Shown: positions 1 to 64,000 of the stretch, piece by piece | How the letters are laid out: each line of letters opens with the position of its first letter | Position numbering within the stretch: position 1 is the first letter of the stretch | Virus record (IMG/VR): IMGVR_UViG_3300043568_002650 | Location: 64,512 to 128,511 of that record | Length of the DNA: 64,000 nt | Origin: a virus | Taxonomy: Duplodnaviria; Heunggongvirae; Uroviricota; Caudoviricetes | Direction: 5' to 3' (one strand) | Made by a program: the position numbers and the translations under genes | Notes under the pieces: model-generated | Told to the model about the DNA's origin: nothing | The model's input: only the letters and a program-made list of their open reading frames with translations | Databases searched by the model: none

Positions 1-142
1 CATTGCTTCCTTTGCCCACATACTTCGTTTCTTTCGTTTATTTATCCCTCTAGAAGCTATCAGATTTAGGGCTAGTTGCAAGTAGATACCTTCTCGCATC
101 GGATTGATAGCCAAGGTTGATAGCTTGGGGGTTTCCCGTTCG

Positions 143-154
143 GGACTCCGTAGT
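143..154 (+). repeat. GGACTCCGTAGT 12-mer, copy 1, in the 417-nt non-coding leader
   Basis: Exact 12-mer GGACTCCGTAGT, also at 382, 974 and 2173. All four copies are on the + strand. Confidence 0.6.
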
Positions 155-381
155 AAACGTAGGTTGCCCTTGCGGCATTACGGCTCACTAAAGGGATATC
201 GGGGTGCAGTAGACTGTCACCCGTGGTCGGGGTCATTGGGCTAGGTCTGCTGGTATGTTTGGGGTCTCTGCTATCTATAGGATCTCTGTTCCTGGGTCTT
301 GATAGGTAGTGTCCACTCTCTAGAGACTCCTATTCTTTTTCTCCCTATTCTGGTTTCTAGGTATTATAGTCACATAGTGCT

Positions 382-393
382 GGACTCCGTAGT
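382..393 (+). repeat. GGACTCCGTAGT 12-mer, copy 2, 25 nt upstream of the ATG at 418
   Basis: Exact repeat seen in sequence (tggactccgtagtgactagtaagataaataaaagagtATG). Confidence 0.6.
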
Positions 394-417
394 GACTAGT
401 AAGATAAATAAAAGAGT

Positions 418-963
418 ATGAAGTATATTAAGTTATTTGAGACCTATCAATGGTTAAATAAGGAGAGCTCTGACTCTGACGAGAGGGATTTTATCACTAC
501 TGTAGAGTCTCTGTTAGACTGGGCAGGTGGTCCTGAATGGAGCAGTGATTGGACCTGGCTCGAGGATATTTTGATGGTAGATGACGAACCCTTGGAGGAG
601 GGCGAGGCGATTGGTTACCATGAGTTGCTTAAAAGAGGTAGGGATCAGGAGATAGAGGTTTATTCTCAGCAGGTCGAAGGTCAGGTAGATAGCAGTTGGA
701 CTCTCGATGGGGTAAGCTTTACTCTTATCTCATGGGACTGGCCTTTTACTAGTGACCTAGGTGACCTAACAGATATTGAGAAAAGGGTAGTGGATCGATT
801 AGTTAAGGAGTTGACTGGGGATCGCGTCATGGACTTGGCGAATCTAGTTGATATTATTGAATACGTCCAGTTGGTGATTAGAGAGAAGGGCGAGGATCCC
901 GATAAGGTGAACTCAACGGGCTTTAAGAACTGGTATCTCTTACAGAGATCGGGTGCTAACTGA
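418..963 (+). CDS. hypothetical acidic Trp-rich protein with an N-terminal targeting-like motif (MKYIKLFETYQWLNKE)
   Basis: 181-aa ORF preceded by gataaataaaagagt. N-terminus resembles T4 CTS (KTYQEFIAE). Confidence 0.5.
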   Translation: MKYIKLFETYQWLNKESSDSDERDFITTVESLLDWAGGPEWSSDWTWLEDILMVDDEPLEEGEAIGYHELLKRGRDQEIEVYSQQVEGQVDSSWTLDGVSFTLISWDWPFTSDLGDLTDIEKRVVDRLVKELTGDRVMDLANLVDIIEYVQLVIREKGEDPDKVNSTGFKNWYLLQRSGAN

Positions 964-973
964 CCCTAGAGCC

Positions 974-985
974 GGACTCCGTAGT
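974..985 (+). repeat. GGACTCCGTAGT 12-mer, copy 3, upstream of the ATG at 1014, fused to a late-promoter-like motif
   Basis: ccGGACTCCGTAGTaataaataactaaaagg precedes ATG 1014. Confidence 0.6.
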
Positions 986-1013
986 AATAAATAACTAAAA
1001 GGTAGAAGAATAT

Positions 1014-1514
1014 ATGTTAAAGTCATTCTATGATTTTGTTAATGAGTCTCACTCTGATCAAGGGTTAGAGGATGCACGACACCTAATGGAACTGGGTATG
1101 ATCTCAGCCGGTGATTACTATCGAAAGCTGATTGAGCTTCGTACTGACGATATTAAGAGGTATGCAACTGCAGAATTTATAGTCACCTTTACTACTGGTT
1201 GGTTGGCTCAAAATGGATCGCGAGAGACTCAAGATTGGATCCTAAGGGAGATACCTAGGGTATTACCCGACGGTTTTCTACTCGATCCAGAATCGGTTGG
1301 TCTTGACTCTTGGGAAAGGGCTGACTATGAGGACGATTTGAGAGACGGCTTTGATCCAGAGGAGATATATGGAACCTTTGAAGTTGGGTATCCTGTTTTT
1401 GGGGATGAGGATCTTGATGCTAGAGTTGAGGAGAAACTCGATCAGCTCTATCTAGAGATTCATCAAATGGAGGACATGTTTACTGAAGTCGGCATGGATT
1501 CTAATTATAAATAA
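1014..1514 (+). CDS. hypothetical protein with N-terminal FYDFVNE motif (CTS-like)
   Basis: 166-aa ORF. ATAAATAACTAAAA motif 12 nt upstream. N-terminus MLKSFYDFVNES. Confidence 0.5.
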   Translation: MLKSFYDFVNESHSDQGLEDARHLMELGMISAGDYYRKLIELRTDDIKRYATAEFIVTFTTGWLAQNGSRETQDWILREIPRVLPDGFLLDPESVGLDSWERADYEDDLRDGFDPEEIYGTFEVGYPVFGDEDLDARVEEKLDQLYLEIHQMEDMFTEVGMDSNYK

Positions 1515-1534
1515 CTGGAATAGAGAGTTTAGGC

Positions 1535-2122
1535 TTAGTCGTGACTCCAGTCGCTAGTGTCTTCAATAGTGTCATCATCCACTTCCTCATTGAACCCATC
1601 AATGATCTCAAGGATATCCTCTACCTTAAGTATTGATATTGGACCGTTATATGACCAGGTAGCATCATACGAGTTTTCATCATCTTCGTCTTCATCATCT
1701 TCGTCTTCATACCCTTCTTCAAAGTCCCGGTTAGCATAGAGTGCTCTTAGCTCAAGAGAGGAGTCTCCGCCGAGGTAGACTACCACGGTTACCGGGTCGT
1801 CATACTGCCGCTCATACTCATAATTATTATAGTGGTTCTGTGCCATGTTTACCAGGTCTGAACTAAGTGTAAACTCAATCGTGTTATAGGGAGTTTTGTA
1901 AACTACTGGTTTTCCCCAAATATCAGGTTCTGCAAGGTGTCGACTCTCTAGGTCCTGTAGTAGACTATCTACCCATCCAGTAGGGTCAATCTTCTTAGCT
2001 CCTCTTGTAAACTCAAGAGGATCGATTAGTCCCAAGTCAAGCAGATTTTGTAGGTCACCTGGACTCAGCTGACCTGAGGGCTCTTCATTTTCGTTTATCC
2101 ATTCCTGAAATCCTTTAATCAT
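1535..2122 (-). CDS. hypothetical highly acidic protein with N-terminal FQEWINE motif (CTS-like)
   Basis: 195-aa ORF with DEDEDEDD tract encoded by a 15-nt tandem duplication. MIKGFQEWINENEE N-terminus. TTGATAAATAAAAAAAA lies upstream on the minus strand. Confidence 0.5.
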   Translation of the reverse strand: MIKGFQEWINENEEPSGQLSPGDLQNLLDLGLIDPLEFTRGAKKIDPTGWVDSLLQDLESRHLAEPDIWGKPVVYKTPYNTIEFTLSSDLVNMAQNHYNNYEYERQYDDPVTVVVYLGGDSSLELRALYANRDFEEGYEDEDDEDEDDENSYDATWSYNGPISILKVEDILEIIDGFNEEVDDDTIEDTSDWSHD

Positions 2123-2142
2123 GACGGGTCTCTATTTTTTTT

Positions 2143-2415
2143 TTATTTATCAACCAGATTGGACCCAGAGTCGGACTCCGTAGTCCCAGTAGTGGTGTCA
2201 TGGAAGATCTGACCTAGGTGAAACATGTTTCGTAGGGCAAGTATCCGCTCTTCTCGGGTCTCTACTGTACTCTCTAAGCGGGTAGCAAGCTCTTCGACTA
2301 TCATAAGTTCTAGATTAGGCGAGCTGAATCCTTCCATTCGGTGCACGCTCTTTACCAATTCTTCTCCTAGACTCTCCAAGTTATTTTTCATGCTCCTTCT
2401 TTTTAACCTGTTCAA
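2143..2415 (-). CDS. hypothetical 90-aa charged protein
   Basis: ORF only. It overlaps the next gene by 35 nt. Confidence 0.3.
   Translation of the reverse strand: MNRLKRRSMKNNLESLGEELVKSVHRMEGFSSPNLELMIVEELATRLESTVETREERILALRNMFHLGQIFHDTTTGTTESDSGSNLVDK
2173..2184 (+). repeat. GGACTCCGTAGT 12-mer, copy 4
   Basis: Exact repeat in the divergent region upstream of the minus-strand gene 1535..2122 and inside the 3' end of ORF 2143..2415. Confidence 0.55.
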
Positions 2416-3145
2416 ACCAATCTTTAGGATTTTTATATCCTTGTTCTTTGGATATAAATGCAGTTTCTAAATACTGCTCAATGATAGATGGTATTTGTTC
2501 CTGTTGCCATTGAGCACCTGCAATCCAGTTATCTGTTTTACAGATGTTCGGGTCTGCAAGATTGGCTGCAACCTCTTCAATCGTTTCTTGTTTAGGTTTA
2601 CATTCCTCACAGTACAGGTCTTCGGTTAGTCCTTCTGAAATGATTACATAACATTTTCCACAAAGTGTTGCTCCTCTACCATTATTAAATTTATGTATGG
2701 GTTTAGGTTCTTCTTGTGGAATAATTATTTTGTAATCAAAAAATCCTTTAGGATAATCATCTATAAATTCTACAACATGATGTCTTTCTTTAAAAACCTC
2801 AACTTCTTCACAACTTGGATTATTCACAAACCATTCTAAAAACTCATCATCAATAGCTTGTACACCATCTTTGATAAGGTCTTGGTCAGTTGTTAGGATA
2901 ATTACATTTTGCTTTTCTCCGTATTGAGCACCACTAGAGTTCCTTGGTTTATTTAAGTACTTATCTAAATACCATTGGTCAACTCCTTCTTTAATTTCTT
3001 CTAAATTAGTGATGTAGATGTTTTGATTTATATTAAACCCATTTTTTTGTTGTGTAAATTCTATACTTGTAAATGATAATTCTTCACTTATATTTCTATA
3101 CAATATACTTGGTTTGTCTGTTGGTAAAATGTGAATGTTTTTCAT
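2381..3145 (-). CDS. hypothetical protein whose C-terminus carries an AANLADPNICKTDNWIAGAQW module
   Basis: 254-aa ORF. The C-terminal 25 aa are near-identical to ORF 5850..6038. Confidence 0.5.
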   Translation of the reverse strand: MKNIHILPTDKPSILYRNISEELSFTSIEFTQQKNGFNINQNIYITNLEEIKEGVDQWYLDKYLNKPRNSSGAQYGEKQNVIILTTDQDLIKDGVQAIDDEFLEWFVNNPSCEEVEVFKERHHVVEFIDDYPKGFFDYKIIIPQEEPKPIHKFNNGRGATLCGKCYVIISEGLTEDLYCEECKPKQETIEEVAANLADPNICKTDNWIAGAQWQQEQIPSIIEQYLETAFISKEQGYKNPKDWFEQVKKKEHEK

Positions 3146-3165
3146 AATATTAGTTTTTGCTTGAA

Positions 3166-3176
3166 TTATTATACTA
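3166..3176 (-). promoter_or_regulatory. sigma70-like -10 (TAGTATAATAA on the minus strand) upstream of gene 2381..3145
   Basis: Reverse complement of ttattatacta. One of many TAGTATAAT elements immediately 5' of minus-strand genes. Confidence 0.4.
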
Positions 3177-3199
3177 AAGTGATACTATATTTTAAAAAT

Positions 3200-3475
3200 C
3201 TACTTGATCCTAATCTCTTCGATTGAGCACTGACCAAACTCTTCTAGGTTGCTGTGTGCTGACCACGTATTCAGTGACAGATTGTATGTTGGAGAATCCT
3301 CGTCATCTGTGTCACTAAATGCTTTGGCAACATGGTCGCTCATGGCTCCAAGAACTCGATTTGCCTTTTTGGCATACTGGTTAGCGTCTTCCCTTTTATA
3401 GAAAGCCTTTAGGTTTCGGGTGTAGTGTGAGTCCCAGCTCGAAAAACTGGCCGTGACTAAAAATATCTTTTCCAT
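3200..3475 (-). CDS. hypothetical protein
   Basis: 91-aa ORF. AGTATAATAAC -10 lies upstream at 3485-3495. Confidence 0.4.
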   Translation of the reverse strand: MEKIFLVTASFSSWDSHYTRNLKAFYKREDANQYAKKANRVLGAMSDHVAKAFSDTDDEDSPTYNLSLNTWSAHSNLEEFGQCSIEEIRIK

Positions 3476-3499
3476 ATATAGAGTTATTATACTAAAAAA

Positions 3500-3516
3500 G
3501 ATAAATAACTAAAATA
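3500..3516 (+). promoter_or_regulatory. late-promoter-like motif GATAAATAACTAAAATA
   Basis: Conserved motif 11 nt before ATG 3527. Resembles the T4 late promoter TATAAATA. The same 17-mer recurs at 11997, 19649 and 47057. Confidence 0.55.
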
Positions 3517-3526
3517 ACTTCTAAAT

Positions 3527-4333
3527 ATGTCGTTTATCAATTGGGGCTCAGAGAGTCAGGAACAAAAGGAGATCCGCAAGAGGATAGAGGAACAGATGCT
3601 ATATGAACAGGCTGTGTATCGTGCATCACTTGCAGCTACGGCAGCCGTTGGAGGCGGGGGCCAAGCTAATAATCTACCTCTATCTGGTGATCTTACCCTA
3701 GTCTTTACTGACTTTGTGACAGTTGATCTCATCCTAGCTGGTGGATTCGATAGTCTCCCTGACTGGAATACTGCACTTGTAGATTCAGGCACTCCATATA
3801 CCTCAATTATTGTTGATGAGCCGAATTTTACAGTATACTTAAGTGGCGGCTCAGGTATAACCCTGACTCCGCATGCTTTTGATGGAGTGGTTGAAGGGTC
3901 TACTGGCCTAGGCGATGATCTAGTCTCAATTGTAGATACGGGTAGTATTATTGCAGCTAGCGGTTGGGCTTTTTATTATTGTGATCTTCTTCAAACGTGT
4001 ATCCTGCCTGCCGTGACTACTCTTGGTGATAATGATTTTGAGGGTTGTACTCTACTTAATGAGCTTCTCTTGCCTGTAGTAACTGAGGTTGGATTCCAAT
4101 GTTTCTATGGTGCATTTAATACTGCCACATCACCAATCACATTTGACCTGCCGTCGTGTACCTCATTTGGCACCCAAGCATTTACTTCGTACGACGGTGA
4201 ATACTATAGTGGAACTACTGAAGTAGACACACCAACAGTATTGACAGCTACCTTTGCTAGTACCGTGATTGCAAACCCTGATGTAGTATTATTCCTTGCA
4301 CAAAATACTGGTGTAGCGGCAGTGTATGTTTAA
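3527..4333 (+). CDS. structural/fibre-like protein with the conserved N-terminal module MSFINWGSESQEQKEIRKR...
   Basis: 268-aa ORF. Its N-terminal 45 aa are shared with ORFs at 12024 and 15898. Gly/Thr/Ser-rich body. Late-type promoter. Confidence 0.55.
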   Translation: MSFINWGSESQEQKEIRKRIEEQMLYEQAVYRASLAATAAVGGGGQANNLPLSGDLTLVFTDFVTVDLILAGGFDSLPDWNTALVDSGTPYTSIIVDEPNFTVYLSGGSGITLTPHAFDGVVEGSTGLGDDLVSIVDTGSIIAASGWAFYYCDLLQTCILPAVTTLGDNDFEGCTLLNELLLPVVTEVGFQCFYGAFNTATSPITFDLPSCTSFGTQAFTSYDGEYYSGTTEVDTPTVLTATFASTVIANPDVVLFLAQNTGVAAVYV

Positions 4334-4796
4334 GCTAGAGGATCACCTATGGAGAGATATATTCTCGGCAGAAGATGAGATCCAATTAGATAGAGCAATA
4401 CCTGACCTTACCCGAAAGTACAGTCGACAAATCTTACGCTATGGGGTTTCAAAGTATCAGAACAATCTTGTCTCAGTCGAGGTACCTCAATACCTGCTAG
4501 ATTTAGCTAGTCGACTTACTCAGTTAGGCATGCTTAAATTTGTTCCACAGGACTATACAATTAATATCTACAAACCAGGTGATTCAATTGGTTATCATAT
4601 TGACCTCGGCGACGACGATACAGTTATCCTAAATCTACTCTGCCCAGTCACCTTTAACCTAAAAAAGGGTGCAGAACTGGTCTCCTTTGAGTTTCCGCAA
4701 AGATCTGTTTTTTTGCTGACTGGTGAGTGGAGAAACCTTTGGGAGCACTCGATTGAACCAGTAAAAGACCGCCGATTATCTATTGTTTTTAGATAG
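4326..4796 (+). CDS. 2OG-Fe(II) oxygenase superfamily protein
   Basis: HxD (YHIDLGDD), downstream His (WEHSIEP) and C-terminal RLSIVFR (RxS 2OG-binding) motifs. Confidence 0.5.
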   Translation: MFKLEDHLWRDIFSAEDEIQLDRAIPDLTRKYSRQILRYGVSKYQNNLVSVEVPQYLLDLASRLTQLGMLKFVPQDYTINIYKPGDSIGYHIDLGDDDTVILNLLCPVTFNLKKGAELVSFEFPQRSVFLLTGEWRNLWEHSIEPVKDRRLSIVFR

Positions 4797-4854
4797 TGAT
4801 AGTAATAAATCACCTAAATAATGTAGGACTAGTCTTGACCGTGTCAGCTTCCAT

Positions 4855-4871
4855 GATAAATAATAAAAATA
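4855..4871 (+). promoter_or_regulatory. late-promoter-like motif GATAAATAATAAAAATA
   Basis: 14 nt upstream of ATG 4885. Confidence 0.45.
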
Positions 4872-4884
4872 GAAGAATTATACT

Positions 4885-5829
4885 ATGAACTACCTATTAA
4901 ATTATAGAAAATGGAGATCTATCTATGAGGCAGAAGAGTCGAGTGAAAGCCAAAAATCCCTTGTGTTACTCTCTGGACCCAGTGCGTCAGGTAAGACCTA
5001 CTTTGCAATGAACCGACTAAAGGCAAAACACTGGTATTCTGATCTTACTGCCAAGACAGTGCTGATTGGTACTGATAACTTTAATGACAATACAATAGGT
5101 CCTATCTTTATTAAACTAGTAGAGGATTCAGGTATGCCAGCCCTTGCCAAGATTGCAAGCCAAGTTGACAGTCCTCATATCCTTAAGTTATACGATACTG
5201 AGTTTGCACAGTGGAGCAAAAGCGCAAGTCCAGAGGAGAAGAGCAAATATGAAGAGCTTGAACGTGTTGCGGGATACGATCCAAAAAAGTGCAAGGCAAC
5301 TGTTAGGAAGCAACAGGGAAAGGATGGTGACGGACGTGTTAGTGCCATGGCATGGGCAGCACACCTATTGCCTGCAACTGAAATACTTTTTGATGATATC
5401 GGCGACGCAATCAAGAACTACTATGCTGAAGGAGAGATCAGTGACGTTCTTCTTTTTACTCCGCTAGACTACTACTTAGGTAATATAATTTCTCGTAATG
5501 GGAGCAGTAATAAGGCAGAGAAGATAGACACATCGAATCGAGACGCAGGTATCTATCAGTATTGTGACTGGTATAGAGCAGTCGCTGAACCTGACTTAGA
5601 TGATAAGCAGTATTCTGCTGAGGACATGAAAAGCAAGCTTGAAGCCGCCGGTTACTCAAATTCTGATGAACTTCTTCGACTCTTAGGAGTCACTCCTGAA
5701 CTTGAAGAAGGTTTCTATATTGGATTAAAAGACTGGGTAAAGCCTAATACTATCATTAATTCGCGTGACAAGAGCACCGGACGCGCGCAATCAGTCGATG
5801 ACTTTAATTCTTTCTCAGCTCTTCTATAA
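4885..5829 (+). CDS. P-loop kinase-like protein (Walker A GPSASGKT)
   Basis: LLSGPSASGKTYFAMNRL Walker A near the N-terminus, resembling zeta-toxin/polynucleotide-kinase-type P-loop kinases. N-terminus contains SIYEAEE. Confidence 0.5.
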   Translation: MNYLLNYRKWRSIYEAEESSESQKSLVLLSGPSASGKTYFAMNRLKAKHWYSDLTAKTVLIGTDNFNDNTIGPIFIKLVEDSGMPALAKIASQVDSPHILKLYDTEFAQWSKSASPEEKSKYEELERVAGYDPKKCKATVRKQQGKDGDGRVSAMAWAAHLLPATEILFDDIGDAIKNYYAEGEISDVLLFTPLDYYLGNIISRNGSSNKAEKIDTSNRDAGIYQYCDWYRAVAEPDLDDKQYSAEDMKSKLEAAGYSNSDELLRLLGVTPELEEGFYIGLKDWVKPNTIINSRDKSTGRAQSVDDFNSFSALL

Positions 5830-5849
5830 TAAGTTCTAGATTAGGCTAG

Positions 5850-6038
5850 CTAAAACATTCCATTTGCTTTCCACTCTTTCCAAGTATCGAAGTCCTTGAG
5901 TTTTTCAAGGTCCTCTCTGCTGTAAATCTTATCAGTATTCTCAGCATACCATTGGGCTCCAGCTATCCAGTTCTCAGTCTTGCAGATATTTGGATCTGCT
6001 AAATTTGCTGCAGCACGCTCTATCTCTTCCGTATTCAT
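5850..6038 (-). CDS. small protein carrying the AANLADPNICKTENWIAGAQW module
   Basis: 62-aa ORF. Shares its module with the C-terminus of 2381..3145 at both protein and nucleotide level. Confidence 0.4.
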   Translation of the reverse strand: MNTEEIERAAANLADPNICKTENWIAGAQWYAENTDKIYSREDLEKLKDFDTWKEWKANGMF

Positions 6039-6039
6039 G

Positions 6040-6279
6040 TTATTTGTCTACTCGATAATAAACTGGCTCCTCTACTCTAAGATATTTAGGAGGATCCATC
6101 TTTCCGCCCGCTTCTATCCATGTGACTAAGGTTGCAAGTAGAATAACTGTTGCGATTGATGTGATGTATAGTGAGATCTTAAAAGATCTAGGTGTCATAT
6201 CTCCAAGGGCAGAGATCACTAGTGCAGCGGCGATTGTTGCAGCCGTTGAGAGGACAAGTAAAGTTGTTAAGTATTCCAT
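6040..6279 (-). CDS. small two-TM membrane protein
   Basis: 79-aa ORF with two hydrophobic helices. Confidence 0.4.
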   Translation of the reverse strand: MEYLTTLLVLSTAATIAAALVISALGDMTPRSFKISLYITSIATVILLATLVTWIEAGGKMDPPKYLRVEEPVYYRVDK

Positions 6280-6284
6280 AATCC

Positions 6285-6704
6285 TTATTTTACCTGAATC
6301 ATTTTAATTGTTTTGCAGTTAAGCCACTTAGTTATTGGTGAACCAATAAAGAGCCCGATATAATCTTCAGTACCAAAGGGTTCATCTTGTAGAGTCATTG
6401 TTAGTCCATCAAAGAATGATGCACCAGATGTCCAAATTGATACATGATAGACTGACCCATCAATCACTAGTCTATATTGAGATAGCCCTCCCATAAATTG
6501 AAAGTCATTAAGGTGTTCTACCTTCACCTTACCTCTACGTAGGAGCCGATAGAGTTTCCAGCGGTTCTTCCAATAGTGAGGTACAAAGAACATCTCGTAT
6601 GCTCCCCAAAAAGGTAGGCACATAGTTGGTATCATTAGGATACACGCGATTACTATTCGAAGGGTCGCATTGCCCTCCTTTACAAAGTGTTTAGTCATTT
6701 TCAA
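6285..6704 (-). CDS. membrane protein
   Basis: 139-aa ORF with a hydrophobic segment IVIACILMIPTMCLPFWGAY. Confidence 0.4.
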   Translation of the reverse strand: MKMTKHFVKEGNATLRIVIACILMIPTMCLPFWGAYEMFFVPHYWKNRWKLYRLLRRGKVKVEHLNDFQFMGGLSQYRLVIDGSVYHVSIWTSGASFFDGLTMTLQDEPFGTEDYIGLFIGSPITKWLNCKTIKMIQVK

Positions 6705-6733
6705 ATTCTCCTTTAATCTTATTTAGTGATTTT

Positions 6734-6988
6734 TTACTTTACTTGAATCATCGTAACACTTTCCACTCCACGATAGATAAGAATGTGAACAGTATCATCA
6801 ATAGTTATCTTATATAAACCTTTATAAACTTCTTCAGACAACTTTTCAATCTCTAAACGATTAACGTGATCTGGAGTAGAGCCGTCAAGTTTCTTAACAG
6901 AATTTCCTGGTGACTCTTGTGGAAAACTACATGCCATAAATACTAACGGCAATACTAATAGTAACTTTTTCATATGTTTATTATTCAC
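6734..6988 (-). CDS. small secreted/lipoprotein-like protein
   Basis: Signal peptide MKKLLLVLPLVFMACS with a lipobox-like FMAC. Confidence 0.4.
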   Translation of the reverse strand: MNNKHMKKLLLVLPLVFMACSFPQESPGNSVKKLDGSTPDHVNRLEIEKLSEEVYKGLYKITIDDTVHILIYRGVESVTMIQVK

Positions 6989-7373
6989 CTTTCAGAGTTT
7001 TTAATTGTTCCTCAAGCCTTTTAATTTTAGCTTCATCACTTTCCTTTTTATCCTGATCACGCTTAGCAATATACTTAGCTACCTCATCCGGTGTAGATAA
7101 TCTAAACTCGACTCCATACACTTCTAATTCTTGATGGTCACAGTGCCAATCACATGCAACATAGTTGGCGCCTTTTGAGTTTAGCTCAACTAGTGTAGAG
7201 ATAAGCTCATCGATTTTGACAAGACCTGCTTCTAAATAGAGAGCATCTCCAAATGTCTTAGTGTCTGAGTGGATATCCCAATCTAATCCTAAGTCTTCTT
7301 CTGATCGAGCTACAATGTCTTTGCGCCCAATACTCTTTAAGTTAAAAAATATTTCCTTGCTCATTTGTTCCAA
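6981..7373 (-). CDS. hypothetical protein
   Basis: 130-aa ORF. C-terminus is coiled-coil-like. Confidence 0.4.
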   Translation of the reverse strand: MEQMSKEIFFNLKSIGRKDIVARSEEDLGLDWDIHSDTKTFGDALYLEAGLVKIDELISTLVELNSKGANYVACDWHCDHQELEVYGVEFRLSTPDEVAKYIAKRDQDKKESDEAKIKRLEEQLKTLKGE

Positions 7374-7909
7374 TCTATTTTAGGACAGTACTTATTATAT
7401 TTAGCCTTGATAAATTCAATAATAATGCTCTGCTTCTCTTCGTATGGTACATAGTCAGGGTTGCGGATATTGTCTCCATTCTCGTCCCAAATCCACTCAC
7501 GTTGAGTGTGTCGGCGATTATCTCTTCTCTTTTTATAGAGGTGAAGTATGATAAAAACTATTGAGGAGATGATTGTAATCATCCAAATAAGGATTCCAGT
7601 TCCTTGCCAAATACGAAATGTTGTATTAGGATTGAACCAGCCCCAAAAGAGGTATGTCACTGGAAATATTGCTAGAAAAGCAATAAATACTATTCCCCAA
7701 AGAACAGCTCCTCCAAGTAGACGCAATGGCCAATCATCAGCCTTTTCTTTAGCCATAACTAATGGCAAGGAGATTAGACCTACTGGTGCAAGAAATACCC
7801 ACATGATTACAAGCTTCCAAAAGTATGGACATAGTGTTTGAGGCATATCCTTTGCCATGTAGAACCAGCGATATAACTGAGCTGAGATACTGTTGTGATT
7901 TAATTTCAT
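7361..7909 (-). CDS. multi-pass membrane protein
   Basis: 182-aa ORF with at least four hydrophobic helices. Confidence 0.45.
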   Translation of the reverse strand: MKLNHNSISAQLYRWFYMAKDMPQTLCPYFWKLVIMWVFLAPVGLISLPLVMAKEKADDWPLRLLGGAVLWGIVFIAFLAIFPVTYLFWGWFNPNTTFRIWQGTGILIWMITIISSIVFIILHLYKKRRDNRRHTQREWIWDENGDNIRNPDYVPYEEKQSIIIEFIKAKYNKYCPKIDWNK

Positions 7910-7932
7910 AATTTATGTTTTTAGTTATTATA

Positions 7933-8328
7933 CTACTTTATTCTATTCTTTTCTCGGTCGACCTCAACTTTATTTAAAAAGGCCACGAATTCATGGATAA
8001 TCAGTTCATCACTCATTCCCTGATGTCTAAGCTCCCAGCCCATCACAAATGCATCGTTAATTTCTCGCTCAGTATATCTAAGATCCTTTATGAAATTGTA
8101 TACTTTAGAGTGACTTGGCTTCGCATCCTTATGCTCCTTTGGATAATTCCACTGCTTGCCTTGGCTATCAGTAATATCGAACTCGCCATCAATAAATGCA
8201 TATAACCCATCAATCATAAGAGTTACGCATACTTCACCATATTGATCCTGAATCTCGATCTGATAATTGTTGATTTTTATTGCACTTAAGCAGTCACCTT
8301 CGTAATTAATTAATCCTAGTTTTTTCAT
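7933..8328 (-). CDS. hypothetical protein
   Basis: 131-aa ORF. Confidence 0.4.
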   Translation of the reverse strand: MKKLGLINYEGDCLSAIKINNYQIEIQDQYGEVCVTLMIDGLYAFIDGEFDITDSQGKQWNYPKEHKDAKPSHSKVYNFIKDLRYTEREINDAFVMGWELRHQGMSDELIIHEFVAFLNKVEVDREKNRIK

Positions 8329-8343
8329 TTCTATTTAGTTATT

Positions 8344-8676
8344 TTATCGTAATTTAATTTCATCAATTGTTGGACTGTTGATCTTTGTAGTAGTCGGTGA
8401 TTTAGTGTTAACCACTTCTGCAATCTTAACGAATTGTAATACCTTTGCCTCCTCAACATTTGGATTTCCACGAAGACTCTCGATATAGTTAATATGTTTC
8501 GACTTGTCTCCACTTTCATGTATCTCAATCTTCCAGTCAAGCCCAACTCTCTTTACTAGAGAAACATAAGTTGCATCAGATGGTGGAACAATTGTTTGAA
8601 CTGGTGATGCACATACTCCGTATGCAGTGTTATAATAACTTGAGTTAAGTGCGCTGCCTCCTATAATTATACTCAT
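8344..8676 (-). CDS. hypothetical protein
   Basis: 110-aa ORF, preferred over the overlapping 8331..8546 frame. Confidence 0.35.
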   Translation of the reverse strand: MSIIIGGSALNSSYYNTAYGVCASPVQTIVPPSDATYVSLVKRVGLDWKIEIHESGDKSKHINYIESLRGNPNVEEAKVLQFVKIAEVVNTKSPTTTKINSPTIDEIKLR

Positions 8677-9323
8677 TGCTCTAGTGAATTTGGATAATAT
8701 AATAGTGTTGGATTCTTCTTCTGTATGTCAATATTAGGATACTCCTTCTTAAATGTCATCACATCGAATTTCTTAGTAATTAGGTGGTGACCATTTCTAG
8801 TTGGAATGATCGCCTCGATCTTTGGTCCAACTTCGTGGCCAATTGGCATTCCTACTTCATCAAATTTGACTTTAGTAAAAGGCATACATTTATATTCAAT
8901 AAATGCCATCATCAATGGGCTAGCTTCATGCTGATCATCGACATCAATGATCCACCGCTTCTCTTGAGTCTTGACTTGGCCTACGACTGAATCGAAGAGT
9001 CCTTTTTGATTCTGAACTCCATTTCGGATACGTTCAGCAAGGGCAACCATCATGTTCAGTGAGACTTCCGACTGGTTCTGTTTTTGCACATGAATATAGG
9101 CTCGAGCCTTAAACACTTCGCAGAGCTGCTTGACCTCATCCCAACGTCTCTCTAGGTGATCCATATTCTCGATACAATACGTTTTAATGGTTCTGACTGA
9201 CTGATGATTGTCGCGTTCCCCTTCAGGCTGGTCCTTCTTACGTTTAAACACATAGAGCATATAAAAGTCTCCTGGTTCTGAGAAGTTAAGTAAGGGTCTT
9301 ATGAGTTCCAAGTTGTCTATCAT
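8673..9323 (-). CDS. hypothetical protein
   Basis: 216-aa ORF. TAGTATAAT sits 6 nt before the ATG, so leaderless geometry. Confidence 0.45.
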   Translation of the reverse strand: MIDNLELIRPLLNFSEPGDFYMLYVFKRKKDQPEGERDNHQSVRTIKTYCIENMDHLERRWDEVKQLCEVFKARAYIHVQKQNQSEVSLNMMVALAERIRNGVQNQKGLFDSVVGQVKTQEKRWIIDVDDQHEASPLMMAFIEYKCMPFTKVKFDEVGMPIGHEVGPKIEAIIPTRNGHHLITKKFDVMTFKKEYPNIDIQKKNPTLLYYPNSLEQ

Positions 9324-9360
9324 AGTTATATTATACTAAATAATTAGATAAATAAAAAAT

Positions 9361-9909
9361 ATGAAGTACATTAAAATTTACGAAGATTATACACCAACGA
9401 GTAAAGTCATAGTTGAAGGGTCGTATTCACCAAAGGCTGGAGACTATGATGGTATGCACTCATTCCAATCTAGAAAAAAAGATGGATTTGGAGGTAAGAT
9501 GAATACTAAAGTAAATGAAGCACTTCTAAAATTCTATAAGGAGACTCATAAAAATCCTACAATTACTAATATTGAAATTAAGATGGATGACTCCTCTTGG
9601 AAAGTAACATGGAAGGTGACTATCGAAGAGAGCCGAGACGGCAAAGCATGGATAGGATTGACTAGTCGCGGTGGAGCTGGTAAAAAGGATGGACTTACTG
9701 GATCAGTTGAACGAGCTAAACGTCAAATTGATCGAAAGAAGAAAGATCTTGCCTCAGAATTTAGTGACTCTGCACTTGAAACCAAAGAGGTAAAGGATTT
9801 TGGTTGGCAAGGTAAGGGTGCATATATTCGTCAGATCTTTGTAATATACACTAATCCCGCAAAATACCCTGCAATAAAACCGGATACCGATAATAAACAG
9901 ATTGCTTAA
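9361..9909 (+). CDS. hypothetical basic protein (N-terminus MKYIKIYEDY)
   Basis: 182-aa ORF. AGATAAATAAAAAAT lies immediately upstream. Confidence 0.45.
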   Translation: MKYIKIYEDYTPTSKVIVEGSYSPKAGDYDGMHSFQSRKKDGFGGKMNTKVNEALLKFYKETHKNPTITNIEIKMDDSSWKVTWKVTIEESRDGKAWIGLTSRGGAGKKDGLTGSVERAKRQIDRKKKDLASEFSDSALETKEVKDFGWQGKGAYIRQIFVIYTNPAKYPAIKPDTDNKQIA

Positions 9910-10251
9910 TTACTCTACTATCTTTTCAACATATGTACAGGTCTCACCAACTTCAAATCCTTTTTCAATAAGTAGAGGCAAGGACGCAGGTTTACACCAT
10001 GCATAAATCAAATAGCTTTTAAACTTTAGTTGAACATAGTCCCAACGAGCATCCCAAAGCTTTCTAAATATTCCTTTACGTCGATGATCCTCATGGACCC
10101 ATGCATCTAGGAATTTAATCTTTGTGTTCTCTTCACGCTCCATGTAAATATGGCCGACTATTTCTCCATTGACCATCGCAATCCAGGTCTCAAGTTGTTG
10201 TGCATTGCTTTTTAGATGCACAATCTTAATGTCATCAATTATTGTTGTCAT
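9910..10251 (-). CDS. possible GNAT-family acetyltransferase (small)
   Basis: HEDHRRKGIFRKLWD resembles GNAT motif A. Weak call. Confidence 0.3.
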   Translation of the reverse strand: MTTIIDDIKIVHLKSNAQQLETWIAMVNGEIVGHIYMEREENTKIKFLDAWVHEDHRRKGIFRKLWDARWDYVQLKFKSYLIYAWCKPASLPLLIEKGFEVGETCTYVEKIVE

Positions 10252-10465
10252 ATTCTATAATTAGTGCGGATTCAAGTCCTTCAAAGAGACCAACATTTAC
10301 AAAGAGTCTAGGATGAGAGAACTCATCAACTGATTGAAATTCGACAGTTTGTCCCTCTTTAATTGAGTCAGTTACCTTAATAATAGGAATAACTTTGAAT
10401 CTACCATACGAAGTCAGGTATTCAACCATCAATTCATTATCCTTATTTACGATCCTTCCTATCAT
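10235..10465 (-). CDS. hypothetical protein
   Basis: 76-aa ORF. Confidence 0.3.
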   Translation of the reverse strand: MIGRIVNKDNELMVEYLTSYGRFKVIPIIKVTDSIKEGQTVEFQSVDEFSHPRLFVNVGLFEGLESALIIEYDNNN

Positions 10466-10754
10466 CGTCTCCGATTTTTTGCAAAAAAGTTTTTATCTTC
10501 TCATCCACCTCGTTCATCATCTCACCATCACAAGAATTCTTCCACTTTCTAATATTACCGTCTTCCCTTTCAGATTCAAGGTAGATTTTACCGCGTTCAA
10601 CCAGGCCATTTGAGTAGCCATATCCACCAAACCCATGCAGGGCAAGTACCTCCTTTAAGAGTTCAGCGGCTTCGTCACCATCCATTAAAAACTGTTTGCG
10701 CACCGCTCGACCCAATTCCAGGTCGTTCGGATACTTTTTGATTAGGTCTTTCAT
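10443..10754 (-). CDS. hypothetical protein
   Basis: 103-aa ORF. Confidence 0.35.
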   Translation of the reverse strand: MKDLIKKYPNDLELGRAVRKQFLMDGDEAAELLKEVLALHGFGGYGYSNGLVERGKIYLESEREDGNIRKWKNSCDGEMMNEVDEKIKTFLQKIGDDDRKDRK

Positions 10755-10756
10755 AG

Positions 10757-10963
10757 TTAAGAGTTATTTGACATACCGATTACTGCAATTACCGCAGTCA
10801 CAACAATCGTGATAATAGCGAGTGTAATATTTGCTTCCCATGTCACAATGGCTAAGATTGCTGGAAAAAGAAGGTTAACATCACACTTGTCATGATTATA
10901 GACATTGTCAAAGAGACTGAGCAACATTCCGATTAGACTTAAGATCGCGATTGTAATTACCAT
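10757..10963 (-). CDS. small membrane protein
   Basis: 68 aa, two hydrophobic helices. Confidence 0.3.
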   Translation of the reverse strand: MVITIAILSLIGMLLSLFDNVYNHDKCDVNLLFPAILAIVTWEANITLAIITIVVTAVIAVIGMSNNS

Positions 10964-11006
10964 AGTATTTTAGTTTTAATTATTATACTTTAATTCTTAA
11001 TTAGTT

Positions 11007-11957
11007 TTAACTTCCAAAACCCATCTTTTTATTTTCTTTTACTTTAGGTGCCTTCTTAAGTTCTTCAAGAGAAGCCATAGTCTCTTCAAATGTTCTGCCC
11101 ATTACGATAACTGAGACTACTACTTCCTTTAGATGAGAGAGTGACATGCCTTCTGTTCGCTTTACCCATTCATTAAGGTCAATCTTTGCCAAGTCATCCT
11201 CATTTAATTTATTGGTGATATACGCTTGTCTAATTTCAGCATTAGGTAACTCAATCTTATATCGGCGATCAAATCTAGATGGTCGATTAGTCACACGTTC
11301 CTGTAATTTTTCTGGATAGTTAGTAGTCGCAATGTATACTACTCCCTCAATCTGTTTGACTCCATCTAGGATATTTAAGAGTTGAGACGTAGAGTATCTG
11401 TCCTCACCAGCAAGAGCATCTATATCTTCTAGGATAACAACAAGTGGTCGAGTAGGTTCAATTTTACGAAATGTTGGAATAAACTCAATAAAGTAGTCGA
11501 TATCATTTTGCGACTTGATATTGATTACGATACCATTAAGCTCCATTAGCATGTTAGCTAGGATCTGGATAATACCTGATTTACCACAGCCCGGTTCTCC
11601 ATACATTAGGATACCTCGTTTATGTATAAAGTTATAAGTACGATAGACCTCTGCTCTGGTCCAAAAGTTTTCAATATCTTTCAGAATATCAATAATCTCT
11701 GGTGAAGGCAAGTGATATAGCTCATCGGTCTTGAAGGGTTGCTTCTTTAAGGTATGTGAACCGATCGAGTTATTGTAATCTATTTCATATACTCCAGCTG
11801 GTACCTGGTCAACTGTGATATATGCTGGTGCAAACTCTTCGTTTTTTAAGTTGCTCCAGCAACAGGGCACAGTAAGATCCTGTGATTCAGGTTCACCATT
11901 AAGTTCTTCTCGAATACGGTCGATTTCGTGCACGATATTTCTTTTCTTCATGTGCAT
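11007..11957 (-). CDS. AAA+ ATPase (classical AAA family)
   Basis: Walker A ILMYGEPGCGKSG, Walker B VVILEDIDAL, second region of homology ATTNYPEKLQERVTNRPSRFDRRYKIELP. TAGTATAAT abuts the start, so the likely start is the second Met (leaderless). Confidence 0.8.
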   Translation of the reverse strand: MHMKKRNIVHEIDRIREELNGEPESQDLTVPCCWSNLKNEEFAPAYITVDQVPAGVYEIDYNNSIGSHTLKKQPFKTDELYHLPSPEIIDILKDIENFWTRAEVYRTYNFIHKRGILMYGEPGCGKSGIIQILANMLMELNGIVINIKSQNDIDYFIEFIPTFRKIEPTRPLVVILEDIDALAGEDRYSTSQLLNILDGVKQIEGVVYIATTNYPEKLQERVTNRPSRFDRRYKIELPNAEIRQAYITNKLNEDDLAKIDLNEWVKRTEGMSLSHLKEVVVSVIVMGRTFEETMASLEELKKAPKVKENKKMGFGS

Positions 11958-11996
11958 ATTATACTATATAGAGATCTATTTTTAAAATTAGAGTAG

Positions 11997-12013
11997 GATA
12001 AATAACTAAAATA
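11997..12013 (+). promoter_or_regulatory. late-promoter-like motif GATAAATAACTAAAATA
   Basis: Identical to the motif at 3500. 11 nt before ATG 12024. Confidence 0.55.
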
Positions 12014-12023
12014 ACTTTTAAAT

Positions 12024-14807
12024 ATGTCATTTATTAACTGGGGATCAGAGAGTCCAGAACAAAAGGAAATCCGACGCAGGATGGAAGAACAGATGATGTT
12101 TGAACAAATGTCATACAGTGCAGCAGTTGCTGCAGCTGCAGCTGCCGGAAGCGGTTCACTGCCTCGAACAAAACAGGGTCAAACTTCATCGTATACCTAT
12201 GAATCTGAAACTGGCCAATTCTATATTGGGATAATGGATTTTGAAAAAGGGTCACTTCCTGCAGTATTTAATACTGGTCTTAATACTAGCGAAGATTGGT
12301 ATTATGATGATAATAACTATGCTGGAACGTATGTTGTTCAAGATAGTGGTTATCTAATGACCTTTAGTAATAATAGTTCAGCAGATAGAGTATTCTTCTT
12401 CTTTAGTGCAGGAGGTGCACTTATCGAAAAATTAGAGCTCACAACAAACGACACTGACGTATTTGGTGCAAATGGTAATTTTATTGTAGTATGTGATTGG
12501 GATGCATACAAAATATGGTGGTTCGATGGATTAGAAGTAAAGACTTCAGACTTATCAGAAAACACGAATAGTTGGGACTATATAGGTGCAAATGTATCAG
12601 GATTTTTTATAACTTCGTATACTACTGAAGGAGCTACTGATTTCTACAACGTCTTCTTTATTGATGGATCTGGATTAAATCAAATACTTGAAAGAGATGT
12701 AACTAGTCCGACTAATTCATATTCACTAGAGGTATATGAAAACGCAAATATCTTTAGACTATTTAATTATAATGATACCCCTGGTGAATATACCCATATT
12801 TATTATTATGATACTGCTGGAGTTGAACTAGCCGATCTTGATGTGTCCGCTGGAAATTATGTTAGCAAATTTATAGATGTTTTCGGTGCAGGTAAACACG
12901 TCGATACTTTCTACAATGCTACTGAGTACTGTATCTGTTATTACGATGAGGCAGTCGGAGACTTATTAACAACTACTCATGATAGAGTAGACTATCCTAA
13001 TTTTATAGTTACAGGTCAATATAGAAATAATGGTAGTCAATTCAATACCTTGACTGAGAATGGATTAATTACTTTCTCAAGCGACGGTCTTGGGTCGATT
13101 AAAGATTTACAAAATGTGACCCATTGTGATTTTATTCGCTTACATGACGGGCTGGCTGACTTAGATCAAATAGTTCCATTCGCTGATAATGAACCAAAGG
13201 CAATCAATTGGAATATTATTAAAGTCGCCGACTCAATATTCGTGCCAAATTGCCCAGACACTGATGCAGTTTCACCTCAACTAGCATACTTAACTTTTAC
13301 TAGCATAGGTACGAACTTTAATACTCTATTAATTTCATTTGATGATTACGATTATTTTAATACTGACATATTAGGTAATCGATATCTAACTGATGCATGG
13401 CTAGACACTGGGCTGGAACCTGGAACCTATTTTATAACAAATAAAACAGGTGCTGATTATTTAGAGTACCAATATGACATTCGAGATTCAAATTATCTTG
13501 ATGATGAAGGAGATGTAGTAGCATGGAGAAACTCAAGTGATACTACTTTTCAATCATATTATTTAACAACAGAAGATCCTATACCATTTGAGGCAAGTAT
13601 ATTACCTCCATTTGGGAGAATCCAGACAACTTCAACATATCGTCAAGAGGATAAGCTGTATCCTGGAAATCTCTTGATCCAGAGCGGAGAAGGTAGTCGA
13701 TTGTATCTATTTAATGATATTGGTGAAGATAATATAGTATATGGCGGAGATGACATGTATGATGTCGGAAACAAATTAAATACTAATCTTATAGTTGAGA
13801 TAGCATATACGCATACTCAAATGGTGGACACTCCTGAGGATGATGATATAGAAGCTTTACCGAGTATGTTTGAAATGGACGGAGAAGTAGTAGACGGTAT
13901 TACACAATTTGGAGCAGGATCGGAATACTTTACTAACCTATATCCTGGACTATTTACAATGGTTGCTAAGGGCGTAGATATCACTGAATTTTTTATAGAT
14001 GGCAGCACTGGACTTGACAGTAATGGTTATAATACACTTTATTCATATGAAGTAACAGTAGGCGGTCATGATTATACTGCATTCCTAAAGACTACTACTG
14101 GTGGAGGTAGTGACATGGACGGCGAGTCTGATCCAACTATTAATCAAATCATAATTGTAAATGCACAAGATGTAGCACTAATTCAAGAGATCGATGAAAC
14201 CGTTGATACTAATAATGATTATCATAAGATACTTGGACTAGATACTGCTGGTGTAACTGAAGTACACTACTTATTAATGGCAACATATAATAAGTCAGTT
14301 CAGCACGGATTTACTGAAACAGATTTTACTAATGTGGTTAACCAGTATTTAGATATCGTTGATGGTTTATCAATATCGGCTACCTTAACTGCACTAAATG
14401 AAGATTATTCTCTTATCACTGACCAAATTGAAGACACTGAATCATATACTTTAACTTTAGTTAAAGCAGACGGAACCGTACTCGAAAAGGATTCAGTATT
14501 CTATAATGAAGGATTGGATTTAGGACCGACTATGTGTGCCTGTGCATACAATAACGCAGATGGTTTTGCATGTGTCGACGTATACGATATTGACTTAGAG
14601 TTAATTTCAACTTATGTATCTAATGAAACTAATGTAAATACCGTTAGAATAATTGATAATCGATTATATATCATAACTAACTATTTTGATGAAAATGAGG
14701 ATGAACATACTGTTATGGCAATAATGCGAGGAACTTCATTTATCAAGAAAGAATACATACACAATAATGACTGGCGAACATCCAACGATTATGCAGCTTG
14801 GTACTAA
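12024..14807 (+). CDS. large virion structural / tail-fibre-like protein with the conserved N-terminal MSFINWGSES module
   Basis: 927-aa Asn/Asp/Tyr/Thr-rich ORF. N-terminal 45 aa are paralogous to 3527 and 15898. Late-type promoter. Confidence 0.6.
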   Translation: MSFINWGSESPEQKEIRRRMEEQMMFEQMSYSAAVAAAAAAGSGSLPRTKQGQTSSYTYESETGQFYIGIMDFEKGSLPAVFNTGLNTSEDWYYDDNNYAGTYVVQDSGYLMTFSNNSSADRVFFFFSAGGALIEKLELTTNDTDVFGANGNFIVVCDWDAYKIWWFDGLEVKTSDLSENTNSWDYIGANVSGFFITSYTTEGATDFYNVFFIDGSGLNQILERDVTSPTNSYSLEVYENANIFRLFNYNDTPGEYTHIYYYDTAGVELADLDVSAGNYVSKFIDVFGAGKHVDTFYNATEYCICYYDEAVGDLLTTTHDRVDYPNFIVTGQYRNNGSQFNTLTENGLITFSSDGLGSIKDLQNVTHCDFIRLHDGLADLDQIVPFADNEPKAINWNIIKVADSIFVPNCPDTDAVSPQLAYLTFTSIGTNFNTLLISFDDYDYFNTDILGNRYLTDAWLDTGLEPGTYFITNKTGADYLEYQYDIRDSNYLDDEGDVVAWRNSSDTTFQSYYLTTEDPIPFEASILPPFGRIQTTSTYRQEDKLYPGNLLIQSGEGSRLYLFNDIGEDNIVYGGDDMYDVGNKLNTNLIVEIAYTHTQMVDTPEDDDIEALPSMFEMDGEVVDGITQFGAGSEYFTNLYPGLFTMVAKGVDITEFFIDGSTGLDSNGYNTLYSYEVTVGGHDYTAFLKTTTGGGSDMDGESDPTINQIIIVNAQDVALIQEIDETVDTNNDYHKILGLDTAGVTEVHYLLMATYNKSVQHGFTETDFTNVVNQYLDIVDGLSISATLTALNEDYSLITDQIEDTESYTLTLVKADGTVLEKDSVFYNEGLDLGPTMCACAYNNADGFACVDVYDIDLELISTYVSNETNVNTVRIIDNRLYIITNYFDENEDEHTVMAIMRGTSFIKKEYIHNNDWRTSNDYAAWY

Positions 14808-14826
14808 TTAAAAAAATTAAACACTT

Positions 14827-15105
14827 ATGAAATATTTTATTGACGTTACAATAATAGATTTAAAAACAAATAATGTTGCTCAGAAAATGAATTACGATGT
14901 TAACTGTGCAGAAGATGCAGTAGTAACAATCGAGTCTGTGAAATCTGAATTATCACAATGGGTTACTATTCCTCGGGATACGGTCTTGCTAAATGAAAAG
15001 GCTAAGATTAAGGGAAGTACGCAAGAAGACTCAGCAGTAGTTAGTGATAAAACTCGAGTTTATTATACTGCACATCTTCAACAGAAGGTAAAAGATCAAA
15101 AATAA
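14827..15105 (+). CDS. hypothetical protein
   Basis: 92-aa ORF immediately after the 927-aa gene. Confidence 0.35.
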   Translation: MKYFIDVTIIDLKTNNVAQKMNYDVNCAEDAVVTIESVKSELSQWVTIPRDTVLLNEKAKIKGSTQEDSAVVSDKTRVYYTAHLQQKVKDQK

Positions 15106-15846
15106 TTAACTGACGATCGGGATAATTACCCCTTCAACAAACCTTTGCATATCCTCGATACTAATAGTGTCGAGGGTATCTCGTTTAGTATGGCAATTAA
15201 ATAACATGTCGTAGTCAAGATAAGATTCTCCCCACTTTACTGGACTTGTGCCCTCATCTAAAATAGGTAAAGGGTTAATCACAACTGAGTCGATTCCGTT
15301 CCTCCTAAAGATTACTGAGTCATTGAATGGCGTACTAACTATCGGACAACTGAAGATCCCTCTAATATGATCCTGTAATTTACCAGGATAGTCTCCAATA
15401 AAGAAGGTGGAACCTCCGCGACCAGTCAGCTCAAGATTAAGGATCCAGCTAATTTCACCAAACTCTCCAGCATTAATCTGATCCGATAAATATTGCGAAC
15501 CTAATCCACCAACCTCTTCTCCATCTAATAGGACAACTGTAATTTCAGGTTTAAGTAACTTGGTTGCAATCGCATTAATTACTGAAGCTGAATTATCGTT
15601 TGCATTATCTATATCGGGATTTACGATATCATGATGAGCAGTGATAATCCTATTTGAACTTCCTCGAAGAACAATATTAAACCCACTATTCTCGCGATCT
15701 ACTTCGAATTCATGCAGTTCGGGGTTTAGTCCAAGGTCGTCAGCCAGGTCCATTAAGAATCTTACTCGAGGAGATCTTTCGAGTCCGTTAGAGTAGATCG
15801 AACCTGAGTTACGAGCTTTACACAAATCATATATCTTGTCATACAT
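15106..15846 (-). CDS. M42/M28-like zinc metallopeptidase domain protein (truncated relative)
   Basis: AHHD, DNSAS and DGEEVGGLGS motifs in the spacing typical of M20/M28/M42 peptidases. TAGTATAAT sits 6 nt before the ATG. Confidence 0.4.
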   Translation of the reverse strand: MYDKIYDLCKARNSGSIYSNGLERSPRVRFLMDLADDLGLNPELHEFEVDRENSGFNIVLRGSSNRIITAHHDIVNPDIDNANDNSASVINAIATKLLKPEITVVLLDGEEVGGLGSQYLSDQINAGEFGEISWILNLELTGRGGSTFFIGDYPGKLQDHIRGIFSCPIVSTPFNDSVIFRRNGIDSVVINPLPILDEGTSPVKWGESYLDYDMLFNCHTKRDTLDTISIEDMQRFVEGVIIPIVS

Positions 15847-15871
15847 GATTATATTATACTATATTCATTAA

Positions 15872-15888
15872 TATAAATAACTAAAATA
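15872..15888 (+). promoter_or_regulatory. late promoter-like TATAAATAACTAAAATA (exact T4-type TATAAATA)
   Basis: 9 nt before ATG 15898. Confidence 0.55.
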
Positions 15889-15897
15889 GTATAGAGT

Positions 15898-16098
15898 ATG
15901 TCATTTATTAATTGGGGAGAAGAATCACAAGAACAATTAGCTGCTCGTAAAAGAATGGAAGAGATTATGATGTTTGAACAAGCTGCGTTTAATGCAGCAA
16001 CTGCAGCGGCTGCAGCCGCTGGATCAGGTGGATCAGGTGGAATTAAATCTAATAAATACGTCGTTAATGGATATGTTGAGGATGGATATTTTGAATAA
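15898..16098 (+). CDS. stand-alone copy of the conserved N-terminal module (MSFINWGEESQEQ...) with a Gly-Ser linker
   Basis: 66-aa ORF consisting almost entirely of the shared module. Followed 23 nt later by a fibre-like gene, so possibly a split or coupled gene pair. Confidence 0.45.
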   Translation: MSFINWGEESQEQLAARKRMEEIMMFEQAAFNAATAAAAAAGSGGSGGIKSNKYVVNGYVEDGYFE

Positions 16099-16121
16099 TC
16101 ATTAAAAAATAAAACAATAAT

Positions 16122-17426
16122 ATGGGAATTACAACAAGAGACTTTGGACCTAATGCAAAAGGTTCCAAGTTGTCTATCGAAGAGATGGATGAAAACTTTA
16201 ACTATCTTTATGATTTGGCATCAGAAGGTGGCGGTTTAGGAGCATTACCTTTGTCTTTTACTGAGTTAACTGATTTAATATCAACTAGTTCATTTGTAAT
16301 AGGTAAATATTATTTAATTACTGATTATCAAACAATTTATGATCAACCAGATTATGATAATGCAGGTCTTCCAAAGACAGTTGTTTCAACACTAACTGGT
16401 ATAACAGAACCTTTGATTGTTACTGCGGTAAGTAATAATGAGATATCAAGTCAAGTTTATTCTTCATTATTTCCTAATGATATATTAGAGTATGACATTA
16501 CATTTACTTCTACTGAAATAATGAATGCTCCTGCTAAAGGAAGAATTACAAGCAGAACAGATGATAATAAAAATATTACTAACTATGATAATAGAGCTGT
16601 ATCTTTTAAAAGATATGAAACTATTTCTGGTAGTGGTATCTATGATTCATATAAAGATACTGGATTTAATAGCAATGCAAATATTAAAACTTTTCAACCC
16701 AATAGCTGGAATAATAATTTAGAAAATTTCTACACAACAGACAGTTCAGCAATTCAAGATTTTATTTTACCTAATAATGTCTTTGGAGAATACACTTATG
16801 ATAATAAATTTGGTAACTACTTTATCAATAATACATTTGGCGATTTTACTTATGATAATGAGATTAATGAAGAATGTTATAATAATGTAATAGGTGAACA
16901 ATTCTTTAAAAATATTATCGGTAATGGTTTTTCTAATAATGTTATTTCAACAGAGTTTAAAAATAACCATATTCTTAATGGTTTTAGAAATAATGTAATA
17001 GGAGCACAATTTCAACAAAACTCAATATTATCTGGATTTAGAGAAAACATAACTGCAGGAGGATTTACATTTAATCAAATAGGTTATGACTTTAGAAATC
17101 CTGGTATTACAATTGGATCTGGTTTTATTAGCAATAGAATAGCTAATAACTTTGGTCCTAATACAGCCATTAGTACTAACTTCTCAAGTAATGTAATTTT
17201 TGATAATTTTCAAAATAATACTATTGATGATGACTTTACTAATAATAATATTAAAGTAAAATGTGATAATGTATTACCAGCAAGTTGGGCATCTCAACCT
17301 AAAGTTTATACTGCTTCTTATTGTGAAATAATCAATGGTTTTGATGCAGGAGGTATTGCTGAAACACAGTGTATTTTGGGATTTTATGATTCATCACTTG
17401 GTACTTTTTCTTATTCAGGACTTTAA
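16122..17426 (+). CDS. tail-fibre / beta-helix repeat protein
   Basis: 434-aa Asn-rich ORF with approximately 14-aa repeats (NNVIGEQFFKNIIGNGFSNNVISTEFKNNHILNGFRNNVIG...). Confidence 0.5.
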   Translation: MGITTRDFGPNAKGSKLSIEEMDENFNYLYDLASEGGGLGALPLSFTELTDLISTSSFVIGKYYLITDYQTIYDQPDYDNAGLPKTVVSTLTGITEPLIVTAVSNNEISSQVYSSLFPNDILEYDITFTSTEIMNAPAKGRITSRTDDNKNITNYDNRAVSFKRYETISGSGIYDSYKDTGFNSNANIKTFQPNSWNNNLENFYTTDSSAIQDFILPNNVFGEYTYDNKFGNYFINNTFGDFTYDNEINEECYNNVIGEQFFKNIIGNGFSNNVISTEFKNNHILNGFRNNVIGAQFQQNSILSGFRENITAGGFTFNQIGYDFRNPGITIGSGFISNRIANNFGPNTAISTNFSSNVIFDNFQNNTIDDDFTNNNIKVKCDNVLPASWASQPKVYTASYCEIINGFDAGGIAETQCILGFYDSSLGTFSYSGL

Positions 17427-17511
17427 ATAAATAAAAATGGACAGTTCTATAGTATTCTACATGGACCAGTTACGAAGATTTGAATAACCAGTGATATATT
17501 GACCTTTGTAA

Positions 17512-17748
17512 CTACGTGATTCTGATTTTACTTAGTAAGTGGCTTATTACTTGAGATTCATGGTCCCAACCCAATGCTGACCCTTCACTATTATGGGTAT
17601 ACGACCAAGTCATTGGATTCTTACCATGATAATTTACTACAACTACTTCAAAGCCTTGCTCACGCAGGGCTTTTATGTTATTACGATATTCCTCTTGTGA
17701 GGCTTGTAGTTTAGCAAGTTTTTTAGGACCAATATAGTTATTTCGCAT
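17512..17748 (-). CDS. hypothetical protein (possibly the 3' part of a frameshifted gene)
   Basis: 78-aa ORF overlapping 17738..18025 by 11 nt in another frame. Confidence 0.3.
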   Translation of the reverse strand: MRNNYIGPKKLAKLQASQEEYRNNIKALREQGFEVVVVNYHGKNPMTWSYTHNSEGSALGWDHESQVISHLLSKIRIT

Positions 17749-18025
17749 CCGACCTAGTAAATCTTGGCGAGCAGCCTAGGTGAATAGCTACACTAAATGA
17801 TTTATGCAGACTCTTAGGAACTTTATGTTTCTTTAGAGTCTCAATAATAATTGTTTGAAAAGTCTCTTCATCTATTTCATAATCATCAAATGGAATCTCT
17901 TTTTGACCTCGATCATTGATTGTAGCATCTTCTACAAGCTGGTCAAAATCTCCTTGTGGAGTAGAGTTGGCAAAGAGCTCTCGATAACAATCAAAAAGAG
18001 CATCATCTATCTTATTCTGTTTCAT
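17738..18025 (-). CDS. hypothetical acidic protein (possibly the 5' part of a frameshifted gene)
   Basis: 95-aa ORF. TATAAT sits 5 nt before the ATG. Confidence 0.3.
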   Translation of the reverse strand: MKQNKIDDALFDCYRELFANSTPQGDFDQLVEDATINDRGQKEIPFDDYEIDEETFQTIIIETLKKHKVPKSLHKSFSVAIHLGCSPRFTRSDAK

Positions 18026-18056
18026 GATAGATTATACTTGACACTAAGAAAAAGGT

Positions 18057-19568
18057 TTAGAAACCGTCAGTAGTAATTGATTCACCGCTAGTGATTATAT
18101 CCTTGATTTGTTCTTCACTATCTATCGCTCTAGCGAGTTGAGGATAGGCTCCTCTGCCTGCACTTGCTAAGATCCTTTTAAGTCCTCTTCCTGGATCATT
18201 AATTAGTCGGTCGTTGTTATTTAATAACGTAGTCTTTTCATCATCCGTAAGATTAGGAAGTAGGATATTCATGATTCGTGCTGAGAAAGTTGAGAGAACT
18301 CCGAACTTCATATAGAGTTCAAGTACAGTTTCTCTAGAAAGTTTAGTAGATAGCTGATCTCTAATAATTCCAACTATAACGTTTCGAATAGCCACCTCAA
18401 CATCTAGATCTATTGTATATGTTGATTTTACAAGAGATGATAGAAGGTCAGAAGGATTAGAAGTATCTATGTTTAACTCAGTTACGATATTCTTAATCGT
18501 ATATTCAGCATCTAGACTATTCATCATAGTCGTTACTAGGCTTTCTGGATATCCGAGCTTAGTAAAATGTTCAAATGGATCTCGAGATTTTGTAATATTA
18601 TCATCATTCTTATTATGAGACGTATCAATAGTCCTATTTGAGTAAATAGTTGTTCCAGTTATATGCATTAAGTCAGTAACCGGTAAATTAAAGTTAAAAA
18701 TATTAAATTGTAAAGAACCCTTTGCTCCTCCATATCTCTTCCAATATCCTTGTCTACGGTTAATACACCAGTCGGCAACCGAACATAATTCTATTTGAGC
18801 ATGTTCAGTTCGGATACTCATTGCAAGGTATCCATCTCTATTATAAAGGATGCCGGCTTCCGGTTGTAGTGCACGAAGAGCGTTTACTTTACTTAAAACG
18901 TCTGAATTATATAATCCATCGGCCTTTTCTTCAATCCATTTTAGGTATGGCGCCCCTTCTCTAAATGCATTAGACTTAAATAATAGAGAAATCCGATTAT
19001 TTGTAATTTTTCCTGTTTCAGGATCTTTAAAATCGCCAGCTTCTGCATCCGCTTCATCAATTAGCTTTGCAGCTTTATAGAGACGGTCAATCATTTCAGG
19101 AGGCATACTCTTAATACTTCTACGAAGATCGCCATTTACTTTATCAATAACCCATCGATATTTTCTACGCTCTTCAATATTATTGAACTGATCCATTAAG
19201 GCTTCTAATGGGTTTACACCATTTACTACTTCCGACTTTGAATACTCTTCAATTGTCATTGGCAGAGTATTTAGTGAACCTGCATTATCTTTAATTTTAG
19301 TATAGAGTTCTTCCAATCTATCAGGTGTAGCCTTGTGATCAAGATAAAATAGAAGAAATGCATAAACATAACCATCATTTCCTTTTACTATTTCCCTTAT
19401 TTTATTATACATTTTATTGTCGACTGCCTTTTGTTCGACTTCAGGTGTGATCTCTTCGATATTGTTCTTTTCAACATATCTCTTGATAAGTTCGCTTTTT
19501 GCAGCTTTCACGTTTTCATTCAATTCGCCAGTATTACACCACTGCGAAAAATTTAAAATTCCATTCAT
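18057..19568 (-). CDS. hypothetical 503-aa protein
   Basis: Long ORF. N-terminus MNGILNFSQWCNTGELNE is a weak CTS-like motif. Confidence 0.5.
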   Translation of the reverse strand: MNGILNFSQWCNTGELNENVKAAKSELIKRYVEKNNIEEITPEVEQKAVDNKMYNKIREIVKGNDGYVYAFLLFYLDHKATPDRLEELYTKIKDNAGSLNTLPMTIEEYSKSEVVNGVNPLEALMDQFNNIEERRKYRWVIDKVNGDLRRSIKSMPPEMIDRLYKAAKLIDEADAEAGDFKDPETGKITNNRISLLFKSNAFREGAPYLKWIEEKADGLYNSDVLSKVNALRALQPEAGILYNRDGYLAMSIRTEHAQIELCSVADWCINRRQGYWKRYGGAKGSLQFNIFNFNLPVTDLMHITGTTIYSNRTIDTSHNKNDDNITKSRDPFEHFTKLGYPESLVTTMMNSLDAEYTIKNIVTELNIDTSNPSDLLSSLVKSTYTIDLDVEVAIRNVIVGIIRDQLSTKLSRETVLELYMKFGVLSTFSARIMNILLPNLTDDEKTTLLNNNDRLINDPGRGLKRILASAGRGAYPQLARAIDSEEQIKDIITSGESITTDGF

Positions 19569-19644
19569 ACTAAAATAAACTGTTTTATAGACTTATTTAT
19601 CTTGAAGATTGTACTCTTTATTTTTTGATTTCATCTAAATATCG

Positions 19645-19665
19645 AGATAAATAACTAAAATAAAT
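19645..19665 (+). promoter_or_regulatory. late-promoter-like motif GAGATAAATAACTAAAATAAA
   Basis: 8 nt before ATG 19674. Confidence 0.5.
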
Positions 19666-19673
19666 CTATTTTT

Positions 19674-19946
19674 ATGGCTAGAAAGCATATTAAGACAATG
19701 AACGAAAGATTCATGATGAGTGATACTGACACTAAACCTACGACTGCACCACCAGTAACAGCGCCACCGTCAACTCGACCATTTAGACCAGTGCCAACTA
19801 AGAGACCTAACGAAAAGACCAAGGGCAAACCGATGGCTGAATATGAAAACATGATCGATTTATTCTTTGCTGAATTAGAGAAGATTAAAGATACGCCAGA
19901 AGGAAAAGAAATGATCAAAAATTTACACAATAAATATGCAAAATAA
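19674..19946 (+). CDS. hypothetical Pro/Thr-rich small protein
   Basis: 90-aa ORF after a late motif. Confidence 0.4.
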   Translation: MARKHIKTMNERFMMSDTDTKPTTAPPVTAPPSTRPFRPVPTKRPNEKTKGKPMAEYENMIDLFFAELEKIKDTPEGKEMIKNLHNKYAK

Positions 19947-21444
19947 AGTATTTGATTTTAAATCCTTCATTAACGAAGTTTCATTAGAAGGAAATCGCGG
20001 AATTCCAGGAGAAGCTGGAGATACTTCTCCATCATGGTTGAAAAAAGTAGACGCTGAAAAAGGTGCTCGAATGGCAAATTTTGAGAGAGAAAATCGCCAA
20101 GATATCATGAGATTCATGCAATTAGTTGGCCAGTCTCAACAACTTCAAAGAGGTCACGAAGAAGAACTATCTACCTTAGCAGAAGAGTCATTTAGGACTC
20201 TTTTTAAAAGTTTACTTGATGATGTCATATTAGATTTTAAAATAGGCGAAGATTCTAAAGAAATTATTATGGAAACGCCTGAAAAAACTAGTGTTGAGGC
20301 AAAAATAGAGGAGATAACTGATGAAAGGATACTTGCTGCGATTGAAGTAAGAAAACTACTACGTACTATTCAACAAGGAAAAGGATTGACCTCTAAAGCG
20401 ATTCTAAACTTGCCAATGTTTAAGAAAGGTATTACAGATATCTTGGGACAGTCTGCAACAGAATACATTAGTATTTTAAATAAAATTTCAAACATTGCAC
20501 AATTTAATGATTGGAGACTATCTGAAGAAATGATTAAGATGATGTTGAGCGAAGGAACTGCTGGAGCATGTAAGATAGACTTTGAAGAAAAGGAAGACTT
20601 TGGAAAAGATGAAGATAAACCAGAAACTCCAGAAATTCCTGAAGAGACTGCTGAAGAACTATTGAAGCGTTTAGCTGCCGGCGATGACTTAGAAGATATC
20701 GAAGAAGCTGCAGATTTGGTTCAAGGATTAGGTGCAAAGATTACTGCTCGAGGAGTAGACATGTCAATATTAATTCACGAAGCAATTAAAGGTATTTATA
20801 TGTTACCTTTACAATTAAGTTTAGAAAATCTTTCTGACGACGAGGCAGAATTAGTAATTGCAAATACTGATACTCTACTTGATGAGGCTCAAGAGTTTAA
20901 GTATGGAACAGAAATGCAAAAGGCTGTATATAAAGCTATTTCATCTAATCCAATAGTAAAAGAGAGACTTGATAATTTTAGAAGATCTCTCGATACTGAC
21001 GATGCTTGGGACGAGATGGGAGCATTTGAAGAACAACTTTTTTGGATGGTTTTTGGAATAATTGCAGTACGCAGTCAAGAGGAACCTATAGAGATATTAA
21101 TGGTTATATATGCAGTTTTGATGGAGAGCCAAGAAGAGATAGACGAGTTATTTTACCCAATAGTGGAAGAAGCAATTAACAACTTGGATTCAGAAAATGA
21201 CTATCAAGCTACGAAAGGACAAGGCTTTCAAGCCCCTATGCAAGAGGAACCACGAATGGAAAAAGAGCCTGAGTCGATGGTCAACGCAGAAGAAGATGAA
21301 AACCTTTCACCAGATGAAGTAAACAATGCTATTCTTGATGCATATGCTAAAAAAGACATGGCAAAAGTAGCAAGACTACGTAAGAAATATCTTGGAGAAT
21401 CTAAATTGTTTCCTTATTCTATTTGGACAAAACTTAATTTTTGA
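19936..21444 (+). CDS. hypothetical acidic 502-aa protein with N-terminal FDFKSFINE motif (CTS-like)
   Basis: MQNKVFDFKSFINEVSLEG N-terminus. Glu-rich. Confidence 0.5.
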   Translation: MQNKVFDFKSFINEVSLEGNRGIPGEAGDTSPSWLKKVDAEKGARMANFERENRQDIMRFMQLVGQSQQLQRGHEEELSTLAEESFRTLFKSLLDDVILDFKIGEDSKEIIMETPEKTSVEAKIEEITDERILAAIEVRKLLRTIQQGKGLTSKAILNLPMFKKGITDILGQSATEYISILNKISNIAQFNDWRLSEEMIKMMLSEGTAGACKIDFEEKEDFGKDEDKPETPEIPEETAEELLKRLAAGDDLEDIEEAADLVQGLGAKITARGVDMSILIHEAIKGIYMLPLQLSLENLSDDEAELVIANTDTLLDEAQEFKYGTEMQKAVYKAISSNPIVKERLDNFRRSLDTDDAWDEMGAFEEQLFWMVFGIIAVRSQEEPIEILMVIYAVLMESQEEIDELFYPIVEEAINNLDSENDYQATKGQGFQAPMQEEPRMEKEPESMVNAEEDENLSPDEVNNAILDAYAKKDMAKVARLRKKYLGESKLFPYSIWTKLNF

Positions 21445-21733
21445 TTTCAATAAAAGGAGAACCGAAACAACTAGTAGATTTCATCTTTCCGAAGTCTACT
21501 AGTTTTGATTTCATGAAATCTAGGTGTTGACATACTTGATTGCCCATGCCTTTTTCATGGTATATAATAAATTCAACAAGTAGAGTATAAGTATATCGAG
21601 TATCCCATTTCAACATGTGGTGAATAATCTCCTTTGCTTCAGATCGACACTCTTCAAGAATCCATTTATCTATAATATCGTTAAAATCGTATTTAACGAT
21701 TCCGATTTTCATTTTATGGGAGAGGGTCTTCAT
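21434..21733 (-). CDS. hypothetical protein
   Basis: 99-aa ORF. Confidence 0.35.
   Translation of the reverse strand: MKTLSHKMKIGIVKYDFNDIIDKWILEECRSEAKEIIHHMLKWDTRYTYTLLVEFIIYHEKGMGNQVCQHLDFMKSKLVDFGKMKSTSCFGSPFIEIKN
21469..21510 (+). terminator. rho-independent terminator
   Basis: Perfect 10-bp stem AACTAGTAGA/TCTACTAGTT followed by TTTTGATTT. Immediately 3' of gene 19936..21444. Confidence 0.6.
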
Positions 21734-22019
21734 CTTCTGTTCTTTTAAGTTGATTTAAAAATTCACGTAGGATAGTATTATCTTTTTCTTGAAAGATAAA
21801 CTCATCCCACTCTCCAAAACGAGAAGTATGACCAAAGATATACTTGAGTCCCTTCTTTACTCTTGCCCAAAAAGTATCCTTAGTTAGGTGAATATACACA
21901 TACAACATATTATCTTGTTCATCATACATAAACTTTGCCTGGTGCTCAAATGAGTGACAGTCACAAACAAATATTTCAGTTTCAGTTAGAACTTGAGCAG
22001 TCTTCTCTATTTTTTTCAT
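21714..22019 (-). CDS. hypothetical protein
   Basis: 101-aa ORF. Confidence 0.4.
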   Translation of the reverse strand: MKKIEKTAQVLTETEIFVCDCHSFEHQAKFMYDEQDNMLYVYIHLTKDTFWARVKKGLKYIFGHTSRFGEWDEFIFQEKDNTILREFLNQLKRTEDEDPLP

Positions 22020-22597
22020 TTTTCTCCTTTTAATTTAAACAGTGTAATTAAGCTAGCTCTCATCTTCTCTTCAATGTATGGTCGATTTGAACTTCCTTTT
22101 GGATGCACAGGATACCACTTTTTAATCATTCCTGGACGAGGATTAGTCTCAAATATCTTCTCTTCTTTGAATATGACCCTTTCGATTAGCCAGTCACTGA
22201 TAAATTCGTCTACTTCTTTTTGAAGTTCTGAATACTTTTCTAGAGCAGGTTGGGTTGATCCCTTTCTCTCCCACCATTCGCAAAAAGAAGAGATTCCATC
22301 AAAAGCATTCTCTAATCGATCATATTTAAAGTCTGCATCAATGATGAAGTTATCTGGAAAGTCACAATACTGCTTATAGATCTGACATTGATCCTTTGCA
22401 AGATAAACCCTAAATCCAAGCTCTTCAATCTTTTCCACAACTGTCATCAACCATTCCCAAGAAGAGTGATATTGAGCTTCCTCAATATTATACTCCTTAT
22501 TCTTACGAATGTAGTACGAAGGTTCCAATCCAGTATCATAGAAATCTTCCATGAATACTGCGATATGGTGATTCTGTTTACGAGTGTATTCGTCCAT
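22016..22597 (-). CDS. hypothetical protein
   Basis: 193-aa ORF. Confidence 0.45.
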   Translation of the reverse strand: MDEYTRKQNHHIAVFMEDFYDTGLEPSYYIRKNKEYNIEEAQYHSSWEWLMTVVEKIEELGFRVYLAKDQCQIYKQYCDFPDNFIIDADFKYDRLENAFDGISSFCEWWERKGSTQPALEKYSELQKEVDEFISDWLIERVIFKEEKIFETNPRPGMIKKWYPVHPKGSSNRPYIEEKMRASLITLFKLKGEK

Positions 22598-22982
22598 CTT
22601 CTATTATTTTATTACAGCTTTGTTTCCATTCAAAATGTTCAACGTTTACTGGTCGACATGGATCCTGTCCTTCTACTATCTTCATTAGTTCGTCGACATC
22701 GTCATCTAGATGAAATGCGAAACCTTTACCCTTAAGAAAGTGTATCTTATCCTGATGATCAGTAAAGACAATATGCTCCTTAAGTATTCCACACGCTTCA
22801 GCTATCTCGAACAGGATAATATTTTGATCTTTACTCCAGTGCCAACCTCTCTCAATTATATCTTCAGTAGTTGTTCGAGTAGTAACTATCCATACTTCAT
22901 GGCCGTTTTCGACTAGGCTCTTTGCATACCTTTGAACATCAAGTCGACGAAGGGTACCATCAAAATCAAAACTTACTTTCAT
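22578..22982 (-). CDS. small HAD-superfamily phosphatase-like protein
   Basis: N-terminal FDFDGT (HAD motif I, DxDGT). Confidence 0.5.
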   Translation of the reverse strand: MKVSFDFDGTLRRLDVQRYAKSLVENGHEVWIVTTRTTTEDIIERGWHWSKDQNIILFEIAEACGILKEHIVFTDHQDKIHFLKGKGFAFHLDDDVDELMKIVEGQDPCRPVNVEHFEWKQSCNKIIEDGRIHS

Positions 22983-23356
22983 CTCCCAATCACAACAAAT
23001 TTACTTCCAGCTTGTGCAACGATATCATCGATCCATGTAATAGCCTCTTCGTCTGAATTGAAACGGTGAAGGATTTCCCCTTTTTCCAATAGTCTTATTC
23101 CAACTTCAGGCCTATGATAAATCTCATTCTTTGCTTCATCAAAGCCGTACCACGTGTAACACAGAATGTCTTTTAATTCCTCACGGTCACAATCATCATA
23201 GTAAGCCCAACCAGCAGGTAGAGCTTTCTTCAACCTAATTAGACCGAATAGTCCTCTCTTTTCTGGTCGAGCCTCTGTCCAAGAGTATCCACTAGGTTTT
23301 CTTTTTACTAATGTGATTCGAGTTATTGAATCTAGTTTAAAATGTACTTCACTCAT
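22979..23356 (-). CDS. hypothetical protein
   Basis: 125-aa ORF. Confidence 0.4.
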   Translation of the reverse strand: MSEVHFKLDSITRITLVKRKPSGYSWTEARPEKRGLFGLIRLKKALPAGWAYYDDCDREELKDILCYTWYGFDEAKNEIYHRPEVGIRLLEKGEILHRFNSDEEAITWIDDIVAQAGSKFVVIGR

Positions 23357-23747
23357 TGTCTTTTCGGGTTAAGCTTTCGGGTAAATAATAATCTTTCTCA
23401 AAATTGCCTAGCTCATATGAGCCATCTGGTTGAATAGCGATTACGAATTTACCAGTATTTGGTTTCTCTTCATATTCAAATCGAGCATCCATTTCACGTA
23501 ACACTCGCACTTCAGTTCCAATAGCTTCAGCTAAGGTCTTTAGTTTTTCCAAGCTCAAGGTAACATCGAGATCTCCATACCAGATTTTGTCAGGTTTTGC
23601 ACCCATTGCTATCACATTGGCGTTAAAGATTGCCATGTTTTTTGGGTTTCGTTGAAGGTATCCTGATTTCGAACCAGAGATCATTGCTCCGTTCCAACCA
23701 AGAATTTGAGTTGCTTTTTCTTGCATCATGTTTAAATTTAATTCCAA
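23349..23747 (-). CDS. hypothetical protein
   Basis: 132-aa ORF. Confidence 0.4.
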   Translation of the reverse strand: MELNLNMMQEKATQILGWNGAMISGSKSGYLQRNPKNMAIFNANVIAMGAKPDKIWYGDLDVTLSLEKLKTLAEAIGTEVRVLREMDARFEYEEKPNTGKFVIAIQPDGSYELGNFEKDYYLPESLTRKDNE

Positions 23748-24259
23748 TCTATTTTATAGTTATACACGCGTTCAGCATATGCATTTATGCAGGGCCTGCC
23801 AGTGTTATACTCTCCGAACACTACTTTCCAATTGCCTCGTAAGTTATAGAGACGTCGTAAGAGTTTCATTGAAGTATATACATTATATTTTATATTGGTT
23901 CTCAAATAATCCTTCGAGACCCTATCTCGATTAATATATCTAGCTGTACCGACCATTACTTGCATTGGCCCAACTGCTCCAGCCGAACTTGTCTGTGCTG
24001 GATTATATCTCCAATGAAATGGTCCACCGTATCGAGTCTCAGCATAGGCAACACCAAATGCATACTGAATAGGAATATCAAAAGTATCTGCATAGTCTTT
24101 AATATAATTATACACTTGTATGCATGGCGGAGAACCTTGATCGATACTTTCTGGGATACGAACCGCTTGTTCCTGAGGAGCAACCGATTCAGTAACGGTG
24201 AGAGTAGTGACAGCAAACGCTCCCACTACAATACCGATTTTAATACTATTTACCAGCAT
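23738..24259 (-). CDS. lytic transglycosylase (SLT domain) with an N-terminal membrane anchor
   Basis: AYAETRYGG...SSAGAVGPMQVMVGTARY matches the SLT catalytic Glu and the AGA-GLMQ motif. Confidence 0.7.
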   Translation of the reverse strand: MLVNSIKIGIVVGAFAVTTLTVTESVAPQEQAVRIPESIDQGSPPCIQVYNYIKDYADTFDIPIQYAFGVAYAETRYGGPFHWRYNPAQTSSAGAVGPMQVMVGTARYINRDRVSKDYLRTNIKYNVYTSMKLLRRLYNLRGNWKVVFGEYNTGRPCINAYAERVYNYKIDWN

Positions 24260-24617
24260 TCGTTACCTCTTGATGAATACGATTAGCATACATTCCAAAG
24301 ATGGTTTGACCGATCTTATCTGAATACGCAATATACTTTCCAGTTGAGCGTTCAATCATAATAAGCTCATTGCTTTCATTGACTGCAATTGAAATCTCTT
24401 CTGGTGAAAAGGCATGTGCATATGGATTACTCACCTTTACCTCCTCCTTCTTAGAAGACTGATAGTTTTGACCTAATTTAAAAGCAGCGGTTGCTACTGA
24501 AACTAGGATCACGATATTCACGATTGGCTTTAAACTTCTAGCAATCATTATTCTGCTAAACTTCATAATTTTTATTTTAGTTAGACAATAGTAATATTGT
24601 ACTAAAGAAATAATCAT
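24246..24617 (-). CDS. membrane protein adjacent to the transglycosylase (holin/spanin candidate)
   Basis: 123-aa ORF with a TM helix IVNIVILVSVATAAF. Confidence 0.35.
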   Translation of the reverse strand: MIISLVQYYYCLTKIKIMKFSRIMIARSLKPIVNIVILVSVATAAFKLGQNYQSSKKEEVKVSNPYAHAFSPEEISIAVNESNELIMIERSTGKYIAYSDKIGQTIFGMYANRIHQEVTNAGK

Positions 24618-24748
24618 CTTTAAAACTTGTGTAAAGAAGATAGTTAAATATTAATAGAGCCTGACACTCTAGTCGGCATCAAGTTTAATAGCTTTTGAGT
24701 GGTCCATAGCCACAATGATGTCTGCTTATAAAAATAACAGGTAAACTT

Positions 24749-25504
24749 ATGTACTATCAAAACACAACGGGCTTTATGAGTCCAACTGCTAATATTGCAG
24801 TAAACAGAAATCGTCTAAAGTCATATGGCGAAAAAATCTATTTAAAGAGTGGCACTCATTTCGAGATCGAGCTATTCAATCCAACAACAACAAAAGTCCT
24901 AGCTATGATCCATCTTGACGGAGTCGCAATCTCCAGTGCAGGAATAGTGATTAAGCCTGGACAAAGAGTCTTCCTAGAGAGATGGATCGATGAACCTAAA
25001 AAGTTTCTATTTGAAACTTATGAAGTTGATGATTCGGCAGAAGCCAAAAAGGCAATTAGTGAGAATGGAAAAGTAAAGGTCGAGTTTTATGATCAGTCAC
25101 CCCCAAGTAATTTAACTATTATGCCTACTACATGGACGTACACTTCAAATTCTCCAAGTCAGCCAATCTATGGTGGAACTACTCACAACCAGATCTACTT
25201 TAGTTCTTCAATTGGAGGACCAAGTGACATTATTGGTCAAAACAGTTCGATCGTTAGTTCATCAGTTAACCTGACTTCGCTTGAGACTGGTCGTGCTGAA
25301 AAAGGTTCACGCTCTGATCAAGGATTCACAAACAATGACTCTTCCTACAATTCATGGACCTGTAATACGGTTCACCTGCAAATCTTACCTGAATCTCAAA
25401 AACCAGTAGAGGTTGCTGAAATCAGAAACTATTGCACAAACTGTGGAACTCGCCACAAAAAATCGAGTTGGAAGTTCTGTCCAAATTGCGGAACACCGAT
25501 CTAA
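24749..25504 (+). CDS. hypothetical protein with a C-terminal zinc ribbon
   Basis: CTNCGTRHKKSSWKFCPNCGTPI at the C-terminus. Confidence 0.45.
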   Translation: MYYQNTTGFMSPTANIAVNRNRLKSYGEKIYLKSGTHFEIELFNPTTTKVLAMIHLDGVAISSAGIVIKPGQRVFLERWIDEPKKFLFETYEVDDSAEAKKAISENGKVKVEFYDQSPPSNLTIMPTTWTYTSNSPSQPIYGGTTHNQIYFSSSIGGPSDIIGQNSSIVSSSVNLTSLETGRAEKGSRSDQGFTNNDSSYNSWTCNTVHLQILPESQKPVEVAEIRNYCTNCGTRHKKSSWKFCPNCGTPI

Positions 25505-25526
25505 ATTTTAAAGTCAGGCTCTAATG

Positions 25527-25557
25527 AAGGATCTCGAAAGGGATCCTTTCTTGTTTT
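25527..25557 (+). terminator. putative rho-independent terminator
   Basis: AAGGATC-tcgaaagg-GATCCTT hairpin followed by TCTTGTTTT. Confidence 0.45.
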
Positions 25558-25561
25558 AAGA

Positions 25562-25578
25562 GATAAATAATAAAAATA
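25562..25578 (+). promoter_or_regulatory. late-promoter-like GATAAATAATAAAAATA
   Basis: 11 nt before ATG 25589. Confidence 0.45.
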
Positions 25579-25588
25579 ATTACTGACA

Positions 25589-25912
25589 ATGTCACAATTT
25601 AATACAATTCACCTATTTGGATTCGGAGATGCTCAAATTATCGGAAAAGATAATAATGGTACTGTAAAATCAGATACTTTAACTAACCTTACTGCATTCG
25701 TAGATCATGTAGTTACTTTTAAACCTGAAGAAGTTATACTAACTGATTACCATGTGATCCATATCTTTAATGAGATGGACGTTCGTTATCTAGGTAGAGG
25801 TACTGAAAATAATGCAGATAAGACTGACTTTATTGTTAGTATGACTGAAGTTGACGCAACTATCCTAGCTAACCTAGTTAATGAGCTAATTGCAGCAGTA
25901 ACTCCAGAATAA
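25589..25912 (+). CDS. hypothetical protein
   Basis: 107-aa ORF. Confidence 0.4.
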   Translation: MSQFNTIHLFGFGDAQIIGKDNNGTVKSDTLTNLTAFVDHVVTFKPEEVILTDYHVIHIFNEMDVRYLGRGTENNADKTDFIVSMTEVDATILANLVNELIAAVTPE

Positions 25913-25914
25913 TT

Positions 25915-26250
25915 ATGAAAAGATACATTCAATTATACGAGAGCTGGCAACGTGAAGAGACAATTATTATGACTTCTAGAATGGGTCGTGATATAACTCT
26001 AACGATTCGTCATGGAAAGATTGAAGAGATCGAAAATAACAGCGGAATTATTTTTCCTTTTGTAACTGGGCAACCTTTACAGATTCCTTTTATTAAAGGC
26101 TGGGCATGTCGCAATGGATTCAAATGGAACGGAGAAGATGCATGTCAGCCAGGTATGAAACCTGAAAAGAAGATCTTTGGTATTAGAACAAAGGACATTC
26201 CACATGGACACGATTTAAGACGAATCTTTCCTGGAAAGTTTAGAGATTAA
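25915..26250 (+). CDS. hypothetical protein (N-terminus MKRYIQLYESW)
   Basis: 111-aa ORF. Confidence 0.4.
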   Translation: MKRYIQLYESWQREETIIMTSRMGRDITLTIRHGKIEEIENNSGIIFPFVTGQPLQIPFIKGWACRNGFKWNGEDACQPGMKPEKKIFGIRTKDIPHGHDLRRIFPGKFRD

Positions 26251-26660
26251 AGAATCCCTAGTTCTTCCATTAAGATTCTACACTTAGGCCAATCAACAAA
26301 TGGACGATCTGATAATTCAAGATTAACTTTTAGTGGAATACCTAAGCAGATATCATCAATAATCAATTGACCGTAAGCTTTTGGAGAACTTGTCCAAGAC
26401 TTTTGTGTAGGGTTTTCTTGAATTCCATAAAGAGGAATATCGTTTTCTTTAAACCAGTTTATAGCATCAGTTAATCCATTATTATCAATCTTACCATTAG
26501 GTCTTTTAAAGCCGTTATTATCACTACGCATAGTGAATAAGATTAAACGATGTCCCGCCAATACTAAGTCTCTTAATACTTCTGGTGCACCAATATCGTG
26601 ACCAATATTTGGAAAATTATGTGTTGTACACGTTCCATCAAAATCTACTAATATATCCAT
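26247..26660 (-). CDS. small HAD-superfamily phosphatase-like protein
   Basis: VDFDGT motif at the N-terminus. Second such gene in the window. Confidence 0.5.
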   Translation of the reverse strand: MDILVDFDGTCTTHNFPNIGHDIGAPEVLRDLVLAGHRLILFTMRSDNNGFKRPNGKIDNNGLTDAINWFKENDIPLYGIQENPTQKSWTSSPKAYGQLIIDDICLGIPLKVNLELSDRPFVDWPKCRILMEELGIL

Positions 26661-26681
26661 TTTATTTAATATTTTACAAAA

Positions 26682-26711
26682 ATAAAAAGGTCTCGGTGAG
26701 TCACCGAGACC
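26682..26711 (-). terminator. rho-independent terminator (perfect palindrome)
   Basis: GGTCTCGGTGA-G-TCACCGAGACC perfect 11-bp inverted repeat. On the minus strand it is followed by TTTTTATTTTTG. Confidence 0.6.
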
Positions 26712-27114
26712 TTCATAACTACTTTATCCATTTCCAATTGGAATATCATATCCTTATCTTGTCGGAGAAAAGTTAGGCTTAAAACCAACTCAAGGAATCA
26801 GATATCTTACCGTCAGCTCTATGATATGCATCTCATAGAATACGATTGGCTGTAAACAATTTCAGGTAAAGGTTCGGCCTTTTATGTCAGTCGCTCGACG
26901 TGTTATTACCCCAAAACCCCAATTCCGTTTCCCCTAACTATTTTGAATCTTTATCAAAATTAAAGACTCTCAAGGATTGGTAGCATCTATTGTTTTCATT
27001 GTGCCAACATTCAGCAAGTAGTCAAATGTAGAACCGTCGGTCATAGAGCGCCTTGAGAACACAAGGTTGCTTAATTATACTCAATTCCTACAGGCTCACA
27101 CTATTCTCAAAGAA

Positions 27115-27621
27115 CTAATCTATTATACTCTTTTTTTCTGGAAAGTTTATTGCAACTTGATATAATTCTCTAAGATACATCCAAGATTTACCAAGTTTAT
27201 TCTCTCCGATCCAATCATCATCAACCAGCATTGCTCCCCAATATAGGTTAGAACCACGAGATCCTCTAGCCGTCACATCTTCAACGATTATAGCATTACC
27301 CGTTTCTAAAAGAGAATCTATTAATTCTGGATGATGCTTGATTTTCAGGAGTAGACAAAGTGTCATATTTCCATAGTCATCATCAGACATTGGCTGAATT
27401 ACCATTTTCTCCCTATGTTTCTTAGCCATCATTTTAGCAGCAATCGGAGATTTCTGTTCTCGTATTAATTCACAAATCTCTTCATCTTTAAATCTCAGTG
27501 CCTGGAATAGAGCTTCAGTAGTTCTCCAAGTTTTGCCATCGTATTCCACAGGATATGGAGCCATATTTCCAAGCCAGCCATGCTGAAGTTTAACTTTAGT
27601 GAATGATATAATATTTTCCAT
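27115..27621 (-). CDS. NADAR (YbiA-like) domain protein
   Basis: GWLGNMAPYPVEYDGKTWRTTEALFQALRF matches the YbiA/NADAR core (FSNF...DGKTWPTSEHYFQAQKF). Confidence 0.8.
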   Translation of the reverse strand: MENIISFTKVKLQHGWLGNMAPYPVEYDGKTWRTTEALFQALRFKDEEICELIREQKSPIAAKMMAKKHREKMVIQPMSDDDYGNMTLCLLLKIKHHPELIDSLLETGNAIIVEDVTARGSRGSNLYWGAMLVDDDWIGENKLGKSWMYLRELYQVAINFPEKKSIID

Positions 27622-27631
27622 CTCTCTTTTA

Positions 27632-27649
27632 TAATAAATAACTAAAAGA
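27632..27649 (+). promoter_or_regulatory. late-promoter-like TAATAAATAACTAAAAGA
   Basis: Upstream of the GTG start at 27657. Confidence 0.4.
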
Positions 27650-27656
27650 TTTTTAA

Positions 27657-28091
27657 GTGTTAAAACATATCTTAGAAAGAGAAGAATTTTTTAGTCATGA
27701 TCTAGATTGGCAAGGGATAAGATTCGTGAGATTAGAATCTGAAGGAAGCCTAATGAATCTAGGAGTTATTCTTCCTGGAGAGGATATTCCTAATCCCGGA
27801 ATAGTATTAACCCTTCAGGTGATTCATGATTACCTATATCAACCTCACATAACCCTTGATGAAAACTTAAGACGCCGAGGTCTCGCGACTAAGATTTATC
27901 GAGCACTAATAGATAGACTTGGCCATCTCTATTCAGGTAAAGGCCGTCGTCAAAACCCAATGGTCGATAAGATCTGGGACAAACTAAAAAATGATCCAAC
28001 TATTGATTGTGCAAGTAGCTCTATTGGAGATGCTTGCTGGACTCTAGATAATCCTGATGGAGAAGATATTCGAGCATTTATAGAAGGATAA
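27657..28091 (+). CDS. GNAT-family acetyltransferase-like protein
   Basis: LRRRGLATKIYRALIDRLG resembles GNAT motif A. GTG start. Confidence 0.4.
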   Translation: MLKHILEREEFFSHDLDWQGIRFVRLESEGSLMNLGVILPGEDIPNPGIVLTLQVIHDYLYQPHITLDENLRRRGLATKIYRALIDRLGHLYSGKGRRQNPMVDKIWDKLKNDPTIDCASSSIGDACWTLDNPDGEDIRAFIEG

Positions 28092-28100
28092 ATAAAGTAT

Positions 28101-29228
28101 ATGGAACTATTATCATTTAACCAATTTATTAATGAAGGCGCGTATCTTGGAAAAGACGGTCTGGTTCATCTCAATATTGCAGATGATCGAAATAATCCAG
28201 ATGAAGTCCTAAAAACTGTGGACTCTGGAAAAGACCATTTTAAAGGTACACTACTTACTGGAATGAACGATAACAAGCCACACATGTGGTCATGGCCAAT
28301 CTTTTGGGGACTAGGGCCAGATAACATTTCACCAGAGATAGATCATCCAGGTAGAATAAAATATACTATGGATAAATTAAAGAATGGCGAAATTGCAGAC
28401 ATGCCATCAAGTTTAAATGATTTTATTAAAGGATCCTTTATGAAAGTTGGAATAACTCGTAATTTTAGACCAGACTACGTAGTTACAGTCGGTTCGACTG
28501 CAGGTTTAGTAAATTCAATGGCTAATGCAATTACTCAGACACTAGGGTCAGATGTAAAAATAATTGAACTACCGAAGGTCATATATTTCGATGCATATGA
28601 TGCATTTGATTGGGAAGAAGTAAATCGACAAGTGGATCGTCTTGGAAAAAAGACTTTCAATAAAGCTAAAAGCTTGATATATGAATATATTGATAAAGAA
28701 CAGACTCCTCCTGAACTGAAAGCAGCAATCAAGGCAGCGACTACTGTAGCTGAACTTAAAAAAGCAGTCGCAGTATATGGAATAATTTGGAGAGATATAG
28801 TTAATGATAAATCCGCAAAACCATTTATAGTAAGAAGTTCAGGTATAACGTCTGGTGGTTCTCGAAGCATGTGGAAAGCAAAATATGATTATGAGACTAC
28901 TTCATTTATAGACGCAGTTGTTAATTGTGCAGGAGGTGAAAGCAAAATGTTAATTATTGATGATAACAAACATTCTGGAACAGATATGCGGACGATTCGC
29001 CGTAATATTGAGGAAATTGTTGCTGGTTTAGATGAGAAAGGACCAAATGTTGATACTCAATTTGCATTTTATGTTTTATACAGAATGCCGACTAAAGAAT
29101 ATGCGGACCGTCGAGGAGAAAAACACCCATTTATTGCAACTGCACAAGTTGTTCAAGGCTTTCAAGCATTCTTACAAGGAGGTCAAGCGCCTCAAGTAGA
29201 TGACCAAATCGAAGATAATCTAGAATAA
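28101..29228 (+). CDS. hypothetical protein with a PRTase-like PRPP-binding motif and N-terminal SFNQFINE (CTS-like)
   Basis: MLIIDDNKHSGTDM resembles the type-I phosphoribosyltransferase loop. MELLSFNQFINEGAY N-terminus. Tentative call. Confidence 0.35.
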   Translation: MELLSFNQFINEGAYLGKDGLVHLNIADDRNNPDEVLKTVDSGKDHFKGTLLTGMNDNKPHMWSWPIFWGLGPDNISPEIDHPGRIKYTMDKLKNGEIADMPSSLNDFIKGSFMKVGITRNFRPDYVVTVGSTAGLVNSMANAITQTLGSDVKIIELPKVIYFDAYDAFDWEEVNRQVDRLGKKTFNKAKSLIYEYIDKEQTPPELKAAIKAATTVAELKKAVAVYGIIWRDIVNDKSAKPFIVRSSGITSGGSRSMWKAKYDYETTSFIDAVVNCAGGESKMLIIDDNKHSGTDMRTIRRNIEEIVAGLDEKGPNVDTQFAFYVLYRMPTKEYADRRGEKHPFIATAQVVQGFQAFLQGGQAPQVDDQIEDNLE

Positions 29229-29235
29229 CTAAAAG

Positions 29236-29252
29236 ATAAATAATAAAAAAAC
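29236..29252 (+). promoter_or_regulatory. late-promoter-like GATAAATAATAAAAAAA
   Basis: 9 nt before ATG 29261. Confidence 0.45.
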
Positions 29253-29260
29253 TTAATACA

Positions 29261-30637
29261 ATGTCTAAAAGAGATATTTATTGTGCGCCGACATTTGAGT
29301 CGTTTGCTATATTTGAAGACTCAAACTTAAGTCAATTGGGTTTGCCTAAAGATATGATTAGAAAGATTCATACTAAAGAGGAGCACTATACTGAACGTTA
29401 TCCTCAAATGGGTCATACTTATAAATCTAGAGCAGCTATTCCAATGCCTTACAAGTATTATATCCCTTCGCCAGACATTGAGATTCCTGAACCACTTAAA
29501 TTAAGAGGTCGTAAATCTACACGTAGTCCATTTCAAGACAAAGAGGTTAAGAGCGAATATACTGATTTTGCATGGTACTTACAATCAATTCCATTTGGTG
29601 AGATCCGAATCTTTATTGTAAATAAAGAGATTGATTTCTTTATGTTCCTATATCACAAACAACCAAGTAAAGGTGCTACTGGAGAACAGTATGCAGTAAT
29701 GGCATGGGACCCAGAAAGAAAGAAGGTAATTGATTATGGATATTCTGAGTTGACTACTAGTGGAGTAGATAGATCACAACTAAGAACTGTTCACGATACT
29801 AAAGGTGGAAACACAAACGGTAAGATTCAAGAATTCGTTAGAGCAATGACAAGAAAAGGAGAAAAGAAATATGCTCCTTCCCTAGAAAAACCTCTATATG
29901 TTTATGTTTTACCAGTTACTCCAAATGCTGAACCTAGAACAACTAGAGAAACTAGAACGTCAGCTAAAGGAGAAGCTACATCATATGATTTCGTAAGAGT
30001 ATTTGCTAGTCGATTTGCAAAGATCACAGATAAAGCTAGACCTCAAATTAAAGAGAAAATGACAACTCAAATTGACGGTCAACCTCATTCTAGAACAAAT
30101 AATTCTGAGTTTGATGAATTAGCATCTGCACTAGGTACCGATGCAGGTAGAACACAAACTTGGCTATTTTCAAAATTTAGAGACTTTAGACAAGAGCTTT
30201 TTGAAGAGGGTAGAGGTAGAGTACAAGGAGCTCCTAGTGCATACACTAAAACTTCCGGCTTTGAATTAGAAAAAGAAAATCAGGAGGCAAGCTCTCGAGG
30301 AATGTCACACACTTCAGTATACAGTGTAGCTAAGAAAAAATTTAGTCCAGATGAGGAAGGTTCAGATCCTGAAACTGGATTTAGAGAAGCACAAGCTGAA
30401 AAATATAAAAGAGAATTACCTATTGCTGGAAATTATGCGTCTATTCCAAGTATTATCGCTACTCACACATTAGATGGAGCAGTTGATAAATTCGCAGCGT
30501 ACCTTGTTACTGGTAAAATTAAAACACCTGAAATAAGTATTGCTGGTCTATTAGGAATATCTATGGATGATACTGACAATGAATTCAAGAGAACATCAGC
30601 AGCTGGCGGAAAAGCTTCAGGAAACTGGTTATTTTAA
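29261..30637 (+). CDS. hypothetical 458-aa protein
   Basis: Long ORF, basic, Thr/Arg-rich central region. Confidence 0.5.
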   Translation: MSKRDIYCAPTFESFAIFEDSNLSQLGLPKDMIRKIHTKEEHYTERYPQMGHTYKSRAAIPMPYKYYIPSPDIEIPEPLKLRGRKSTRSPFQDKEVKSEYTDFAWYLQSIPFGEIRIFIVNKEIDFFMFLYHKQPSKGATGEQYAVMAWDPERKKVIDYGYSELTTSGVDRSQLRTVHDTKGGNTNGKIQEFVRAMTRKGEKKYAPSLEKPLYVYVLPVTPNAEPRTTRETRTSAKGEATSYDFVRVFASRFAKITDKARPQIKEKMTTQIDGQPHSRTNNSEFDELASALGTDAGRTQTWLFSKFRDFRQELFEEGRGRVQGAPSAYTKTSGFELEKENQEASSRGMSHTSVYSVAKKKFSPDEEGSDPETGFREAQAEKYKRELPIAGNYASIPSIIATHTLDGAVDKFAAYLVTGKIKTPEISIAGLLGISMDDTDNEFKRTSAAGGKASGNWLF

Positions 30638-30651
30638 ATTAAAGAGAAGAT

Positions 30652-31245
30652 ATGTTAAATTTTAATCAATGGTTAAACCACATTAATGAGAATACTGATG
30701 CTGTTTCAACAGTAGATAAGAATAATCTTACTGCAGTATTATCAGCAAGCGGATACGCAGTAGGCTCTGCTCCTTTTGAAATAGCAAAAATTATTGCAAC
30801 TAAAGAAGGCTGGGCGTCTAAACCAAATGGAGGAAAGGGTACGCGAGCATATCGTAATAATAATCCTGGAAATCTTGATGGAACTGACTTTAAAGACATT
30901 GATCCTGCAGTTACAGTTGAAACAATGTTAGACGGAACTAAAGGTCGATATGCTAAGTTTTCTAAACCTGAGCTTGGTGCAAAAGCTTTAATTGACAAGA
31001 AGATAATTAAATGGGCAAATGGAGGAATGCCTACAACTAGTGGAAATCAAACACTAATTGTTTCAAGTAAAGGAGGAAAAAAATATATTAAAGGCGAGAA
31101 GCCTACTGTGGCTCAATTCTTTTATACTTATGCTCCACCTAATGAGAACGATACTGAAGGTTATATTAGAGGATTTATTACAGCTGCTAAAAAGCTTAAA
31201 GCTGATGCAACTAGAGATACCCTAGTTGCTGATCTTCTTTCCTAA
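30652..31245 (+). CDS. hypothetical protein with N-terminal FNQWLNHINE motif (CTS-like)
   Basis: MLNFNQWLNHINENT N-terminus. 197 aa. Confidence 0.5.
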   Translation: MLNFNQWLNHINENTDAVSTVDKNNLTAVLSASGYAVGSAPFEIAKIIATKEGWASKPNGGKGTRAYRNNNPGNLDGTDFKDIDPAVTVETMLDGTKGRYAKFSKPELGAKALIDKKIIKWANGGMPTTSGNQTLIVSSKGGKKYIKGEKPTVAQFFYTYAPPNENDTEGYIRGFITAAKKLKADATRDTLVADLLS

Positions 31246-31661
31246 TCCTTAATTGAAATCTCAGGGTCGTACAGACGATGCATTAATTCTTGCTTATACA
31301 TTTCATTTGCAAAACTTTCACCCATTCCACGATCTTCGTTGTACTCAATACATGCAAGTAACCACTCATCACTCATCTTTGACATTGGTACCCAAGTAAG
31401 AGGTTGAGTACCATCTTTACCTCGACCGCCTCTGTGAAAACTTTCACGAATCACTTCAAATGGAGCATCTTCATAAACTGTTAGCTCTTCATATGGAGCA
31501 TCTTCATGAACAGTACGACGAAGATATTCACTACCTCCATCTACCATATATTCAAGACCATTTGCATCAGTATGTGTCACATAATCATGGCGGTGAATAG
31601 ATTTCAAGATAGTACCATCTGGCGTCTTGATTTGATTTAGGATAATTCGTTTATCTTCCAT
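31242..31661 (-). CDS. hypothetical protein
   Basis: 139-aa ORF. Confidence 0.4.
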   Translation of the reverse strand: MEDKRIILNQIKTPDGTILKSIHRHDYVTHTDANGLEYMVDGGSEYLRRTVHEDAPYEELTVYEDAPFEVIRESFHRGGRGKDGTQPLTWVPMSKMSDEWLLACIEYNEDRGMGESFANEMYKQELMHRLYDPEISIKD

Positions 31662-31662
31662 T

Positions 31663-31863
31663 TTAATTAATTGTTATTTTATATCTTACTTCAAAATCCT
31701 TTTTGGTTCCGAATTCGACCTTTCCAATTGAATATTCGTATGCATCTTCATGAACTATCATGTACATATCTCTAAATCCAGTCTTAATCACATGGATTAA
31801 TTCAGGTTCGTCTTCTAATTGAAAGCACTGTGCTGTGCTTGGTATTTCTTTCCAGGTTGTCAT
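31663..31863 (-). CDS. hypothetical small protein
   Basis: 66-aa ORF. Confidence 0.3.
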   Translation of the reverse strand: MTTWKEIPSTAQCFQLEDEPELIHVIKTGFRDMYMIVHEDAYEYSIGKVEFGTKKDFEVRYKITIN

Positions 31864-32282
31864 TTTTCGATAGTTGTTGAGTGTAAAATATATTCAGAAT
31901 TCTTGGTCTTGAAGTGAATCTTATGATATTCTTTAGACTTCTTATCTTCTAATATCTCTTTGACTCCAGTCGTCATCCAACCGAAACCTGAAGCAGAAGG
32001 CAAACCTTCAATATCTGGATTAATTGTATATGGATCTAAACATAGACTGAATCCTACTTGAGGTTCACCATGTAAAGCTTTACCTCTACCGTCTTCTGTC
32101 CATTCAACCCATATCAATCTTTTTCCAATATTGCTTCGTCCATCTCCGATCCTCTTAAGGAAGATTGGATAGTTACAAATATCACATTTGTTACATACAA
32201 TATCCTGCATCTTCTGACGATGAGGTGTAGGTTTTTCACAAGATTTACAGTATACTTTCATTTTCATTTTTATTAATTCCAA
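31860..32282 (-). CDS. zinc-finger protein
   Basis: CKSCEKPTPHRQKMQDIVCNKCDICNY carries multiple Cys pairs. Confidence 0.4.
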   Translation of the reverse strand: MELIKMKMKVYCKSCEKPTPHRQKMQDIVCNKCDICNYPIFLKRIGDGRSNIGKRLIWVEWTEDGRGKALHGEPQVGFSLCLDPYTINPDIEGLPSASGFGWMTTGVKEILEDKKSKEYHKIHFKTKNSEYILHSTTIEK

Positions 32283-32482
32283 TCATCTTCTACAGTTTCA
32301 CCTAATAGACACATAGCCGATGTACATAGATTCATACCTAAAATTTGGTTAGTGGTTTTCTCTTCCATGTACTTTTCAGAATAATCTCTAGCAACTGCTC
32401 TCCAACTATAGCCTTCGACTACTCGAAGATTCTTAATGAATTGAGCCTGTTCAAGAGTAATATCAATTGATTCGTATGTCAT
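32273..32482 (-). CDS. hypothetical small protein
   Basis: 69-aa ORF. Confidence 0.3.
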   Translation of the reverse strand: MTYESIDITLEQAQFIKNLRVVEGYSWRAVARDYSEKYMEEKTTNQILGMNLCTSAMCLLGETVEDDWN

Positions 32483-32550
32483 ATTAATGCTTCTTAACCC
32501 GAAAAAGAGCTTGCGGTTAGCAAGCTCTCGGTCGGTATATGAGTGACTGA

Positions 32551-34416
32551 TTACTCAGTCGGAGGAGTTACCTTTGCTGTAACATCAGTGATTACTTGTT
32601 TCTTTTCCTGGATCTGCTTTAACATTTCCATTCCAAGTAATCCATTGATTGCACCATTTCCATCATTACCTGAGATCAAGATCTCTGGGATAATTTTGAT
32701 TCCGTTAGTACCAATCATTTCAGTAACTTTTAATTTGCCAAAGTTATCTGCTCCCATTGCTTTAACCTGTTTCTCATAAGCTTCAGCAGTTGATTTACCG
32801 ATTGCTGCAATTTTACTTGCTTCAGCATCACCAGTAAGTTTAATTTGAGCCGCATCTGCTTCAGCCATCATCTTCTTAGCTTTGGCTTGAGCGCCAGCTT
32901 TTAATTCTAGTGCTTTTGCTTCACCTTCAGATCTCTTAACAGATGCTTCAGCTTCACGTTGTGAGATCTCTACTGATTGTTGAGCAGCAACCATTTTCCC
33001 TTGCATATCAGCTAGGGCTTTTGCAGATTCTAATGTCTTACGTTGATCTTGTGCCTTACGCTGAGTTTCGAAAGTTACCTCCTCTTCTTGAGCAATCTTA
33101 CGATCAGTAAGAGTTTTCATTAGGGATTCAGGTGGAGTAATATCACCAATTAAGGTATCTACTGCATGTACATTGTACTCGTCTAATACTCTACTGATAG
33201 ACTCTTTAGCTGCATTTTGTCGAGCTTGACGAGTAGTTAAGAATGCAATAACATCTGAGTCTTGAGCAGAGTTTCTAAAGTAGTTACCGATAGTTGGCTC
33301 TAATACTTGAGATACTAAGTTCTGCATTGATCCGAATCGTGCAATTACCTTTGGTGCTTCTGTTGCTGGGATATGTATGATTTGAGATACATCTAAGTTG
33401 AATGGGAAACCGTCTTTAGAACGTACTGTGATTGTACTTAATCCCTTGTCTAATTGATGAGACTCGTTTCGTGCATTCGCCCAGTTAAGTACTAGATTAG
33501 TTGTAGGTACAACTTCAATCTTATGAGTATATGGATTGATTGCATATTTTCCAGGATCAAGTGGAGTAATACATACACCCTTTTCACCTTTCTTCACGAT
33601 ATTACCGTGCTTAAAGGTTTCGCCAGTAGTGTCTACTCCTTCATCTCCAACATAAGAGATTACAACACCTACATGTCCAATAGGAATTTGAGTCATTGCG
33701 ACCTTTTCAACTTGTACTGCCCATGGGTTAAGAGAGTAATTACCCGCTTGAACTACTTGAGTCTGTAGACCACGTTGACCGTTATTTAATAAGAATGAAT
33801 CGAAATCTTGGAAGTTATTATGACCTTCGATTACTTTTCCAGCAATTGCACTCTGATCTAGTGGAACACCATCTAGTGCAGTCATTACCCCGACTTGACC
33901 ATCTTCAATATATGTAATATCAGTCATTGCTAAATCAAATAGGAATGGATTGATACGATATACACCATTATTTAAGTAACCAACTTGCTTACCTCGTTGA
34001 CCGCCATTTGTTAAGAATGCATGGGTGTCTTGGTAATTATCACACTCTACGTGTCGAGCTAGGATAGCACCGGTTGGTAGTTGTGCACCGTCTTTAGCAG
34101 ATAAGAGTCCAATCTTTCCTTGTGGAATAATCGTTAATGGTGACTGCTCAATTGAGAATTGCCATACCCAATAGAACCAATAGAGTCCAGGAGCTAAGGT
34201 GTCTGCTTGAAATCCAGGTTCACCATTAAGTGCAATAATCTTACCGTCAGGTAAGGATCTATTTGCTCCAAATAGAACGAATTTCTTAGTAACTAATCCA
34301 ATCTTGTCCTCTGGAATAATCACCATACCGAAAAATACTCTTAGTGTAAACTTGTAAAACACTAAAGCGATAAGTGGAATCGCCATCCATGCATAATTTA
34401 AAACTGTTTCTAACAT
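32551..34416 (-). CDS. flotillin / SPFH-family membrane protein (YqiK-like)
   Basis: N-terminal TM helices. Repeated GQRG.Q..V...G.Y..NP SPFH-type segments. C-terminal flotillin-like Ala/Glu/Lys coiled coil (EAEASVKRSEGEAKALELKAGAQAKAKKMMAEADAAQIKL) and a ...NGIKIIPE tail. Confidence 0.7.
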   Translation of the reverse strand: MLETVLNYAWMAIPLIALVFYKFTLRVFFGMVIIPEDKIGLVTKKFVLFGANRSLPDGKIIALNGEPGFQADTLAPGLYWFYWVWQFSIEQSPLTIIPQGKIGLLSAKDGAQLPTGAILARHVECDNYQDTHAFLTNGGQRGKQVGYLNNGVYRINPFLFDLAMTDITYIEDGQVGVMTALDGVPLDQSAIAGKVIEGHNNFQDFDSFLLNNGQRGLQTQVVQAGNYSLNPWAVQVEKVAMTQIPIGHVGVVISYVGDEGVDTTGETFKHGNIVKKGEKGVCITPLDPGKYAINPYTHKIEVVPTTNLVLNWANARNESHQLDKGLSTITVRSKDGFPFNLDVSQIIHIPATEAPKVIARFGSMQNLVSQVLEPTIGNYFRNSAQDSDVIAFLTTRQARQNAAKESISRVLDEYNVHAVDTLIGDITPPESLMKTLTDRKIAQEEEVTFETQRKAQDQRKTLESAKALADMQGKMVAAQQSVEISQREAEASVKRSEGEAKALELKAGAQAKAKKMMAEADAAQIKLTGDAEASKIAAIGKSTAEAYEKQVKAMGADNFGKLKVTEMIGTNGIKIIPEILISGNDGNGAINGLLGMEMLKQIQEKKQVITDVTAKVTPPTE

Positions 34417-34475
34417 TTGTTTAATTTAATTGATTTATATTATTATACTACTATTTGTCTAATGATAAAACTTTA

Positions 34476-35960
34476 TTATCCAATAAGTTTATCGATGTTA
34501 GACCGAACTTCGGTAAGAGTAGTCTCATTCAAGAATTTACCATCTTCATAGATAGTTTGCAAGATTCCAGTCTCTTCCTCTTCCCAAGAACATTGAGTGT
34601 GTACTTCATGATCTTCATCTACCATGATTAGACCCTTTAGGGATTTCTTAGTTCCATCATCAGTGATTGGATCTTTAAAAATATCATAAGCTTTACCATC
34701 AGCTTCGAACCATGCACCCTTAGCTGCAAATCCAAAAGTATCTCGAGTATTCATTTGATATGTGTATGAACCAACACCTAACACGATATTAGTTGAAGCA
34801 AATCCTTTAGCGGCTAATCGCTCATAGATTTGAATTTGGCGATCCAGTGTAATTGAGTCTCCATAGATTGCACCAATATGAGGATCTAGAACTTTGAATC
34901 CTTGTTCGTTGATTGTACCACCGAAGATATCCCATAGTAATTCGATAACGCCTTTATTTTGAGGTTCGTTTCTAGCCTCTTCACTTTCTCCATCAGGATC
35001 AAAACCGCCCCATCCACAAAGAATATCTACTGGATCTCCAGAGTCAGGGCGAATAACTAATTTACCTTCGCGAGACATAATTTGCTCCTTGTTTTCAGGC
35101 AAGTATTGAGTAATCAACGTCCATAAGTCAAAGGTATCGGATACAACTGAAAGAATTCCAGTAGGAAATTGATCCATAAAGTATTTCAACATTTGTGATT
35201 CACCCATTGTAAAGATACAAGTAGTTGATACTGAGTGTTCGGATGCATTTACAGAATTGATACTGACTTCGTTTTCTGGTTCTCCATAGAAGTATCGAGC
35301 TCCTGGAATCACAATAATTGAATCTGAGCCTCTGAAAGAGGTAGCGTGACCAAGTCCACTAGATAACATATCCCATGGGCTTAATCCTCTAGCACTAAAG
35401 TCATGAGCTAAGAAAGGAATCAACCATGCATTTGCTGGATCAGTCGTCATTACCCATTCAACAAGATTTCTTTTGTATTGAAGAGCAATAGTTGCGGATG
35501 TTGCAGGTTTCCATGCAAGAGAGGAGACAATTGTTTCTAGATAAAGAGTTAGCCAAGCAAATCCTGCAACAGTATTAACGAAAGTCATGTGAGGAACATT
35601 TGGACTTGTCTCAATTCCTTCAGGTAGAGCTTTAAAACGAATAGGCAAGTAACCTAGGTCATGTAGTTCACCAAAATGAGTAGAGTCAAACTCCATTCCT
35701 AGATACATTGACATGTCCTGACCAAACTTTAAAGCTTCGTCTTTAGGGAGACTGAAAAAATTCTCTTGATATTCGTCATGTAACCAACGAACTACTAGTT
35801 GCTGACCAAATGAAACAATTTTAGTAACACCTTTAGGCGCGTGTTTTGTGCTGCGAGGAATCCAGGTTCCATATAGGAAGTCTGTTCCTGGTGCTAGCAT
35901 TTTGCGATGGCCTATCTTGTATCCATCAGAATAAAAAAGCGTGATTGGTTTAAATGACAT
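34476..35960 (-). CDS. nadV: nicotinamide phosphoribosyltransferase family protein (NadV/NAMPT-like, or Namat-like)
   Basis: DGYKIGH (DSYKVTH), KALPEG, AHDFSARG, SVVSDTFD, VIRPDSGDPVD, AIYGDSI and FKDPITDDGTKKSLKGL all align with NAMPT hallmarks. Confidence 0.85.
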   Translation of the reverse strand: MSFKPITLFYSDGYKIGHRKMLAPGTDFLYGTWIPRSTKHAPKGVTKIVSFGQQLVVRWLHDEYQENFFSLPKDEALKFGQDMSMYLGMEFDSTHFGELHDLGYLPIRFKALPEGIETSPNVPHMTFVNTVAGFAWLTLYLETIVSSLAWKPATSATIALQYKRNLVEWVMTTDPANAWLIPFLAHDFSARGLSPWDMLSSGLGHATSFRGSDSIIVIPGARYFYGEPENEVSINSVNASEHSVSTTCIFTMGESQMLKYFMDQFPTGILSVVSDTFDLWTLITQYLPENKEQIMSREGKLVIRPDSGDPVDILCGWGGFDPDGESEEARNEPQNKGVIELLWDIFGGTINEQGFKVLDPHIGAIYGDSITLDRQIQIYERLAAKGFASTNIVLGVGSYTYQMNTRDTFGFAAKGAWFEADGKAYDIFKDPITDDGTKKSLKGLIMVDEDHEVHTQCSWEEEETGILQTIYEDGKFLNETTLTEVRSNIDKLIG

Positions 35961-35975
35961 ATTATAAATTTTTGA

Positions 35976-36470
35976 TTAGTTACTTGTGTTAATTAAATCG
36001 TCACGTAATTGAGTAAGTACTTCACCTAACCAGTTAGTACCTTTCCAATTCTTTGGATCGTGAATTTTCGGATCATCTTCAGATAAGCCGATTCCCCATA
36101 CAGTATCGTATGCTGCAGCCTCGACTAGAAGTGTTCCTTCTGTTTCTAATAAAAAAGCTAAGAGCTTAGGGTTCTGTGTAAATTTTAAGTAGCATCCATC
36201 ATAAACTATTTGCTTAGCGAATTCGTTCCAGATAGAAGAATCAAAATTCTTGACCTTTCGACCTAGTGCTTTTTGTTTACCTGGATCTTTTTCAAAAAGA
36301 ATATCTTCGAGAGTCTCATCATCACTGAATAGTCTAGCTTTTCCAGCCATCATCCATTGCTCAGAGCAATTGTATTCATTTCCTTCTTCATCTTCAAAAG
36401 TGCAAGGATGCCAATTTGAGAATGGGTTACGCGTCTTATAAAAGAACGTGTATTTTGTGTACTGTTTCAT
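35976..36470 (-). CDS. NADAR (YbiA-like) domain protein
   Basis: TFFYKTRNPFSNW, SEQWMMAGKARLF, LLVEAAAYDTVWGIG and GTNWLGEVLTQLR match the YbiA/NADAR family. Confidence 0.8.
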   Translation of the reverse strand: MKQYTKYTFFYKTRNPFSNWHPCTFEDEEGNEYNCSEQWMMAGKARLFSDDETLEDILFEKDPGKQKALGRKVKNFDSSIWNEFAKQIVYDGCYLKFTQNPKLLAFLLETEGTLLVEAAAYDTVWGIGLSEDDPKIHDPKNWKGTNWLGEVLTQLRDDLINTSN

Positions 36471-36664
36471 ACTGTTTCGTTTTTGTTTGATGATAATGTC
36501 AAGCAGACTTTACTGCCAGCAAATCTGTTCCACTTTTTTGTTTGTATTTGGACAACGTCCGAAATTGCTGATTGTAATTTAATTGTAAATTCTTTAAGGT
36601 GTACACAATCATATATACCCATACTTTCAACTTCAATCTCAATAGTTATTTTTCGTTTTGACAT
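36467..36664 (-). CDS. hypothetical small protein
   Basis: 65-aa ORF within the operon. Confidence 0.3.
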   Translation of the reverse strand: MSKRKITIEIEVESMGIYDCVHLKEFTIKLQSAISDVVQIQTKKWNRFAGSKVCLTLSSNKNETV

Positions 36665-36667
36665 TAT

Positions 36668-37006
36668 TTAGTTATTAAAGTTCTTATAAAAATCTTTTCC
36701 CGAGCCAGTAACATATTGAACTGATAGTCCAGTCGGGGTATGTAGTTCAACAAACATTGGGTTTCCAGAATAGGTACATACTTGCGTAACATACTCTAGG
36801 TTTTTTATCTCAGTTAGAAAATTTCTATTTTCTCCTAAGATCTTTAGCGAAGCATCAGTGAGATCTAATTCGTTTGATATTGTGATCTCTATGCAGTATT
36901 CGCCAGTAGCGATTGCTCGAAAGTCGCTTAATGCAGGTTTGTCATGTTTATCCACTCCAGTGTAGGTAATATTGATTGATATCTGCTTGTGCAAGAACGT
37001 GTTCAC
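36668..37006 (-). CDS. hypothetical protein
   Basis: 112-aa ORF. It overlaps the upstream gene's 3' end by 59 nt. Confidence 0.35.
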   Translation of the reverse strand: MNTFLHKQISINITYTGVDKHDKPALSDFRAIATGEYCIEITISNELDLTDASLKILGENRNFLTEIKNLEYVTQVCTYSGNPMFVELHTPTGLSVQYVTGSGKDFYKNFNN

Positions 37007-37727
37007 AAGTCGCTTTCACAATTTCAAGAGCTTGGATATACCATGAGTTGTCGCTTTCAGTCACGACATACATGCAATCACGTTCTCTAAGGAGTGTAGA
37101 CTTTCCAGGTATAATCGCTAAGACTTTAAGTGGTTCAGCCATATAGAACTCACCAGTCTTATTAGAGTAGTTTGAGTTAAGTCTATTTTCTCGACTAGTC
37201 TCATCGATAAAAGCACTAAGTGCAGCAAACTCAGATTTTATGTCAGGTTCACTAAAAATATTTGTCGAGACTGTGTTTACTCGATATGCACCTTTCTCTT
37301 TAAATAGAGCGATTATTTTAGTTACTCTAGTTAAAGCATCTTGCCAGTTAGGTTGAAACGTATACTCTTCATCCTCTTTTTGAAAGATATCATGTATTGT
37401 AGGTAGTCCTAAATTGCGTAGTATTCTCTCAAGTCCACCAGAATTATATGAGCTTCTGAAGTAGCCTATTTTGAAATAGTGATCAGGATAATCTGGATGA
37501 GGTAACTCTATACACTCCTTACCTGCCTTATCGTCTCCCCACTGGTCAAGTCCTAGACTCTCAGCAAATTCTTTCTCCTTTGTACGAAGTTCATCTTTTA
37601 CCTCTTGTGCCATTGAATCGTATTCGTGACCTTTCCATAGTTTTTCTGAAAATTCTTCGTATTCTTTCTCAAGTCTTTGAGTCTTTTCAAAATCCTGATA
37701 CTTATAAAGATAAATGTCTAATCCCAT
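36948..37727 (-). CDS. hypothetical 259-aa protein within the NAD/ADP-ribose operon
   Basis: Long ORF with no motif recognised. Confidence 0.45.
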   Translation of the reverse strand: MGLDIYLYKYQDFEKTQRLEKEYEEFSEKLWKGHEYDSMAQEVKDELRTKEKEFAESLGLDQWGDDKAGKECIELPHPDYPDHYFKIGYFRSSYNSGGLERILRNLGLPTIHDIFQKEDEEYTFQPNWQDALTRVTKIIALFKEKGAYRVNTVSTNIFSEPDIKSEFAALSAFIDETSRENRLNSNYSNKTGEFYMAEPLKVLAIIPGKSTLLRERDCMYVVTESDNSWYIQALEIVKATCEHVLAQADINQYYLHWSG

Positions 37728-37775
37728 TATAGTGTTATTTATAGATACTATACTAAATTATAGAGAAATTAAAAA

Positions 37776-38309
37776 CTATTGTACATAATTGACTATTGTC
37801 ACTTCACAAAACCAGAGTTCAGTCTCAATAATCTTTTCAATCCTTTCCCAGTCTCCTCCAGCAAGACCTGCACCAATCTTTGGTAGCCCAATATGTTTGC
37901 CTCCAAATAGGTTATTGATTTTTCGCATACACAAGGTAAATGCTTCATAATCGAATGGAGCAGTTGCACCATCTTTATGATTACGACCGTACTTATATTG
38001 AGTATATGCATTTACTACAATTAGCTCAGGTTCATTACGATTATTTTTTGCATCTTCGAGTGACCAAATAGCCTTTTCGCCAAGTACAACTGTTTTATAG
38101 TCGATATTACCTAACTTGTTGATATCTCGACCTAAGAGTTCCATCTCAAATCGATCGCAGCCAAAAGCTTTTGCCATTTGTGGAGCAATACCAGCTCCCA
38201 TAGTACTCATGCAATTACAGCCATGTGCAATCACATCAAACTTGCCCTCTTTAGCAAGCTGGATCAAGTCTCCATCTATCCTATTCATCTGCATCCTCGA
38301 TTGAAGCAA
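37776..38309 (-). CDS. macro domain (ADP-ribose binding/processing) protein
   Basis: GDLIQLAKEGKFDVIAHGCNCMSTMGAGIAPQMAKAF resembles GDIT-LAVDAIVNAAN..LGGGGVDGAIHRAAG. Later IGAGLAGGDW resembles the second macro phosphate-binding loop. Confidence 0.6.
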   Translation of the reverse strand: MLQSRMQMNRIDGDLIQLAKEGKFDVIAHGCNCMSTMGAGIAPQMAKAFGCDRFEMELLGRDINKLGNIDYKTVVLGEKAIWSLEDAKNNRNEPELIVVNAYTQYKYGRNHKDGATAPFDYEAFTLCMRKINNLFGGKHIGLPKIGAGLAGGDWERIEKIIETELWFCEVTIVNYVQ

Positions 38310-38475
38310 TTATTGTTCTCTCAATTGGATAACAGCAAACAAGTTTACTATCCGCATAGAATGCATAGTAACCACTAGAAGTGCCACTATTTGTGGTAGT
38401 ACTAAAGTTTTCTGCAAACGCGGTGTATCGACATTCACGATCGCCAATCATTACAATTAACTGATACTTATTCAT
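38281..38475 (-). CDS. hypothetical small protein (start moved to the internal Met MNKYQ)
   Basis: This ATG overlaps the stop of the upstream gene (GATGAATAA). The longer 38535 start would overlap by 68 nt. Confidence 0.3.
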   Translation of the reverse strand: MNKYQLIVMIGDRECRYTAFAENFSTTTNSGTSSGYYAFYADSKLVCCYPIERTIIASIEDADE

Positions 38476-38668
38476 CTTCGTCTTTCTTTTTTGGAAAATC
38501 TCCATCTGCATCGCAGTGAGCTGGAGGATATCCATGTGTACTAATGTTGAGGTGTCTCCAGAAACGGTTCCATACTCTAAATAAAAAGTTTAGGGGTACT
38601 GAAATTAGGATGAGTACTCCAATAAATGTCCAGAATGATCTGAACGTAAATTCTAAAAAATCCATCAT
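38468..38668 (-). CDS. small membrane protein
   Basis: 66 aa with a TM helix FWTFIGVLILISVPLNFLF. Confidence 0.35.
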   Translation of the reverse strand: MMDFLEFTFRSFWTFIGVLILISVPLNFLFRVWNRFWRHLNISTHGYPPAHCDADGDFPKKKDEDE

Positions 38669-39138
38669 ATTAATTCTTTGTTTTTAATGTCTTCTAATAA
38701 TTCGTCTAACTTTTCATAGTTAGGTATTCCATATCGTTCACATACGATATCAACGTTGCCTTTTCTCCAAAAGCCAGTCGGGCAGCATACTAGCATCCTC
38801 CCAGAATCTGCAAACTTACCGAATTCAAGTAGAGAGATCGGTGATTTTGTGTCTGGAGAAAAATACATGATTATCAAGTCAGCTTTCTCTAACGCAGTTA
38901 ATTCCCAGTTTACTTGCTGATAAAATTGAGGATTTGTTATACTCTGTGGCCAGCTTGAATCCCATTCATCTCGTCGAGGATTAAGAATAGCAATATCTTT
39001 GGGATACTTTTTAAAGTAGTTCTCGACTAGGGTTTGCCAGTCTTCTGCAATTCCCATTTCAATACTGCCAGCTAGGAAGATAGTCCGGATATTTGCGCCA
39101 GCTTTACTTATTGGATACGGCGGTTTGATTACTTTCAT
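38665..39138 (-). CDS. nucleoside 2-deoxyribosyltransferase-like (DNPH1/Rcl-type) protein
   Basis: 157 aa. IFLAGSIEMG...ILNPRRDEW...ADLIIMYF pattern resembles the N-deoxyribosyltransferase fold. Motif-level call only. Confidence 0.4.
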   Translation of the reverse strand: MKVIKPPYPISKAGANIRTIFLAGSIEMGIAEDWQTLVENYFKKYPKDIAILNPRRDEWDSSWPQSITNPQFYQQVNWELTALEKADLIIMYFSPDTKSPISLLEFGKFADSGRMLVCCPTGFWRKGNVDIVCERYGIPNYEKLDELLEDIKNKELI

Positions 39139-39139
39139 A

Positions 39140-40033
39140 TTAAAATATATTAAATTGGGTTAAGAAGCTATTATCGACTGTGTAATCTGAATATTCGTCG
39201 ACTTTAATATCCTTGACACTATTTGTACAGTAAACACCAGTAAAATAGTTGGAAAGTTCAAGTAGACCAGCTGAAAATATTCCATGAGTGACAATCAAGT
39301 AGATTTTATCACCAAATAAGTCTCGCGGTCTCTGTTCGCGAATAGCTTTTGCAACTTCAATAAATGTTCGACCTCCGTCACAAATATCGTCGATGATTAC
39401 AAAGTTTTTTCCACGAGAACCATCGATGTGTGGAAGTTCAGTGTGTAGGATCTTGCCTGTGGTCAAGTCTCTGACTTTAGATGCAGTCGCAACTTCTCTG
39501 ATATCAAAATGCTTAGCTACTCCATATATCTTTTTAAGTGCACCGGCGTCTGGCGAAATAATACATATCTTTTCTCGAGCAGCATTCGTATTATCAATTG
39601 AGGTAAGAGCAGCTTTGATTAGACTATAGTTGTCTATCTTATCTAGCCGATCAATACATGCTTCGATTACGTCAGAGTGAGGATCTAGGACTAGGACTCC
39701 TTTATAGTGCTGCGCATTAATAATTGGAGCAACAACATCCTTGATATAATTGATTGAGCCCTCTTCGAACTTACGATCACTACGACCGCCTAAGAAGTAT
39801 GGAATATAGAGAAAAATATCAGTCATTCCCATATTCTTTAGAGCGGCAGTTGCACAAAGAATAAGTTCAAGATCCTGAAAGCTAGTAAATCTTGAATAGA
39901 TCTTAATTGCAATTTCAGATGCTACACCTGAAGTTATCTTAATAGACTGCTGACCATCAGGAAATTTTGTTTTCTCGAACTTAATATCTGATTTCTCAGG
40001 ATATGCGAGATTAAGTGTGCTAATTTTTGACAT
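39140..40033 (-). CDS. prs: ribose-phosphate pyrophosphokinase family protein (Prs-like; could be ADPR-PP synthetase)
   Basis: IPYFLGGRSDRK (IPYFGYARQDRR), LVLDPHSDVIEACID (DLHAEQIQGFFD), ISPDAGALKK, NFVIIDDICDGGRT (VLVDDMIDTGGT) and THGIFS (THPIFS). Confidence 0.85.
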   Translation of the reverse strand: MSKISTLNLAYPEKSDIKFEKTKFPDGQQSIKITSGVASEIAIKIYSRFTSFQDLELILCATAALKNMGMTDIFLYIPYFLGGRSDRKFEEGSINYIKDVVAPIINAQHYKGVLVLDPHSDVIEACIDRLDKIDNYSLIKAALTSIDNTNAAREKICIISPDAGALKKIYGVAKHFDIREVATASKVRDLTTGKILHTELPHIDGSRGKNFVIIDDICDGGRTFIEVAKAIREQRPRDLFGDKIYLIVTHGIFSAGLLELSNYFTGVYCTNSVKDIKVDEYSDYTVDNSFLTQFNIF

Positions 40034-40047
40034 CTTAGTTACGGGTT

Positions 40048-40458
40048 TTAATTAATTTTTTCTATTTTAACTACTGAACCTTGGCCGTGCATTACTTGGA
40101 TCACATAGGAGCCAATCGTATACATTGATCCGGTAAAAGTGTTTGCATATTGAGGATCTTCACAAGGCTTGCAATATTCTTCTGCATAATTAAATGCGAC
40201 CCAAAGAAGAGTTTCTCTAGGCTCATATCCTAATCTATATTCTCGACGAACGTATTCGTCTGAATCGTACTTGTCAATTATCTTTTCAAGCACTTCATCA
40301 AGTCGACCTTCGGTGTATTGCTTAAATCGCTCTACTTGACGATCGCGGTAGTCTTCCTCTTGTTCAAGTTTTTTACCAAACTCTTCAAGATATCGCTGAC
40401 CCTCTTCAGTTTCTAATAAAGCTGTTAACTTATCTAGTAGACTTATTTTTTCGCTCAT
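40048..40458 (-). CDS. hypothetical protein
   Basis: 136-aa ORF. Confidence 0.4.
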   Translation of the reverse strand: MSEKISLLDKLTALLETEEGQRYLEEFGKKLEQEEDYRDRQVERFKQYTEGRLDEVLEKIIDKYDSDEYVRREYRLGYEPRETLLWVAFNYAEEYCKPCEDPQYANTFTGSMYTIGSYVIQVMHGQGSVVKIEKIN

Positions 40459-40847
40459 AATTCTAGGTGTTTTTTAGCGTTATCTAAATAACCCTGTATG
40501 TTTTTCTTTCCTACTGGATTTGCAGAGTGTACATGGTATTCTGGTAGTTTAAATCCATTATCTAAACAGTATTCAACTAGCCATTTTGCACAGTCTAATC
40601 CAGTTTCCTCTACTCCAAGCTGATCTGCGGTCATGTCATTCCAGTCATTAAAGTCAACTTCATAGTGAACATCCGCAAGATCATGATCAAATGATACTAT
40701 TTCTGGGAGACCATTTCTCTTGATCCATGCACAAAATTCAGGATAGTTCTTTACTATTGCCCAATCGTCTTCCCAATAGAGAGCTGGATTTAGGACAAGA
40801 TAGCAAGCATCTTTGGGTTGTCTAATATCGTCTAGGAATAGTTTCAT
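40455..40847 (-). CDS. hypothetical protein
   Basis: 130-aa ORF. Confidence 0.4.
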   Translation of the reverse strand: MKLFLDDIRQPKDACYLVLNPALYWEDDWAIVKNYPEFCAWIKRNGLPEIVSFDHDLADVHYEVDFNDWNDMTADQLGVEETGLDCAKWLVEYCLDNGFKLPEYHVHSANPVGKKNIQGYLDNAKKHLEL

Positions 40848-41341
40848 CTGTATTTTTCCATTTGTTTCTTAATCTTTTCAGCAAGCTCGTAATTTTCTGT
40901 CTCAATCGCCTTTTTTAAGTAGACTTGACACTCAGTCTCACTTAATAGGTCAATTGACTTACCATCAATGCTTCCACTAATATTTTTTTGTGCTCCTAAT
41001 CCTGGTGCAAATCCTGGATCTTTACCCATTGCCTTTTCACAAGCTTGGTGATTTCTTCGCCAAATAGCTGATTTATTAAAATGGAAATCATCCCAGTCCA
41101 GTTTATTTGTACTCCCTTCTTTTTCAATATAGAAGCCAGACTGTTCCCAGCCTAATATTGTAAATAGTTTATCAGTACGATAGAGACTGATTTGATCTCC
41201 GACTTGCCAATCGGAGTATTCCCTTGCTCGAGATGACTTAATAATCTTAGATCTAATAATAATGATTGCCGATATACTTAGGGCAATTCCACAAATAATG
41301 TATCCTACCATGATTATAGTTTTTGAAGTAATATTGCCCAT
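40844..41341 (-). CDS. membrane-anchored hypothetical protein
   Basis: 165 aa with an N-terminal TM helix. Confidence 0.4.
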   Translation of the reverse strand: MGNITSKTIIMVGYIICGIALSISAIIIIRSKIIKSSRAREYSDWQVGDQISLYRTDKLFTILGWEQSGFYIEKEGSTNKLDWDDFHFNKSAIWRRNHQACEKAMGKDPGFAPGLGAQKNISGSIDGKSIDLLSETECQVYLKKAIETENYELAEKIKKQMEKYR

Positions 41342-41496
41342 TCACCTTTTTGGCTGTATGATGTACCAGCAGATACATACTGTGCAGTTACTGAAATTAC
41401 TTCCCAGCCTTTGTCCAACCATTCATTGACGTCTCTCGGGTTATCGACTATTAAAAATTTTTGCTGTTTCATCTTATTTACTTTCAAAAAGTTCAA
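41314..41496 (-). CDS. hypothetical small protein
   Basis: 60-aa ORF. Confidence 0.3.
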   Translation of the reverse strand: MNFLKVNKMKQQKFLIVDNPRDVNEWLDKGWEVISVTAQYVSAGTSYSQKGEWAILLQKL

Positions 41497-42019
41497 TTAG
41501 GTATGCAAATAGTGGAGTAAGCGCATGATTACCAGAACCAGCCCATCCTAATTTTTCCATAAAGTTTTCATTTTCTCTCTTGTACATTTCAAACATTCTA
41601 GAACCACTTATTTTTGAATACTGAACATTTGCAATACGGTCACATAGTTTTACAAAGACTGCCCCTGGCTGATTACGAATTCCTTCATAATACTTATCAT
41701 TTGCTCTTTCTGCACGATTCTTCCCTTTCTCATTACTAACAGCATAGATAATATCTGCTGCACATTCACCAAGCTCTTCAACAACATCATTATATGAAAC
41801 TCGAGTGTCCTCAATAAGATCATGTCCCCAACAAGCTAAGTAGACATTTACCTGGCTGTCAATTGTTCCATGATGATTTGAAAGTATGTACTTAAATCTA
41901 TTATATGCCTCAACTACCATTCTTAAATGAAACTCGTATGGCAAATATTTATCGTACATGTGATTAGTCGAACGATGTTGTTCTAATACCCAATCGGATT
42001 TTGATTTTAATCTTTCCAT
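41474..42019 (-). CDS. HD-domain phosphohydrolase, Mesh1/SpoT-hydrolase-like (small alarmone hydrolase candidate)
   Basis: EFHL ... LACWGHDLIEDTRVSYNDVVEELG closely resembles the RelA/SpoT/Mesh1 hydrolase HDxxEDT...EEFG signature. TATAAT sits 6 nt before the ATG. Confidence 0.55.
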   Translation of the reverse strand: MERLKSKSDWVLEQHRSTNHMYDKYLPYEFHLRMVVEAYNRFKYILSNHHGTIDSQVNVYLACWGHDLIEDTRVSYNDVVEELGECAADIIYAVSNEKGKNRAERANDKYYEGIRNQPGAVFVKLCDRIANVQYSKISGSRMFEMYKRENENFMEKLGWAGSGNHALTPLFAYLIELFESK

Positions 42020-42045
42020 ATCTCTATTATACTAAAAAGTTTTGA

Positions 42046-42393
42046 CTAATTAATAGGTGTGATCCAAATATCTTTAGGAAAATCGCCAAAGACAAACTTA
42101 GTGACGTCACATAACCAGACTCTTAAATTGATAGTCAATCCAATATATTCATCAATATGATATTGAGCACCTTCGCCTATTTCAGGAGTCTCTCTTATGA
42201 AGTGTAGGTGATATGCATTATCTACTTTTCTAGTGGAAAGAATAGCTCTGACTTCACCTAAGCCTTCTGCCATGTATTCTAACATAGTATCAGCTCCATC
42301 CACCATTTCTAGCGCAGCCTTAGGACCTTCCCACTCAGGCAAGTCAACATACCATCGATGAGTCTCTTCTTTATAGAATCTAAACTCTTTCAT
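42046..42393 (-). CDS. hypothetical protein
   Basis: 115-aa ORF. Confidence 0.4.
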   Translation of the reverse strand: MKEFRFYKEETHRWYVDLPEWEGPKAALEMVDGADTMLEYMAEGLGEVRAILSTRKVDNAYHLHFIRETPEIGEGAQYHIDEYIGLTINLRVWLCDVTKFVFGDFPKDIWITPIN

Positions 42394-42779
42394 GATTTTC
42401 TATTTTTGATTTCAATATGATGTGCTTCACAGAGAGTTCGGTACCATCCAGTATCCCTTCGAATTTCACCAGGCGAACCACACATCTCACAGATAGTATA
42501 ACTCTTGATTTCAGCTTCAGTAATCCTAGCATGAACTTCAGGAGATCCTTCATTGATGTAAAAACGAAGCCCGCCAAACTTTTCTTTTACTTGAGTTACT
42601 TGTCGATTCCATCCGAGTTTAATAATGTCTTCAATAAGTTGTTGGATTAGTGGATACCATCCCTCATTACACTCAAAATAGTGAGCATCCTTTATTGGAG
42701 GTCGGTGAGGTCGCCAACCATTTTCAAGCCCACATATTGATTCTAGATAAGCATCAAGTTTTTCCTTTGAAGAGTCCAT
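42390..42779 (-). CDS. hypothetical protein with a C-terminal Cys/His cluster
   Basis: CEMCGSPGE...LCEAHH. Confidence 0.4.
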   Translation of the reverse strand: MDSSKEKLDAYLESICGLENGWRPHRPPIKDAHYFECNEGWYPLIQQLIEDIIKLGWNRQVTQVKEKFGGLRFYINEGSPEVHARITEAEIKSYTICEMCGSPGEIRRDTGWYRTLCEAHHIEIKNRKS

Positions 42780-42820
42780 TAAGTACTTTTTTAAATATTG
42801 TACTTAAAAATAGAGAAGGA

Positions 42821-43708
42821 TTAAATAAACTTTACGTGTTTTTTCTTAATGAATTTGGAAAAGTCAGTGTCATCCATTTCAGAAACTATTTCAGTAAGGC
42901 CAAATGAGTCTCCAAAATCTGCTCCGTCTAGAGTAATTGAAGTGACTTCAGTTGTAACTGATTCGATATTAGTCTCGCCGTCTGGTGGAGTCATATTGTC
43001 TCCTGGATCATACCACTGACTAAAGGCAACGTCTGATGTAAAGTAGATAATTACTTCAAATCGGCGAAGTTCCATTTCAGAAAGTTTATCGTCTAGCTCA
43101 GGTTTACCTACATAGAGACAATCAAAGGAAGCTTCCCATCCTATTTCTTGAGAACCAGTGCGTTCATTACTATCTATTAAGTCATAAAAAGTATCCTCTG
43201 AAATATCCCAATCTAGCAATATTACCTGTTCTCCTTCTTTAAAAATTGAATCTACCGCATCAGCAACAGCGGTTTCCTCAAGTGACTTAAGAGAATCGGT
43301 AGATTCAAATACATAATTTGAACCGAGTAAGTCGCCTTCGACTGCATCTAGTGCGTCTCTCAAGTTGGTGTGCTTTAGGGTCTTCCAATGATATGGAGTT
43401 TTAGTATTATTACGCACAACACTTAGTTTACCAGGCGTCTTGAAATTAAGAGCATCTTTTAATGAATCTTCACTTCTCCAATTGATTTTTACTCCCTTGA
43501 TCTTATCACCTTCTTGAATAACACGATAGAACGTATCAGATAAGAACATCATTGTTGCACCTGGGCGGAGTTCTGCCCAAGTATTTACATGGGTTGCAAA
43601 AAGCATTTGCTCCTTATTCTTGCCCTTAGGCTTGCCTTTAATCAAGATGATTCCATGCTGTTTCATAGACTCATTAATTGGCTCAAATGGTTTAATGTAC
43701 ATGTTCAT
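42821..43708 (-). CDS. hypothetical 295-aa protein
   Basis: Long ORF. First gene of the 12.5-kb minus-strand block. Confidence 0.45.
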   Translation of the reverse strand: MNMYIKPFEPINESMKQHGIILIKGKPKGKNKEQMLFATHVNTWAELRPGATMMFLSDTFYRVIQEGDKIKGVKINWRSEDSLKDALNFKTPGKLSVVRNNTKTPYHWKTLKHTNLRDALDAVEGDLLGSNYVFESTDSLKSLEETAVADAVDSIFKEGEQVILLDWDISEDTFYDLIDSNERTGSQEIGWEASFDCLYVGKPELDDKLSEMELRRFEVIIYFTSDVAFSQWYDPGDNMTPPDGETNIESVTTEVTSITLDGADFGDSFGLTEIVSEMDDTDFSKFIKKKHVKFI

Positions 43709-43747
43709 ATAAATTATTTATTTAGACGGTAGTCATTATTAAGATAC

Positions 43748-43762
43748 TTATATCTTAGATAA
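43748..43762 (+). promoter_or_regulatory. late-promoter-like GATAAATAAAATAAA
   Basis: In the divergent region. 25 nt before ATG 43787. Confidence 0.4.
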
Positions 43763-43786
43763 ATAAAATAAATCATCTTTACTGTT

Positions 43787-44527
43787 TTGAAGCATAATGC
43801 ACGCACTTTTAATCAATGGATAAACGAGAAAGTAGAATACAATCGTGATCTTTGTCCTAAATTTTGGGAAGAGGGTAAGATGGACACAGCAATACGAGCA
43901 AAACTTCTTGCAATAGCTGACGATTTCTGGTCTTCACTAAAATTAGAAGTCCCAATTATGGATATTCAATTGACTGGTTCAATAGCTAATTTTAATTGGA
44001 ATAAGGATTCAGATTTAGATGTACATATTATTATTGATTTTGCACAAATTGATGGAAACCTAGAACTAGTTAGAAAAGCCTTAGATGGTCAGAGGTTTAT
44101 GTGGAATCTACGCCATCCAGTAGTTCTTAGAGGACATGATGTTGAATGTTATGTTCAACACAAAGACGAGCAACACGTTGCGTCAGGTCTCTTTTCGATA
44201 CTTAGAGATAAGTGGATAATTGTTCCTAATTGGAGTGAACCTAATATTGATCAGAAGGATGTTGATGAAAAGATGAGAGTCATTAAGACTGAAATCAAGA
44301 TGGTGAAGGTAAAGGCTAGATCAGCTGAGGGTGATGAAGCTCAAAATTTACATGATTACTTAGATCGTATCAAAAAGAAGATCATGAATGATCGTAAAGA
44401 GGGTCTCGCTAAAGACGGCGAATTTGCAGTTGAAAATCTAGTCTTTAAAGAGTTACGCCGAGATGGAACAATTGAAGAAATCATTGACTTGCTATCAGAA
44501 ATATATTCAAAGATATATTCAGAATAA
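43787..44527 (+). CDS. pol-beta-superfamily nucleotidyltransferase with N-terminal TFNQWINE motif (CTS-like)
   Basis: GSIANFNWNKDSDLDVHI matches the hG[GS]x9-13DhD NTase signature. MKHNARTFNQWINEKVE N-terminus. Confidence 0.55.
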   Translation: MKHNARTFNQWINEKVEYNRDLCPKFWEEGKMDTAIRAKLLAIADDFWSSLKLEVPIMDIQLTGSIANFNWNKDSDLDVHIIIDFAQIDGNLELVRKALDGQRFMWNLRHPVVLRGHDVECYVQHKDEQHVASGLFSILRDKWIIVPNWSEPNIDQKDVDEKMRVIKTEIKMVKVKARSAEGDEAQNLHDYLDRIKKKIMNDRKEGLAKDGEFAVENLVFKELRRDGTIEEIIDLLSEIYSKIYSE

Positions 44528-44547
44528 ATAATAAAAAATAAAGCATT

Positions 44548-45306
44548 ATGCATAAATATTTTAATTTTACGAAAATTTACGAAGCTGAAAAGATGGGAGC
44601 TCCTCTCGATCCAGAAGAGATGGGAATGCCTGGAAGCTTACCTGAAGCTATCCCTACTGATAAATTGGAAGATTTTGAACTACTAGCGAAAGAAAATATC
44701 CTAGAGATTACACTAACTATGAAGGATATGGATGGGCTAGCAAATGGCCAGTCAGTATCTAAAGAGGATGCTAAGTGGAAAGATAAAATAAATGAAACTA
44801 AATCTAAAGATATTAAGCTAGTTATTCTAAATACTAAAAACGATACATCTAAAAACGATGCAGAAGCACTAGTATTTAATCTAGATGATTCAATTACTGG
44901 TGATATAGTAGAAGGAATTAAGTTAGGCAATATTACACAAGTATTAAAAGGAACCGGTGGAGATGGAATTGAAATTCCTGATATTACAGTTAGATTTATC
45001 AAGTCAGTTGAACTAGATACTTCAACTAAAGAAACAGTTGTTCCAGCTTCTCCTGAACAAATTGAGAGTGGTGTAGTTACTCCAAATGCAGTTGCTGGTG
45101 AAATGCCAAATGAATCTAGAGGAATTATGAGTTTTAGTCAATTTGTTAATGAGGGTAAAAAACAAATGGCTAAAGGTAAGGTAGCTAAAAAAGATGCTAC
45201 ACTAAAAAAGAAGCCTAAAAAAGATAAAGGCTTTCCAGATATGAGCGGAGACGGTATCGTTACAAAAAAAGATATCCTAATTGCTAAAGGAGTAATTAAA
45301 AAATAA
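44548..45306 (+). CDS. acidic protein with a basic C-terminal tail and an internal MSFSQFVNEG motif
   Basis: 252 aa. Internal in-frame ATG at 45127 is preceded by GAGGAA and starts MSFSQFVNEGKKQMAKGK..., so possibly a nested 60-aa product. Confidence 0.5.
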   Translation: MHKYFNFTKIYEAEKMGAPLDPEEMGMPGSLPEAIPTDKLEDFELLAKENILEITLTMKDMDGLANGQSVSKEDAKWKDKINETKSKDIKLVILNTKNDTSKNDAEALVFNLDDSITGDIVEGIKLGNITQVLKGTGGDGIEIPDITVRFIKSVELDTSTKETVVPASPEQIESGVVTPNAVAGEMPNESRGIMSFSQFVNEGKKQMAKGKVAKKDATLKKKPKKDKGFPDMSGDGIVTKKDILIAKGVIKK

Positions 45307-45313
45307 ATTAGAT

Positions 45314-46099
45314 ATGAGAATTAATGAATGTTCATGTGGATGCGAAGGAGCATCTAATAACTGTATGAAAAACCGTGAATCTGATGTGAATTATATGTTT
45401 TTTGGAAACCTTGAAACTATGAAGAGAATGATTGATGAACTTGTACAAATGGATCATACTCAAATTGATGAAATCTTAAAAGGTGGTCATGAATGGGCTG
45501 TTGATCATATTGCATCATCGGTTGATGATGTACAAGAAGTTTATAACTTTCTAATGAATCATGCAGCTGTTCCCATGAATAGAGAGATGGACCGTTTTGC
45601 AGAAGATGACATGATGGTTAAGACCTTTGAAAGTTATGTAAACGAAGTTTCAGGTAAAAAATGGAGAGAAATAGAAACTGATTTACGTGGAAGAAAAATG
45701 GGTGCATTTGCAGATAGAGTATCAGCTCACAGTAAGCAGTATGGAACTAATCAAGTTACTGAAGTCAAATTGGTAGGTATGCCGATTAGTGGATATGAAA
45801 GAGAAGAAAAGCATCTATCAGTTACTAATCTTGAACTTAGACAAAAATCTGGTTCAAACTTTAAAATTGTAGGACAAGATTCTGATTTTGGAACAGTTGT
45901 AATTCACGGATTTACAACTAGCGATGGTAGTGTTCAAATGTTCGAAAGCGAAAGAATGCCACTGCTTGCAGTAGATCGAAAAAATGCACTAGATTTAATT
46001 AAATTTCTAATTGACGAAGGAGTATCTTATGAAAAAGAACTTGACTGGAGAAGATTTACGAATGGATATGTCTCCTTTAAAGAAGCATATAATATGTAA
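45314..46099 (+). CDS. hypothetical protein with an N-terminal Cys cluster and an internal TFESYVNEVSG motif
   Basis: 261 aa. CSCGCEGASNNC at the N-terminus. Internal CTS-like motif at about residue 105. Confidence 0.45.
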   Translation: MRINECSCGCEGASNNCMKNRESDVNYMFFGNLETMKRMIDELVQMDHTQIDEILKGGHEWAVDHIASSVDDVQEVYNFLMNHAAVPMNREMDRFAEDDMMVKTFESYVNEVSGKKWREIETDLRGRKMGAFADRVSAHSKQYGTNQVTEVKLVGMPISGYEREEKHLSVTNLELRQKSGSNFKIVGQDSDFGTVVIHGFTTSDGSVQMFESERMPLLAVDRKNALDLIKFLIDEGVSYEKELDWRRFTNGYVSFKEAYNM

Positions 46100-46101
46100 A
46101 T

Positions 46102-46131
46102 AAAAAAGCCGAGATAAACTCGGCTTTTTTT
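46102..46131 (+). terminator. bidirectional rho-independent terminator
   Basis: AAAAAA-AGCCGAG-ATAAA-CTCGGCT-TTTTTTT between convergent genes 45314..46099 and 46130..46393. Confidence 0.75.
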
Positions 46132-46393
46132 ATATTAGATCAAATTTATTTCCTAGTCGATGTTCTAACTCTTCAAGAGTGTACTTTTTAGCGGCTAATT
46201 CTAAGAGGGTAATCTTTTCCCCTCTAACATATGACCCTTCAAGTCCAGTATCAGATTCTTCTGCATCAATCTCACCAATCTCTTTACGAATCGTATCTAT
46301 TTCAGAGTCTGATGCATAGTCTGTAATATATTCCATGACATCATCAAATTCAATTTCAATGTCAACATCTGTGTTTTTATACATTGTGCTCAT
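46130..46393 (-). CDS. hypothetical acidic small protein
   Basis: 87-aa ORF. Confidence 0.4.
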   Translation of the reverse strand: MSTMYKNTDVDIEIEFDDVMEYITDYASDSEIDTIRKEIGEIDAEESDTGLEGSYVRGEKITLLELAAKKYTLEELEHRLGNKFDLI

Positions 46394-46787
46394 CTAATTC
46401 GCTTTTAAAGAGTGTTGTTAATTTATCTAACTTAGATGAAGTTCTACCAGAAAGCTGGCCAAACTTTATCTTATATGCATGGAACTCTCTTCCAGGAAGT
46501 TTCATTCGCATACGATCAAAGACTTCTTTGAATTCTAACATATTTGATTTTACCTGTTGCCAAAAGGTCCTTTCATTCATTGGGGAACTAAATTTCCAGA
46601 CAGCATCGAAATATATTCCGAGCTCAATACTGGTCCCATTATCAAGGTCGTCGATTGATACTTTTACTGCTTGACGTTCAGTGCGTCGATAATTTAAAAG
46701 TCTTTTAAAACAAAGTTGTCTGTTTTCAGTCAGTTCAATTGAATCTTCATAATAAGAATCAATTATTTTTTCCATTTCTTCAGTCAT
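46377..46787 (-). CDS. hypothetical protein
   Basis: 136-aa ORF. Confidence 0.4.
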   Translation of the reverse strand: MTEEMEKIIDSYYEDSIELTENRQLCFKRLLNYRRTERQAVKVSIDDLDNGTSIELGIYFDAVWKFSSPMNERTFWQQVKSNMLEFKEVFDRMRMKLPGREFHAYKIKFGQLSGRTSSKLDKLTTLFKSELDEHNV

Positions 46788-46797
46788 ATTCTAGATT

Positions 46798-47007
46798 TTA
46801 GTGATTACGTTTCCAATAAGTTTCCCCATCCACAAGAATCTCAATGACCAATGGATCACCTTTTAGTTGTGCACAGTATTTTGCAACAGATTTAATTTTA
46901 TCATATGTTAGTTTCTTGCCGTTACTCAGTATTGCAGTAACATCAGAACCTCCAGGAGAAAGGCTTAAATCATTTCGACGATATTCGTCCTTTACTTTAA
47001 TTGACAT
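46798..47007 (-). CDS. hypothetical small protein
   Basis: 69-aa ORF. Confidence 0.35.
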   Translation of the reverse strand: MSIKVKDEYRRNDLSLSPGGSDVTAILSNGKKLTYDKIKSVAKYCAQLKGDPLVIEILVDGETYWKRNH

Positions 47008-47056
47008 AGTATTGTATTTTTTTAAAAGTTATCAACTAAACTAAAGAATAGGTCAA

Positions 47057-47073
47057 GATAAATAACTAAAATA
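47057..47073 (+). promoter_or_regulatory. late-promoter-like GATAAATAACTAAAATA
   Basis: 11 nt before ATG 47084. Identical to the motifs at 3500 and 11997. Confidence 0.55.
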
Positions 47074-47083
47074 ATTATACACA

Positions 47084-47824
47084 ATGCCAGGTAGAGTTTT
47101 AAATTTTTTAGAATTTTCTGATAAATATTCTAATGGAAGTACTGAACCAGCTAGCGTAGACGATATTAAAAACGCTTCCGCTAATTTCGAAGAAGGCTTT
47201 GACCAAGAAACATACGATCAACCACAAATAGGACCAAATAGACCAGTTGCTGGCAACTATGAAGCTACTCCAGCTACACCTGGAGAAGAAGGATCTCCTG
47301 CATTTTCTGCCAACAATACAAAAGATATGAATGCTCCCCAAGAAGCTGAAGAATCTCCAGAGGAAGAAGAAGGAGAGGCTGACACAGAAGAGACAAAGGA
47401 AGATGATGAGGAAGAAGCAGAAGAGGGAAATCCTGAAGCTGGCGCAAACCCTAAAAAGAAAGTAGAAGAAGGTATAACATTAGTAAAAGGATTCACTCAA
47501 TTCGTGAATGAAGGTAAATTTAATTTATTTAAACGTAAATCAAAGGATCCTGAAGCTGCTGAAAATGAAAGAAAAAGAGTTGAATCATTTTGGAATGATC
47601 CCGATTATAATATCCCAGAAGAAACGTATGAAGAATGTACTGACTGTAATGGAAAAGGTTGTGTTGAATGTAATTACGAAGGCCATGTTCCATTAAAGGA
47701 TGATAATACTTATGGATATGCACCAATAGGTGACAAATATGCAAAAGATGATGACTCTTGTGAGACATGTGGAGAAGTTTCTATTTCAAATGAATATGGA
47801 TATTCTTGCGGATGCAATATGTAA
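47084..47824 (+). CDS. acidic disordered N-terminal region + internal GFTQFVNEG motif + C-terminal Cys-rich zinc-finger domain
   Basis: 246 aa. EESPEEEEGEADTEETKEDDEEEAEEG, then KGFTQFVNEGKFN, then CTDCNGKGCVECNYEGH...CETCGE...CGCNM. Confidence 0.5.
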   Translation: MPGRVLNFLEFSDKYSNGSTEPASVDDIKNASANFEEGFDQETYDQPQIGPNRPVAGNYEATPATPGEEGSPAFSANNTKDMNAPQEAEESPEEEEGEADTEETKEDDEEEAEEGNPEAGANPKKKVEEGITLVKGFTQFVNEGKFNLFKRKSKDPEAAENERKRVESFWNDPDYNIPEETYEECTDCNGKGCVECNYEGHVPLKDDNTYGYAPIGDKYAKDDDSCETCGEVSISNEYGYSCGCNM

Positions 47825-47845
47825 TAAAAATTTTAAGATTTAGGG

Positions 47846-48448
47846 ATGAATTCATTTACTTCAATAGCAATAGCTTTCATAACTGGTGTATTAGGACCAG
47901 TATTAATAATTATAATCAAAAACAGATTAGATAAGGCTAAACCTAAACCAGATATGGTAACTGACGCTCTTAGAATAGGCGAACTAGTAATGGCTAGACT
48001 AGATCATATTCGAGAAGAATTTAAAGCAGACCGAGTTTGGGTTACCCAGTTCCATAATGGTGGTCACTTCTATCCAACAGGTAAATCAATAGCTAAATTT
48101 AGTGTTATCTATGAAACTGTTTCACTAAACACCGCTTCAATACAAGGCAATCTTCAAAATATCCCAGTTAACCTATTTACTCGATCTATGAATCAGTTAT
48201 TAGAGGCTGATGTTATTGAAATTAGCGACTATCGAGATGATAAAATAGCAACGTATGGTTTAAAGTATGTTGCAGAAGAGTCTGGTTGCAAATCAGGATA
48301 CCTATTTGCAATAAAAACAATTGACGATAAATTTATAGGAGTTCTTGGACTAGATTATACTAAGAGAAAAACTAAACTCGATATTGAATCAATTAATCAT
48401 CTTGCAGTTCATGCGTCCTCTCTAGGCGGAGCAATAATGAGTCATTGA
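47846..48448 (+). CDS. membrane-anchored hypothetical protein
   Basis: 200 aa with an N-terminal TM helix IAIAFITGVLGPVLIIII. Confidence 0.45.
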   Translation: MNSFTSIAIAFITGVLGPVLIIIIKNRLDKAKPKPDMVTDALRIGELVMARLDHIREEFKADRVWVTQFHNGGHFYPTGKSIAKFSVIYETVSLNTASIQGNLQNIPVNLFTRSMNQLLEADVIEISDYRDDKIATYGLKYVAEESGCKSGYLFAIKTIDDKFIGVLGLDYTKRKTKLDIESINHLAVHASSLGGAIMSH

Positions 48449-48449
48449 T

Positions 48450-48914
48450 ATGATAAGACTAGTTGAAAATTTTAAAGAGTTCCTAGATCTTGCAAGTATT
48501 AATCAAGGACCAAATGGATGGACTATGTATGGGTCAAACCCTAGAGCTTTATCACACGCTGAAAAAGTATCATTTCCTGATCTTGGAATAAAATCAATTA
48601 GGACAAAGGTTGATACTGGTGCAGATGGTACTTCAATTCATGCAAATAATATAAAAGTAAAAGCAGGAGTTCTCTCTTTTTGGGTAACGTCACCAGATAA
48701 AATTTTAGAATTTAAGAATTTTAAAAAGATAAAAGTAAAAAACTCATCAGGCTCAGAACAAACCCGATATCAAATCACGACCACAATTAAATTAGATGAC
48801 TCTGAATTTAAAATTAAAGTTTCATTAACTGATAGAGAAAACATGAAATATCCATGTATCTTAGGTAAAAACTTTATTAAGTCTGGAAAATTTACAGTTG
48901 ACTTAAATCAATAA
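48450..48914 (+). CDS. retropepsin-like aspartic protease fold protein
   Basis: TKVDTGADGTSIHA contains the D-T-G-A aspartyl protease signature. 154 aa is the size of retropepsin-like bacterial domains. Confidence 0.45.
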   Translation: MIRLVENFKEFLDLASINQGPNGWTMYGSNPRALSHAEKVSFPDLGIKSIRTKVDTGADGTSIHANNIKVKAGVLSFWVTSPDKILEFKNFKKIKVKNSSGSEQTRYQITTTIKLDDSEFKIKVSLTDRENMKYPCILGKNFIKSGKFTVDLNQ

Positions 48915-49162
48915 TCGTCGTCGTCCTCTAAATCATTATCACCAGTAAAAGATAAATTAGGATTAATTGAATCATATTCCCAATTAAGTAGAACATCATC
49001 TAAATCCTCATCTACCATTATTAACATTTGAAAATATGATGATTTATCTGAGCCTTTATCAAAAACAATATTTTCTCGGATCACATCAATTTTCTTAAGT
49101 ATGTTAGCACGAAGAGCAGTATTCAATGCGGCTTGTCGTGCAGATATATCTTTTTCCTTCAT
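48908..49162 (-). CDS. hypothetical acidic small protein
   Basis: 84-aa ORF. Lone minus-strand gene in a + block. Confidence 0.35.
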   Translation of the reverse strand: MKEKDISARQAALNTALRANILKKIDVIRENIVFDKGSDKSSYFQMLIMVDEDLDDVLLNWEYDSINPNLSFTGDNDLEDDDDY

Positions 49163-49230
49163 GATTTATTATATCTTAAAACGACGATTAGGTTTCCAAA
49201 TAAATAACACTATAAAATAAACTTTAAATT

Positions 49231-49674
49231 ATGCGTATTAAGAGACTTTATGAGGCAGATGATGTTCAACAGCTACCAATGAATGGCCAGATGCCACTTC
49301 CTCAAGAGATGCCACAAATGGCTCCACCCACACCAGTTCAATCTCCAGCTGAGATGATGCCGGATTTTGATTTTCAAAATGAACCAGAACAGGAACAACT
49401 TGCGTTACCTCAACCTGATGTAATGACCCTAACTGTGCAAGAACTACTTGATCGTTGTGATGCAATTAATCCTCTTATTTGCATGGGACTAAGACAATTT
49501 ATTGAGTCAAATAATGCAGAGTTACTTAACCAAACTACTGGCGAAGCTCCTGAAGAGACTGAAGATATTACAATAGATGATACTGACGTTAATTTCTCAA
49601 AACAAATGGAACCGCAAGCTCCTGAATTTTCACTAGATCAACCAGCTGAACAATTAGACTTTCCACAAGCATAA
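49231..49674 (+). CDS. Pro/Gln/Glu-rich hypothetical protein (N-terminus MRIKRLYEAD)
   Basis: 147 aa. Late-like motif AAATAAATAACACTATAAAATAAAC upstream. Confidence 0.45.
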   Translation: MRIKRLYEADDVQQLPMNGQMPLPQEMPQMAPPTPVQSPAEMMPDFDFQNEPEQEQLALPQPDVMTLTVQELLDRCDAINPLICMGLRQFIESNNAELLNQTTGEAPEETEDITIDDTDVNFSKQMEPQAPEFSLDQPAEQLDFPQA

Positions 49675-49675
49675 G

Positions 49676-49951
49676 ATGAGACTAAAGAGACTAGTTGAAG
49701 GCTTTGGTGCTATTATGATGGAGCCAGATCCTGCTGAACGAATCATGCAGCCCGATACTAAGCGTGCAAATGCAATGATGTTCTATTCGGGATCATCTGG
49801 GACCACTCCAACTCATTGGAATAATTCTCCGTTTCTGGCGGGAAGAAGTGCGAGTAGCGCATTTGGATCTAATCCTAGACTGGAGAAAAAAGTTAAGGTC
49901 TTATCGTATCAAGAGTTTGTCGAGACATCTAATAAGTTTACAAATAAATAA
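49676..49951 (+). CDS. hypothetical protein (N-terminus MRLKRLVEGF, paralogous start to 49231)
   Basis: 91-aa ORF. Confidence 0.4.
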   Translation: MRLKRLVEGFGAIMMEPDPAERIMQPDTKRANAMMFYSGSSGTTPTHWNNSPFLAGRSASSAFGSNPRLEKKVKVLSYQEFVETSNKFTNK

Positions 49952-49959
49952 TAAAAAAG
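49942..49959 (+). promoter_or_regulatory. late-promoter-like AAATAAATAATAAAAAAG
   Basis: 10 nt before ATG 49969. Confidence 0.45.
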
Positions 49960-49968
49960 CAGATTAAA

Positions 49969-50289
49969 ATGGCTTACGTAAAAAGTTTTAAAGGCTTTCA
50001 AAGTGCTGAAAAAAAGGCGGCTGATGAAGTAACTAGTGGTGCAAATCCTCAAATGATTAAAGAAGAAGGTCCACCAGTAGATACTCAGCTTATACCACAG
50101 TATACTGCATTACAAAAAGAAAAAACCGCTGCGATTCAATTAGCAACTGAAAAAGCAGCTCAAGATAAAAGGGTACTTGAATTACAAGCAACATATGATG
50201 CAGCGGTTCTTAAATCTAATGCTGCACAAAAGAATGCTGAGGCAAACAAGCCAGCTCCGACACCACCGCCGGTTGCACCTACGACATAA
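49969..50289 (+). CDS. coiled-coil hypothetical protein
   Basis: 106 aa. Ala/Lys/Glu-rich with a Pro-rich tail. Confidence 0.4.
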   Translation: MAYVKSFKGFQSAEKKAADEVTSGANPQMIKEEGPPVDTQLIPQYTALQKEKTAAIQLATEKAAQDKRVLELQATYDAAVLKSNAAQKNAEANKPAPTPPPVAPTT

Positions 50290-50732
50290 TGAAAAGAAAC
50301 ATAAAAACATATCATCAATTTATCAATGAATCTACTAAGGAAGTGGTGTACCCAACTAATTTTAAAGGCATGGTGCAAAGTGCATTGGGTGGACTTTATA
50401 CTTCGATTATGTCAATAGCTAGGGAGTTGGCTAATGAAAAAACTGCACGAAACCCAAGTCGATATGATGGAAATATCCAAGAGGTCGATATTACTAGAGC
50501 AATGAACATGATTTTTCATAGCGATTGGAAAAAGATGATTAAGTCTCAAGCTCTAGGCCAAGTAATGAAACATTCAATGGAACGAGCTGGTAAACAGGAT
50601 GATGTAATTGCTAGTAAAAACCAACGAGCTCTAGGTAGATCAATGGGAGATAGAGAGTTTAATGTAGATATTGATAAATCTAGCGTTAGATTTAGTGATG
50701 AAAGAGGCGGAGGAACTGGATCAAATCAATAA
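50289..50732 (+). CDS. hypothetical protein with N-terminus MKRNIKTYHQFINE (closest match to T4 CTS MKTYQEFIAE)
   Basis: 147-aa ORF. Confidence 0.5.
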   Translation: MKRNIKTYHQFINESTKEVVYPTNFKGMVQSALGGLYTSIMSIARELANEKTARNPSRYDGNIQEVDITRAMNMIFHSDWKKMIKSQALGQVMKHSMERAGKQDDVIASKNQRALGRSMGDREFNVDIDKSSVRFSDERGGGTGSNQ

Positions 50733-50738
50733 AAGAAG

Positions 50739-51473
50739 ATGACAGAACAGGAATTAATTACGGACATAAATGATGAGATTACCTTCTCAGGTGCTCTACC
50801 ATACGGTCTTCCTGAAAAGGAGGTAAAACGTATTATTGAGAATGATTCTAGATATTTTTGGGATAACTGGAGACATGCAGTAGAGAGCAGATACCTGCTT
50901 CTTCCATTAGAGTTATTTCAAAATGAAACATTTAAAAGTCTTAGACAAATTCAATTGCCTGAATGCGTTCAATTTGTAGTAGATTTTAAAGAGGCAAAGG
51001 GAGGATCTATCTTTGGAACAATTGATAGAGATTTTGCTGAACAAAAATTTATTGGTGCTGAGATATTCTTAACTCCTTTTATTGGAGAGAGTATTATGTA
51101 TAGAACAGTAATGTTTTCATTTTTAGACCTAACAAAAGCAATGATGATTGATACTATTGCATATGACTATAATAAAAACAGTAAATTACTTGGAGTAATT
51201 GGAAGAACTCCTAAAACACCAGCAGTACTTCGAGTATTTAAAAAACTTGATCAAGATAAATTATTTGAGGACGAGATGTTTCAAAGATACGTTCGTTCCC
51301 ATGCAAAGGTGAGATTAGCTCACATGCTCCAAACATTTAACTATACTCTTCCTGGAGGAGTTACAGTAAACTATCAAAATATTGTGACTACTGCTGAAAA
51401 GGAAATGGAAGACGTTAAAGCAATGATGAAGGGAGAAAATACTCCAGATTGGATGTACTTAACTAGACAATAA
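50739..51473 (+). CDS. putative baseplate/structural protein (upstream of the gp25-like gene)
   Basis: 244-aa ORF in a late-gene block. Call is from position only. Confidence 0.35.
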   Translation: MTEQELITDINDEITFSGALPYGLPEKEVKRIIENDSRYFWDNWRHAVESRYLLLPLELFQNETFKSLRQIQLPECVQFVVDFKEAKGGSIFGTIDRDFAEQKFIGAEIFLTPFIGESIMYRTVMFSFLDLTKAMMIDTIAYDYNKNSKLLGVIGRTPKTPAVLRVFKKLDQDKLFEDEMFQRYVRSHAKVRLAHMLQTFNYTLPGGVTVNYQNIVTTAEKEMEDVKAMMKGENTPDWMYLTRQ

Positions 51474-51475
51474 TT

Positions 51476-51853
51476 ATGGCAAGTCTTAGAGATTTTTATA
51501 CACGAACAGACGAGGATCCTAAATACTTAGGAGACCGCCTAGAGATTAGTGATGAATTGGAATCAGCAATTCAACAGGTAAAGATGACTCTTTTTACCAG
51601 AAAAGGAGAAGTATTAGGGGAACCTGACTTTGGAATAGAATTAGATAGTTATCTATTTGAATATTCAATTGATCCAAGTAGACTAGGTAAAGATGCGACG
51701 GGTCAAATTAATAAATACGTCGCTGAAGCACGAAAAAGACAGATCACAGTATCTCCTTCACTATATCCAGATGATAAAGCTAACCGTGACATTTTCGTAC
51801 TTCTTATTGACATACCGGAAACGAAGAATTCGTTTGCCCTGTTCTACGATTAA
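51476..51853 (+). CDS. g25: baseplate wedge protein, gp25/GPW family
   Basis: TLFTRKGEVLGEPDFGIELDSYLFE matches gp25/gpW TRKGSRPFDPEFGCDLSDQLFE. 125 aa. Confidence 0.75.
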   Translation: MASLRDFYTRTDEDPKYLGDRLEISDELESAIQQVKMTLFTRKGEVLGEPDFGIELDSYLFEYSIDPSRLGKDATGQINKYVAEARKRQITVSPSLYPDDKANRDIFVLLIDIPETKNSFALFYD

Positions 51854-52233
51854 TCTTCAGATGCTAAATTAATTACTAGCAAGATTGCTCTTATATTTCT
51901 TTGTTCGTTTGAGTGTTGCTCAATTGAAATTCTAATAAGATCCAGTTTGTGAGATTGTCGAGCCTTCTCAGCATATAACGTAGATAGATCAGAATCCTCT
52001 TTTGAATCTGTTAAAAATGCAATTTTTCTCGCTTCATCATTAGAATAGAGCTTCTTACCATTTTCATCAAGTGCAGCATTGATTTCTGTCTTGATTTGAG
52101 ATTCTGTCTGAACGATCTCATCTGAGATAAGTTGGACTGTATCATTTAATGCTAACACATTAACTTGAAGATCTGAAATTTCAGTAGGAAGGATCATAAG
52201 CCTATCGATTAGACTATTTAATTTTTCTTTCAT
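51850..52233 (-). CDS. coiled-coil protein downstream of portal (prohead core/scaffold candidate)
   Basis: 127 aa. Position analogous to T4 gp67/68 after gene 20. Confidence 0.35.
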   Translation of the reverse strand: MKEKLNSLIDRLMILPTEISDLQVNVLALNDTVQLISDEIVQTESQIKTEINAALDENGKKLYSNDEARKIAFLTDSKEDSDLSTLYAEKARQSHKLDLIRISIEQHSNEQRNIRAILLVINLASED

Positions 52234-52275
52234 GGGTATAATTTTTTAATTATTATACTTAAGTTAGTCGCTAAA

Positions 52276-53994
52276 TTAAAGTTGCCCTTCTGCGCCAGTT
52301 TCTCCGCCTTCTTTTACTTCTCCACCGCCTTCTGCTGGTGCTTCTCCTCCTGGAGCTGGTGCGGCTCCTCCACCTGGTGCTCCTCCAGCTGGCATTGCTC
52401 CTCCAGCAGGTGGAGCGGCTTCGGCTTCTTCAGTATCTGCTTGTTGATCAAACCATGATTGATTAGACTTAATATCAGACTCATTCATTTTAAGTTCTTC
52501 TCTAATTAAGTACTCAGTAGCGAAGTATGGAGTACCATCATCTTTCATTACTCCTTTCTTAGCTTGGAATGCAGCTATTCTCTTAGCTTCGATCTCATTC
52601 TTCTTCATCTCTTCAAATACGTTATCGTTATTGTATTTAAGTCCAATCGCATTATTAAATTTATAATCGTCTGCAATATCAGGAAAATCTAGACACATTT
52701 GTAGATACCATGGTTTTACCATCATTTCTGAAAAGGCTGATCTTAATCTATTAACAAATTTCTGATACCGTACCTCTTCACGAGTAATACCTTCAGCATT
52801 AAGAGTAAATGCACCCATTCCAGATTGACCTTCCCATCTTGAATAAGGAATCTTTGAATCCATTTTTAATTTCTTATAGAAATAGTTTAATAATTCTGAA
52901 CCAGATAAGTTTGGACCAGGGGTCTGCAAGGTCTCAATTTTTACTGATTGATTTTGATCATTGACTGGTAGAATATAGTTTTTATAGAATAGGATATTTG
53001 GTTTACCATCAACTTGAAGTTCTCCAGAATCACCATTAAAGTTAATATCCTCCTTAAACATGTTTAGGAATTCACGAACGTCCTCTTGGCCTTTTTGAAA
53101 ACTCTTACTCCCGATTGGAACAGTAGTTGTTAAACGAATCGGCGCATTCATTACGTGCCATATAACTTTACTGTGTTCAATAATTCTCAATAGGTTAAAT
53201 GATCTAATTAGACGTTCAACGAAACTTACTCTCTTTGTTCTAAAGTGATTAGCGTATGAAATATAGATGATTTGTGAGTCATTAAGAACTCGAGTCGAAC
53301 CTGTTTGCTGATCATATTGTAACCACTGCATAAAGATCTTGCCTTTAGCATCCTTCTGTAATTGTGGCGCAATACTGGCGGGATCAAGTTCCTTAAATCC
53401 AATTATCTCTTTAGGCTTTTCCAAGTTATCATAGATGATCTCAAAAGAGAGATGGCCTTCAACTAAGAATTGAAACGCATACTGCCAAGCTGAAATACCT
53501 TCAGCAAATCCCCAAGCAGTATACATTCTTTCAAAGTTATCATTATATTTTCTAAGAACCTTCTCTTGAAAATTTAAACGTTCTTCTTTTGTATCTCCAT
53601 GGTAAAGCATTTTACCAGTAAGATCCTTAGGATAGATAAAGCGTTGTTCTTCATCATACACAATCATGTCATCCACGATAGTCTCAAGAATAAACTCGAT
53701 TTCACCATTTGCTGCAACATCTCTTAGTCGCTCTCTTTTTACTACATAATCTAATTGAAAGAATGCAATTGCCTTTGTTCTTAGCTGAGAAGTAGTATCA
53801 GATATTGCCATTGAGAACTTAAGAAGGTCGTCATTTGCATTTAATCTAGAAGTACGAGACTGTAATTGACCTTCAATGAAACCAATTGCTTGTGAATTTT
53901 TAAGTAAAAGATCTTCATGTCTAGTACCAAACTTACTTAAGTTCGATAGAGCACTACTTACTTTTCTTCCTGATGTATCTAAGAATCCACTCAT
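52276..53994 (-). CDS. g20: portal vertex protein (gp20-like)
   Basis: 572 aa. Central region pattern (...WHVMNAPIRL...YILPVNDQ...KIPYSRW) parallels T4 gp20. Acidic Gly/Ala/Pro-rich C-terminus. Confidence 0.6.
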   Translation of the reverse strand: MSGFLDTSGRKVSSALSNLSKFGTRHEDLLLKNSQAIGFIEGQLQSRTSRLNANDDLLKFSMAISDTTSQLRTKAIAFFQLDYVVKRERLRDVAANGEIEFILETIVDDMIVYDEEQRFIYPKDLTGKMLYHGDTKEERLNFQEKVLRKYNDNFERMYTAWGFAEGISAWQYAFQFLVEGHLSFEIIYDNLEKPKEIIGFKELDPASIAPQLQKDAKGKIFMQWLQYDQQTGSTRVLNDSQIIYISYANHFRTKRVSFVERLIRSFNLLRIIEHSKVIWHVMNAPIRLTTTVPIGSKSFQKGQEDVREFLNMFKEDINFNGDSGELQVDGKPNILFYKNYILPVNDQNQSVKIETLQTPGPNLSGSELLNYFYKKLKMDSKIPYSRWEGQSGMGAFTLNAEGITREEVRYQKFVNRLRSAFSEMMVKPWYLQMCLDFPDIADDYKFNNAIGLKYNNDNVFEEMKKNEIEAKRIAAFQAKKGVMKDDGTPYFATEYLIREELKMNESDIKSNQSWFDQQADTEEAEAAPPAGGAMPAGGAPGGGAAPAPGGEAPAEGGGEVKEGGETGAEGQL

Positions 53995-54731
53995 ATATTA
54001 TTATTATTATTTTTTTTCCATAAATACCCACCAGCATGGTCTAGAGTTCCAGCAACACAGCCTTGAATACTAGACTTTGGTATTCCAGTAAGTCGAACGG
54101 CTTCACTAATAGATGTAAATGTATTAATATACACTGTGTCTTTCGATAACTGAACGACACTTATTTTATTTTTAATATTATTTGTTTTTCTAGAAGAGTA
54201 ATTTGAATTTTTATGGATTTTCATATTTTCATATTTCCATATAAATCCGCCAGCTTCATTTCTAGATCCACGACAACAACTAGAAATATGATAAATATTT
54301 AAAGAACGTTGAGCAAATGCTGCAGATTTCCACCAACCTACTAATTCTCCAGATTTTGAATATTGTAAAACTGGTTTTTCTCTAGATGGATATTCTTTAA
54401 GTTTTAGAATATATGCTTCCCTAGATTCAGAATATGCAATTGAAGATATTTTAATTAAATTATGATTAATGTTTCGTAAATTACACATTCGATAAAATGC
54501 ATGAAGCATTGAAATGCGTGAATTAAAATCTATTGAGTTTTCATATATTCTCCATAACAACCAATGTGCAATGAAGTGTTCTCGTGCAGTTAAATAGACA
54601 ATATTTTCAGGATCATCATTTCCTCCAAGTGATCTAGGTATAATATGATGTTTTTCATAATATTGATCATGAGAAGTCGGTCGATTTTTTCGAGTAACTA
54701 TTAATGAATTATAATGTCTTTGATAATCCAT
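53991..54731 (-). CDS. HNH homing endonuclease with two C-terminal AGG[FY]xWK DNA-binding repeats
   Basis: EKHHIIPRSLGGNDDPENIVYLTAREHFIAHW is a canonical HNH motif. AGGFIWKYEN and AGGYLWKKNN repeats. Confidence 0.7.
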   Translation of the reverse strand: MDYQRHYNSLIVTRKNRPTSHDQYYEKHHIIPRSLGGNDDPENIVYLTAREHFIAHWLLWRIYENSIDFNSRISMLHAFYRMCNLRNINHNLIKISSIAYSESREAYILKLKEYPSREKPVLQYSKSGELVGWWKSAAFAQRSLNIYHISSCCRGSRNEAGGFIWKYENMKIHKNSNYSSRKTNNIKNKISVVQLSKDTVYINTFTSISEAVRLTGIPKSSIQGCVAGTLDHAGGYLWKKNNNNNI

Positions 54732-54732
54732 A

Positions 54733-55353
54733 TTATACTAATGTATTTGTTAAAAAGTCTTCGTAGACCTTTGCCAGATTTATTGGATCTGGATAGAGAC
54801 CATCTACTGTAAGTGTAGGGTTGACTAGCATACCGAAGTTATCCCAGTCAATTAACCTAGCTTCTAGTACCTGGTCCATGTTATATTTATTTATTGCGTA
54901 ATTTAAGTTCTTTACTCCAAGTATAGTGCTGAATGCCGTTGGCGTAATTAAGTAGAATCGCTGATCTATTAATCTGCGCTCTTCAATGGAGCGAAGTTTA
55001 CCATCTTTATCAAAAAGAGTATTTAATCCATTAAGTTGAGAAAACCTCCAATATGCTTCAAGTATCTTTGCGCTTGCCCGAGGAGGCATAACTTTTAGAT
55101 TTAAGATAAGAGCAGTCTCTTTCCAATTATCATGGAAAAGAAGAAGACCTACTGGGTTTAAATCTAAGTAATTTCGACCAGATATTTCGTGAACGATCTC
55201 TTCAGTCAGTGCCGGAACTTCTGTTCTAGTCTTAAGAGCATAGAATCTTCCTGGGATAACTTCGTTTCGAGTTTGAAGTATACCAAAATTTTTCGCTACC
55301 ACATTTAGGGGTAAGGAACCGTTATTTTTTGTTATGTCGTTAAACTCTTTCAC
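54733..55353 (-). CDS. hypothetical protein (possible tail component)
   Basis: 206-aa ORF between the HNH gene and a late-type promoter block. Confidence 0.4.
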   Translation of the reverse strand: MKEFNDITKNNGSLPLNVVAKNFGILQTRNEVIPGRFYALKTRTEVPALTEEIVHEISGRNYLDLNPVGLLLFHDNWKETALILNLKVMPPRASAKILEAYWRFSQLNGLNTLFDKDGKLRSIEERRLIDQRFYLITPTAFSTILGVKNLNYAINKYNMDQVLEARLIDWDNFGMLVNPTLTVDGLYPDPINLAKVYEDFLTNTLV

Positions 55354-55361
55354 CTAATATT

Positions 55362-55862
55362 TTACACCTTATTGAACAGAAAGTTTTCTGTTATTATGCC
55401 AAATCGCATATTATTATTTTTTGCATATACTTTGGCTGCCTTAAATTTTGCATCATTAATAATATATGCCTTAGCGTGACGAGCATAATTAAGAGTAGCC
55501 TTCTCAGTAAGTCGATTTGGTGGTTCGGGCGGACTAAGATACTTTTGAGGTTTTACTTCAATTAGCCATTTAGTGATCTCACCTTCAGGTGATTTAGTGG
55601 CCATATAACAGTCGACCCAATAAGTAGATTCCTTTTTAAGGATAGGGTTCCAGTATTTTATTGGCATGGGTTCTGAAGCGTATTCAACAACTGCATCTGT
55701 GTTATCGCAATAGGTTAAAAATTTAAGTTCCCAACTTGATCGATAAATTATCTTAGTTATGTCGCCAGAATATTTTTCAGGATACATTGGAGTAAAGTAT
55801 CCCTGTTTGACTCTACCGTGTTGCGGCTTTAGAAAATCATGTATGTTTCTTTCTGCTTTCAT
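55362..55862 (-). CDS. hypothetical protein
   Basis: 166 aa. AATAAATAATTAAT late-like motif upstream on the minus strand. Confidence 0.4.
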   Translation of the reverse strand: MKAERNIHDFLKPQHGRVKQGYFTPMYPEKYSGDITKIIYRSSWELKFLTYCDNTDAVVEYASEPMPIKYWNPILKKESTYWVDCYMATKSPEGEITKWLIEVKPQKYLSPPEPPNRLTEKATLNYARHAKAYIINDAKFKAAKVYAKNNNMRFGIITENFLFNKV

Positions 55863-55878
55863 ATTAATTATTTATTCC

Positions 55879-55923
55879 AAAAAAAGACCTCACTCCCATT
55901 TCAGGAAGTGAGGTCTAAAAAAA
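55879..55923 (-). terminator. rho-independent terminator (bidirectional)
   Basis: Perfect 10-bp stem AGACCTCACT/AGTGAGGTCT with a 12-nt loop, flanked by A7 and A7 (T-runs on the minus strand). Confidence 0.75.
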
Positions 55924-55946
55924 CCAAGATATTCTTGGAAATATGT

Positions 55947-56255
55947 TTAGCCTAAATATTTTTCGATTAGTCCATCAGCATCGTCTGGACCAAGTTTTCC
56001 TTTTTCTACTAATTTAACTAGGAGTGCAGCGATTACTAGTTTTTCTGGCATATCCTCTTCAGACATTTCAAGTTCTCCGTTTTCTGCAGCATTAGCTAAA
56101 TCATTGTGCGCTTCTTCGGCTGCCTCTTCGACCTCTTCCTCAGAACCGACTAGTTCAACTAGTTCATCTAATAATGCTTCGTCTAATTCGAATGGAGTTT
56201 CCATTTCCTCCATCTCATTTAATTTATATTCTCTAAAAGACATAACTCTTTTCAT
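55947..56255 (-). CDS. highly acidic small protein (N-terminus MKRVMSFREYKLNE)
   Basis: 102 aa. Glu/Asp/Ala/Leu-rich. Confidence 0.45.
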   Translation of the reverse strand: MKRVMSFREYKLNEMEEMETPFELDEALLDELVELVGSEEEVEEAAEEAHNDLANAAENGELEMSEEDMPEKLVIAALLVKLVEKGKLGPDDADGLIEKYLG

Positions 56256-56279
56256 GAATTGCGATTTTTTATTATTTAT

Positions 56280-57413
56280 TTACACATATAGTAAATCTAG
56301 TGGAGATTCGGAAAAGTATTGTAGAACAAACTCATTAAACTGATCAAAAGTAAGAGACTTATCGTGTTTTAACATAAACGAATATAGATCATTCACATCT
56401 TTAATTAGTCGAACACTTCTATAATCTTCACTATATTTTTTTCGAAGATCTGCCATTACTTTATTCCATAGGAATACTTGATAACCTTTTTTGATTAGTT
56501 CAATAGATTGAGTCTTACCAGCAAGGTCACTATCGAATAGGATTAGGGTGTTTGATTTACTTAATAGGTTCTCCAATAGAAGTTTACTCTTAGAGATACC
56601 AGTAGTGGCGATTGAGTTATTCAGGAACATTGCATCAATTTGACCCTCAGTTACTAGGATAGGCTTTGTAAAATCAACATTCAATACATTAAAGTAATTA
56701 TTAATTGAATCAATATCAGATATTATATCGTCTTCTACGTTTCGGACAAGACCATTCTTTTTTAATTCAGAATAGTTTTTAATTAGGTATTTTGGCCCAG
56801 TGATATCTTCACCGATTCGACGTATTGCAAAACCAAGTATCTTACCAGTTCGATAATCTATATTAAAAAGATATACTTTATCCTCTCTTGAATCAAAATA
56901 ACTACACCTTTGAAATGCAGGGAGAGTATCAAGTGCGCGATTTTTTATGAATAGTCCAAGTTCAGTATCTGGATCAATCTCACTACATGGAGTTAATGAA
57001 AATCGGTGAGCTACTTCTTCTATTTTTAAGAGGTGATCACTTGCGTTCTTATTAATTAAGAGCTCGATTAATGAGCCTCTCTTCTTTTTAGAAGTTTGAG
57101 GAACCCACTCTTCTTTTGCATTAACCTCAGGTATTCCTAGTGAATATTTAAGTGCAAATTTAGAGATAAACTTAGGAATATCAGATTTTACACCACATCC
57201 ATCATTATAGCATTTGTAGAATCCGCGATCAGGATATATGTTTCCTCTCTTTTTTCTAGAGTCTGATTTGGAATCTCCGCAATATGGGCAGGCGAAATTA
57301 ATCTTATCACCAGATTCATATACTTCCTGTTTAAATCGATCATCTGGAAATCTCTTCTTTAGGACATCCTTTATGAAAGCGTGTATATTGTATCCAGTTA
57401 ACAAATTAATCAT
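56280..57413 (-). CDS. g61: DNA primase (T4 gp61-like; zinc ribbon + TOPRIM)
   Basis: ACPYCGDSKSDSRKKRGNIYP...YKCYNDGCG matches gp61 CPVCGDSKTDQNKARGWYY...CYNC. LVTEGQIDAMF is the TOPRIM acidic motif. Confidence 0.8.
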   Translation of the reverse strand: MINLLTGYNIHAFIKDVLKKRFPDDRFKQEVYESGDKINFACPYCGDSKSDSRKKRGNIYPDRGFYKCYNDGCGVKSDIPKFISKFALKYSLGIPEVNAKEEWVPQTSKKKRGSLIELLINKNASDHLLKIEEVAHRFSLTPCSEIDPDTELGLFIKNRALDTLPAFQRCSYFDSREDKVYLFNIDYRTGKILGFAIRRIGEDITGPKYLIKNYSELKKNGLVRNVEDDIISDIDSINNYFNVLNVDFTKPILVTEGQIDAMFLNNSIATTGISKSKLLLENLLSKSNTLILFDSDLAGKTQSIELIKKGYQVFLWNKVMADLRKKYSEDYRSVRLIKDVNDLYSFMLKHDKSLTFDQFNEFVLQYFSESPLDLLYV

Positions 57414-58842
57414 TTTCTTCTTCCTCTAATACGGGAACAAGATTAGATTTTTCCTTCTTCTTGATCATCCTTTTTAAATACTTATCGAGTTCTGGCTTAG
57501 GAACAATTGTGGTATTTAGACCATATCGAGTAATAACTCCCAAATATTCTTGGAAGTCTTCTTCTGGAATATCGGCATCTGCATTTCCTATGACTTTCCA
57601 GAATTTTTCTGGGACTTCAACATATTCTAGTGTCTCCTGATCAACTATGTATAACGGAAATATCTCAGCATCAGTAAGTACCTTCTTGCTTTTTACTGTT
57701 ACTAACTCTACTGTTCTCTTTAAGTTTGAATCAAGAGAACTGATCTTCATTGCAGTCAATAATCGATTAATAGGTTCAATAATTAGTGAAAAGAATTGAG
57801 AGTCAATATCCATAAGTAGAGCGATCTCATCAGGATAGGTTCCAGGAGAGTATGCAAATACATCATGACCTCCTTCATTAGATGCAGGATTACAGTAATA
57901 AAATTTTATTTTATCACCTTCTCTAATCTTTGGATATTTTTCAACTAGTCCAGTAGTAATTAAAGTATGATTATAAATTGCAGCTGCTCTAGGAAAGATT
58001 GATATTCCTTTTCTGAGTTCAAGTTTAGCTTCACTAGCAACATACTTATTATAGACTCTAATTCTAAAGTTAAAGGCTAGATCATCTGGATGAAGACTAA
58101 GTGCTTCATTCTTTAGATCTAACAGTCGAGGAATAATATCTTTTTCTAAGTCAAGTCTTTTACCGCGATCCATAACAAAGGAGGTAAGCTCAGTAAGTTT
58201 ATTTCGAGCCCAGATAGGGTATGAACCCTTAACTGGTTCTAGACCTTTTATTATTAAGTATCTCTTATCTTGTGGTTCTAGCTCATAATTTGGGTTTGGC
58301 TCATATGCTACTCTAATAGCATAGTTTTTCTTTTTTAGCCAAATACCAGTCTCAGAAAGATTTTCAAGTTTAAACTTAAGTCGGTTCTTAGTATTAAAAA
58401 CTCTTCCATATTTCTCAAAGCACATATCAAAATAACTAGATAGACGATATCGATCAATACTAATACAGATATTTAAAGCTTCGTCTTTTGAAAAATCAGC
58501 GCCAATTATTGAATCAAGGGCAGAGTCAAACTGTACATAAATTGAGTCAGTATCAGTATAGATTGCAGCTTCTGCTTCAATCTTATTAATAGTGTATTGA
58601 TCAATTCCAAGCAATTTGTGTAGCTCAGTATCAAGATGCCACTTTTCTAAAAAATAATGGTTTACTGCTTTAATCGAAAACTTGATTAGATCTTGTCCTT
58701 GTAGAGTGATGGACTGTGCAATATCTGGGTTGTAAAAATAGAACCACTTATTTCCAAATGCACCATAAATTGAGTTAATTAGGATCTTTATCGCATTCTG
58801 CTTCAGATCAAGTTTTTTGATATTTTTTGCTTTATCTTCCAT
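57406..58842 (-). CDS. g43: family-B DNA polymerase, C-terminal fragment only (gp43-like; motifs B and C and thumb)
   Basis: KILINSIYGAFGN (motif B, KxxxNSxYG) at residues 19-31. ITLQGQ. IYTDTDSIYV (motif C). The ORF starts 18 aa before motif B, and upstream is an intergenic region followed by a + strand gene. Confidence 0.85.
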   Translation of the reverse strand: MEDKAKNIKKLDLKQNAIKILINSIYGAFGNKWFYFYNPDIAQSITLQGQDLIKFSIKAVNHYFLEKWHLDTELHKLLGIDQYTINKIEAEAAIYTDTDSIYVQFDSALDSIIGADFSKDEALNICISIDRYRLSSYFDMCFEKYGRVFNTKNRLKFKLENLSETGIWLKKKNYAIRVAYEPNPNYELEPQDKRYLIIKGLEPVKGSYPIWARNKLTELTSFVMDRGKRLDLEKDIIPRLLDLKNEALSLHPDDLAFNFRIRVYNKYVASEAKLELRKGISIFPRAAAIYNHTLITTGLVEKYPKIREGDKIKFYYCNPASNEGGHDVFAYSPGTYPDEIALLMDIDSQFFSLIIEPINRLLTAMKISSLDSNLKRTVELVTVKSKKVLTDAEIFPLYIVDQETLEYVEVPEKFWKVIGNADADIPEEDFQEYLGVITRYGLNTTIVPKPELDKYLKRMIKKKEKSNLVPVLEEEEND

Positions 58843-58933
58843 ATAATTTTATACTAGTCTGAGCTAATCTAGTTTCAGATATGACTATAATACTAAATCT
58901 TTAGTAGACATTAAATACTAGTTTGACCACATC

Positions 58934-58951
58934 GAAATAAATAACAAAAAG
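58934..58951 (+). promoter_or_regulatory. late-promoter-like GAAATAAATAACAAAAAG
   Basis: 9 nt before ATG 58961. Confidence 0.45.
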
Positions 58952-58960
58952 AAGTTTGGT

Positions 58961-59587
58961 ATGGATGACCGTGATCAAGATGGAACGGTAGACAGAACTT
59001 CGGAGCTAATGACAGTTCTTCCATTTATGACAGAATTTCCTTTTGGAGACTATGACATAATGATGGTTGAAAGAGGTGAAGACTTTATACAACTCGGAGT
59101 CTCACCGATTTTAGTGAAGGAGTTTGGGGATACTGGTAAAATACAAAACCTTAACTTCTACTATATTGAAGAAGGATCAGATATTTCAATCTCGCTATAT
59201 AAGGGCGACATTGAATGGATAGCTGAGGAAGCTATCCATGTAAAGAAGGTCGATGCTCTTCGTAAAATGCTAGACGACGCTCTGTCTAGTGATGATCTTA
59301 TATTAAAGACTAAAGCAATCAAGAACGGCCGAAAATTTTCAAAGCTTTTAAACTGTGATACTGTGACCGGAATTGACTTTAATGAATTAGTATCAGACTT
59401 CTTAATCATATACGATACTAATCTTAACTCAAAGATAAAATTGGGTTTGCAAAAATTAAGCGAGGCTACACTAAAATCCACTGAATTTTCAGAAAGACAA
59501 TTTAAAGCAGTGAGAGCGTTCCTTAATTTTCAAATTCACTATATAAAGATCCTATTAGGGATTGTAATTGCAGCTAAAATATATTAA
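58961..59587 (+). CDS. hypothetical protein
   Basis: 208-aa ORF. Confidence 0.45.
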   Translation: MDDRDQDGTVDRTSELMTVLPFMTEFPFGDYDIMMVERGEDFIQLGVSPILVKEFGDTGKIQNLNFYYIEEGSDISISLYKGDIEWIAEEAIHVKKVDALRKMLDDALSSDDLILKTKAIKNGRKFSKLLNCDTVTGIDFNELVSDFLIIYDTNLNSKIKLGLQKLSEATLKSTEFSERQFKAVRAFLNFQIHYIKILLGIVIAAKIY

Positions 59588-59590
59588 CTT

Positions 59591-60352
59591 ATGGCACAAA
59601 AACGAAAATTAAGTAGAGAGGAATTAGATGATGTTGACAACTGGCAAAGAGAACGTGAAGCGTTACTTGCAGCAAAAGCATTCAGCAATAAAATAGAGAT
59701 AAAATGTAAGTCTAAAGCCCAAAAGGATGCACTTACTGCAATCGAAAACCATGATATTTCAATTATAACTGGACCTCCAGGAACAGGTAAGACTTATCTC
59801 TCTTGTGCAAGAGCACTAAAGTATATCAAGGATGAGCCTGGAACATACAAGAAGATCATCTTAATAAAATCTGTTAATGTACCTAAGGATGAGGAGATAG
59901 GTTACTTAAAAGGGACAATGGAGGAGAAGATGGAGATGTACATGTATCCATTTATCTCAAACTTTCAAAAAGTAATTGGTAAACCGGCTACTGAGTCACT
60001 TAAAGCTAGTGGAAATATTGAAATCTTACCTATTAAGTTTGCATTAGGTGTTACTCTAGACAATGCAATCATCCTAATCGATGAAGCTCAACAAATAGCA
60101 AAGGATCACCTACATACTCTATTAACCCGAATTGGAACTGACTCTAAAATGGTATTTTTAGGAGATATTAAGCAAAAATCAGTAAATAAGGGACAAAAAA
60201 GTGCTCTTGAGATCTTGATTGAATATTTTGTAGATGTTGAAGAGATTGGAGTAGCTCAATTATCAAAAGAGGATATTGTACGTCACCCAATTATTAAAAA
60301 GTTGGAAGAAGTCTTTGAAAAAATAGAAAATTCTGAAAAACTGAATAAATAA
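59591..60352 (+). CDS. phoH: PhoH-like ATPase
   Basis: ITGPPGTGKTYLSCARAL Walker A, ILIDEAQ, FLGDIKQ, VVRHP all match the PhoH family. Confidence 0.9.
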   Translation: MAQKRKLSREELDDVDNWQREREALLAAKAFSNKIEIKCKSKAQKDALTAIENHDISIITGPPGTGKTYLSCARALKYIKDEPGTYKKIILIKSVNVPKDEEIGYLKGTMEEKMEMYMYPFISNFQKVIGKPATESLKASGNIEILPIKFALGVTLDNAIILIDEAQQIAKDHLHTLLTRIGTDSKMVFLGDIKQKSVNKGQKSALEILIEYFVDVEEIGVAQLSKEDIVRHPIIKKLEEVFEKIENSEKLNK

Positions 60353-60371
60353 TTAAAATTAACCATAAAAG

Positions 60372-60974
60372 ATGAATAATGTATTATCATTTGATAAATG
60401 GCATAGGCTTAATGAACAAGTTAACTCAAAGGCTGCTATTGCATCAGTATCAAAACCTGTGTCTAAAACACCTACATTAGGTGGTTCAAAACCTCCTATG
60501 AAAGGAGGAAGTTCAAATAGTTCAGCGGCTAAACCTGCAACTACGAATAAGCCTGCAACTACGAATAAACCAGTACCTAAGCCTGCTGCAACTACGACTA
60601 AACCGACAGTTACAACAAAACCGTCAGTTACGACTAAACCAGCCGCAACTACCAATTATTCAAGTACAGCTATACAAATATCTGATAAAATTAGTAATCT
60701 TTTTAGCGACACTAACTTTTGGGCTAAATTTAAAGGAACTATTAATGATGATGAAGACGGTGCACTAGTTGCATTTAACAACTGGTGGAATTCTTCAATT
60801 AGACCAATGTTATCTAAGCTGCCTTCAACTGATCCAAACGCTCAGACTATAATTAGAACGCAACCACTAATCCAAAAAGCATTACTTGGATCAAGTTCAA
60901 GTGATACTGTTTCGTGGACGATTCGTGGAGCTCAAGGAATGAGTAAAGCATATTCAGTGGATACTGATTTTTAA
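60372..60974 (+). CDS. protein with a mucin-like Thr/Pro/Lys tandem-repeat linker (N-terminus MNNVLSFDKWHRLNE, CTS-like)
   Basis: KPATTNKPATTNKPVPKPAATTTKPTVTTKPSVTTKPAATT encoded by imperfect 21-nt tandem repeats at 60531-60655. Confidence 0.5.
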   Translation: MNNVLSFDKWHRLNEQVNSKAAIASVSKPVSKTPTLGGSKPPMKGGSSNSSAAKPATTNKPATTNKPVPKPAATTTKPTVTTKPSVTTKPAATTNYSSTAIQISDKISNLFSDTNFWAKFKGTINDDEDGALVAFNNWWNSSIRPMLSKLPSTDPNAQTIIRTQPLIQKALLGSSSSDTVSWTIRGAQGMSKAYSVDTDF

Positions 60975-60986
60975 TATTAATATACT

Positions 60987-61286
60987 ATGAGAAAGATTCG
61001 TATACTTCGCCTTAATGAATGGCATCCAGGAGCAAAAGAGATTGATGAAAGTATCCGTGCGTTTATGGAAAGAGGAGAGTATGAACTAAATATCCCTAGA
61101 GAAGACTTATTAGATGCAGTTCGTCTTCTTATCATATATCATGAAGGTGGAAGTATTAAAAACATGTTTAGTCGAGAATCAGAGTTATATCGAGCAATGG
61201 TACATATGGAATTATGTATCGATACGATAATTGACGATGGATATCAGATTAAATGGATCTTGAAAGAATTAAAAAACGTACTATAA
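60987..61286 (+). CDS. hypothetical protein
   Basis: 99-aa ORF. Confidence 0.4.
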   Translation: MRKIRILRLNEWHPGAKEIDESIRAFMERGEYELNIPREDLLDAVRLLIIYHEGGSIKNMFSRESELYRAMVHMELCIDTIIDDGYQIKWILKELKNVL

Positions 61287-61290
61287 TCTT

Positions 61291-61311
61291 AAATAAATAA
61301 AAATAAAAAGT
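61291..61311 (+). promoter_or_regulatory. late-promoter-like TAAATAAATAAAAATAAAAAG
   Basis: 4 nt before ATG 61316. Confidence 0.4.
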
Positions 61312-61315
61312 TAAC

Positions 61316-61708
61316 ATGAAAAATTATATTCCGACTTTTTCAAGATTTATTAATGAAAATTTTGAAGATTCTCAAGAATGGCATAGAGTTAGTAAACAAC
61401 AAATTAAATATAAAGTCTCGTTTCGTGGAATAGATCAAGAATGGGTCGATCAGCTTGTTTCAGGAGAAAGATACCCCAATCAGACATTAGGAGAGATTGA
61501 GGATTATATCAACACAAAACTAGCTAATTACTTTGGAAAATTATCAAGTCAATTGAAATACGATACTCGTATGGGAGTAGTTGCTGGAAGAAACAGCGGA
61601 TTTTTCTTTATTACTTCAATCAGAGAACCTGAAATTATTGAAAAAGCTATGGAAGCAATATTTCCTATGATATCTGATTTTAAGATAACTCAAATAGAAA
61701 AACATTAA
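61316..61708 (+). CDS. hypothetical protein with N-terminal TFSRFINE motif (CTS-like)
   Basis: MKNYIPTFSRFINENFED N-terminus. 130 aa. Confidence 0.5.
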   Translation: MKNYIPTFSRFINENFEDSQEWHRVSKQQIKYKVSFRGIDQEWVDQLVSGERYPNQTLGEIEDYINTKLANYFGKLSSQLKYDTRMGVVAGRNSGFFFITSIREPEIIEKAMEAIFPMISDFKITQIEKH

Positions 61709-61715
61709 TTGATTA

Positions 61716-61742
61716 AAGCGGCTCAGTTGGGTCGCTTTTTTG
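61716..61742 (+). terminator. weak bidirectional terminator
   Basis: AAAGCG-gctcagttgggt-CGCTTT stem followed by TTTTTTG. Overlaps the 3' end of the minus-strand helicase gene. Confidence 0.35.
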
Positions 61743-63300
61743 TTATATCTACTGTATTTTCAGACATCTCAAACTTTTGTTCTCGATAAATCTCCTTTCT
61801 TATCTTAGCATGGCGAATCGAATACCCATCTAACTGATCAACTAGATCCCAGACCAAAACATTAGTCTTTTCAGCTAATTTTCTCATTCCTCGACCTATT
61901 GCTTGTCGTAGAGTGACTTCAGCTTTAATTGATTCAGCTAAGATAATATGATGTAGGTTTTTAGAGTCAATTCCAGTAGCAAAAGTTCCAAATGATGCAA
62001 CTAGAATCACATCGTCTTGAGCTTCAAGTATATCTTTAAATCTGTCACGCTCTTTTGAGTCAACTTCACCATCAATATAGAAAGTATTAGGATTCCACTC
62101 TAATAATTTCGACTGAATCATCTTTCCATAACCATTCTTGACATCTGAAAAGAGAATAAGTGAGTTCTTACCGAATTTTTTAACTAGATCATTAATAAAA
62201 TCTAGTCTCTCTTTGCTCTCAAAGATAATTCCCTTTTCGATAGCTAACATGTCCCTTCCAAAGTCTTTGGGGTCGTTATACATTTCCTTACCAGTCTCTT
62301 TAAGGTGCCAGTATTTTTGAATCATTGGATCAGATTCATCATATTTTAGTTTAACGATCTTGATCTTAATATTTGGTGAGTAACCATTATCAATTAGGTG
62401 TTTTGCTGAAAGGACCATCACTAATGGCCCAACGTTTTCCTGAACTTTAAAGAAATCTGAAAATTGTTCGTCTAATTTAACTGTTCCGGATAGTCCAAGC
62501 CGATATTCCCAATTTACACAACAGAGAAGGATCTCTCGAATGGAGTTTCCTTTAGATTTATGCACTTCATCCACTTGAACGATAGAAAATGACCTAAATA
62601 TCTCAACTGGAAGGTTAATTAAGCTTTGATATGTTGAAATTACTACTTCAGACTCATCAAACCTCTCTTGTGTAAATTTATCTTTACCTCCTATTGTGCA
62701 TACTTTCCATTCCTTTCCAGGTTGAGCATACATTTCAAATTTTTCAGCGGTTTGGCCTACTAGTGAAATATTTGGAACTATAATCAAGGATTTTCTGTCC
62801 TTTGTGATCTTTCCGCCATCTCTTAAGAATGAATTGTAGATAAAAAAGATTAGTGTCTTACCTGCAGATGTTGCAAGTTCCTGGGTACAAAACTTATATT
62901 TAATTGCTCTAAATGCACCCTCAACTTGATAGTCTCTAGGGACGATTGGAAGACCTCGTTCATCAACTATTCCAGCTAATAGGTTTTCTACATAGCTAAG
63001 GTATTTGGCTCTATCCAATTGAGTATTTACAAAGTCTTCAGATCCTTCAATCTCACAATCATAACCATACTTATCTGCAAAATTGTAGATCTCTTTCCAT
63101 AATCCAATTGCGATATTTCCATCCTTTGTGATAAATGGGTCCAGTCCATCCCATACTCCACGATCTACTAGAACGTTAAATGCTGCCTTTTTTGATTTAC
63201 GTTTAAAAAACTTAAATAGACTTGACTTTTCGCTATTGAGAGTAACATCTATAAGTTTAATAAATTTCTTGTCACTAGATACTTTAAATTTTAACAACAT
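61723..63300 (-). CDS. uvsW: UvsW-like SF2 DNA helicase
   Basis: PRDYQVEGAF, ELATSAGKTLI (Walker A), IIVPNISLVGQTAEKF, DEVHK, LGLSGT and VASFGTFATGIDSKNLHHIILAESIKAEVTLRQAIGRGMRK align block-for-block with T4 UvsW. Confidence 0.85.
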   Translation of the reverse strand: MLLKFKVSSDKKFIKLIDVTLNSEKSSLFKFFKRKSKKAAFNVLVDRGVWDGLDPFITKDGNIAIGLWKEIYNFADKYGYDCEIEGSEDFVNTQLDRAKYLSYVENLLAGIVDERGLPIVPRDYQVEGAFRAIKYKFCTQELATSAGKTLIFFIYNSFLRDGGKITKDRKSLIIVPNISLVGQTAEKFEMYAQPGKEWKVCTIGGKDKFTQERFDESEVVISTYQSLINLPVEIFRSFSIVQVDEVHKSKGNSIREILLCCVNWEYRLGLSGTVKLDEQFSDFFKVQENVGPLVMVLSAKHLIDNGYSPNIKIKIVKLKYDESDPMIQKYWHLKETGKEMYNDPKDFGRDMLAIEKGIIFESKERLDFINDLVKKFGKNSLILFSDVKNGYGKMIQSKLLEWNPNTFYIDGEVDSKERDRFKDILEAQDDVILVASFGTFATGIDSKNLHHIILAESIKAEVTLRQAIGRGMRKLAEKTNVLVWDLVDQLDGYSIRHAKIRKEIYREQKFEMSENTVDITKKRPN

Positions 63301-63311
63301 TGTCCATTTTT

Positions 63312-63746
63312 TTATAGACCTAACGTTTTTTCTATATCAAGTCGAGTTTTAATTCCAAAAATAACATTATCAATCGTTTTAATTGATTCAGTAAAGAATG
63401 CAACCTGATTTTCAAATATTTCAAGAGCTTCTTTAGTGATTGACGTTCTTCCTTCAATCACAATATTCTTTTCATTTGCTTGATACCTAATTTGAAGATT
63501 TCTTGAAATATTTTCCATTTCAAGTGATCTATCATCTCGAAATTTCTTACGAAGAGTTGTGATGTGTTCAAATAGAGTATGGTTGTCTTCTAATAATCGT
63601 TGACGAAGTGAAAGCATATTTACTTGTGCCTCCTTAAGAGTCTTAAGATTAGAAAGTTTTTCAATATTCGTATAAATTTCCTTTGAGACCTCTTCTCTAC
63701 GTTTTTGAAATTTTTCGAGTATCTTACTCTTTGTCTCTTCGTTCAT
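63312..63746 (-). CDS. coiled-coil protein immediately upstream of uvsW (UvsY-like by position)
   Basis: 144 aa, helical. Size and position match T4 uvsY (137 aa), but sequence similarity is not convincing by eye. Confidence 0.3.
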   Translation of the reverse strand: MNEETKSKILEKFQKRREEVSKEIYTNIEKLSNLKTLKEAQVNMLSLRQRLLEDNHTLFEHITTLRKKFRDDRSLEMENISRNLQIRYQANEKNIVIEGRTSITKEALEIFENQVAFFTESIKTIDNVIFGIKTRLDIEKTLGL

Positions 63747-63758
63747 AATAAAAGTATT

Positions 63759-63953
63759 TTACTTTTTATACTCAAGAAAGGATAAAAGTTTAACCAGCAA
63801 AATCGATAAATTTATAGTAGGTCGAACCCATTTTAAAGTGTTCGTCATTATCCATATCATCCTTGTCGAGTGATGAAATAATCTCATTACCTGCTGGAGA
63901 TGATGTACCATCACTATAGTAATAGTCAACATATTCTTCTCCCTTTTTACCAA
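63759..63953 (-). CDS. hypothetical small protein
   Basis: 64-aa ORF near the window edge. Confidence 0.25.
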   Translation of the reverse strand: MVKREKNMLTITIVMVHHLQQVMRLFHHSTRMIWIMTNTLKWVRPTINLSILLVKLLSFLEYKK

Positions 63954-64000
63954 GAATTAGGTTCTTAATCTTATATTTTTCAAATATTTGTGGTATCTTA

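What the first reader, a model, noticed from the sequence alone, without database searches (positions are those of the whole stretch)
418..61708. Expanded family of proteins carrying a T4-CTS-like N-terminal motif (F-x-x-[FW]-[IVL]-N-E): a candidate arsenal of capsid-packaged, injected proteins
At least 12 otherwise unrelated ORFs begin with the same short motif, usually at residues 4-12.
- 1014: MLKSFYDFVNE
- 1535(-): MIKGFQEWINE
- 19936: MQNKVFDFKSFINE
- 28101: MELLSFNQFINE
- 30652: MLNFNQWLNHINE
- 43787: MKHNARTFNQWINE
- 50289: MKRNIKTYHQFINE
- 60372: MNNVLSFDKWHRLNE
- 61316: MKNYIPTFSRFINE
- weaker: 418 MKYIKLFETYQWLNKE, 18057(-) MNGILNFSQWCNTGELNE, 55947(-) MKRVMSFREYKLNE
A second flavour is M[KR]x[IL]K[IL][YF]E at 9361, 25915, 49231, 49676, 4885 and 44548.
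This closely resembles the T4 capsid-targeting sequence MKTYQEFIAE of internal proteins IPI-III. That sequence targets proteins into the prohead and is removed by the prohead protease gp21 after Glu, with cleavage consensus [LI]-x-E.
In T4 only a few proteins carry a CTS. Here a 64-kb window carries a dozen cargo proteins, including a nucleotidyltransferase (43787), a PRTase-like protein (28101) and large acidic proteins. Most are driven by late-type promoters.
The implication is an unusually large set of virion-packaged effectors that are co-injected with DNA, as T4 IPI is injected to block GmrSD. Such cargo would be prime candidates for new anti-defence functions.
Basis: partly seen in the sequence, partly recalled or inferred. 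Interest (0 to 1): 0.85.

Follow-up and report, generated by a model that had tools for sequence, protein, structure and literature searches.

The report
Many genes with T4 capsid-targeting tag
About twenty unrelated late genes of this uncultured T4-like phage start with the short tag that phage T4 uses to load proteins into its head, so they are probably packed into the virion and injected with the DNA: a known mechanism, used here on an unusually large scale.

Summary
The strict motif Ar-x-x-Ar-[IVL]-N-E sits at residues 4-14 of 7 ORFs (0.39 expected). [IVL]NE lies in the first 22 residues of 14 of 106 ORFs (2.2 expected). Three more copies are internal, and several extra members were missed.

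The window belongs to a distant T4-like phage with a T4-type portal and gp13. Relatives carry a gp21-type protease and a gp23-type capsid protein. The motif keeps the four positions shown experimentally to matter in the T4 capsid-targeting sequence MKTYQEFIAE: Y4 and F7 for targeting, I8 and E10 for cleavage. Strings such as MKTYQEFINE head annotated internal-head-protein genes of cultured T-even phages.

Motif genes:
- sit behind T4-late-like promoters (ATAAATA);
- share nothing beyond the tag;
- occupy hypervariable cassette loci.

In relatives the protease is fused to a scaffold-like domain. That domain holds about ten 14-residue repeats with the same Y-x-x-Y-[LIV]-x-E signature. The capsid protein has an invariant [LIV]-[FN]-E near residue 55.

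The best reading is a T4-type targeting and cleavage tag on at least 20 cargo or core proteins. Packaging, cleavage, injection and anti-defence roles are untested. This is a new variant of a known kind.

The parts
418..963 (+). Tagged gene, 181 aa. N-terminus MKYIKLFE-TYQWLNKE carries both flavours. Predicted mature part is acidic (pI 4.1).
   Evidence: (ATAAATA at -14)
1014..1514 (+). Tagged gene, 166 aa, MLKSFYDFVNE|S. Strict motif. Acidic.
1535..2122 (-). Tagged gene, 195 aa, MIKGFQEWINE|N. Strict motif. Acidic.
4885..5829 (+). Tagged gene, 314 aa, MNYLLNYRKWRSIYE|A (flavour B). Contains a P-loop-like GPSASGKT.
9361..9909 (+). Tagged gene, 182 aa, MKYIKIYE|D (flavour B). Basic mature part.
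18057..19568 (-). Tagged gene, 503 aa, MNGILNFSQWCNTGELNE|N. Motif has an insertion.
19936..21444 (+). Tagged gene, 502 aa, MQNKVFDFKSFINE|V. Strict motif. Acidic. No ATAAATA found upstream.
25915..26250 (+). Tagged gene, 111 aa, MKRYIQLYE|S (flavour B). Lies downstream of late gene 25589.
28101..29228 (+). Tagged gene, 375 aa, MELLSFNQFINE|GAYL. All 21 homologues keep Ar..Ar[IVL]NE|GAYL. In the AF2 model the tag is disordered and the core is weakly PRTase-like.
30652..31245 (+). Tagged gene, 197 aa, MLNFNQWLNHINE|N. Matches PHROGs annotated as endolysin (head and packaging), tail injection transglycosylase and head protein.
42821..43708 (-).
43787..44527 (+). Tagged gene, 246 aa, TTG start, MKHNARTFNQWINE|K. 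Pol-beta-type nucleotidyltransferase fold. 1292 homologues; 106 of the best 120 keep the motif.
44548..45306 (+). 252 aa. N-terminal MHKYFNFTKIYE|A plus an internal MSFSQFVNE|G (nt 45133-45153), followed by a very basic tail. The internal site is conserved in orthologues.
45314..46099 (+). 261 aa. MRINE|CSCGC at the N-terminus plus an internal KTFESYVNE|V (nt 45626-45646). The part after the internal site differs between relatives.
47084..47824 (+). 246 aa. Conserved, very acidic N-terminal 136 aa, then an internal KGFTQFVNE|G (nt 47492-47512). A variable middle and a Cys-rich C-terminus follow.
49231..49674 (+). 147 aa, MRIKRLYE|A (flavour B). Very acidic. First gene of a conserved late cluster upstream of the gp13-like gene.
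49676..49951 (+). 91 aa, MRLKRLVE|GFGA. Orthologues in relatives read M..F..[FY][IL]NE|V.GA at the same place, which links the two flavours.
50289..50732 (+). 147 aa, MKRNIKTYHQFINE|STKEVVYPTNFKG. The most conserved tagged protein, found in 47 related loci. In some relatives the tag reads KTYQEFINE, as in T4.
55947..56255 (-). 102 aa, MKRVMSFREYKLNE|M. Very acidic (33% D+E). Conserved in 47 loci.
60372..61708 (+). Hypervariable cassette locus between PhoH and the helicase. It holds three tagged genes: 60372-60974 MNNVLSFDKWHRLNE, 60987-61286 MRKIRILRLNE and 61316-61708 MKNYIPTFSRFINE. Relatives carry different tagged ORFs at this position.
52276..53994 (-). T4 gp20-type portal gene. Context that marks the phage as T4-like.
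50739..51473 (+). T4 gp13-like neck protein gene, directly downstream of the conserved tagged cluster.
   Evidence: precomputed PF26809; my own Pfam scan found nothing. Weak phmmer match of T4 gp13 to a family orthologue, E = 0.0098.

Best explanation
The N-terminal peptide is the local version of the T4 capsid-targeting sequence (CTS). Its consensus is x3-4-[IV]-K-[TS]-[FY]-x-x-[FWY]-[IVL]-N-E, with a shorter variant ending in [IL]-[YF]-E.

**Proposed steps**
1. Late in infection the tagged proteins are made from T4-late-type promoters.
2. The two aromatic residues dock the tag onto the scaffolding core of the prohead.
3. The gp21-type prohead protease cuts after the Glu of [LIV]-x-E.
4. The mature protein stays inside the head. 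Internal copies of the motif would be further cleavage or docking points that separate modules.
5. Some of these proteins are then delivered into the next host with the DNA.

**Shown here**
- The motif, its enrichment at N-termini, and its conservation in orthologues whose flanking residues diverge.
- Its identity with the functional positions of the T4 CTS.
- The link to late promoters.
- The T4-type head machinery in the family.
- The hypervariable cassette loci.

**Inferred, not shown**
- Docking to the scaffold.
- Cleavage after Glu.
- Retention in the head.
- Injection.
- Any anti-defence role.
For: 1. **Enrichment.** The motif is 18-fold enriched at N-termini in the window and 14-fold in 80 related loci.
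2. **Match to T4.** The T4 CTS is MKTYQEFIAE. Residues 4 and 7 carry targeting, residues 8 and 10 carry processing, and gp21 cuts after L/I-x-E (PMC9026906). The motif here keeps those four positions. The family consensus from 117 unique tags is K-T-[FY]-x-[QE]-F-I-N-E.
3. **Wider occurrence.** An IMG/VR scan for DNA encoding KTYxxFINE gave 96 unique instances. Of these, 59 lie within 8 residues of an ORF start. They include ip6/ip9 'internal head protein' genes of E. coli phages VR20/VR7 and 'internal virion protein' genes of Salmonella phage STML-198/Melville.
4. **T4-type head genes.** The portal and gp13 are in the window. A Peptidase_S77 protease and a Gp23-family capsid protein lie on the same contigs as portals 73-88% identical to the window's.
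5. **Scaffold repeats.** In 52 unique family proteins the protease is fused to a scaffold-like C-terminal region. It holds 5-12 (mostly 10) repeats of 14 residues: N-x-S-I-x-Y-x-E-Y-[LVI]-[AG]-E-x-[LV]. This is the same Ar-x-x-Ar-[LIV]-x-E signature.
6. **Capsid protein site.** All 79 family capsid proteins found have [LIV]-F-E or [IL]-N-E at about residue 53-56. These are the two flavours seen on the tagged genes.
7. **Promoters.** Late-promoter association has P = 3e-7, and no motif gene has an early-type promoter.
8. **Cassette locus.** The PhoH-helicase gap holds different tagged ORFs in each relative: 21 of 44 ORFs there carry a tag.
9. **Structure models.** In AF2 models of 43787 and 28101 the tag is the only disordered N-terminal segment, and the fold starts right after ...NE.
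10. **Cargo plausibility.** One cargo, 30652, matches PHROG families annotated as endolysin (head and packaging), tail injection transglycosylase and head protein.
11. **Internal control.** The flanks of the head genes in 80 relatives have only 1 strict motif in 1042 ORFs.
Against: - There are no proteomic or N-terminal sequencing data for any member of this phage family.
- The protease, scaffold and capsid genes were found in relatives, not on the window's own contig.
- The capsid-protein cleavage site is placed by analogy. Its alignment to the T4 gp23 site is ambiguous.
- T4 IPs are small and highly basic. Here 16 of 22 predicted mature parts have pI below 6, and several are 300-500 aa.
- Flavour B alone is only 3-fold enriched (P = 0.01).
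- [LIV]-x-E as such is not enriched at N-termini. The case therefore rests on the fuller motif.
- The more distant relative LR756500 shows no enrichment around its head genes.
- The 'internal head protein' annotations in cultured phages were probably themselves assigned from the leader sequence.
Confidence: 0.75

Rival explanations
1. The tag is a real prohead-targeting and cleavage signal, but most tagged proteins are assembly components of the prohead core. On this reading they resemble T4 gp67, gp68 and gp22: they are degraded or expelled at maturation and are not delivered as effectors.
For: - Several members are conserved across the family and sit next to the neck genes: 49231, 49676, 50289 and 55947, present in 32-47 loci.
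- Many are small and extremely acidic (pI about 4.1, 20-33% D+E). This resembles T4 gp67, whose sequence is acid-rich.
- 47084 has a long acidic N-terminal part in front of an internal site.
Against: - Other members are enzymes or enzyme-like folds: an NTase, a PRTase-like protein and a transglycosylase-like protein.
- The cassette genes turn over between close relatives in the way T4 ip loci do. That is not expected of assembly parts.
Confidence: 0.2
2. The shared N-terminus is a by-product of translation initiation in a Shine-Dalgarno-poor system. AT-rich, unstructured first codons would favour K, N, I, F and E.
For: - Only 10 of 106 ORFs have an SD-like 4-mer.
- The motif is built largely from AT-rich codons.
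Against: - Order and spacing are fixed, and Trp (TGG) is frequent at the second aromatic position.
- The motif is absent from genes behind early-type promoters.
- It is nearly absent (1 of 1042 ORFs) from head-gene flanks of the same phage family.
- Conserved internal copies exist.
- The motif persists in orthologues at 29-40% identity while its neighbours change.
Confidence: 0.02
3. The tag directs proteins to a different destination or partner than the capsid interior. Possibilities are another late structure, a chaperone, or a protease that activates pro-proteins in the cytoplasm.
For: - Nothing here shows physical location.
- The cargo differs in charge and size from the T4 IPs.
Against: - The four conserved positions equal the T4 CTS functional positions.
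- The same signature is repeated in the scaffold domain fused to the prohead protease and occurs at the capsid-protein N-terminus.
- The tags contain no hydrophobic signal-peptide-like stretch.
Confidence: 0.05
4. The conserved late promoter plus leader-coding DNA is kept mainly as a recombination handle that shuffles gene cassettes. The peptide itself would have no function.
For: - Cassette loci have near-identical promoter regions (AATAAATAAAAATAAAA) in front of different ORFs.
- A 13-mer repeat flanks three cassettes at the left end of the window.
- Promoter-linked shuffling motifs are described in T4-like phages (PMC4122927, abstract).
Against: - Codons of the motif vary synonymously, so conservation is at the peptide level.
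- The motif is kept in widely diverged orthologues.
- Shuffling is compatible with the tag being functional and does not replace that explanation.
Confidence: 0.03

Closest known systems
T4 internal proteins IPI, IPII, IPIII and their capsid-targeting sequence MKTYQEFIAE
   Same: - A short N-terminal leader with an aromatic at position 4, an aromatic at 7, an aliphatic at 8 and Glu at 10.
- Otherwise unrelated mature proteins.
- Late expression.
- Hypervariable loci.
- A T4-type portal, protease and capsid protein in the same phage lineage.
   Different: - Asn instead of Ala before the Glu.
- A longer leader, with the Glu most often at residue 14 rather than 10.
- At least 20 tagged genes in 64 kb, against 3 Ips in T4.
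- Cargo is often acidic, reaches 500 aa and includes enzyme folds.
- Conserved internal copies of the motif exist.
ip genes of other T-even phages (for example ip6/ip9 of E. coli phages VR7/VR20, 'internal virion protein' of Salmonella phage STML-198/Melville)
   Same: Their leaders read MKTYQEFINE or MKTYE[ED]FINE. That is the FINE variant found here.
   Different: - Those phages carry a handful of such genes, in the known ip loci.
- They are close relatives of T4.
- The window's portal is below 40% identical to any record in the phage collection searched.
T4 Alt, gp67, gp68, gp22, gp23, gp24: other substrates of the gp21 prohead protease (L/I-x-E)
   Same: - Cleavage after Glu in [LIV]-x-E is the proposed processing step.
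- An enzyme cargo (Alt) and acidic core proteins (gp67, gp68) both have precedents.
   Different: In this family the protease is fused to a scaffold-like domain with about ten 14-residue Y-x-x-Y-[LIV]-x-E repeats. In T4, gp21 and the scaffold gp22 are separate proteins.
Processed head and ejection proteins of phiKZ-like giant phages (phiKZ, 201phi2-1, SPN3US)
   Same: Many different head proteins (19 processed in 201phi2-1) are cut after Glu by a diverged gp21 homologue. A large protein mass is ejected into the host.
   Different: - The cleavage motif there is S/A-x-E.
- No common N-terminal targeting tag is described there.
- The head machinery is much more diverged from T4.
P1 Dar anti-restriction proteins and the T7/P22 ejection proteins
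   Same: They are virion-packaged proteins that are delivered with the DNA. Some are anti-restriction proteins (titles and abstracts).
   Different: They are incorporated through protein-specific assembly hierarchies and not through a portable 10-15-residue leader.

Membership tests
T4-type CTS-bearing internal/core head proteins | The phage builds its head with the T4-type machinery: gp20 portal, gp21 (S77) prohead protease and gp23-family capsid protein. | tested here: met
   Portal_T4 and gp13 are in the window. Peptidase_S77 (41 bits, cutoff 27) and Gp23 (123 bits) lie on contigs that also carry portals 73-88% identical to the window's. They were not found on the window's own contig.
T4-type CTS-bearing internal/core head proteins | An N-terminal leader of about 10 residues with the residues needed for targeting (aromatics at CTS positions 4 and 7) and for processing (aliphatic at 8, Glu at 10). 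| tested here: met
   Ar-x-x-Ar-[IVL]-N-E occurs in 7 strict and about 7 relaxed N-termini in the window. 62 of 117 unique family tags have both aromatics. The T4 requirements are taken from PMC9026906.
T4-type CTS-bearing internal/core head proteins | The leader is removed by the prohead protease after Glu. | not testable with these tools
   Only indirect support exists. The same signature is repeated in the protease-fused scaffold domain and at the capsid-protein N-terminus. The tag is disordered in AF2 models.
T4-type CTS-bearing internal/core head proteins | Late transcription together with head genes. | tested here: met
   ATAAATA (compare the T4 late promoter TATAAATA, from my own knowledge) lies within 80 nt upstream of 15 of 21 motif genes, against 11 of 85 others (P = 3e-7). 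The rest follow a late gene in the same orientation. The protease-scaffold gene in relatives has the same element. This is a promoter motif only, with no expression data.
T4-type CTS-bearing internal/core head proteins | Mature parts are unrelated to each other, and the genes sit in hypervariable loci. | tested here: met
   No BLASTP similarity among 23 mature parts. The PhoH-helicase gap holds different tagged ORFs in nearly every relative.
T4-type CTS-bearing internal/core head proteins | Physical presence inside the capsid and ejection into the host. | not testable with these tools
   No proteomic or imaging data exist for this uncultured family.
T4 IP proteins in the narrow sense (IPI-III) | Small, highly basic, DNA-associated mature proteins. 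| tested here: not met
   Only 6 of 22 predicted mature parts have pI above 9. 16 have pI 4.1-5.7, and sizes reach 488 aa. The T4 IPs are described as highly basic in PMC8442874.
T4 IP proteins in the narrow sense (IPI-III) | Inhibition of GmrSD-type (type IV) restriction enzymes. | not testable with these tools
   This function is known for T4 Ip1-3 (PMC12373910). No homology to them was detected, and the cargo here has no informative family hits.

The most novel reading that the evidence does not exclude
Cargo loading by scaffold mimicry. In this phage family the prohead protease is fused to a scaffold made of about ten 14-residue (two-heptad) repeats carrying Y-x-x-Y-[LIV]-x-E. The N-terminal tags of at least 20 unrelated proteins per 64 kb would be single copies of that repeat unit. 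On this reading:
- any protein that acquires one repeat-like leader co-assembles with the scaffold;
- it is released inside the head by the same cut that dismantles the scaffold;
- this makes the head an open, fast-evolving delivery vehicle for dozens of enzymes and inhibitors, possibly 40 or more per genome;
- the vehicle would work in a lineage far from T4.
Probability: 0.35. Interest if true: 0.75.

Novelty: new variant of a known kind. Interest (0 to 1): 0.55.

Why it matters
**A cheap sequence handle on injected proteins.** Proteins injected with phage DNA act before any phage gene is expressed. The three T4 examples are all inhibitors of type IV restriction enzymes (PMC12373910). If the tag works here as it does in T4, it marks at least 20 candidate virion-delivered proteins in one window of an uncultured phage family. 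These include enzyme-like folds. The same search recovers tagged ORFs in many other viral contigs.

**A testable rule for CTS recognition.** The match between the tag and the scaffold repeat suggests how a CTS is recognised. That point is still unresolved for T4. It also bears on the use of CTS fusions to load foreign proteins into phage heads.

Tried and rejected
- **Nucleotide search of the window against the phage collection.** Megablast found no match.
- **T4 head proteins against the first 80 related loci.** phmmer found only the portal and a marginal gp13 match (E = 0.0098), with no protease or capsid protein. A profile search from LR756500-type capsid proteins was needed to reach them.
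- **Walking off the window ends.** Exact-protein look-ups gave about 10 kb on the right and about 6 kb on the left, but not the head genes.
- **Metagenome scan with the relatives' protease.** It did not return the window's own contig.
- **Family searches on 20 tagged proteins.** Pfam and PHROGs gave almost nothing. The exceptions were a sub-threshold NTP_transf_2 hit, phrog_36119 (unknown function) and transglycosylase-type PHROGs for 30652. A PDB sequence search for 28101 gave nothing significant.
- **Aligning the family capsid protein to T4 gp23.** The alignment was ambiguous around the T4 cleavage site, so it cannot fix the cleavage position.
- **Tandem Repeats Finder on the protease-scaffold gene.** It did not detect the 14-residue repeats at DNA level. 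They are visible only in the protein.
- **Translation-bias, paralogy and signal-peptide readings.** All were considered and rejected.
- **Literature search.** Within the library searched, I found no paper describing CTS-type tags in metagenomic or uncultured T4-like phages.

Full report
**What the window is**

The 64-kb window (GC about 36%) has about 106 non-overlapping ORFs of 50 aa or more.
- It encodes a T4 gp20-type portal (52276-53994, minus strand) and a gp13-like neck protein (50739-51473).
- It also encodes a family-B DNA polymerase fragment, PhoH and a DEAD/ResIII-type helicase by precomputed Pfam. A 494-aa and a 297-aa ORF look like NAMPT and ribose-phosphate pyrophosphokinase by eye only.
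- No record in the phage collection is close. Megablast finds nothing.
- The best portal matches are uncultured huge phages (LR756500, 38%) and Prevotella Lak phages (about 32%), among more than 1900 T4-like records.
- It is therefore a distant, uncultured member of the T4-like phages.
- Portal-based retrieval gave 80 related IMG/VR loci with 61-97% portal identity, on contigs up to 207 kb.

**The observation**

- In six-frame translation the strict pattern [FY]..[FWY][IVL]NE occurs 11 times.
- Ten copies are in frame in genes, seven at residue offsets 4-7 and three deep inside genes 44548, 45314 and 47084.
- Measured against the internal rate of the same proteins, the strict motif is 18-fold enriched at N-termini (7 against 0.39, P = 2e-7).
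- [IVL]NE within the first 22 residues occurs in 14 of 106 ORFs against 2.2 expected (P = 9e-8).
- The 'second flavour' [IL][YF]E is only 3-fold enriched (P = 0.01).
- Synonymous codons differ between copies, and the mature parts show no pairwise similarity. A short peptide is what is conserved.
- In the 80 related loci the strict motif is N-terminal in 75 of 1471 ORFs, against 5.2 expected.

**Is it the T4 capsid-targeting sequence?**

The T4 CTS is MKTYQEFIAE (PMC8442874).
- Mutagenesis placed targeting mainly at residues 4 and 7, and processing at residues 8 and 10.
- The prohead protease gp21 cuts after L/I-x-E (PMC9026906).
- The motif here conserves those four positions. The consensus of 117 unique family tags is [IV]-K-[TS]-[FY]-x-[QE]-F-[IL]-N-E, with the Glu most often at residue 14.
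- Some relatives read MEKLVKTYQEFINE.
- A scan of IMG/VR for DNA encoding KTYxxFINE returned 96 unique instances, and 59 lie within 8 residues of the start of an ORF.
- Among them are E. coli phages VR20/VR7, where the genes are annotated ip6/ip9 'internal head protein'. Salmonella phage STML-198/Melville is also among them, annotated 'internal virion protein'.
- Many other hits lie in contigs with T4-type portal, neck, sheath or terminase genes.
- The FINE variant of the CTS is therefore already in use in cultured T-even phages. The tag in the window belongs to the same class.

**Context that fits a late, head-directed function**
- A T4-late-like element, ATAAATA, lies within 80 nt upstream of 15 of 21 motif genes and of only 11 of 85 other genes (Fisher P = 3e-7). 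The T4 consensus TATAAATA is cited from my own knowledge.
- Of the six motif genes without it, five follow a late gene in the same orientation. The sixth, 19936, has no ATAAATA nearby.
- None has the TATAAT-type element seen in front of the presumed early genes.
- The gap between PhoH and the helicase holds three tagged genes in the window. Their homologues occur in only 1-3 of the roughly 30 relatives that keep both flanking genes.
- The relatives carry other tagged ORFs there instead. 21 of 44 ORFs in that gap bear a tag, each behind the same promoter.
- This is the behaviour described for T-even ip loci (PMC12373910).

**The head machinery of the family**

The protease and capsid genes are not in the window or its immediate flanks. 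A profile built from LR756500-type capsid proteins reached them in IMG/VR. A second scan then collected 80 family loci.
- Some of these contigs also carry the family portal. One example is the 68-kb contig of L017/L331, whose portal is 88% identical to the window's. Another is the 138-kb contig of L076/L242.
- Pfam confirms Peptidase_S77 and Gp23.
- By synteny with the 68-kb contig, the protease and capsid genes should lie about 15-19 kb to the right of the window end. This is an inference.

Two features bear directly on the finding.
- First, the protease is the N-terminal domain of a protein of about 655 aa. Its C-terminal part contains 5-12 (mostly 10) repeats of 14 residues, N-x-S-I-x-Y-x-E-Y-[LVI]-[AG]-E-x-[LV]. 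This is the same aromatic-x-x-aromatic-[LIV]-x-E signature as the tags (52 unique proteins). The repeats are visible only at protein level.
- Second, all 79 capsid proteins found have [LIV]-F-E (one subclade) or [IL]-N-E (the other) at about residue 53-56, in an otherwise variable stretch. This is where a T4-like propeptide would end, although the alignment to the T4 gp23 site is ambiguous.
- The two forms match the two flavours on the tagged genes.
- The orthologues of 49676 switch between MRLKRLVE and M..F..Y[IL]NE.
- The two flavours are therefore best read as equivalent [LIV]-x-E sites.

**Internal copies**

The internal motifs of 44548, 45314 and 47084 are conserved in orthologues.
- They are preceded by conserved in-frame sequence.
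- They are followed by segments that differ between relatives: a basic tail, a 150-aa domain or short basic peptides, and Cys-rich ends.
- They look like module boundaries. They may be internal cleavage or docking sites, as in T4 proteins with long or double propeptides.

**Cargo**

Most tagged proteins have no family assignment.
- 43787 belongs to a large family of 1292 homologues, and 106 of the best 120 keep the tag. Its AF2 model (pLDDT 88) has a Pol-beta-type nucleotidyltransferase fold resembling aminoglycoside nucleotidyltransferases and CD-NTases.
- 28101 has 21 homologues down to 29% identity, and all keep Ar..Ar[IVL]NE|GAYL. Its model (pLDDT 82) gives only weak matches, mostly to type I phosphoribosyltransferases.
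- 30652 matches PHROGs annotated as endolysin (head and packaging), tail injection transglycosylase and head protein.
- In both models the tag is the disordered N-terminal segment.
- Predicted mature parts are mostly acidic (16 of 22 with pI 4.1-5.7) and up to 488 aa, unlike the basic T4 IPs.
- Conserved, small, very acidic members near the neck genes are more likely core components than effectors.

**Controls and rivals**
- A translation-initiation bias is contradicted in several ways. The motif has fixed order and frequent Trp, and it is absent from genes with early-type promoters. Only 1 strict motif occurs in 1042 ORFs flanking the head genes of the same family. The motif also persists in diverged orthologues.
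- Paralogy is contradicted.
- A purely DNA-level role in cassette shuffling is contradicted by synonymous variation. Promoter-plus-leader homology may nevertheless help the cassettes move.
- A destination other than the prohead cannot be excluded without experiments. It would leave the scaffold repeats and the T4 match unexplained.

**Verdict**

- The thing is a T4-type capsid-targeting and cleavage leader, carried by at least 20 genes in 64 kb of an uncultured T4-like phage.
- The mechanism is known, so this is not categorically new.
- Four things are new:
  - the scale;
  - the non-IP-like cargo;
  - the conserved internal copies;
  - the match between the tag and a repeat unit of a protease-fused scaffold.
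- In the literature library searched I found no description of CTS-type tags in uncultured T4-like phages.
- Packaging, cleavage, injection and any anti-defence function remain to be shown.

Noticed in passing
The copies at 381, 973 and 2172 lie next to the late promoters of tagged genes 418, 1014 and 1535(-). It may be a cassette-boundary or terminator element, like the shuffling motifs described in T4-like phages.
   Followed up: partly
window 3527-4333, 12024-14807, 15898-16098; also L331:8128-8733: Three otherwise different genes share a second N-terminal module of about 35 aa, MSFINWGSESxEQKEIRxRxEEQ. Each sits behind AACTAAAATAAC plus ATAAATA. A relative has the same module on a gene about 0.5 kb downstream of the capsid gene. 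It is probably a common attachment domain of fibre or decoration proteins.
   Followed up: partly
L331:3996-5972, L242:8000-9967 and 50 further family loci: The prohead protease (Peptidase_S77) is fused to a scaffold-like region with about ten 14-residue repeats. A J-domain protein gene lies directly upstream in two relatives checked (L331, L321), and an ORF with a J-domain-like motif precedes it in L242.
   Followed up: yes
window 48450-48914 (+): A retropepsin-like protease domain (PF05618, E = 3e-15) sits in the late gene cluster. Its N-terminus MIRLVE resembles the short tag flavour.
   Followed up: no
window 53991-54731 (-): An HNH-type motif (read by eye) plus faint NUMOD Pfam hits suggest a homing-endonuclease-like gene. 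It overlaps the start of the portal gene by 4 nt and has no homologue in any of the 80 related loci. It looks like a recent mobile insertion.
   Followed up: partly
window 58208-58296 (+): ARAGORN calls a tRNA-Pyl with anticodon CTA. The call lies antisense inside the DNA polymerase ORF (57406-58842, minus strand), so it is probably spurious.
   Followed up: no
whole window: Only 10 of 106 ORFs have a Shine-Dalgarno-like 4-mer upstream. Three promoter-like motif classes recur: TAGTATAAT-type, AACTAAAATAAC and ATAAATAA.
   Followed up: partly
L007:4920-5705 (left of the window) and window 1-400: About 0.3 kb to the left of the window start lie a serine recombinase (Resolvase) gene and two Lcl_C-domain genes. 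Their relation to the tagged-gene cassettes at 418-2122 was not examined.
   Followed up: no

What the first reader, a model, noticed from the sequence alone, without database searches (positions are those of the whole stretch)
3497..16098. Three paralogous structural genes share a 45-aa N-terminal module and a duplicated promoter/5' coding region, pointing to a modular fibre/receptor-binding family
ORFs at 3527, 12024 and 15898 all begin MSFINWG[SE]ES.EQ.EIR+R.EEQM..EQ..Y.A..AA.AA.
The nucleotide sequence from the late-promoter motif through about 110 nt of coding is about 85% identical between 3497-3610 and 11997-12110.
The module is fused to a 220-aa Gly/Thr-rich body, to a 880-aa Asn/Tyr-rich body, or stands alone (66 aa) immediately upstream of a 434-aa beta-helix-repeat fibre gene.
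This looks like a conserved virion-attachment adaptor domain with swappable distal domains, in the way tail fibres or decoration proteins evolve. The dispersed repeats provide recombination substrates for host-range switching.
Basis: seen in the sequence. Interest (0 to 1): 0.6.

Follow-up and report, generated by a model that had tools for sequence, protein, structure and literature searches.

The report
Shared docking tag on phage adhesins
Three late genes of a roughly 250-kb uncultured T4-like phage start with the same 45-residue tag (a short peptide, one helix and a floppy linker), which related phages fuse to many unrelated binding domains; it is most likely a short docking handle that hangs interchangeable adhesins on the virus particle, a new example of a known design rather than a new principle.

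Summary
ORFs 3527-4333 (268 aa), 12024-14807 (927 aa) and 15898-16098 (66 aa) share a 45-aa N-terminus with 25 invariant residues, and the window holds no fourth copy.

The "duplicated promoter" is not a duplication. ATAAATAACTAAAATA followed by about 10 nt and ATG precedes many genes here and looks like a T4-type late promoter plus leader.

The module defines an unannotated family:
- 131 clusters among 1.84 billion representative proteins, always at residues 1 to ~50
- at least 14 unrelated bodies, with 2-4 copies per partial relative contig
- recognisable bodies are binding domains only (LRR, BspA-LRR, PKD, ConA-like lectin, beta-propellers)

Homology with relatives breaks exactly at the end of the module, so cassette exchange is directly seen.

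The 66-aa protein is the conserved core member: helix, Ala/Gly linker and an acidic-aromatic tail (YVxNGYVEDGYFE). Its gene is typically followed by a hypervariable fibre gene with its own conserved N-terminus (G.KL[ST]I.EMD.N..YL).

Best model (confidence about 0.5): a virion-docking tag that tethers adhesins, either fused directly or through the 66-aa adaptor. Main rival (0.2): a long capsid-targeting propeptide cut at the invariant (L/M)-(F/Y)-E27|Q28. Virion location is unproven. I rate it a new variant of a known kind, of moderate interest.

The parts
3501..3516 (+). Late-promoter/leader motif ATAAATAACTAAAATA, 10 nt before the ATG of the 268-aa gene
   Evidence: Exact match. The same motif occurs before many other genes in the window. 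That it acts as a T4-type late promoter (NATAAATA) is inferred.
3527..3661 (+). MSFINWG module, copy 1 (codons 1-45): N-terminal peptide, amphipathic helix, Ala/Gly linker
   Evidence: Alignment A3, 25/45 invariant; HMM hit E = 2.3e-22.
3527..4333 (+). 268-aa module protein with a BspA-type LRR body (LRR_5 at residues 148-221)
   Evidence: ORF; Pfam PF13306, E = 4e-07, above the gathering score; ortholog in L125.
11998..12013 (+). Late-promoter/leader motif, exact copy, 10 nt before the ATG of the 927-aa gene
12024..12158 (+). MSFINWG module, copy 2 (codons 1-45)
   Evidence: Homology with L001 ends at 12144, the end of the module.
12024..14807 (+). 927-aa module protein. The body is predicted as beta-propeller-like domains plus a shuffled 'DGGDDMYDGGN' domain (residues ~574-779).
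   Evidence: AF2 model, pLDDT 68.8: helix 11-40, all-beta region 54-320 with pLDDT 80-90. Foldseek finds propeller hits with low TM-scores. The domain is shared with ~303-aa family members. Orthologs lie on ~250-kb contigs.
12145..15124 (+). Exchangeable cassette 1: the 927-aa body plus the 92-aa ORF (14827-15105). In L001 it is replaced by a PKD/LRR/Laminin_G_3-type body.
   Evidence: blastn breakpoints; gene tables; translation.
15873..15888 (+). Late-promoter/leader motif, exact copy (here preceded by T, giving TATAAATA), 9 nt before the ATG of the 66-aa gene
15898..16098 (+). 66-aa stand-alone member: module, Gly/Ser linker and the conserved acidic-aromatic tail NKYVVNGYVEDGYFE. It is the syntenic core member in relatives.
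   Evidence: 24 close homologs of 42-70 aa. The tail is conserved even in distant relatives with other N-termini. AF2 predicts a single helix 11-41 with the rest unstructured, pLDDT 60.6. Synteny next to the M28 peptidase gene.
16122..17426 (+). 434-aa fibre-type partner gene. Its conserved N-terminus MGITTRDFGPNAKGSKLSIEEMDENFNYL is followed by a variable Asn-rich repeat body.
   Evidence: The N-terminus is shared with L004, L149, L151, L140, L153 and L155 proteins that have different bodies. Residues 43-170 match the phiCT453A tail fiber protein at 36.6% identity, E = 4e-10, and that gene lies directly after the baseplate J and XkdU-like genes.
16217..17524 (+). Exchangeable cassette 2: the body of the fibre-type gene. 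It is replaced by a different 339-aa-type body in L004 and the gene is absent in L001.
   Evidence: blastn breakpoints: homology with L004 ends at 16216 (codon 31) and resumes at 17525; homology with L001 ends at 16099 and resumes at 17544.
15106..15846 (-). M28-family peptidase gene, transcribed divergently from the 66-aa gene. It is the conserved flank of both cassettes.
   Evidence: Pfam PF04389, E = 1.7e-10; conserved position in L001-L007 and L149. Any functional link to the module is unknown.
11007..11957 (-). AAA ATPase gene, the conserved upstream flank of cassette 1
   Evidence: Pfam PF00004, E = 5e-17; synteny.

Best explanation
The shared 45 residues are a protein-level docking tag. 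It consists of an invariant N-terminal peptide (MSFINWG.E), one amphipathic helix of about 30 residues that ends in the invariant (L/M)(F/Y)EQA, and a flexible Ala/Gly/Ser linker.

The tag anchors whatever follows it to one common site on the phage particle, most likely the tail, baseplate or fibre apparatus. Cargo is attached in two ways:

1. Covalently. The tag is fused to interchangeable ligand-binding bodies. In the window these are a BspA-type LRR (268 aa) and beta-propellers (927 aa). In relatives they include PKD+LRR+ConA-like lectin and at least 10 others.

2. Non-covalently. The 66-aa stand-alone protein carries the same tag but ends in a conserved acidic-aromatic tail (YVxNGYVEDGYFE). 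I infer that this tail grips the conserved, basic-then-acidic N-terminus (TR..KG.KL[ST]I.EMD.N..YL) of the hypervariable fibre encoded just downstream. That would make the small protein a mini-adaptor.

All three genes are driven by the phage's general late promoter and leader. New specificities arise when everything downstream of the tag, or downstream of the fibre N-terminus, is replaced.

Shown: the module, its strict N-terminal position, the family's size, the body diversity, the exchange breakpoints, the small-gene/fibre-gene pairing, and conservation at the protein level.

Inferred: virion attachment, the attachment site, and the contact between the tail and the fibre N-terminus.
For: - Module and paralogy.
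- Strictly N-terminal: the module starts at the initiator Met in 106/107 local hits and lies at residues 1 to ~50 in essentially all of the 131 clusters found by the exhaustive search.
- Body diversity: at least 14 unrelated body families plus the stand-alone form, with 2-4 copies per partial contig.
- Body type: the recognisable bodies are exclusively binding/adhesion folds, namely LRR_5, LRR_4/8, PKD, Laminin_G_3 and propellers. No enzymes were found.
- Tether: the 20 residues after the conserved EQ are a median 60% A+G+S.
- Structure: AF2 predicts only a helix at 11-41, at low confidence, as expected for a segment that folds on a partner.
- Protein-level constraint: 11-15 of the 45 codons differ synonymously between paralogs.
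- Exchange breakpoints fall at the end of the module (12144) and at the end of the fibre N-terminus (16216).
- Gene pairing: 7/10 evaluable distinct small genes are followed within 16-133 nt by a gene with the fibre-type N-terminus. All 6 such N-termini found among 3421 scanned ORFs lie within 1.3 kb of a small gene, including distant relatives whose small protein has a different N-terminus but the same tail.
- Partner identity: part of the partner resembles a tail fibre that sits behind baseplate genes.
- Promoter: the late-type motif also precedes the head-closure/portal operon.
- Documented precedent: anchor, conserved-peptide and adaptor RBP systems, including docking peptides of 7-70 residues and the K1-5 gp37 adaptor (PMC6872550).
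Against: - There is no direct evidence that any of these proteins is in the virion. No cultured or proteomically characterised phage carries the module (tblastn of 50,697 phage genomes found nothing).
- The module genes sit among non-structural genes, away from the portal/neck cluster.
- In 3 of 10 cases the small gene has no fibre gene immediately downstream.
- An invariant (L/M/I)-(F/Y)-E27|Q28 fits the T4 prohead-protease logo, so the tag could be removed rather than retained.
- The module-fused bodies are not fibre-like (no beta-helix or coiled-coil shaft). They share almost nothing with the fibre-type bodies: one ~60-residue domain only.
- The 927-aa model is of moderate quality and its fold matches have low TM-scores.
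Confidence: 0.5

Rival explanations
1. Extended capsid-targeting propeptide. Residues 1-27 would direct the proteins into the prohead core, as the CTS of T4 internal proteins does. The prohead protease would then cut after the invariant E27. The mature, diverse bodies, plus a 39-residue acidic peptide derived from the 66-aa protein, would be packaged with the DNA and ejected into the host.
For: - T4-like phages are the documented case of highly diverse proteins that share only an N-terminal targeting leader (PMC3012670; PMC9026906).
- (L/M/I)-(F/Y)-E-Q-A is invariant in 52/52 members and fits the (L/I)-x-E cleavage logo. Conservation decays right after it.
- The module starts with SFIN, resembling the F[IV]NE leaders of other ORFs in this genome.
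- The genes are late, dispersed and hypervariable, like IP loci.
Against: - The conserved segment (28 residues plus linker) is longer than the 10-19-residue T4 propeptides.
- This genome already has a separate leader class that is far more CTS-like, for example TYHQFINE against T4 TYQEFIAE. It ends in I/V-N-E at residues ~11-15 and occurs in 7/105 ORFs against a 0.8% background.
- The bodies are extracellular-type adhesion folds (PKD, LRR, lectin, propeller), not known ejected effectors.
- All 38 complete bodies are strongly acidic (pI <= 5; net charge -104 for the 927-aa protein), whereas T-even IPs are described as basic. This point is weak because the control class is mixed.
- It does not explain the conserved pairing of the small gene with a fibre gene.
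Confidence: 0.2
2. Assembly helper or oligomerisation helix, not a virion anchor. The small protein would be a chaperone for the downstream fibre, comparable in size to T4 gp57A. The shared helix would merely drive homo- or hetero-oligomerisation (for example trimerisation) of the paralogs, which might act in the infected cell or on its surface rather than on the particle.
For: - The small gene is tightly linked to a fibre gene.
- The module is essentially one amphipathic helix.
- The genes are not in the structural cluster.
- A 92-aa ORF travels with the 927-aa body, as specific fibre chaperones do.
Against: - Known fibre chaperone genes usually lie downstream of their fibre gene, whereas this one lies upstream (my own knowledge of T4 gp38 and of Mu, P2 and lambda Tfa).
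- The hydrophobic positions are spaced i, i+4, i+8 rather than as a clear heptad (read from the sequence).
- A chaperone role does not explain the invariant extreme N-terminal peptide MSFINWG, nor why the same tag is placed on at least 14 unrelated adhesin bodies behind a flexible tether.
- There is no PHROG or Pfam similarity to gp57A or any chaperone family.
Confidence: 0.15
3. Secretion or membrane signal. The N-terminus would be a cleaved signal peptide or membrane anchor that exports the adhesin-like bodies.
For: The bodies are of extracellular type. In the window's three copies the Ala-rich stretch (AAVAAAAAAG) looks mildly hydrophobic.
Against: - None of 56 members reaches a Kyte-Doolittle mean of 1.6 over 19 residues (median 0.54).
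- Residues 1-15 are net negative (median -2).
- In diverged members the Ala stretch is replaced by polar or basic sequence such as VRMNSARNSAQFGG.
Confidence: 0.02
4. Nucleotide-level element. The repeat would be a recent duplication or gene-conversion tract, or a regulatory or recombination sequence, and the protein similarity would be a by-product.
For: The promoter-proximal 30 nt are 90% identical between 3527 and 12024, and the motif-plus-leader is shared.
Against: - The upstream identity is explained by a genome-wide motif.
- Within the coding part, 11-15 of the 45 codons differ synonymously, and the longest exact run in coding sequence is 15 nt or less.
- The amino-acid module is conserved across 131 clusters with divergent DNA.
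Confidence: 0.03

Closest known systems
Anchor / conserved-peptide / adaptor receptor-binding-protein systems (T7 gp17 vs K1F gp17; K1-5/K1E/SP6 adaptor gp37 with 7- and 11-residue docking peptides; G7C gp66/gp63.1; multi-RBP Klebsiella phages including jumbo PhiK64-1/RaK2), as reviewed in PMC6872550
   Same: A conserved N-terminal segment with horizontally exchanged distal domains. Short N-terminal docking peptides. Fused-anchor and separate-adaptor versions coexist. One genome carries several differently specific proteins that use the same attachment logic. The exchange breakpoint lies at the end of the anchor.
   Different: - No sequence similarity to the T7 gp17 N-domain or to T4gp10-like domains (no Pfam or PHROG hit).
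- The anchor is only a peptide plus one helix plus a flexible linker.
- The fused bodies are LRR, PKD, lectin and propeller binders rather than beta-helix depolymerases.
- The genes are dispersed among non-structural genes of a ~250-kb T4-like phage.
- The adaptor is only 62-70 aa.
- Attachment is unproven.
T4 capsid targeting sequence (CTS) of internal proteins IPI-III/Alt (PMC9026906, PMC3012670)
   Same: The same phage lineage (T4-like). Late genes. Highly diverse proteins that share only an N-terminal leader. A conserved hydrophobic-x-E motif that could be a prohead-protease site.
   Different: - 45 residues (28 conserved) against 10-19.
- A flexible linker follows instead of immediate cleavage.
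- The bodies are acidic adhesion folds rather than basic anti-restriction proteins.
- A separate, much more CTS-like leader class (F[IV]NE) exists in the same genome.
- The small member is paired with a fibre gene.
T4 fibritin (Wac) N-terminal virion-binding domain with variable distal part in T4-type phages (my own knowledge of Letarov et al. 2005; not checked here)
   Same: In T4-like phages, a conserved N-terminal segment of about 50 residues attaches a protein to the particle while the distal end is replaced between phages.
   Different: Fibritin is a single-copy gene with a long segmented coiled coil and lies in the neck/tail gene cluster. Here there are several paralogs per genome, no coiled-coil shaft, and no detectable homology.
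Capsid decoration/display proteins Hoc and Soc of T4 (my own knowledge)
   Same: Non-essential surface proteins that display Ig-like or other binding domains. A small (~9 kDa) protein tolerates fusions. This could be seen as a natural counterpart of phage display.
   Different: No sequence similarity. Hoc binds through its C-terminal domain. Nothing links the module to the capsid rather than the tail, and the pairing with a fibre gene points to the tail.

Membership tests
Anchor/conserved-peptide/adaptor RBP systems (T7/K1F, K1-5 gp37, G7C, Klebsiella phages) | Conserved N-terminal segment combined with unrelated C-terminal domains in related phages | tested here: met
   At least 14 body families sit behind the same module. 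At the same syntenic slot, the window and L005 carry the 927-aa type while L001 carries a PKD/LRR/lectin type.
Anchor/conserved-peptide/adaptor RBP systems (T7/K1F, K1-5 gp37, G7C, Klebsiella phages) | Exchange breakpoints coincide with the end of the N-terminal segment | tested here: met
   Homology ends at 12144 (codon 40) and at 16216 (codon 31 of the fibre gene).
Anchor/conserved-peptide/adaptor RBP systems (T7/K1F, K1-5 gp37, G7C, Klebsiella phages) | Sequence homology to a known anchor (T7 gp17 N-domain) or branching domain (T4gp10-like) | tested here: not met
   The module and the 66-aa protein have no relevant Pfam or PHROG hit. The only match is a sub-threshold, irrelevant K_channel_TID hit. 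PMC6872550 notes that anchors of different phage groups share no similarity, so homology is not strictly required.
Anchor/conserved-peptide/adaptor RBP systems (T7/K1F, K1-5 gp37, G7C, Klebsiella phages) | Genes lie within or interrupt the structural (tail) gene module | tested here: not met
   The neighbours are a 2OG oxygenase, an AAA ATPase and an M28 peptidase. The portal, head-closure and adaptor-like genes are at 50-56 kb.
Anchor/conserved-peptide/adaptor RBP systems (T7/K1F, K1-5 gp37, G7C, Klebsiella phages) | Distal part is a fibre or spike (beta-helix, depolymerase or fibre fold) | tested here: inconclusive
   The fused bodies are LRR, PKD, lectin and propeller folds. Only the partner gene downstream of the small ORF resembles a tail fibre.
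Anchor/conserved-peptide/adaptor RBP systems (T7/K1F, K1-5 gp37, G7C, Klebsiella phages) | Physical attachment of the N-terminus to the virion or to an adaptor | not testable with these tools
   This needs virion proteomics, cryo-EM or binding assays. No multimer prediction was available.
T4 capsid targeting sequence / internal proteins | Short (10-19 residue) N-terminal propeptide | tested here: not met
   The conserved segment is 28 residues plus a 15-20 residue linker. The criterion comes from PMC9026906.
T4 capsid targeting sequence / internal proteins | (L/I)-x-E prohead-protease site at the end of the leader | tested here: inconclusive
   (L/M/I)-(F/Y)-E27 followed by Q-A is invariant in 52/52 members, so the sequence is compatible. 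Whether it is cleaved cannot be tested here.
T4 capsid targeting sequence / internal proteins | Resemblance to the CTS MKTYQEFIAE (targeting residues 4 and 7) | tested here: not met
   MSFINWGSE shares only a loose aromatic spacing. A different leader class in the same window (for example MKRNIKTYHQFINE at 50289) matches far better.
T4 capsid targeting sequence / internal proteins | Basic, DNA-compatible mature proteins | tested here: not met
   All 38 complete bodies have pI <= 5.03. Caveat: a third of all window ORFs are also acidic, and the CTS-like class is mixed.
Sec/Tat/lipoprotein signal peptides | Positively charged n-region and hydrophobic h-region | tested here: not met
   Residues 1-15 have a median net charge of -2. 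None of 56 members has a 19-residue window with KD >= 1.6.
T4 fibritin (Wac) / Hoc / Soc | Detectable homology to the family profile | tested here: not met
   None of the three proteins has a PHROG or Pfam hit to these families.

The most novel reading that the evidence does not exclude
The ~250-kb T4-like phages of this clade run a natural 'phage display' system. One 45-residue tag (peptide, helix and tether), derived from a 64-aa adaptor protein, would let a single particle carry a changeable mixture of unrelated adhesins (LRR, PKD, lectin, propeller) as well as a separately docked hypervariable fibre. Several paralogs would compete for the same docking site, giving mosaic virions. If so, this would be the shortest self-sufficient virion-docking handle described for a myovirus, and it would be directly usable for engineering.
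Probability: 0.25. Interest if true: 0.65.

Novelty: new variant of a known kind. Interest (0 to 1): 0.45.

Why it matters
If the tag is a docking handle, it shows how large aquatic T4-like phages diversify what they bind. They do not remodel a fibre. They hang ready-made binding domains on a minimal common anchor, both by fusion and through a 64-aa adaptor.

It would also give a portable tag of about 45 residues, and a tail/fibre-N-terminus pair, for attaching cargo to phage particles.

The family has no Pfam or PHROG model and is invisible to current annotation. All members are labelled 'hypothetical', so describing it would allow RBP and adhesin candidates to be flagged in metagenomic jumbo-phage genomes.

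If the rival is right instead, it would be a second, longer capsid-targeting leader coexisting with a classical CTS-like one in a single phage. That would also be new.

Tried and rejected
- **DNA search of known phages.** megablast of 3400-17500 against 50,697 phage genomes found no match. tblastn of the module and of a diverged small protein against the same collection found nothing, even at E <= 10. No characterised phage can be used as a reference.
- **Family libraries.** Pfam and PHROGs give nothing relevant for the module, the 66-aa, 927-aa or 434-aa proteins. PDB sequence searches with the 927- and 434-aa proteins found nothing.
- **Generic signal scans.** The sigma-70 promoter and intrinsic terminator scans of 3300-17700 do not exceed shuffled expectation, so I did not use them.
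- **Context of distant small proteins.** For P0129 and P0119 the contigs are shorter than 1.2 kb and uninformative.
- **Charge as a discriminator.** I tested body charge as a way to tell external from head-internal location and downgraded it, because the control class is mixed.
- **Shared bodies.** I tested whether the fibre-type and module-type N-termini share bodies. Only one ~60-residue domain is shared, so the two classes are largely distinct.
- **Read-through or frameshift.** I considered a fusion of the 66-aa ORF to the 434-aa ORF and rejected it. The A-rich run lies after the stop codon (seen in the L004 intergenic sequence), the window's ORFs are 23 nt apart in different frames, and relatives L001-L003 lack the downstream gene altogether.
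- **Chance pattern hits.** A soil family, MSFINWGLFEVPGVNLD..., was picked up by the DNA pattern and is an unrelated chance hit.

Full report
**1. What is there**

The window comes from a distant T4-like phage.
- It has a gp20-type portal at 52276-53994(-) (Pfam Portal_T4, E = 3e-61), a family B DNA polymerase fragment, a primase and a UvsW-like helicase.
- Its portal is closest, at only 30-38% identity, to uncultured huge phages and Lak megaphages.
- Orthologs of its genes lie on contigs of about 250 kb.
- No nucleotide-level relative exists among 50,697 sequenced phages.

Their first 45 residues align without gaps, with 25 invariant positions. A motif scan and a family HMM find no further copy in the window.

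**2. The nucleotide claim**

Anchored on the ATG, positions -30..+84 of the 3527 and 12024 genes are 82.5% identical, and identity drops to background on both sides.

The upstream part is not a locus-specific duplication.
- The 16-mer ATAAATAACTAAAATA, followed by about 10 nt and ATG, is also exact before the ORFs at 19674 and 47084.
- It occurs with 1-3 mismatches before at least seven other genes, including the operon that holds the head-closure and portal genes.
- In total there are 20 matches against 4.7 expected, and 0 of 100 shuffles reach that number.
- It contains the ATAAATA core of T4-type late promoters. That last point rests on my own knowledge.

Within the 45 codons, 11-15 differ synonymously between paralogs, and the longest exact run (21 nt) lies in the generic motif. 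The copies are therefore old and are held together by selection on the peptide. Recent conversion does not explain them, and today they are poor substrates for homologous recombination.

**3. The family**

- A profile of the module first recovered only 42-70-aa stand-alone proteins.
- DNA-pattern scans of the viral and metagenome collections and an exhaustive profile search of 1.84 billion representative proteins then showed 131 clusters at E <= 1e-3.
- Total lengths run from 42 to 1118 aa, and the module lies at residues 1 to ~50 in essentially all of them.
- In the fetched loci it starts at the initiator Met in 106 of 107 cases.
- Nearly every true family member is preceded by the same late motif or a variant of it.
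- The bodies fall into at least 14 mutually unrelated families.
- Partial relative contigs carry 2-4 copies, each with a different body.

Where a body can be recognised, it is a binding fold:
- BspA-type LRR_5, in the window's 268-aa protein and in L050
- LRR_4/LRR_8, PKD and Laminin_G_3 (ConA-like lectin)
- for the 927-aa protein, a moderate AF2 model (pLDDT 68.8) with propeller-like beta domains, which finds DDB1, sortilin and LRP6 propellers at low TM-scores

The bodies are themselves shuffled. Residues ~574-779 of the 927-aa protein make up the whole body of the ~303-aa members. None of the bodies scanned showed an enzyme domain.

**4. Anatomy of the module**

- **Invariant peptide:** MSFINWG.E.
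- **Helix:** predicted at residues 11-41 in both models, at low confidence. It ends in the invariant (L/M/I)(F/Y)-E-Q-A.
- **Linker:** about 20 residues, a median 60% Ala+Gly+Ser.
- **Not a signal peptide:** there is no hydrophobic core in any of 56 members, and the N-terminus is net negative.

**5. Cassette exchange is directly visible**

The window is syntenic with L001-L007 and L149. The shared order is:
- AAA ATPase (-)
- a module gene (+)
- a 92-aa ORF (+), in some relatives only
- M28 peptidase (-)
- the small module gene (+)
- an optional fibre-type gene (+)

followed by conserved genes.

Against L001, DNA homology runs through codon 40 of the 927-aa gene (to 12144), breaks, and resumes at 15125. 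In L001 a 542-aa PKD/LRR/lectin-type protein with the same module occupies the slot.

Against L004, homology runs through codon 31 of the 434-aa gene (to 16216) and resumes at 17525. L001 lacks that gene altogether.

**6. The small protein and its partner**

The 66-aa ORF is the typical member, and it is syntenic in the close relatives examined (L001-L007, L149). It ends in the tail NKYVVNGYVEDGYFE. More distant homologs have different N-termini but keep the helix, the Ala/Gly/Ser linker and above all the tail, N.YVEN.YI[DE][DN]YFE.

The gene downstream of it carries its own conserved N-terminus, M..(I/V)TR...KG.KL[ST]I.EMD.N..YL, in front of unrelated bodies of 186 to 1076 aa.
- Of 10 evaluable distinct small genes, 7 are followed by such a gene within 16-133 nt.
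- All 6 ORFs with this N-terminus found among 3421 scanned ORFs lie within 1.3 kb of a small gene.
- Residues 43-170 of the window's 434-aa protein match the annotated tail fibre of Clostridium phage phiCT453A (36.6% identity, E = 4e-10). That gene sits directly behind the baseplate J and XkdU-like genes.

The small protein is therefore tied to a fibre.

**7. Interpretation**

The best-supported reading (about 0.5) is a docking tag that tethers binding domains to one site on the particle. Cargo is attached either by fusion or through the 66-aa adaptor, whose acidic-aromatic tail is inferred to hold the fibre's N-terminus. This mirrors the documented contrast between T7 gp17 (anchor fused to the fibre) and the K1-5 gp37 adaptor with short docking peptides (PMC6872550).

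The main rival (about 0.2) is a long capsid-targeting propeptide. T4-like phages are the classic case of diverse proteins that share only an N-terminal leader (PMC3012670, PMC9026906), and the invariant hydrophobic-x-E27 fits the prohead-protease logo.

Against the rival:
- The segment is longer than the 10-19-residue CTS.
- The same window has a separate and much more CTS-like leader class, F[IV]NE, for example TYHQFINE against T4 TYQEFIAE. It occurs in 7/105 ORFs against a 0.8% background.
- The bodies are adhesion folds and uniformly acidic. The acidity is weak evidence.
- The fibre pairing is left unexplained.

A chaperone or oligomerisation role (0.15), a signal peptide (0.02) and a nucleotide-level element (0.03) are less likely.

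**8. Verdict**

Modularity and cassette exchange are shown. Virion attachment is plausible but unproven. The 'duplicated promoter' and 'recombination substrate' points are not supported.
- The principle, a conserved N-terminal anchor with swappable distal domains, is well known for phage receptor-binding proteins.
- This particular module, its minimal architecture, its use on non-fibre adhesin folds in several paralogs per genome, and the 64-aa adaptor/fibre gene pair have no Pfam or PHROG model and no counterpart in the sequenced phage genomes searched.
- I rate it a new variant of a known kind, interest about 0.45.

Noticed in passing
window 1014, 2122(-), 19936, 28101, 50289, 61316 (strict); looser at 418, 4885, 9361, 19568(-), 47084, 60372: A second shared N-terminal leader class: aromatic-x-x-F-[IV]-N-E within the first ~15 residues (for example MKRNIKTYHQFINE), closely resembling the T4 capsid targeting sequence MKTYQEFIAE and ending in an I/V-x-E protease-type site. 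It occurs in 7/105 ORF N-termini against 0.8% of internal windows, and several of these ORFs have the late motif upstream. The phage may encode a large set of head-internal, ejected proteins.
   Followed up: partly
window, all ORF starts: No Shine-Dalgarno enrichment: SD-like 4-mers occur at -18..-4 in 12% of 91 ORFs against 14% of random 15-mers, and the leaders are 50% A. Together with the portal's affinity to Lak and huge phages, this hints at a Bacteroidota-type host.
   Followed up: partly
window 53991-54731 (-): An HNH homing endonuclease gene (phrog_655, E = 4e-37) sits immediately upstream of, and overlaps, the portal gene. The gp4-like head-closure gene is at 55362-55862(-) and a weak head-tail adaptor hit is at 50739-51473.
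   Followed up: no
window 57406-58842 (-): The family B DNA polymerase ORF (478 aa) matches only the C-terminal half of polymerase profiles (phrog_262 positions 500-840), which suggests a split polymerase gene. ARAGORN calls a tRNA-Pyl(CTA) at 58208-58296(+) inside this ORF on the opposite strand, probably a false positive.
   Followed up: no
window 14827-15105 (+): A 92-aa ORF always accompanies the 927-aa-type body in relatives (L004, L005, L007, L149) and is absent where the slot holds the LRR/lectin body (L001). It is part of the exchanged cassette and may be a body-specific helper.
   Followed up: partly
window 13743-14360 (residues ~574-779 of the 927-aa protein); L096, L030, L027, L058: An unannotated domain (…INDGGDDMYDGGN…IPYTHTQ…YFTNMYPGLF…) forms the entire body of ~303-aa module proteins and is embedded in the 927-aa protein. 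It has no Pfam match.
   Followed up: partly
window 4326-4796 (+): A 2OG-Fe(II) oxygenase gene (PF13532, E = 1.4e-10) overlaps the stop of the 268-aa module gene by 8 nt, so it is probably co-transcribed with it from the late motif.
   Followed up: no
L147 776-1012 and 1035-1175; L007 2-2038; L153 2096-2770: L147 has two small tail-type paralogs in tandem. A ~60-85-residue 'GTGYxxGDxxTI' domain is inserted in the 927-type protein of L007 and also occurs in a fibre-type protein (L153) and in a module-fused protein (P0057). It is the only body element shared by the two N-terminal classes.
   Followed up: partly
L151 2-1921: Upstream of a distant small-protein/fibre pair lies a protein of more than 639 aa full of G-x-W-x-x-G-x-W/F repeats (…GRWFGGIWHSGNWISGDWYSGQWY…), another likely virion fibre or baseplate component.
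   Followed up: no

Follow-up and report, generated by a model that had tools for sequence, protein, structure and literature searches.

The window analysed here is a 64,000-nucleotide stretch from a metagenome-derived contig of a large T4-like phage, which also encodes a T4-like portal (gp20-like), a DNA polymerase, a primase and a helicase. On its minus strand lies the gene for NADAR2 (27115..27621), a predicted YbiA-type NADAR N-glycosidase according to its matches to Pfam NADAR and to the YbiA structure. A 35-nt divergent control region (27622..27656) separates this gene from a plus-strand unit that starts with a GTG-initiated, 144-aa ORF of predicted GNAT-like fold (27657..28091) and continues with a 375-aa protein (28101..29228) modelled as a divergent type I phosphoribosyltransferase (PRTase) fold, hereafter the PRT-like protein. 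The latter begins with the capsid-targeting-like leader MELLSFNQFINE (28101..28136) and contains the PRPP-loop-like motif MLIIDDNKHSGTDM (residues 283-296; 28947..28988). Further along the same strand, a 458-aa protein with no fold assigned (29261..30637) has its own late-like promoter motif at 29236..29249, and a 197-aa lysozyme/transglycosylase-like protein with the leader MLNFNQWLNHINE (30652..31245) closes the late unit. The three ORFs singled out in an earlier note on this DNA (NADAR2, GNAT-like and 375-aa) are real and their coordinates all hold. Genes for NAMPT, PRPP synthetase, a nucleoside 2-deoxyribosyltransferase-like protein, a Macro-like protein and a riboflavin-type NADAR lie 5-12 kb from the pair.

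NADAR2 is a genuine second NADAR besides the copy in the NAD+ operon, as that note had proposed: it matches Pfam PF08719 (E 3.4e-17, 63.6 bits against a cutoff of 35.1) and the structure of E. coli YbiA (2b3w, E 2.6e-14). E36 (in TEALFQALRF) and E114 (in IIVEDV) align with YbiA and are invariant among orthologues, giving the combination of a catalytic-type Glu in helix 1 and a Glu, rather than Asp or His, in the last strand that defines the YbiA subfamily, while R43 occupies the usual Lys position, equivalent to K50 of PnNADAR and K43 of T4 AdfN (residue roles in PMC11543638 and PMC11825919). YbiA-type NADARs cut the 5-phosphoribosyl-N(exocyclic amine) bonds of riboflavin intermediates and also cleave ADP-ribosyl-N2-guanine (PMC11543638, PMC11125620). 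Among NCBIfam models, the top match is DS32_2 (NF053876, 'NADAR family anti-phage protein'; 83.4 bits, E 1e-23), well below its DS-32B equivalog threshold of 240 bits, and the score on the riboflavin-intermediate N-glycosidase model TIGR02464 (49.9 bits) also lies below threshold (73.7). DS-32 is a validated two-gene anti-phage system of E. coli, composed of the PRTase DS-32A (WP_000097610.1) and the NADAR DS-32B (WP_032260665.1), and has been interpreted as DarTG with one partner of the toxin-antitoxin pair exchanged (DefensePredictor; bioRxiv 10.1101/2025.01.08.631726; Science 2026, PMC13092281). NADAR1, the NAD+ operon copy (35976..36470, minus strand, E 1.7e-50; 8.35 kb from NADAR2), passes TIGR02464 with 161.5 bits against the same cutoff of 73.7. 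Because the two proteins share 27% identity over 128 aa and score highest on different curated models, they are distant family members and not recent paralogues.

Structure prediction, on which the earlier note had made its PRTase-like reading of the 375-aa protein depend, returned a PRTase fold: the model contains the core alpha/beta elements, with MLIIDDNKHSGTDM confirmed at its position on a predicted strand (E283-290) and on the N-terminus of the following helix (H294-308). Taking the canonical PRPP loop as four hydrophobic and two acidic residues followed by a T/S-G-x-T phosphate grip, the MLII-DD portion is present and about 90% conserved, the acidic pair D287-D288 terminating a hydrophobic strand, whereas the grip reads S-G-T-D, with D295 where Thr is canonical. 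The loop is therefore atypical (S/T-G-x-D instead of T-G-x-T, with a conserved N289), although D287, D288, N289 and D295 are each about 90% conserved in the family. A conserved loop modelled with low confidence, and hence probably flexible (R245-S-S-G...G-G-x-R...K261-Y262), falls at the place of the PRTase catalytic loop, and hhalign sets the MLIIDDNKHSGTDM stretch against a Pfam-positive PRTase of the huge phage LR756511.1.

The fold match is generic and points to no salvage PRTase family. No Pfam entry, including PF00156 and PRTase-CE (PF24390), matched the 375-aa protein at E <= 0.1, and none of Pfam, PHROGs, NCBIfam and PADLOC yielded a significant match. A profile run against PDB sequences returned noise only, neither the protein nor the nucleotide sequence of the region matched any of 50,697 phage records, there was no significant sequence match to ShosT, and the sole Foldseek match in BFVD was one uncharacterised phage protein. 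Homology to a bacterial NADAR-linked PRTase-CE protein (locus L042) was likewise rejected (hhalign probability 0.1%). Judged by its model, the 375-aa protein founds an unannotated phage family of divergent type I PRTase fold, comprising 86 clusters at 50% identity. ComF is a non-catalytic PRTase-fold binder in transformation, and the PRT-like protein could be a binder of the same kind, that is, an internal protein that attaches to nucleotides or single-stranded DNA and enters with the DNA end to protect or guide it, its link to NADAR being regulatory or coincidental. We consider this quite unlikely, since the acidic pair, the GS loop and the Lys/Arg-rich flexible loop are kept in an active-site-like form across 105 diverse members, and since such a role leaves both the strict pairing with NADAR described below and the parallel with DS-32 unexplained.

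The internal proteins of T4 and its enzyme Alt are packaged by means of an N-terminal capsid-targeting sequence (CTS), trimmed by the gp21 protease and injected with the DNA. An N-terminus of this general type, noted earlier as SFNQFINE, is indeed present on the 375-aa protein, and its occurrence at N-termini is not due to chance: the strict motif begins 9 of the 106 ORFs, against 4 occurrences in the remaining ~18,000 residues. The leader is retained throughout the PRT-like family, with N11, E12 and G13 invariant in the alignment (A1), and F6, F9, I10 and E12 are the equivalents of Y4, F7, I8 and E10 of T4 IPIII, which govern capsid targeting and processing (PMC9026906). A prohead protease would be expected to cut behind E12 (I-N-E↓G). 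The search for a gp21-type prohead protease among the scanned ORFs of the window found none and this candidate was dropped; in LR756511.1, a Peptidase_S77 gene adjoins the NADAR-PRTase pair.

The plus-strand unit had been labelled late-type, and this is supported by the T4-late-like promoter motif ATAAATAAYWAAAA, found 17 times where about one copy is expected by chance, with exact copies at 27634..27647 and 29236..29249. The first of these, ATAAATAACTAAAA in the divergent control region, faces the GNAT-like ORF, whereas a weak -10-like element on the opposite strand, TTATTATAAA, lies directly upstream of the NADAR2 start. A shorter late-like copy, ATAAATAA (28088..28095, plus strand, identified by inspection), overlaps the stop codon of the GNAT-like ORF, with 5 nt between it and the start codon of the PRT-like gene, and is kept in two related loci (L001 and L006). 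Among 13 leader-bearing ORFs, 10 have a late-like motif and none an early one. Because the PRT-like protein combines a CTS-like leader with a T4-late-like promoter motif, the earlier suggestion of a packaged PRTase-like enzyme is plausible; the T4 determinants and the promoter motif are in place, and packaging itself is predicted from them. On the NADAR side, orthologous loci carry gtagtataat (L004), tagtaaaat (L007) and ggtatatt (L006), which resemble the early-type -10 motif TAGTATAAT of the window, although the window's own NADAR2 promoter fits the early consensus poorly. NADAR2 and the PRT-like gene are thus divergently transcribed from what are predicted to be different promoter types. 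The different expression timing once proposed for the two NADARs found no support, as both lie on the minus strand, the orientation of the early-type promoters; by promoter motif and orientation, it is NADAR2 and its late neighbours that appear to differ in timing, rather than NADAR1 and NADAR2.

The gene between the pair is an accessory neighbour. The proposed GNAT-like fold of its product is borne out by the model and by R72-R-R-G75-L-A77, which fits GNAT motif A (R/Q-x-x-G-x-G/A, strand 4/helix 3), with a sub-threshold score on Pfam Acetyltransf_1 (13.9 against 20.7 bits, E 0.07); its GTG start matches the start positions of homologues, for example an ATG in L006. As a conserved neighbour, however, it fails: it is absent from most NADAR-PRT loci, a GNAT HMM matches only the window's clade and L006 among the paired loci, and it is present in L050 and L051, where neither a NADAR nor a clear PRT-like family member adjoins it. 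Membership in the module was therefore rejected, as was the identification of a 142-aa gene following the PRT-like gene in L004 as a GNAT (no BLAST similarity). The 450-nt gap after NADAR2 was also discarded as a module part, its conserved core recurring in an unrelated context. The 458-aa protein, with a CTS-like N-terminus (TFESFAIFE↓D), often co-occurs with the pair (homologues 50-59% identical in L004 and L006; HMM matches in L009, L013, L045 and L050), and the 197-aa protein matches virion-associated lysin families (PHROG 873/7182), and its orthologues carry Pfam Phage_lysozyme2.

What the earlier note had recorded as adjacency proves to be more than mere neighbourhood: NADAR2 and the PRT-like gene form a conserved two-gene module of large T4-like phages. 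A NADAR2 orthologue adjoins every clear PRT-like family member, in 12 of 12 distinct testable contexts (the window, L001, L004, L006, L007, L009, L010, L011, L013, L014, L015 and L045), and the pairing persists down to ~31% PRT-like identity and with differing flanks; around a remote member in L050 (33 bits), no NADAR lies within 2-5 kb. In LR756511.1, the gene after a NADAR2 orthologue of 50% identity encodes a PRTase of another kind, one that does match Pfam (PF00156, 30.3 bits against a cutoff of 26.3) and has a FINEG leader; preceded by an AGGAGG, its GTG start codon overlaps the stop codon of the NADAR gene, and the pair directly follows the genes for the gp21 protease, scaffold and gp23. 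A Patescibacteria MAG encodes a pair of PRTase-CE and NADAR2-like genes. The reverse dependence, NADAR2 always with a PRTase, was rejected: no PRTase accompanies the gene in at least 25 of 27 bacterial loci, nor in 3 of the 4 long phage contigs that were sampled. Homologues of NADAR2 number roughly 3,600 in total. NADAR2-type genes are therefore often unpaired in bacteria and other phages, while the converse was not seen for clear PRT-like members, an asymmetry that would follow from a PRTase-like protein dependent on the NADAR, and not vice versa.

The same unpaired genes would also fit a history in which the two functions are independent, NADAR2 acting as an AdfN-like counter-defence against DarT1-like ADP-ribosylation of phage DNA by the host, next to an unrelated internal head protein. 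Bacterial stand-alone genes share 50-60% identity with NADAR2, and, to judge from these similarities, NADAR2 may act on a general substrate unrelated to the neighbouring PRT-like gene. Every phage NADAR so far assayed removes guanine-ADP-ribose and several neutralise DarT1 (PMC11825919, PMC11125620), and NADAR2 is ~30% identical to NADARs of T5-like vibriophages. Moreover, as the paired loci all come from related phages, synteny by descent may account for some of the linkage. Synteny does not readily account for a pairing that outlasts both PRT-like divergence to ~31% identity and changes of the flanks, that recurs in a second layout, in which the start codon of a different PRTase gene overlaps the stop codon before it, and that has separate bacterial counterparts, and on balance independence appears unlikely.

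From the observed folds, leader, promoter motifs, conserved pairing and compositional parallel with DS-32, we infer how the module might work, namely packaging, catalysis, donor, target and the action of NADAR2 on the product. The reading that we tentatively favour, while granting it somewhat less than an even chance, is that of a PRTase-like effector made late, packaged and injected, and of an early NADAR that undoes or contains its ribosyl-type modification, the two proteins forming a writer/eraser or toxin/antidote pair. The PRT-like protein would be made late with a capsid-targeting leader of the T4 internal protein type and, given this combination, would presumably enter proheads, lose its leader by cleavage behind E12 and be injected along with the DNA, while NADAR2, whose gene points the other way, would be expressed from a promoter that is not of the late type. 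A PRTase acting on an amine would form the type of bond that YbiA-type NADARs cleave. The injected enzyme might thus attach a phosphoribosyl-type group, from PRPP or a related activated ribose, to a target nitrogen, most likely in a nucleobase of a nucleic acid or in a nucleotide, and would be active in the first minutes of infection, ahead of any phage gene expression. NADAR2 would hydrolyse the ribosyl-N bond early in the new infection and act again late, while the PRT-like enzyme accumulates before packaging, thereby limiting the modification in time and protecting the phage's own molecules. In its most specific form, in which a capsid-injected, PRPP- or ADPR-PP-dependent enzyme phosphoribosylates DNA or RNA nucleobases or another host macromolecule on infection and the NADAR erases the mark, the proposal is doubtful.

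The gene content around the pair lends itself to a metabolic alternative, in which NADAR2 acts on ribosyl compounds that are damaged or serve in signalling, freeing a base or ribose-5-phosphate, and the PRT-like protein joins a base to PRPP again, extending NAD+/nucleotide salvage. NAMPT, PRPP synthetase and other NAD+/nucleotide genes are nearby, and NADARs in NAD+ salvage neighbourhoods are already known (PMC9503650). A capsid-targeting leader and a late promoter would make little sense for a salvage enzyme, nor would divergent transcription from different promoter types or a fold match to no salvage family be expected, which makes this alternative very unlikely. The DS-32B match raises a further option, with NADAR2 as an orphan antitoxin to host PRTase toxins and the PRT-like protein as a decoy or competitor in a module directed against bacterial DS-32-like or ShosT-like defences. 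Phages do carry orphan antitoxin-like NADARs (PMC11825919) and PRTase toxins are established defence effectors (PMC11961720, PMC12961424). However, the score of NADAR2 on DS-32B, its best curated match, is far under the cutoff (83 against 240 bits), the active-site-like residues that the PRT-like family keeps would be superfluous in a decoy, and there is no sign that the hosts carry DS-32, so that this option is highly improbable.

PRTase and NADAR pairs are a very recent addition to the recognised defence systems. The same combination of two folds, fixed in a phage lineage, offers a second, independent and experimentally tractable system, in which the PRTase-like half appears from its sequence to be wired for capsid delivery and for which a concrete chemistry can be predicted, a ribosyl-N bond formed from PRPP and cut by NADAR. 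If the effector-NADAR mechanism is correct, it would introduce an NAD+-independent ribosylation chemistry into phage-host conflict, explain the mechanism of DS-32 together with the role of many 'orphan' YbiA-type NADARs, and extend the repertoire of injected phage enzymes beyond ADP-ribosyltransferases such as T4 Alt. In addition, the PRT-like clusters define a sizeable unannotated protein family, and the F-x-x-F-I-N-E leader could serve to predict which proteins such uncultured phages package.

Among known systems, the LexA-controlled ybiA-ybiB operon of E. coli encodes the NADAR YbiA and, beside it, YbiB, which binds nucleic acids and is of the TrpD2 phosphoribosyltransferase-like type (PMC11125620). 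The phage pair resembles it in encoding a YbiA-type NADAR with a PRTase-like protein and differs in that YbiB has a class III (TrpD-like) rather than a type I fold and its operon is chromosomal and damage-inducible. With DarTG1 and phage AdfN the module would share a NADAR hydrolase as the proposed reverser of a ribosyl-base mark in phage-host conflict, and the catalytic Glu residues are conserved in NADAR2; its last strand, however, carries the YbiA-type Glu instead of the Asp of DarG1 or the His of T4 gp30.3, and the partner is a predicted PRTase fold, with no DarT-like ART beside NADAR2 to correspond to the guanine ADP-ribosyltransferase DarT1. The antidote would be an enzymatic NADAR, in contrast with ShosT (ShosTA), where it is a DprA-like DNA-repair protein.

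The closest resemblance in delivery is to T4, whose internal proteins and Alt likewise have a 10-12-residue N-terminal leader with aromatics three apart followed by I/L-x-E, and which shares with these phages a late-like promoter motif, a T4-like portal and, near the pair in the relative LR756511.1, the gp21 and gp23 genes. Alt provides the precedent for an injected ribosyl-transferring enzyme but has an ADP-ribosyltransferase fold; because the cargo here is of predicted PRTase fold, the expected donor is PRPP and not NAD+. Two further differences are the dedicated N-glycosidase partner beside the phage PRT-like gene, for which T4 Alt has no counterpart, and the leader's presence on many more ORFs (at least 9 in 64 kb, their packaging being predicted).

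In composition, the nearest parallel is DS-32: a PRTase-fold gene adjoins a NADAR gene, NADAR2 matches DS-32B better than any other curated model, albeit far under the DS32_2 cutoff, and the toxin/antitoxin logic proposed for DS-32 fits the asymmetry of the phage pair. By contrast, the module resides on a phage contig rather than in bacterial defence, its genes are usually divergent with different promoter types instead of forming a co-directional operon, and its PRT-like protein bears a capsid-targeting leader and has neither a Pfam PRTase-CE/PF00156 match nor a relation to the bacterial PRTase-CE protein of L042. Taken as a whole, the pair resembles a form of the bacterial DS-32 system that is delivered by a phage.

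The second NADAR gene proposed in the earlier note, NADAR2 (27115..27621, minus strand), encodes a 168-aa protein that exceeds the gathering score of Pfam PF08719 (E 3.4e-17), and is followed in divergent orientation by a 144-aa GNAT-like ORF (27657..28091, plus strand) and a 375-aa ORF (28101..29228, plus strand; PRT-like protein), all three with exactly the coordinates previously assigned. The comparison of the two NADAR paralogues called for there separates them clearly: NADAR2 and the copy of the main operon (35976..36470, minus strand; NADAR match E 1.7e-50) share 27% identity over 128 aligned residues, and the operon copy passes the curated model for riboflavin-intermediate N-glycosidases, whereas NADAR2 fails it. 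The top curated match of NADAR2 is DS32_2 ('NADAR family anti-phage protein'), with a score far under the DS32_2 cutoff, and Escherichia coli YbiA can also be aligned to it (E 2.6e-14). NADAR2 retains the catalytic-type glutamates E36 and E114, and carries an invariant arginine at a position usually occupied by lysine. The main operon (32551..40033, minus strand) encodes SPFH/Band7, NAMPT, the riboflavin-type NADAR, Macro-like, nucleoside 2-deoxyribosyltransferase-like and PRPP synthetase proteins, a kind of phage NAD+ neighbourhood already known (PMC9503650); it forms an NAD+ salvage or reconstitution-type set whose further output would be PRPP. A salvage role is one alternative for the NADAR2/PRT-like pair as well.

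The PRT-like protein has no match in Pfam, PHROGs, NCBIfam or among 50,697 phage records, and a single similar, uncharacterised structure in BFVD. Its predicted structure is nonetheless PRTase-like, as the note had supposed, with the PRPP-loop-like motif modelled, in the manner of PRTases, on a strand that leads into a helix. Across 105 family members, conservation of ~90% is seen for D287, D288, N289 and D295, for a G-S loop that comes after core strand 1 and for a flexible loop rich in Lys/Arg. The phosphate grip is atypical (S-G-x-D, not T-G-x-T), and enzymatic activity is therefore plausible, not assured; alternatively, this could be a ComF-like non-catalytic internal protein. The family is known from metagenomes only. 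It comprises 21 clusters at 90% identity, and 86 representatives emerged when 1.84 billion proteins were searched in full with a profile.

At every locus with a readable neighbourhood (the window and the homologous loci L001, L004, L006, L007, L009, L010, L011, L013, L014, L015 and L045), clear PRT-like members adjoin a NADAR2 orthologue (54-64% identical), mostly divergent and 40-70 nt apart, and the pairing persists down to ~31% PRT-like identity, with changed flanking genes. The huge phage LR756511.1 displays a second, independent arrangement, directly past the genes for a gp21-like prohead protease, scaffold and gp23: downstream of a NADAR2 orthologue (50% identical), and co-directional with it, is the gene of a 486-aa protein matching Pfam Pribosyltran above threshold, with the N-terminus (M)DFKEWYFINEG and a GTG start that overlaps the NADAR stop codon (TAGTG), preceded by AGGAGG. 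The one exception is a remote family member in L050, a 134-kb metagenomic contig, without NADAR within 2-5 kb. In the region 1263..4278, that contig keeps the GNAT, 458-like and lysozyme genes and lacks the NADAR-PRT pair; a YAcAr/SLOG-like gene follows GNAT, and 1.2 kb upstream sits the remote member, whose loop is the canonical DDTIIGGTT. The GNAT-like ORF, for which the Pfam score is sub-threshold and motif A is matched by R72-x-x-G75-x-A77, has a GTG start like its homologues. It is outside the conserved core of the module, being missing at most paired loci and also found without an adjacent NADAR or clear PRT-family member. NADAR2-type genes themselves number in the thousands: solitary copies of 50-60% identity occur in bacterial genomes, those of Planctomycetota and Bacteroidota among them, and the gene is also unpaired in three of four sampled long phage contigs. 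NADAR2 could thus also have an independent anti-DarT role, like AdfN, the phage NADAR that counters DarT1.

The N-terminus of the PRT-like protein, MELLSFNQFINE, is an instance of aromatic-x-x-aromatic-[ILV]-N-E, a leader that starts at least 9 of the 106 window ORFs and occurs four times in the other ~18,000 residues. In the ten-residue capsid-targeting sequence of T4, MKTYQEFIAE, targeting depends on positions 4 and 7 and processing on positions 8 and 10, gp21 cleaving after L/I-x-E (PMC9026906); F6, F9, I10 and E12 reproduce this pattern, N11, E12 and G13 are invariant among close homologues, and the leader is kept throughout the divergent family. The head genes are T4-like as well, the portal being of the gp20 type and finding its top matches among Lak phages and huge uncultured phages; no gp21 gene was found within the 64-kb window. 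The leader is borne by ORFs 1014..1514, 19936..21444, 28101..29228, 30652..31245 (lysozyme-like), 43787..44527 (nucleotidyltransferase-like), 50289..50732, 60372..60974 and 61316..61708 on the plus strand and 1535..2122 and 55947..56255 on the minus strand, with looser forms in 4885..5829, 29261..30637 and 44548..45306 (plus), which suggests unusually many packaged proteins. The motif also lies inside three adjacent late ORFs (MSFSQFVNEG, KTFESYVNE, KGFTQFVNEG; 44548..45306 at residue ~195, 45314..46099 at ~104, 47084..47824 at ~136), where it could stem from gene fusion or mark an internal start or cleavage site.

Two strongly over-represented promoter-like motifs, from which the labels early and late are taken, point to a strand-separated layout. 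ATAAATAAYWAAAA, similar to T4 late TATAAATA, has 17 copies in the window against ~1 expected, mainly on the plus strand (e.g. 987..1000, 3501..3514, 11998..12011, 27634..27647), while TAGTATAAT has 11 against ~1.5, on the minus strand only (e.g. 3168..3176, 34442..34450, 54732..54740); the two motifs often sit back to back between divergent genes. The late-like motif accompanies 10 of 13 leader-bearing ORFs and the early motif none, and it precedes the GNAT (27634..27647), PRT-like (28088..28095, short form) and 458-aa (29236..29249) genes, consistent with the late-type divergent unit described before. NADAR2 orthologues at more distant loci have early-type -10 elements (gtagtataat in L004, tagtaaaat in L007); the window version, ttattataaa, is weaker. 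From motif placement and leaders, therefore, the unit 27657..31245, encoding the PRT-like protein, the 458-aa protein (related leader) and the leader-bearing lysozyme-like protein, appears to be a late operon whose products are packaged, and NADAR2 to be a non-late divergent gene. Elsewhere, three plus-strand genes of 268, 927 and 66 aa (3527..4333, 12024..14807, 15898..16098) share a near-identical N-terminus (MSFINWGSESQEQKEIRKR…) and have near-identical upstream promoter regions.

Past the NADAR2 stop codon, a ~450-nt non-coding stretch (26680..27070, minus strand) has highly conserved counterparts in L001 and L009. GC-richer and structured, it is preceded by its own early-like promoter (GAGTATAAT, about 27075..27083) and ends in a terminator made up of a hairpin and a T-run (about 26685..26715). 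Of the 65 pairs given by RNAalifold, 12 show compensatory changes; with a single-sequence z-score of -2.2 and no Rfam match, the element is a candidate new structured phage RNA. Its core …GGGGTAATAACACGTCGAGCGACTGACATAAAAGGCCGAACC… recurs beside tRNA-like genes in L049, a viral contig of 187 kb that is unrelated, where neither a NADAR nor a PRTase accompanies it. L049 also has odd tRNA calls comparable to the ARAGORN call with a CUA (amber-reading) anticodon at 58208..58296 (plus), opposite the DNA polymerase ORF; this window call could be an artefact or could represent a suppressor tRNA like those of recoded huge phages. Family models align to that polymerase ORF (57406..58842, minus; 478 aa) with their C-terminal half only, which points to a split polymerase, and an HNH/NUMOD homing-endonuclease-like gene (53991..54731, minus) is the immediate upstream neighbour of the portal gene.

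The PRT-like protein occurs with NADAR at clear-member loci and NADAR often alone, the pattern of a hazardous enzyme and its safeguard. YbiA-type NADARs cut the 5-phosphoribosyl-N bonds of riboflavin intermediates and also ADP-ribosyl-N2-guanine (PMC11543638, PMC11125620), and an amine-acting PRTase would create this class of bond. A direct precedent is DS-32, a validated bacterial defence system of two genes, for a PRTase and a NADAR, that has been read as a DarTG-like toxin-antitoxin pair in which the toxin was swapped (bioRxiv 10.1101/2025.01.08.631726; PMC13092281). This asymmetry, chemistry and precedent favour a writer/safeguard model, which we hold tentatively, at somewhat less than an even chance. 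The PRT-like enzyme would be synthesised late, enter the capsid by means of its leader and be cleaved after E12; once injected, it would act on a host or nucleic-acid target ahead of phage transcription, and NADAR2 would reverse or contain the modification in the early phase of the new infection and again while the enzyme is being made late. From the predicted folds, leader, promoter motifs, linkage and compositional parallel, which are observed, we infer packaging, catalysis, donor, target and the relation of NADAR2 to the product. The module is of interest chiefly because the chemistry it offers for PRTase+NADAR pairs, and likewise for orphan NADARs, can be tested.

In a Patescibacteria MAG (JBDRGY010000005.1; L042 2836..4447), a PRTase-CE gene and the NADAR2-like gene that directly follows it form a bacterial pair of the DS-32 kind; the PRTase-CE product has 376 aa, a Pfam PRTase-CE match and the canonical PRPP loop FIFLDDVLATGNT, and a DUF559 endonuclease-like gene adjoins the pair. 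The phage module could alternatively play an anti-DS-32 role. Compared with DS-32 it is alike in working, but not a member: it is phage-borne rather than bacterial, NADAR2 falls under the DS-32B cutoff, and the PRT-like protein has no sequence relation to PRTase-CE. It likewise resembles the packaged effectors of T4 in working without belonging to them, and its PRTase-like cargo fold is new among internal proteins of the capsid-targeting type.
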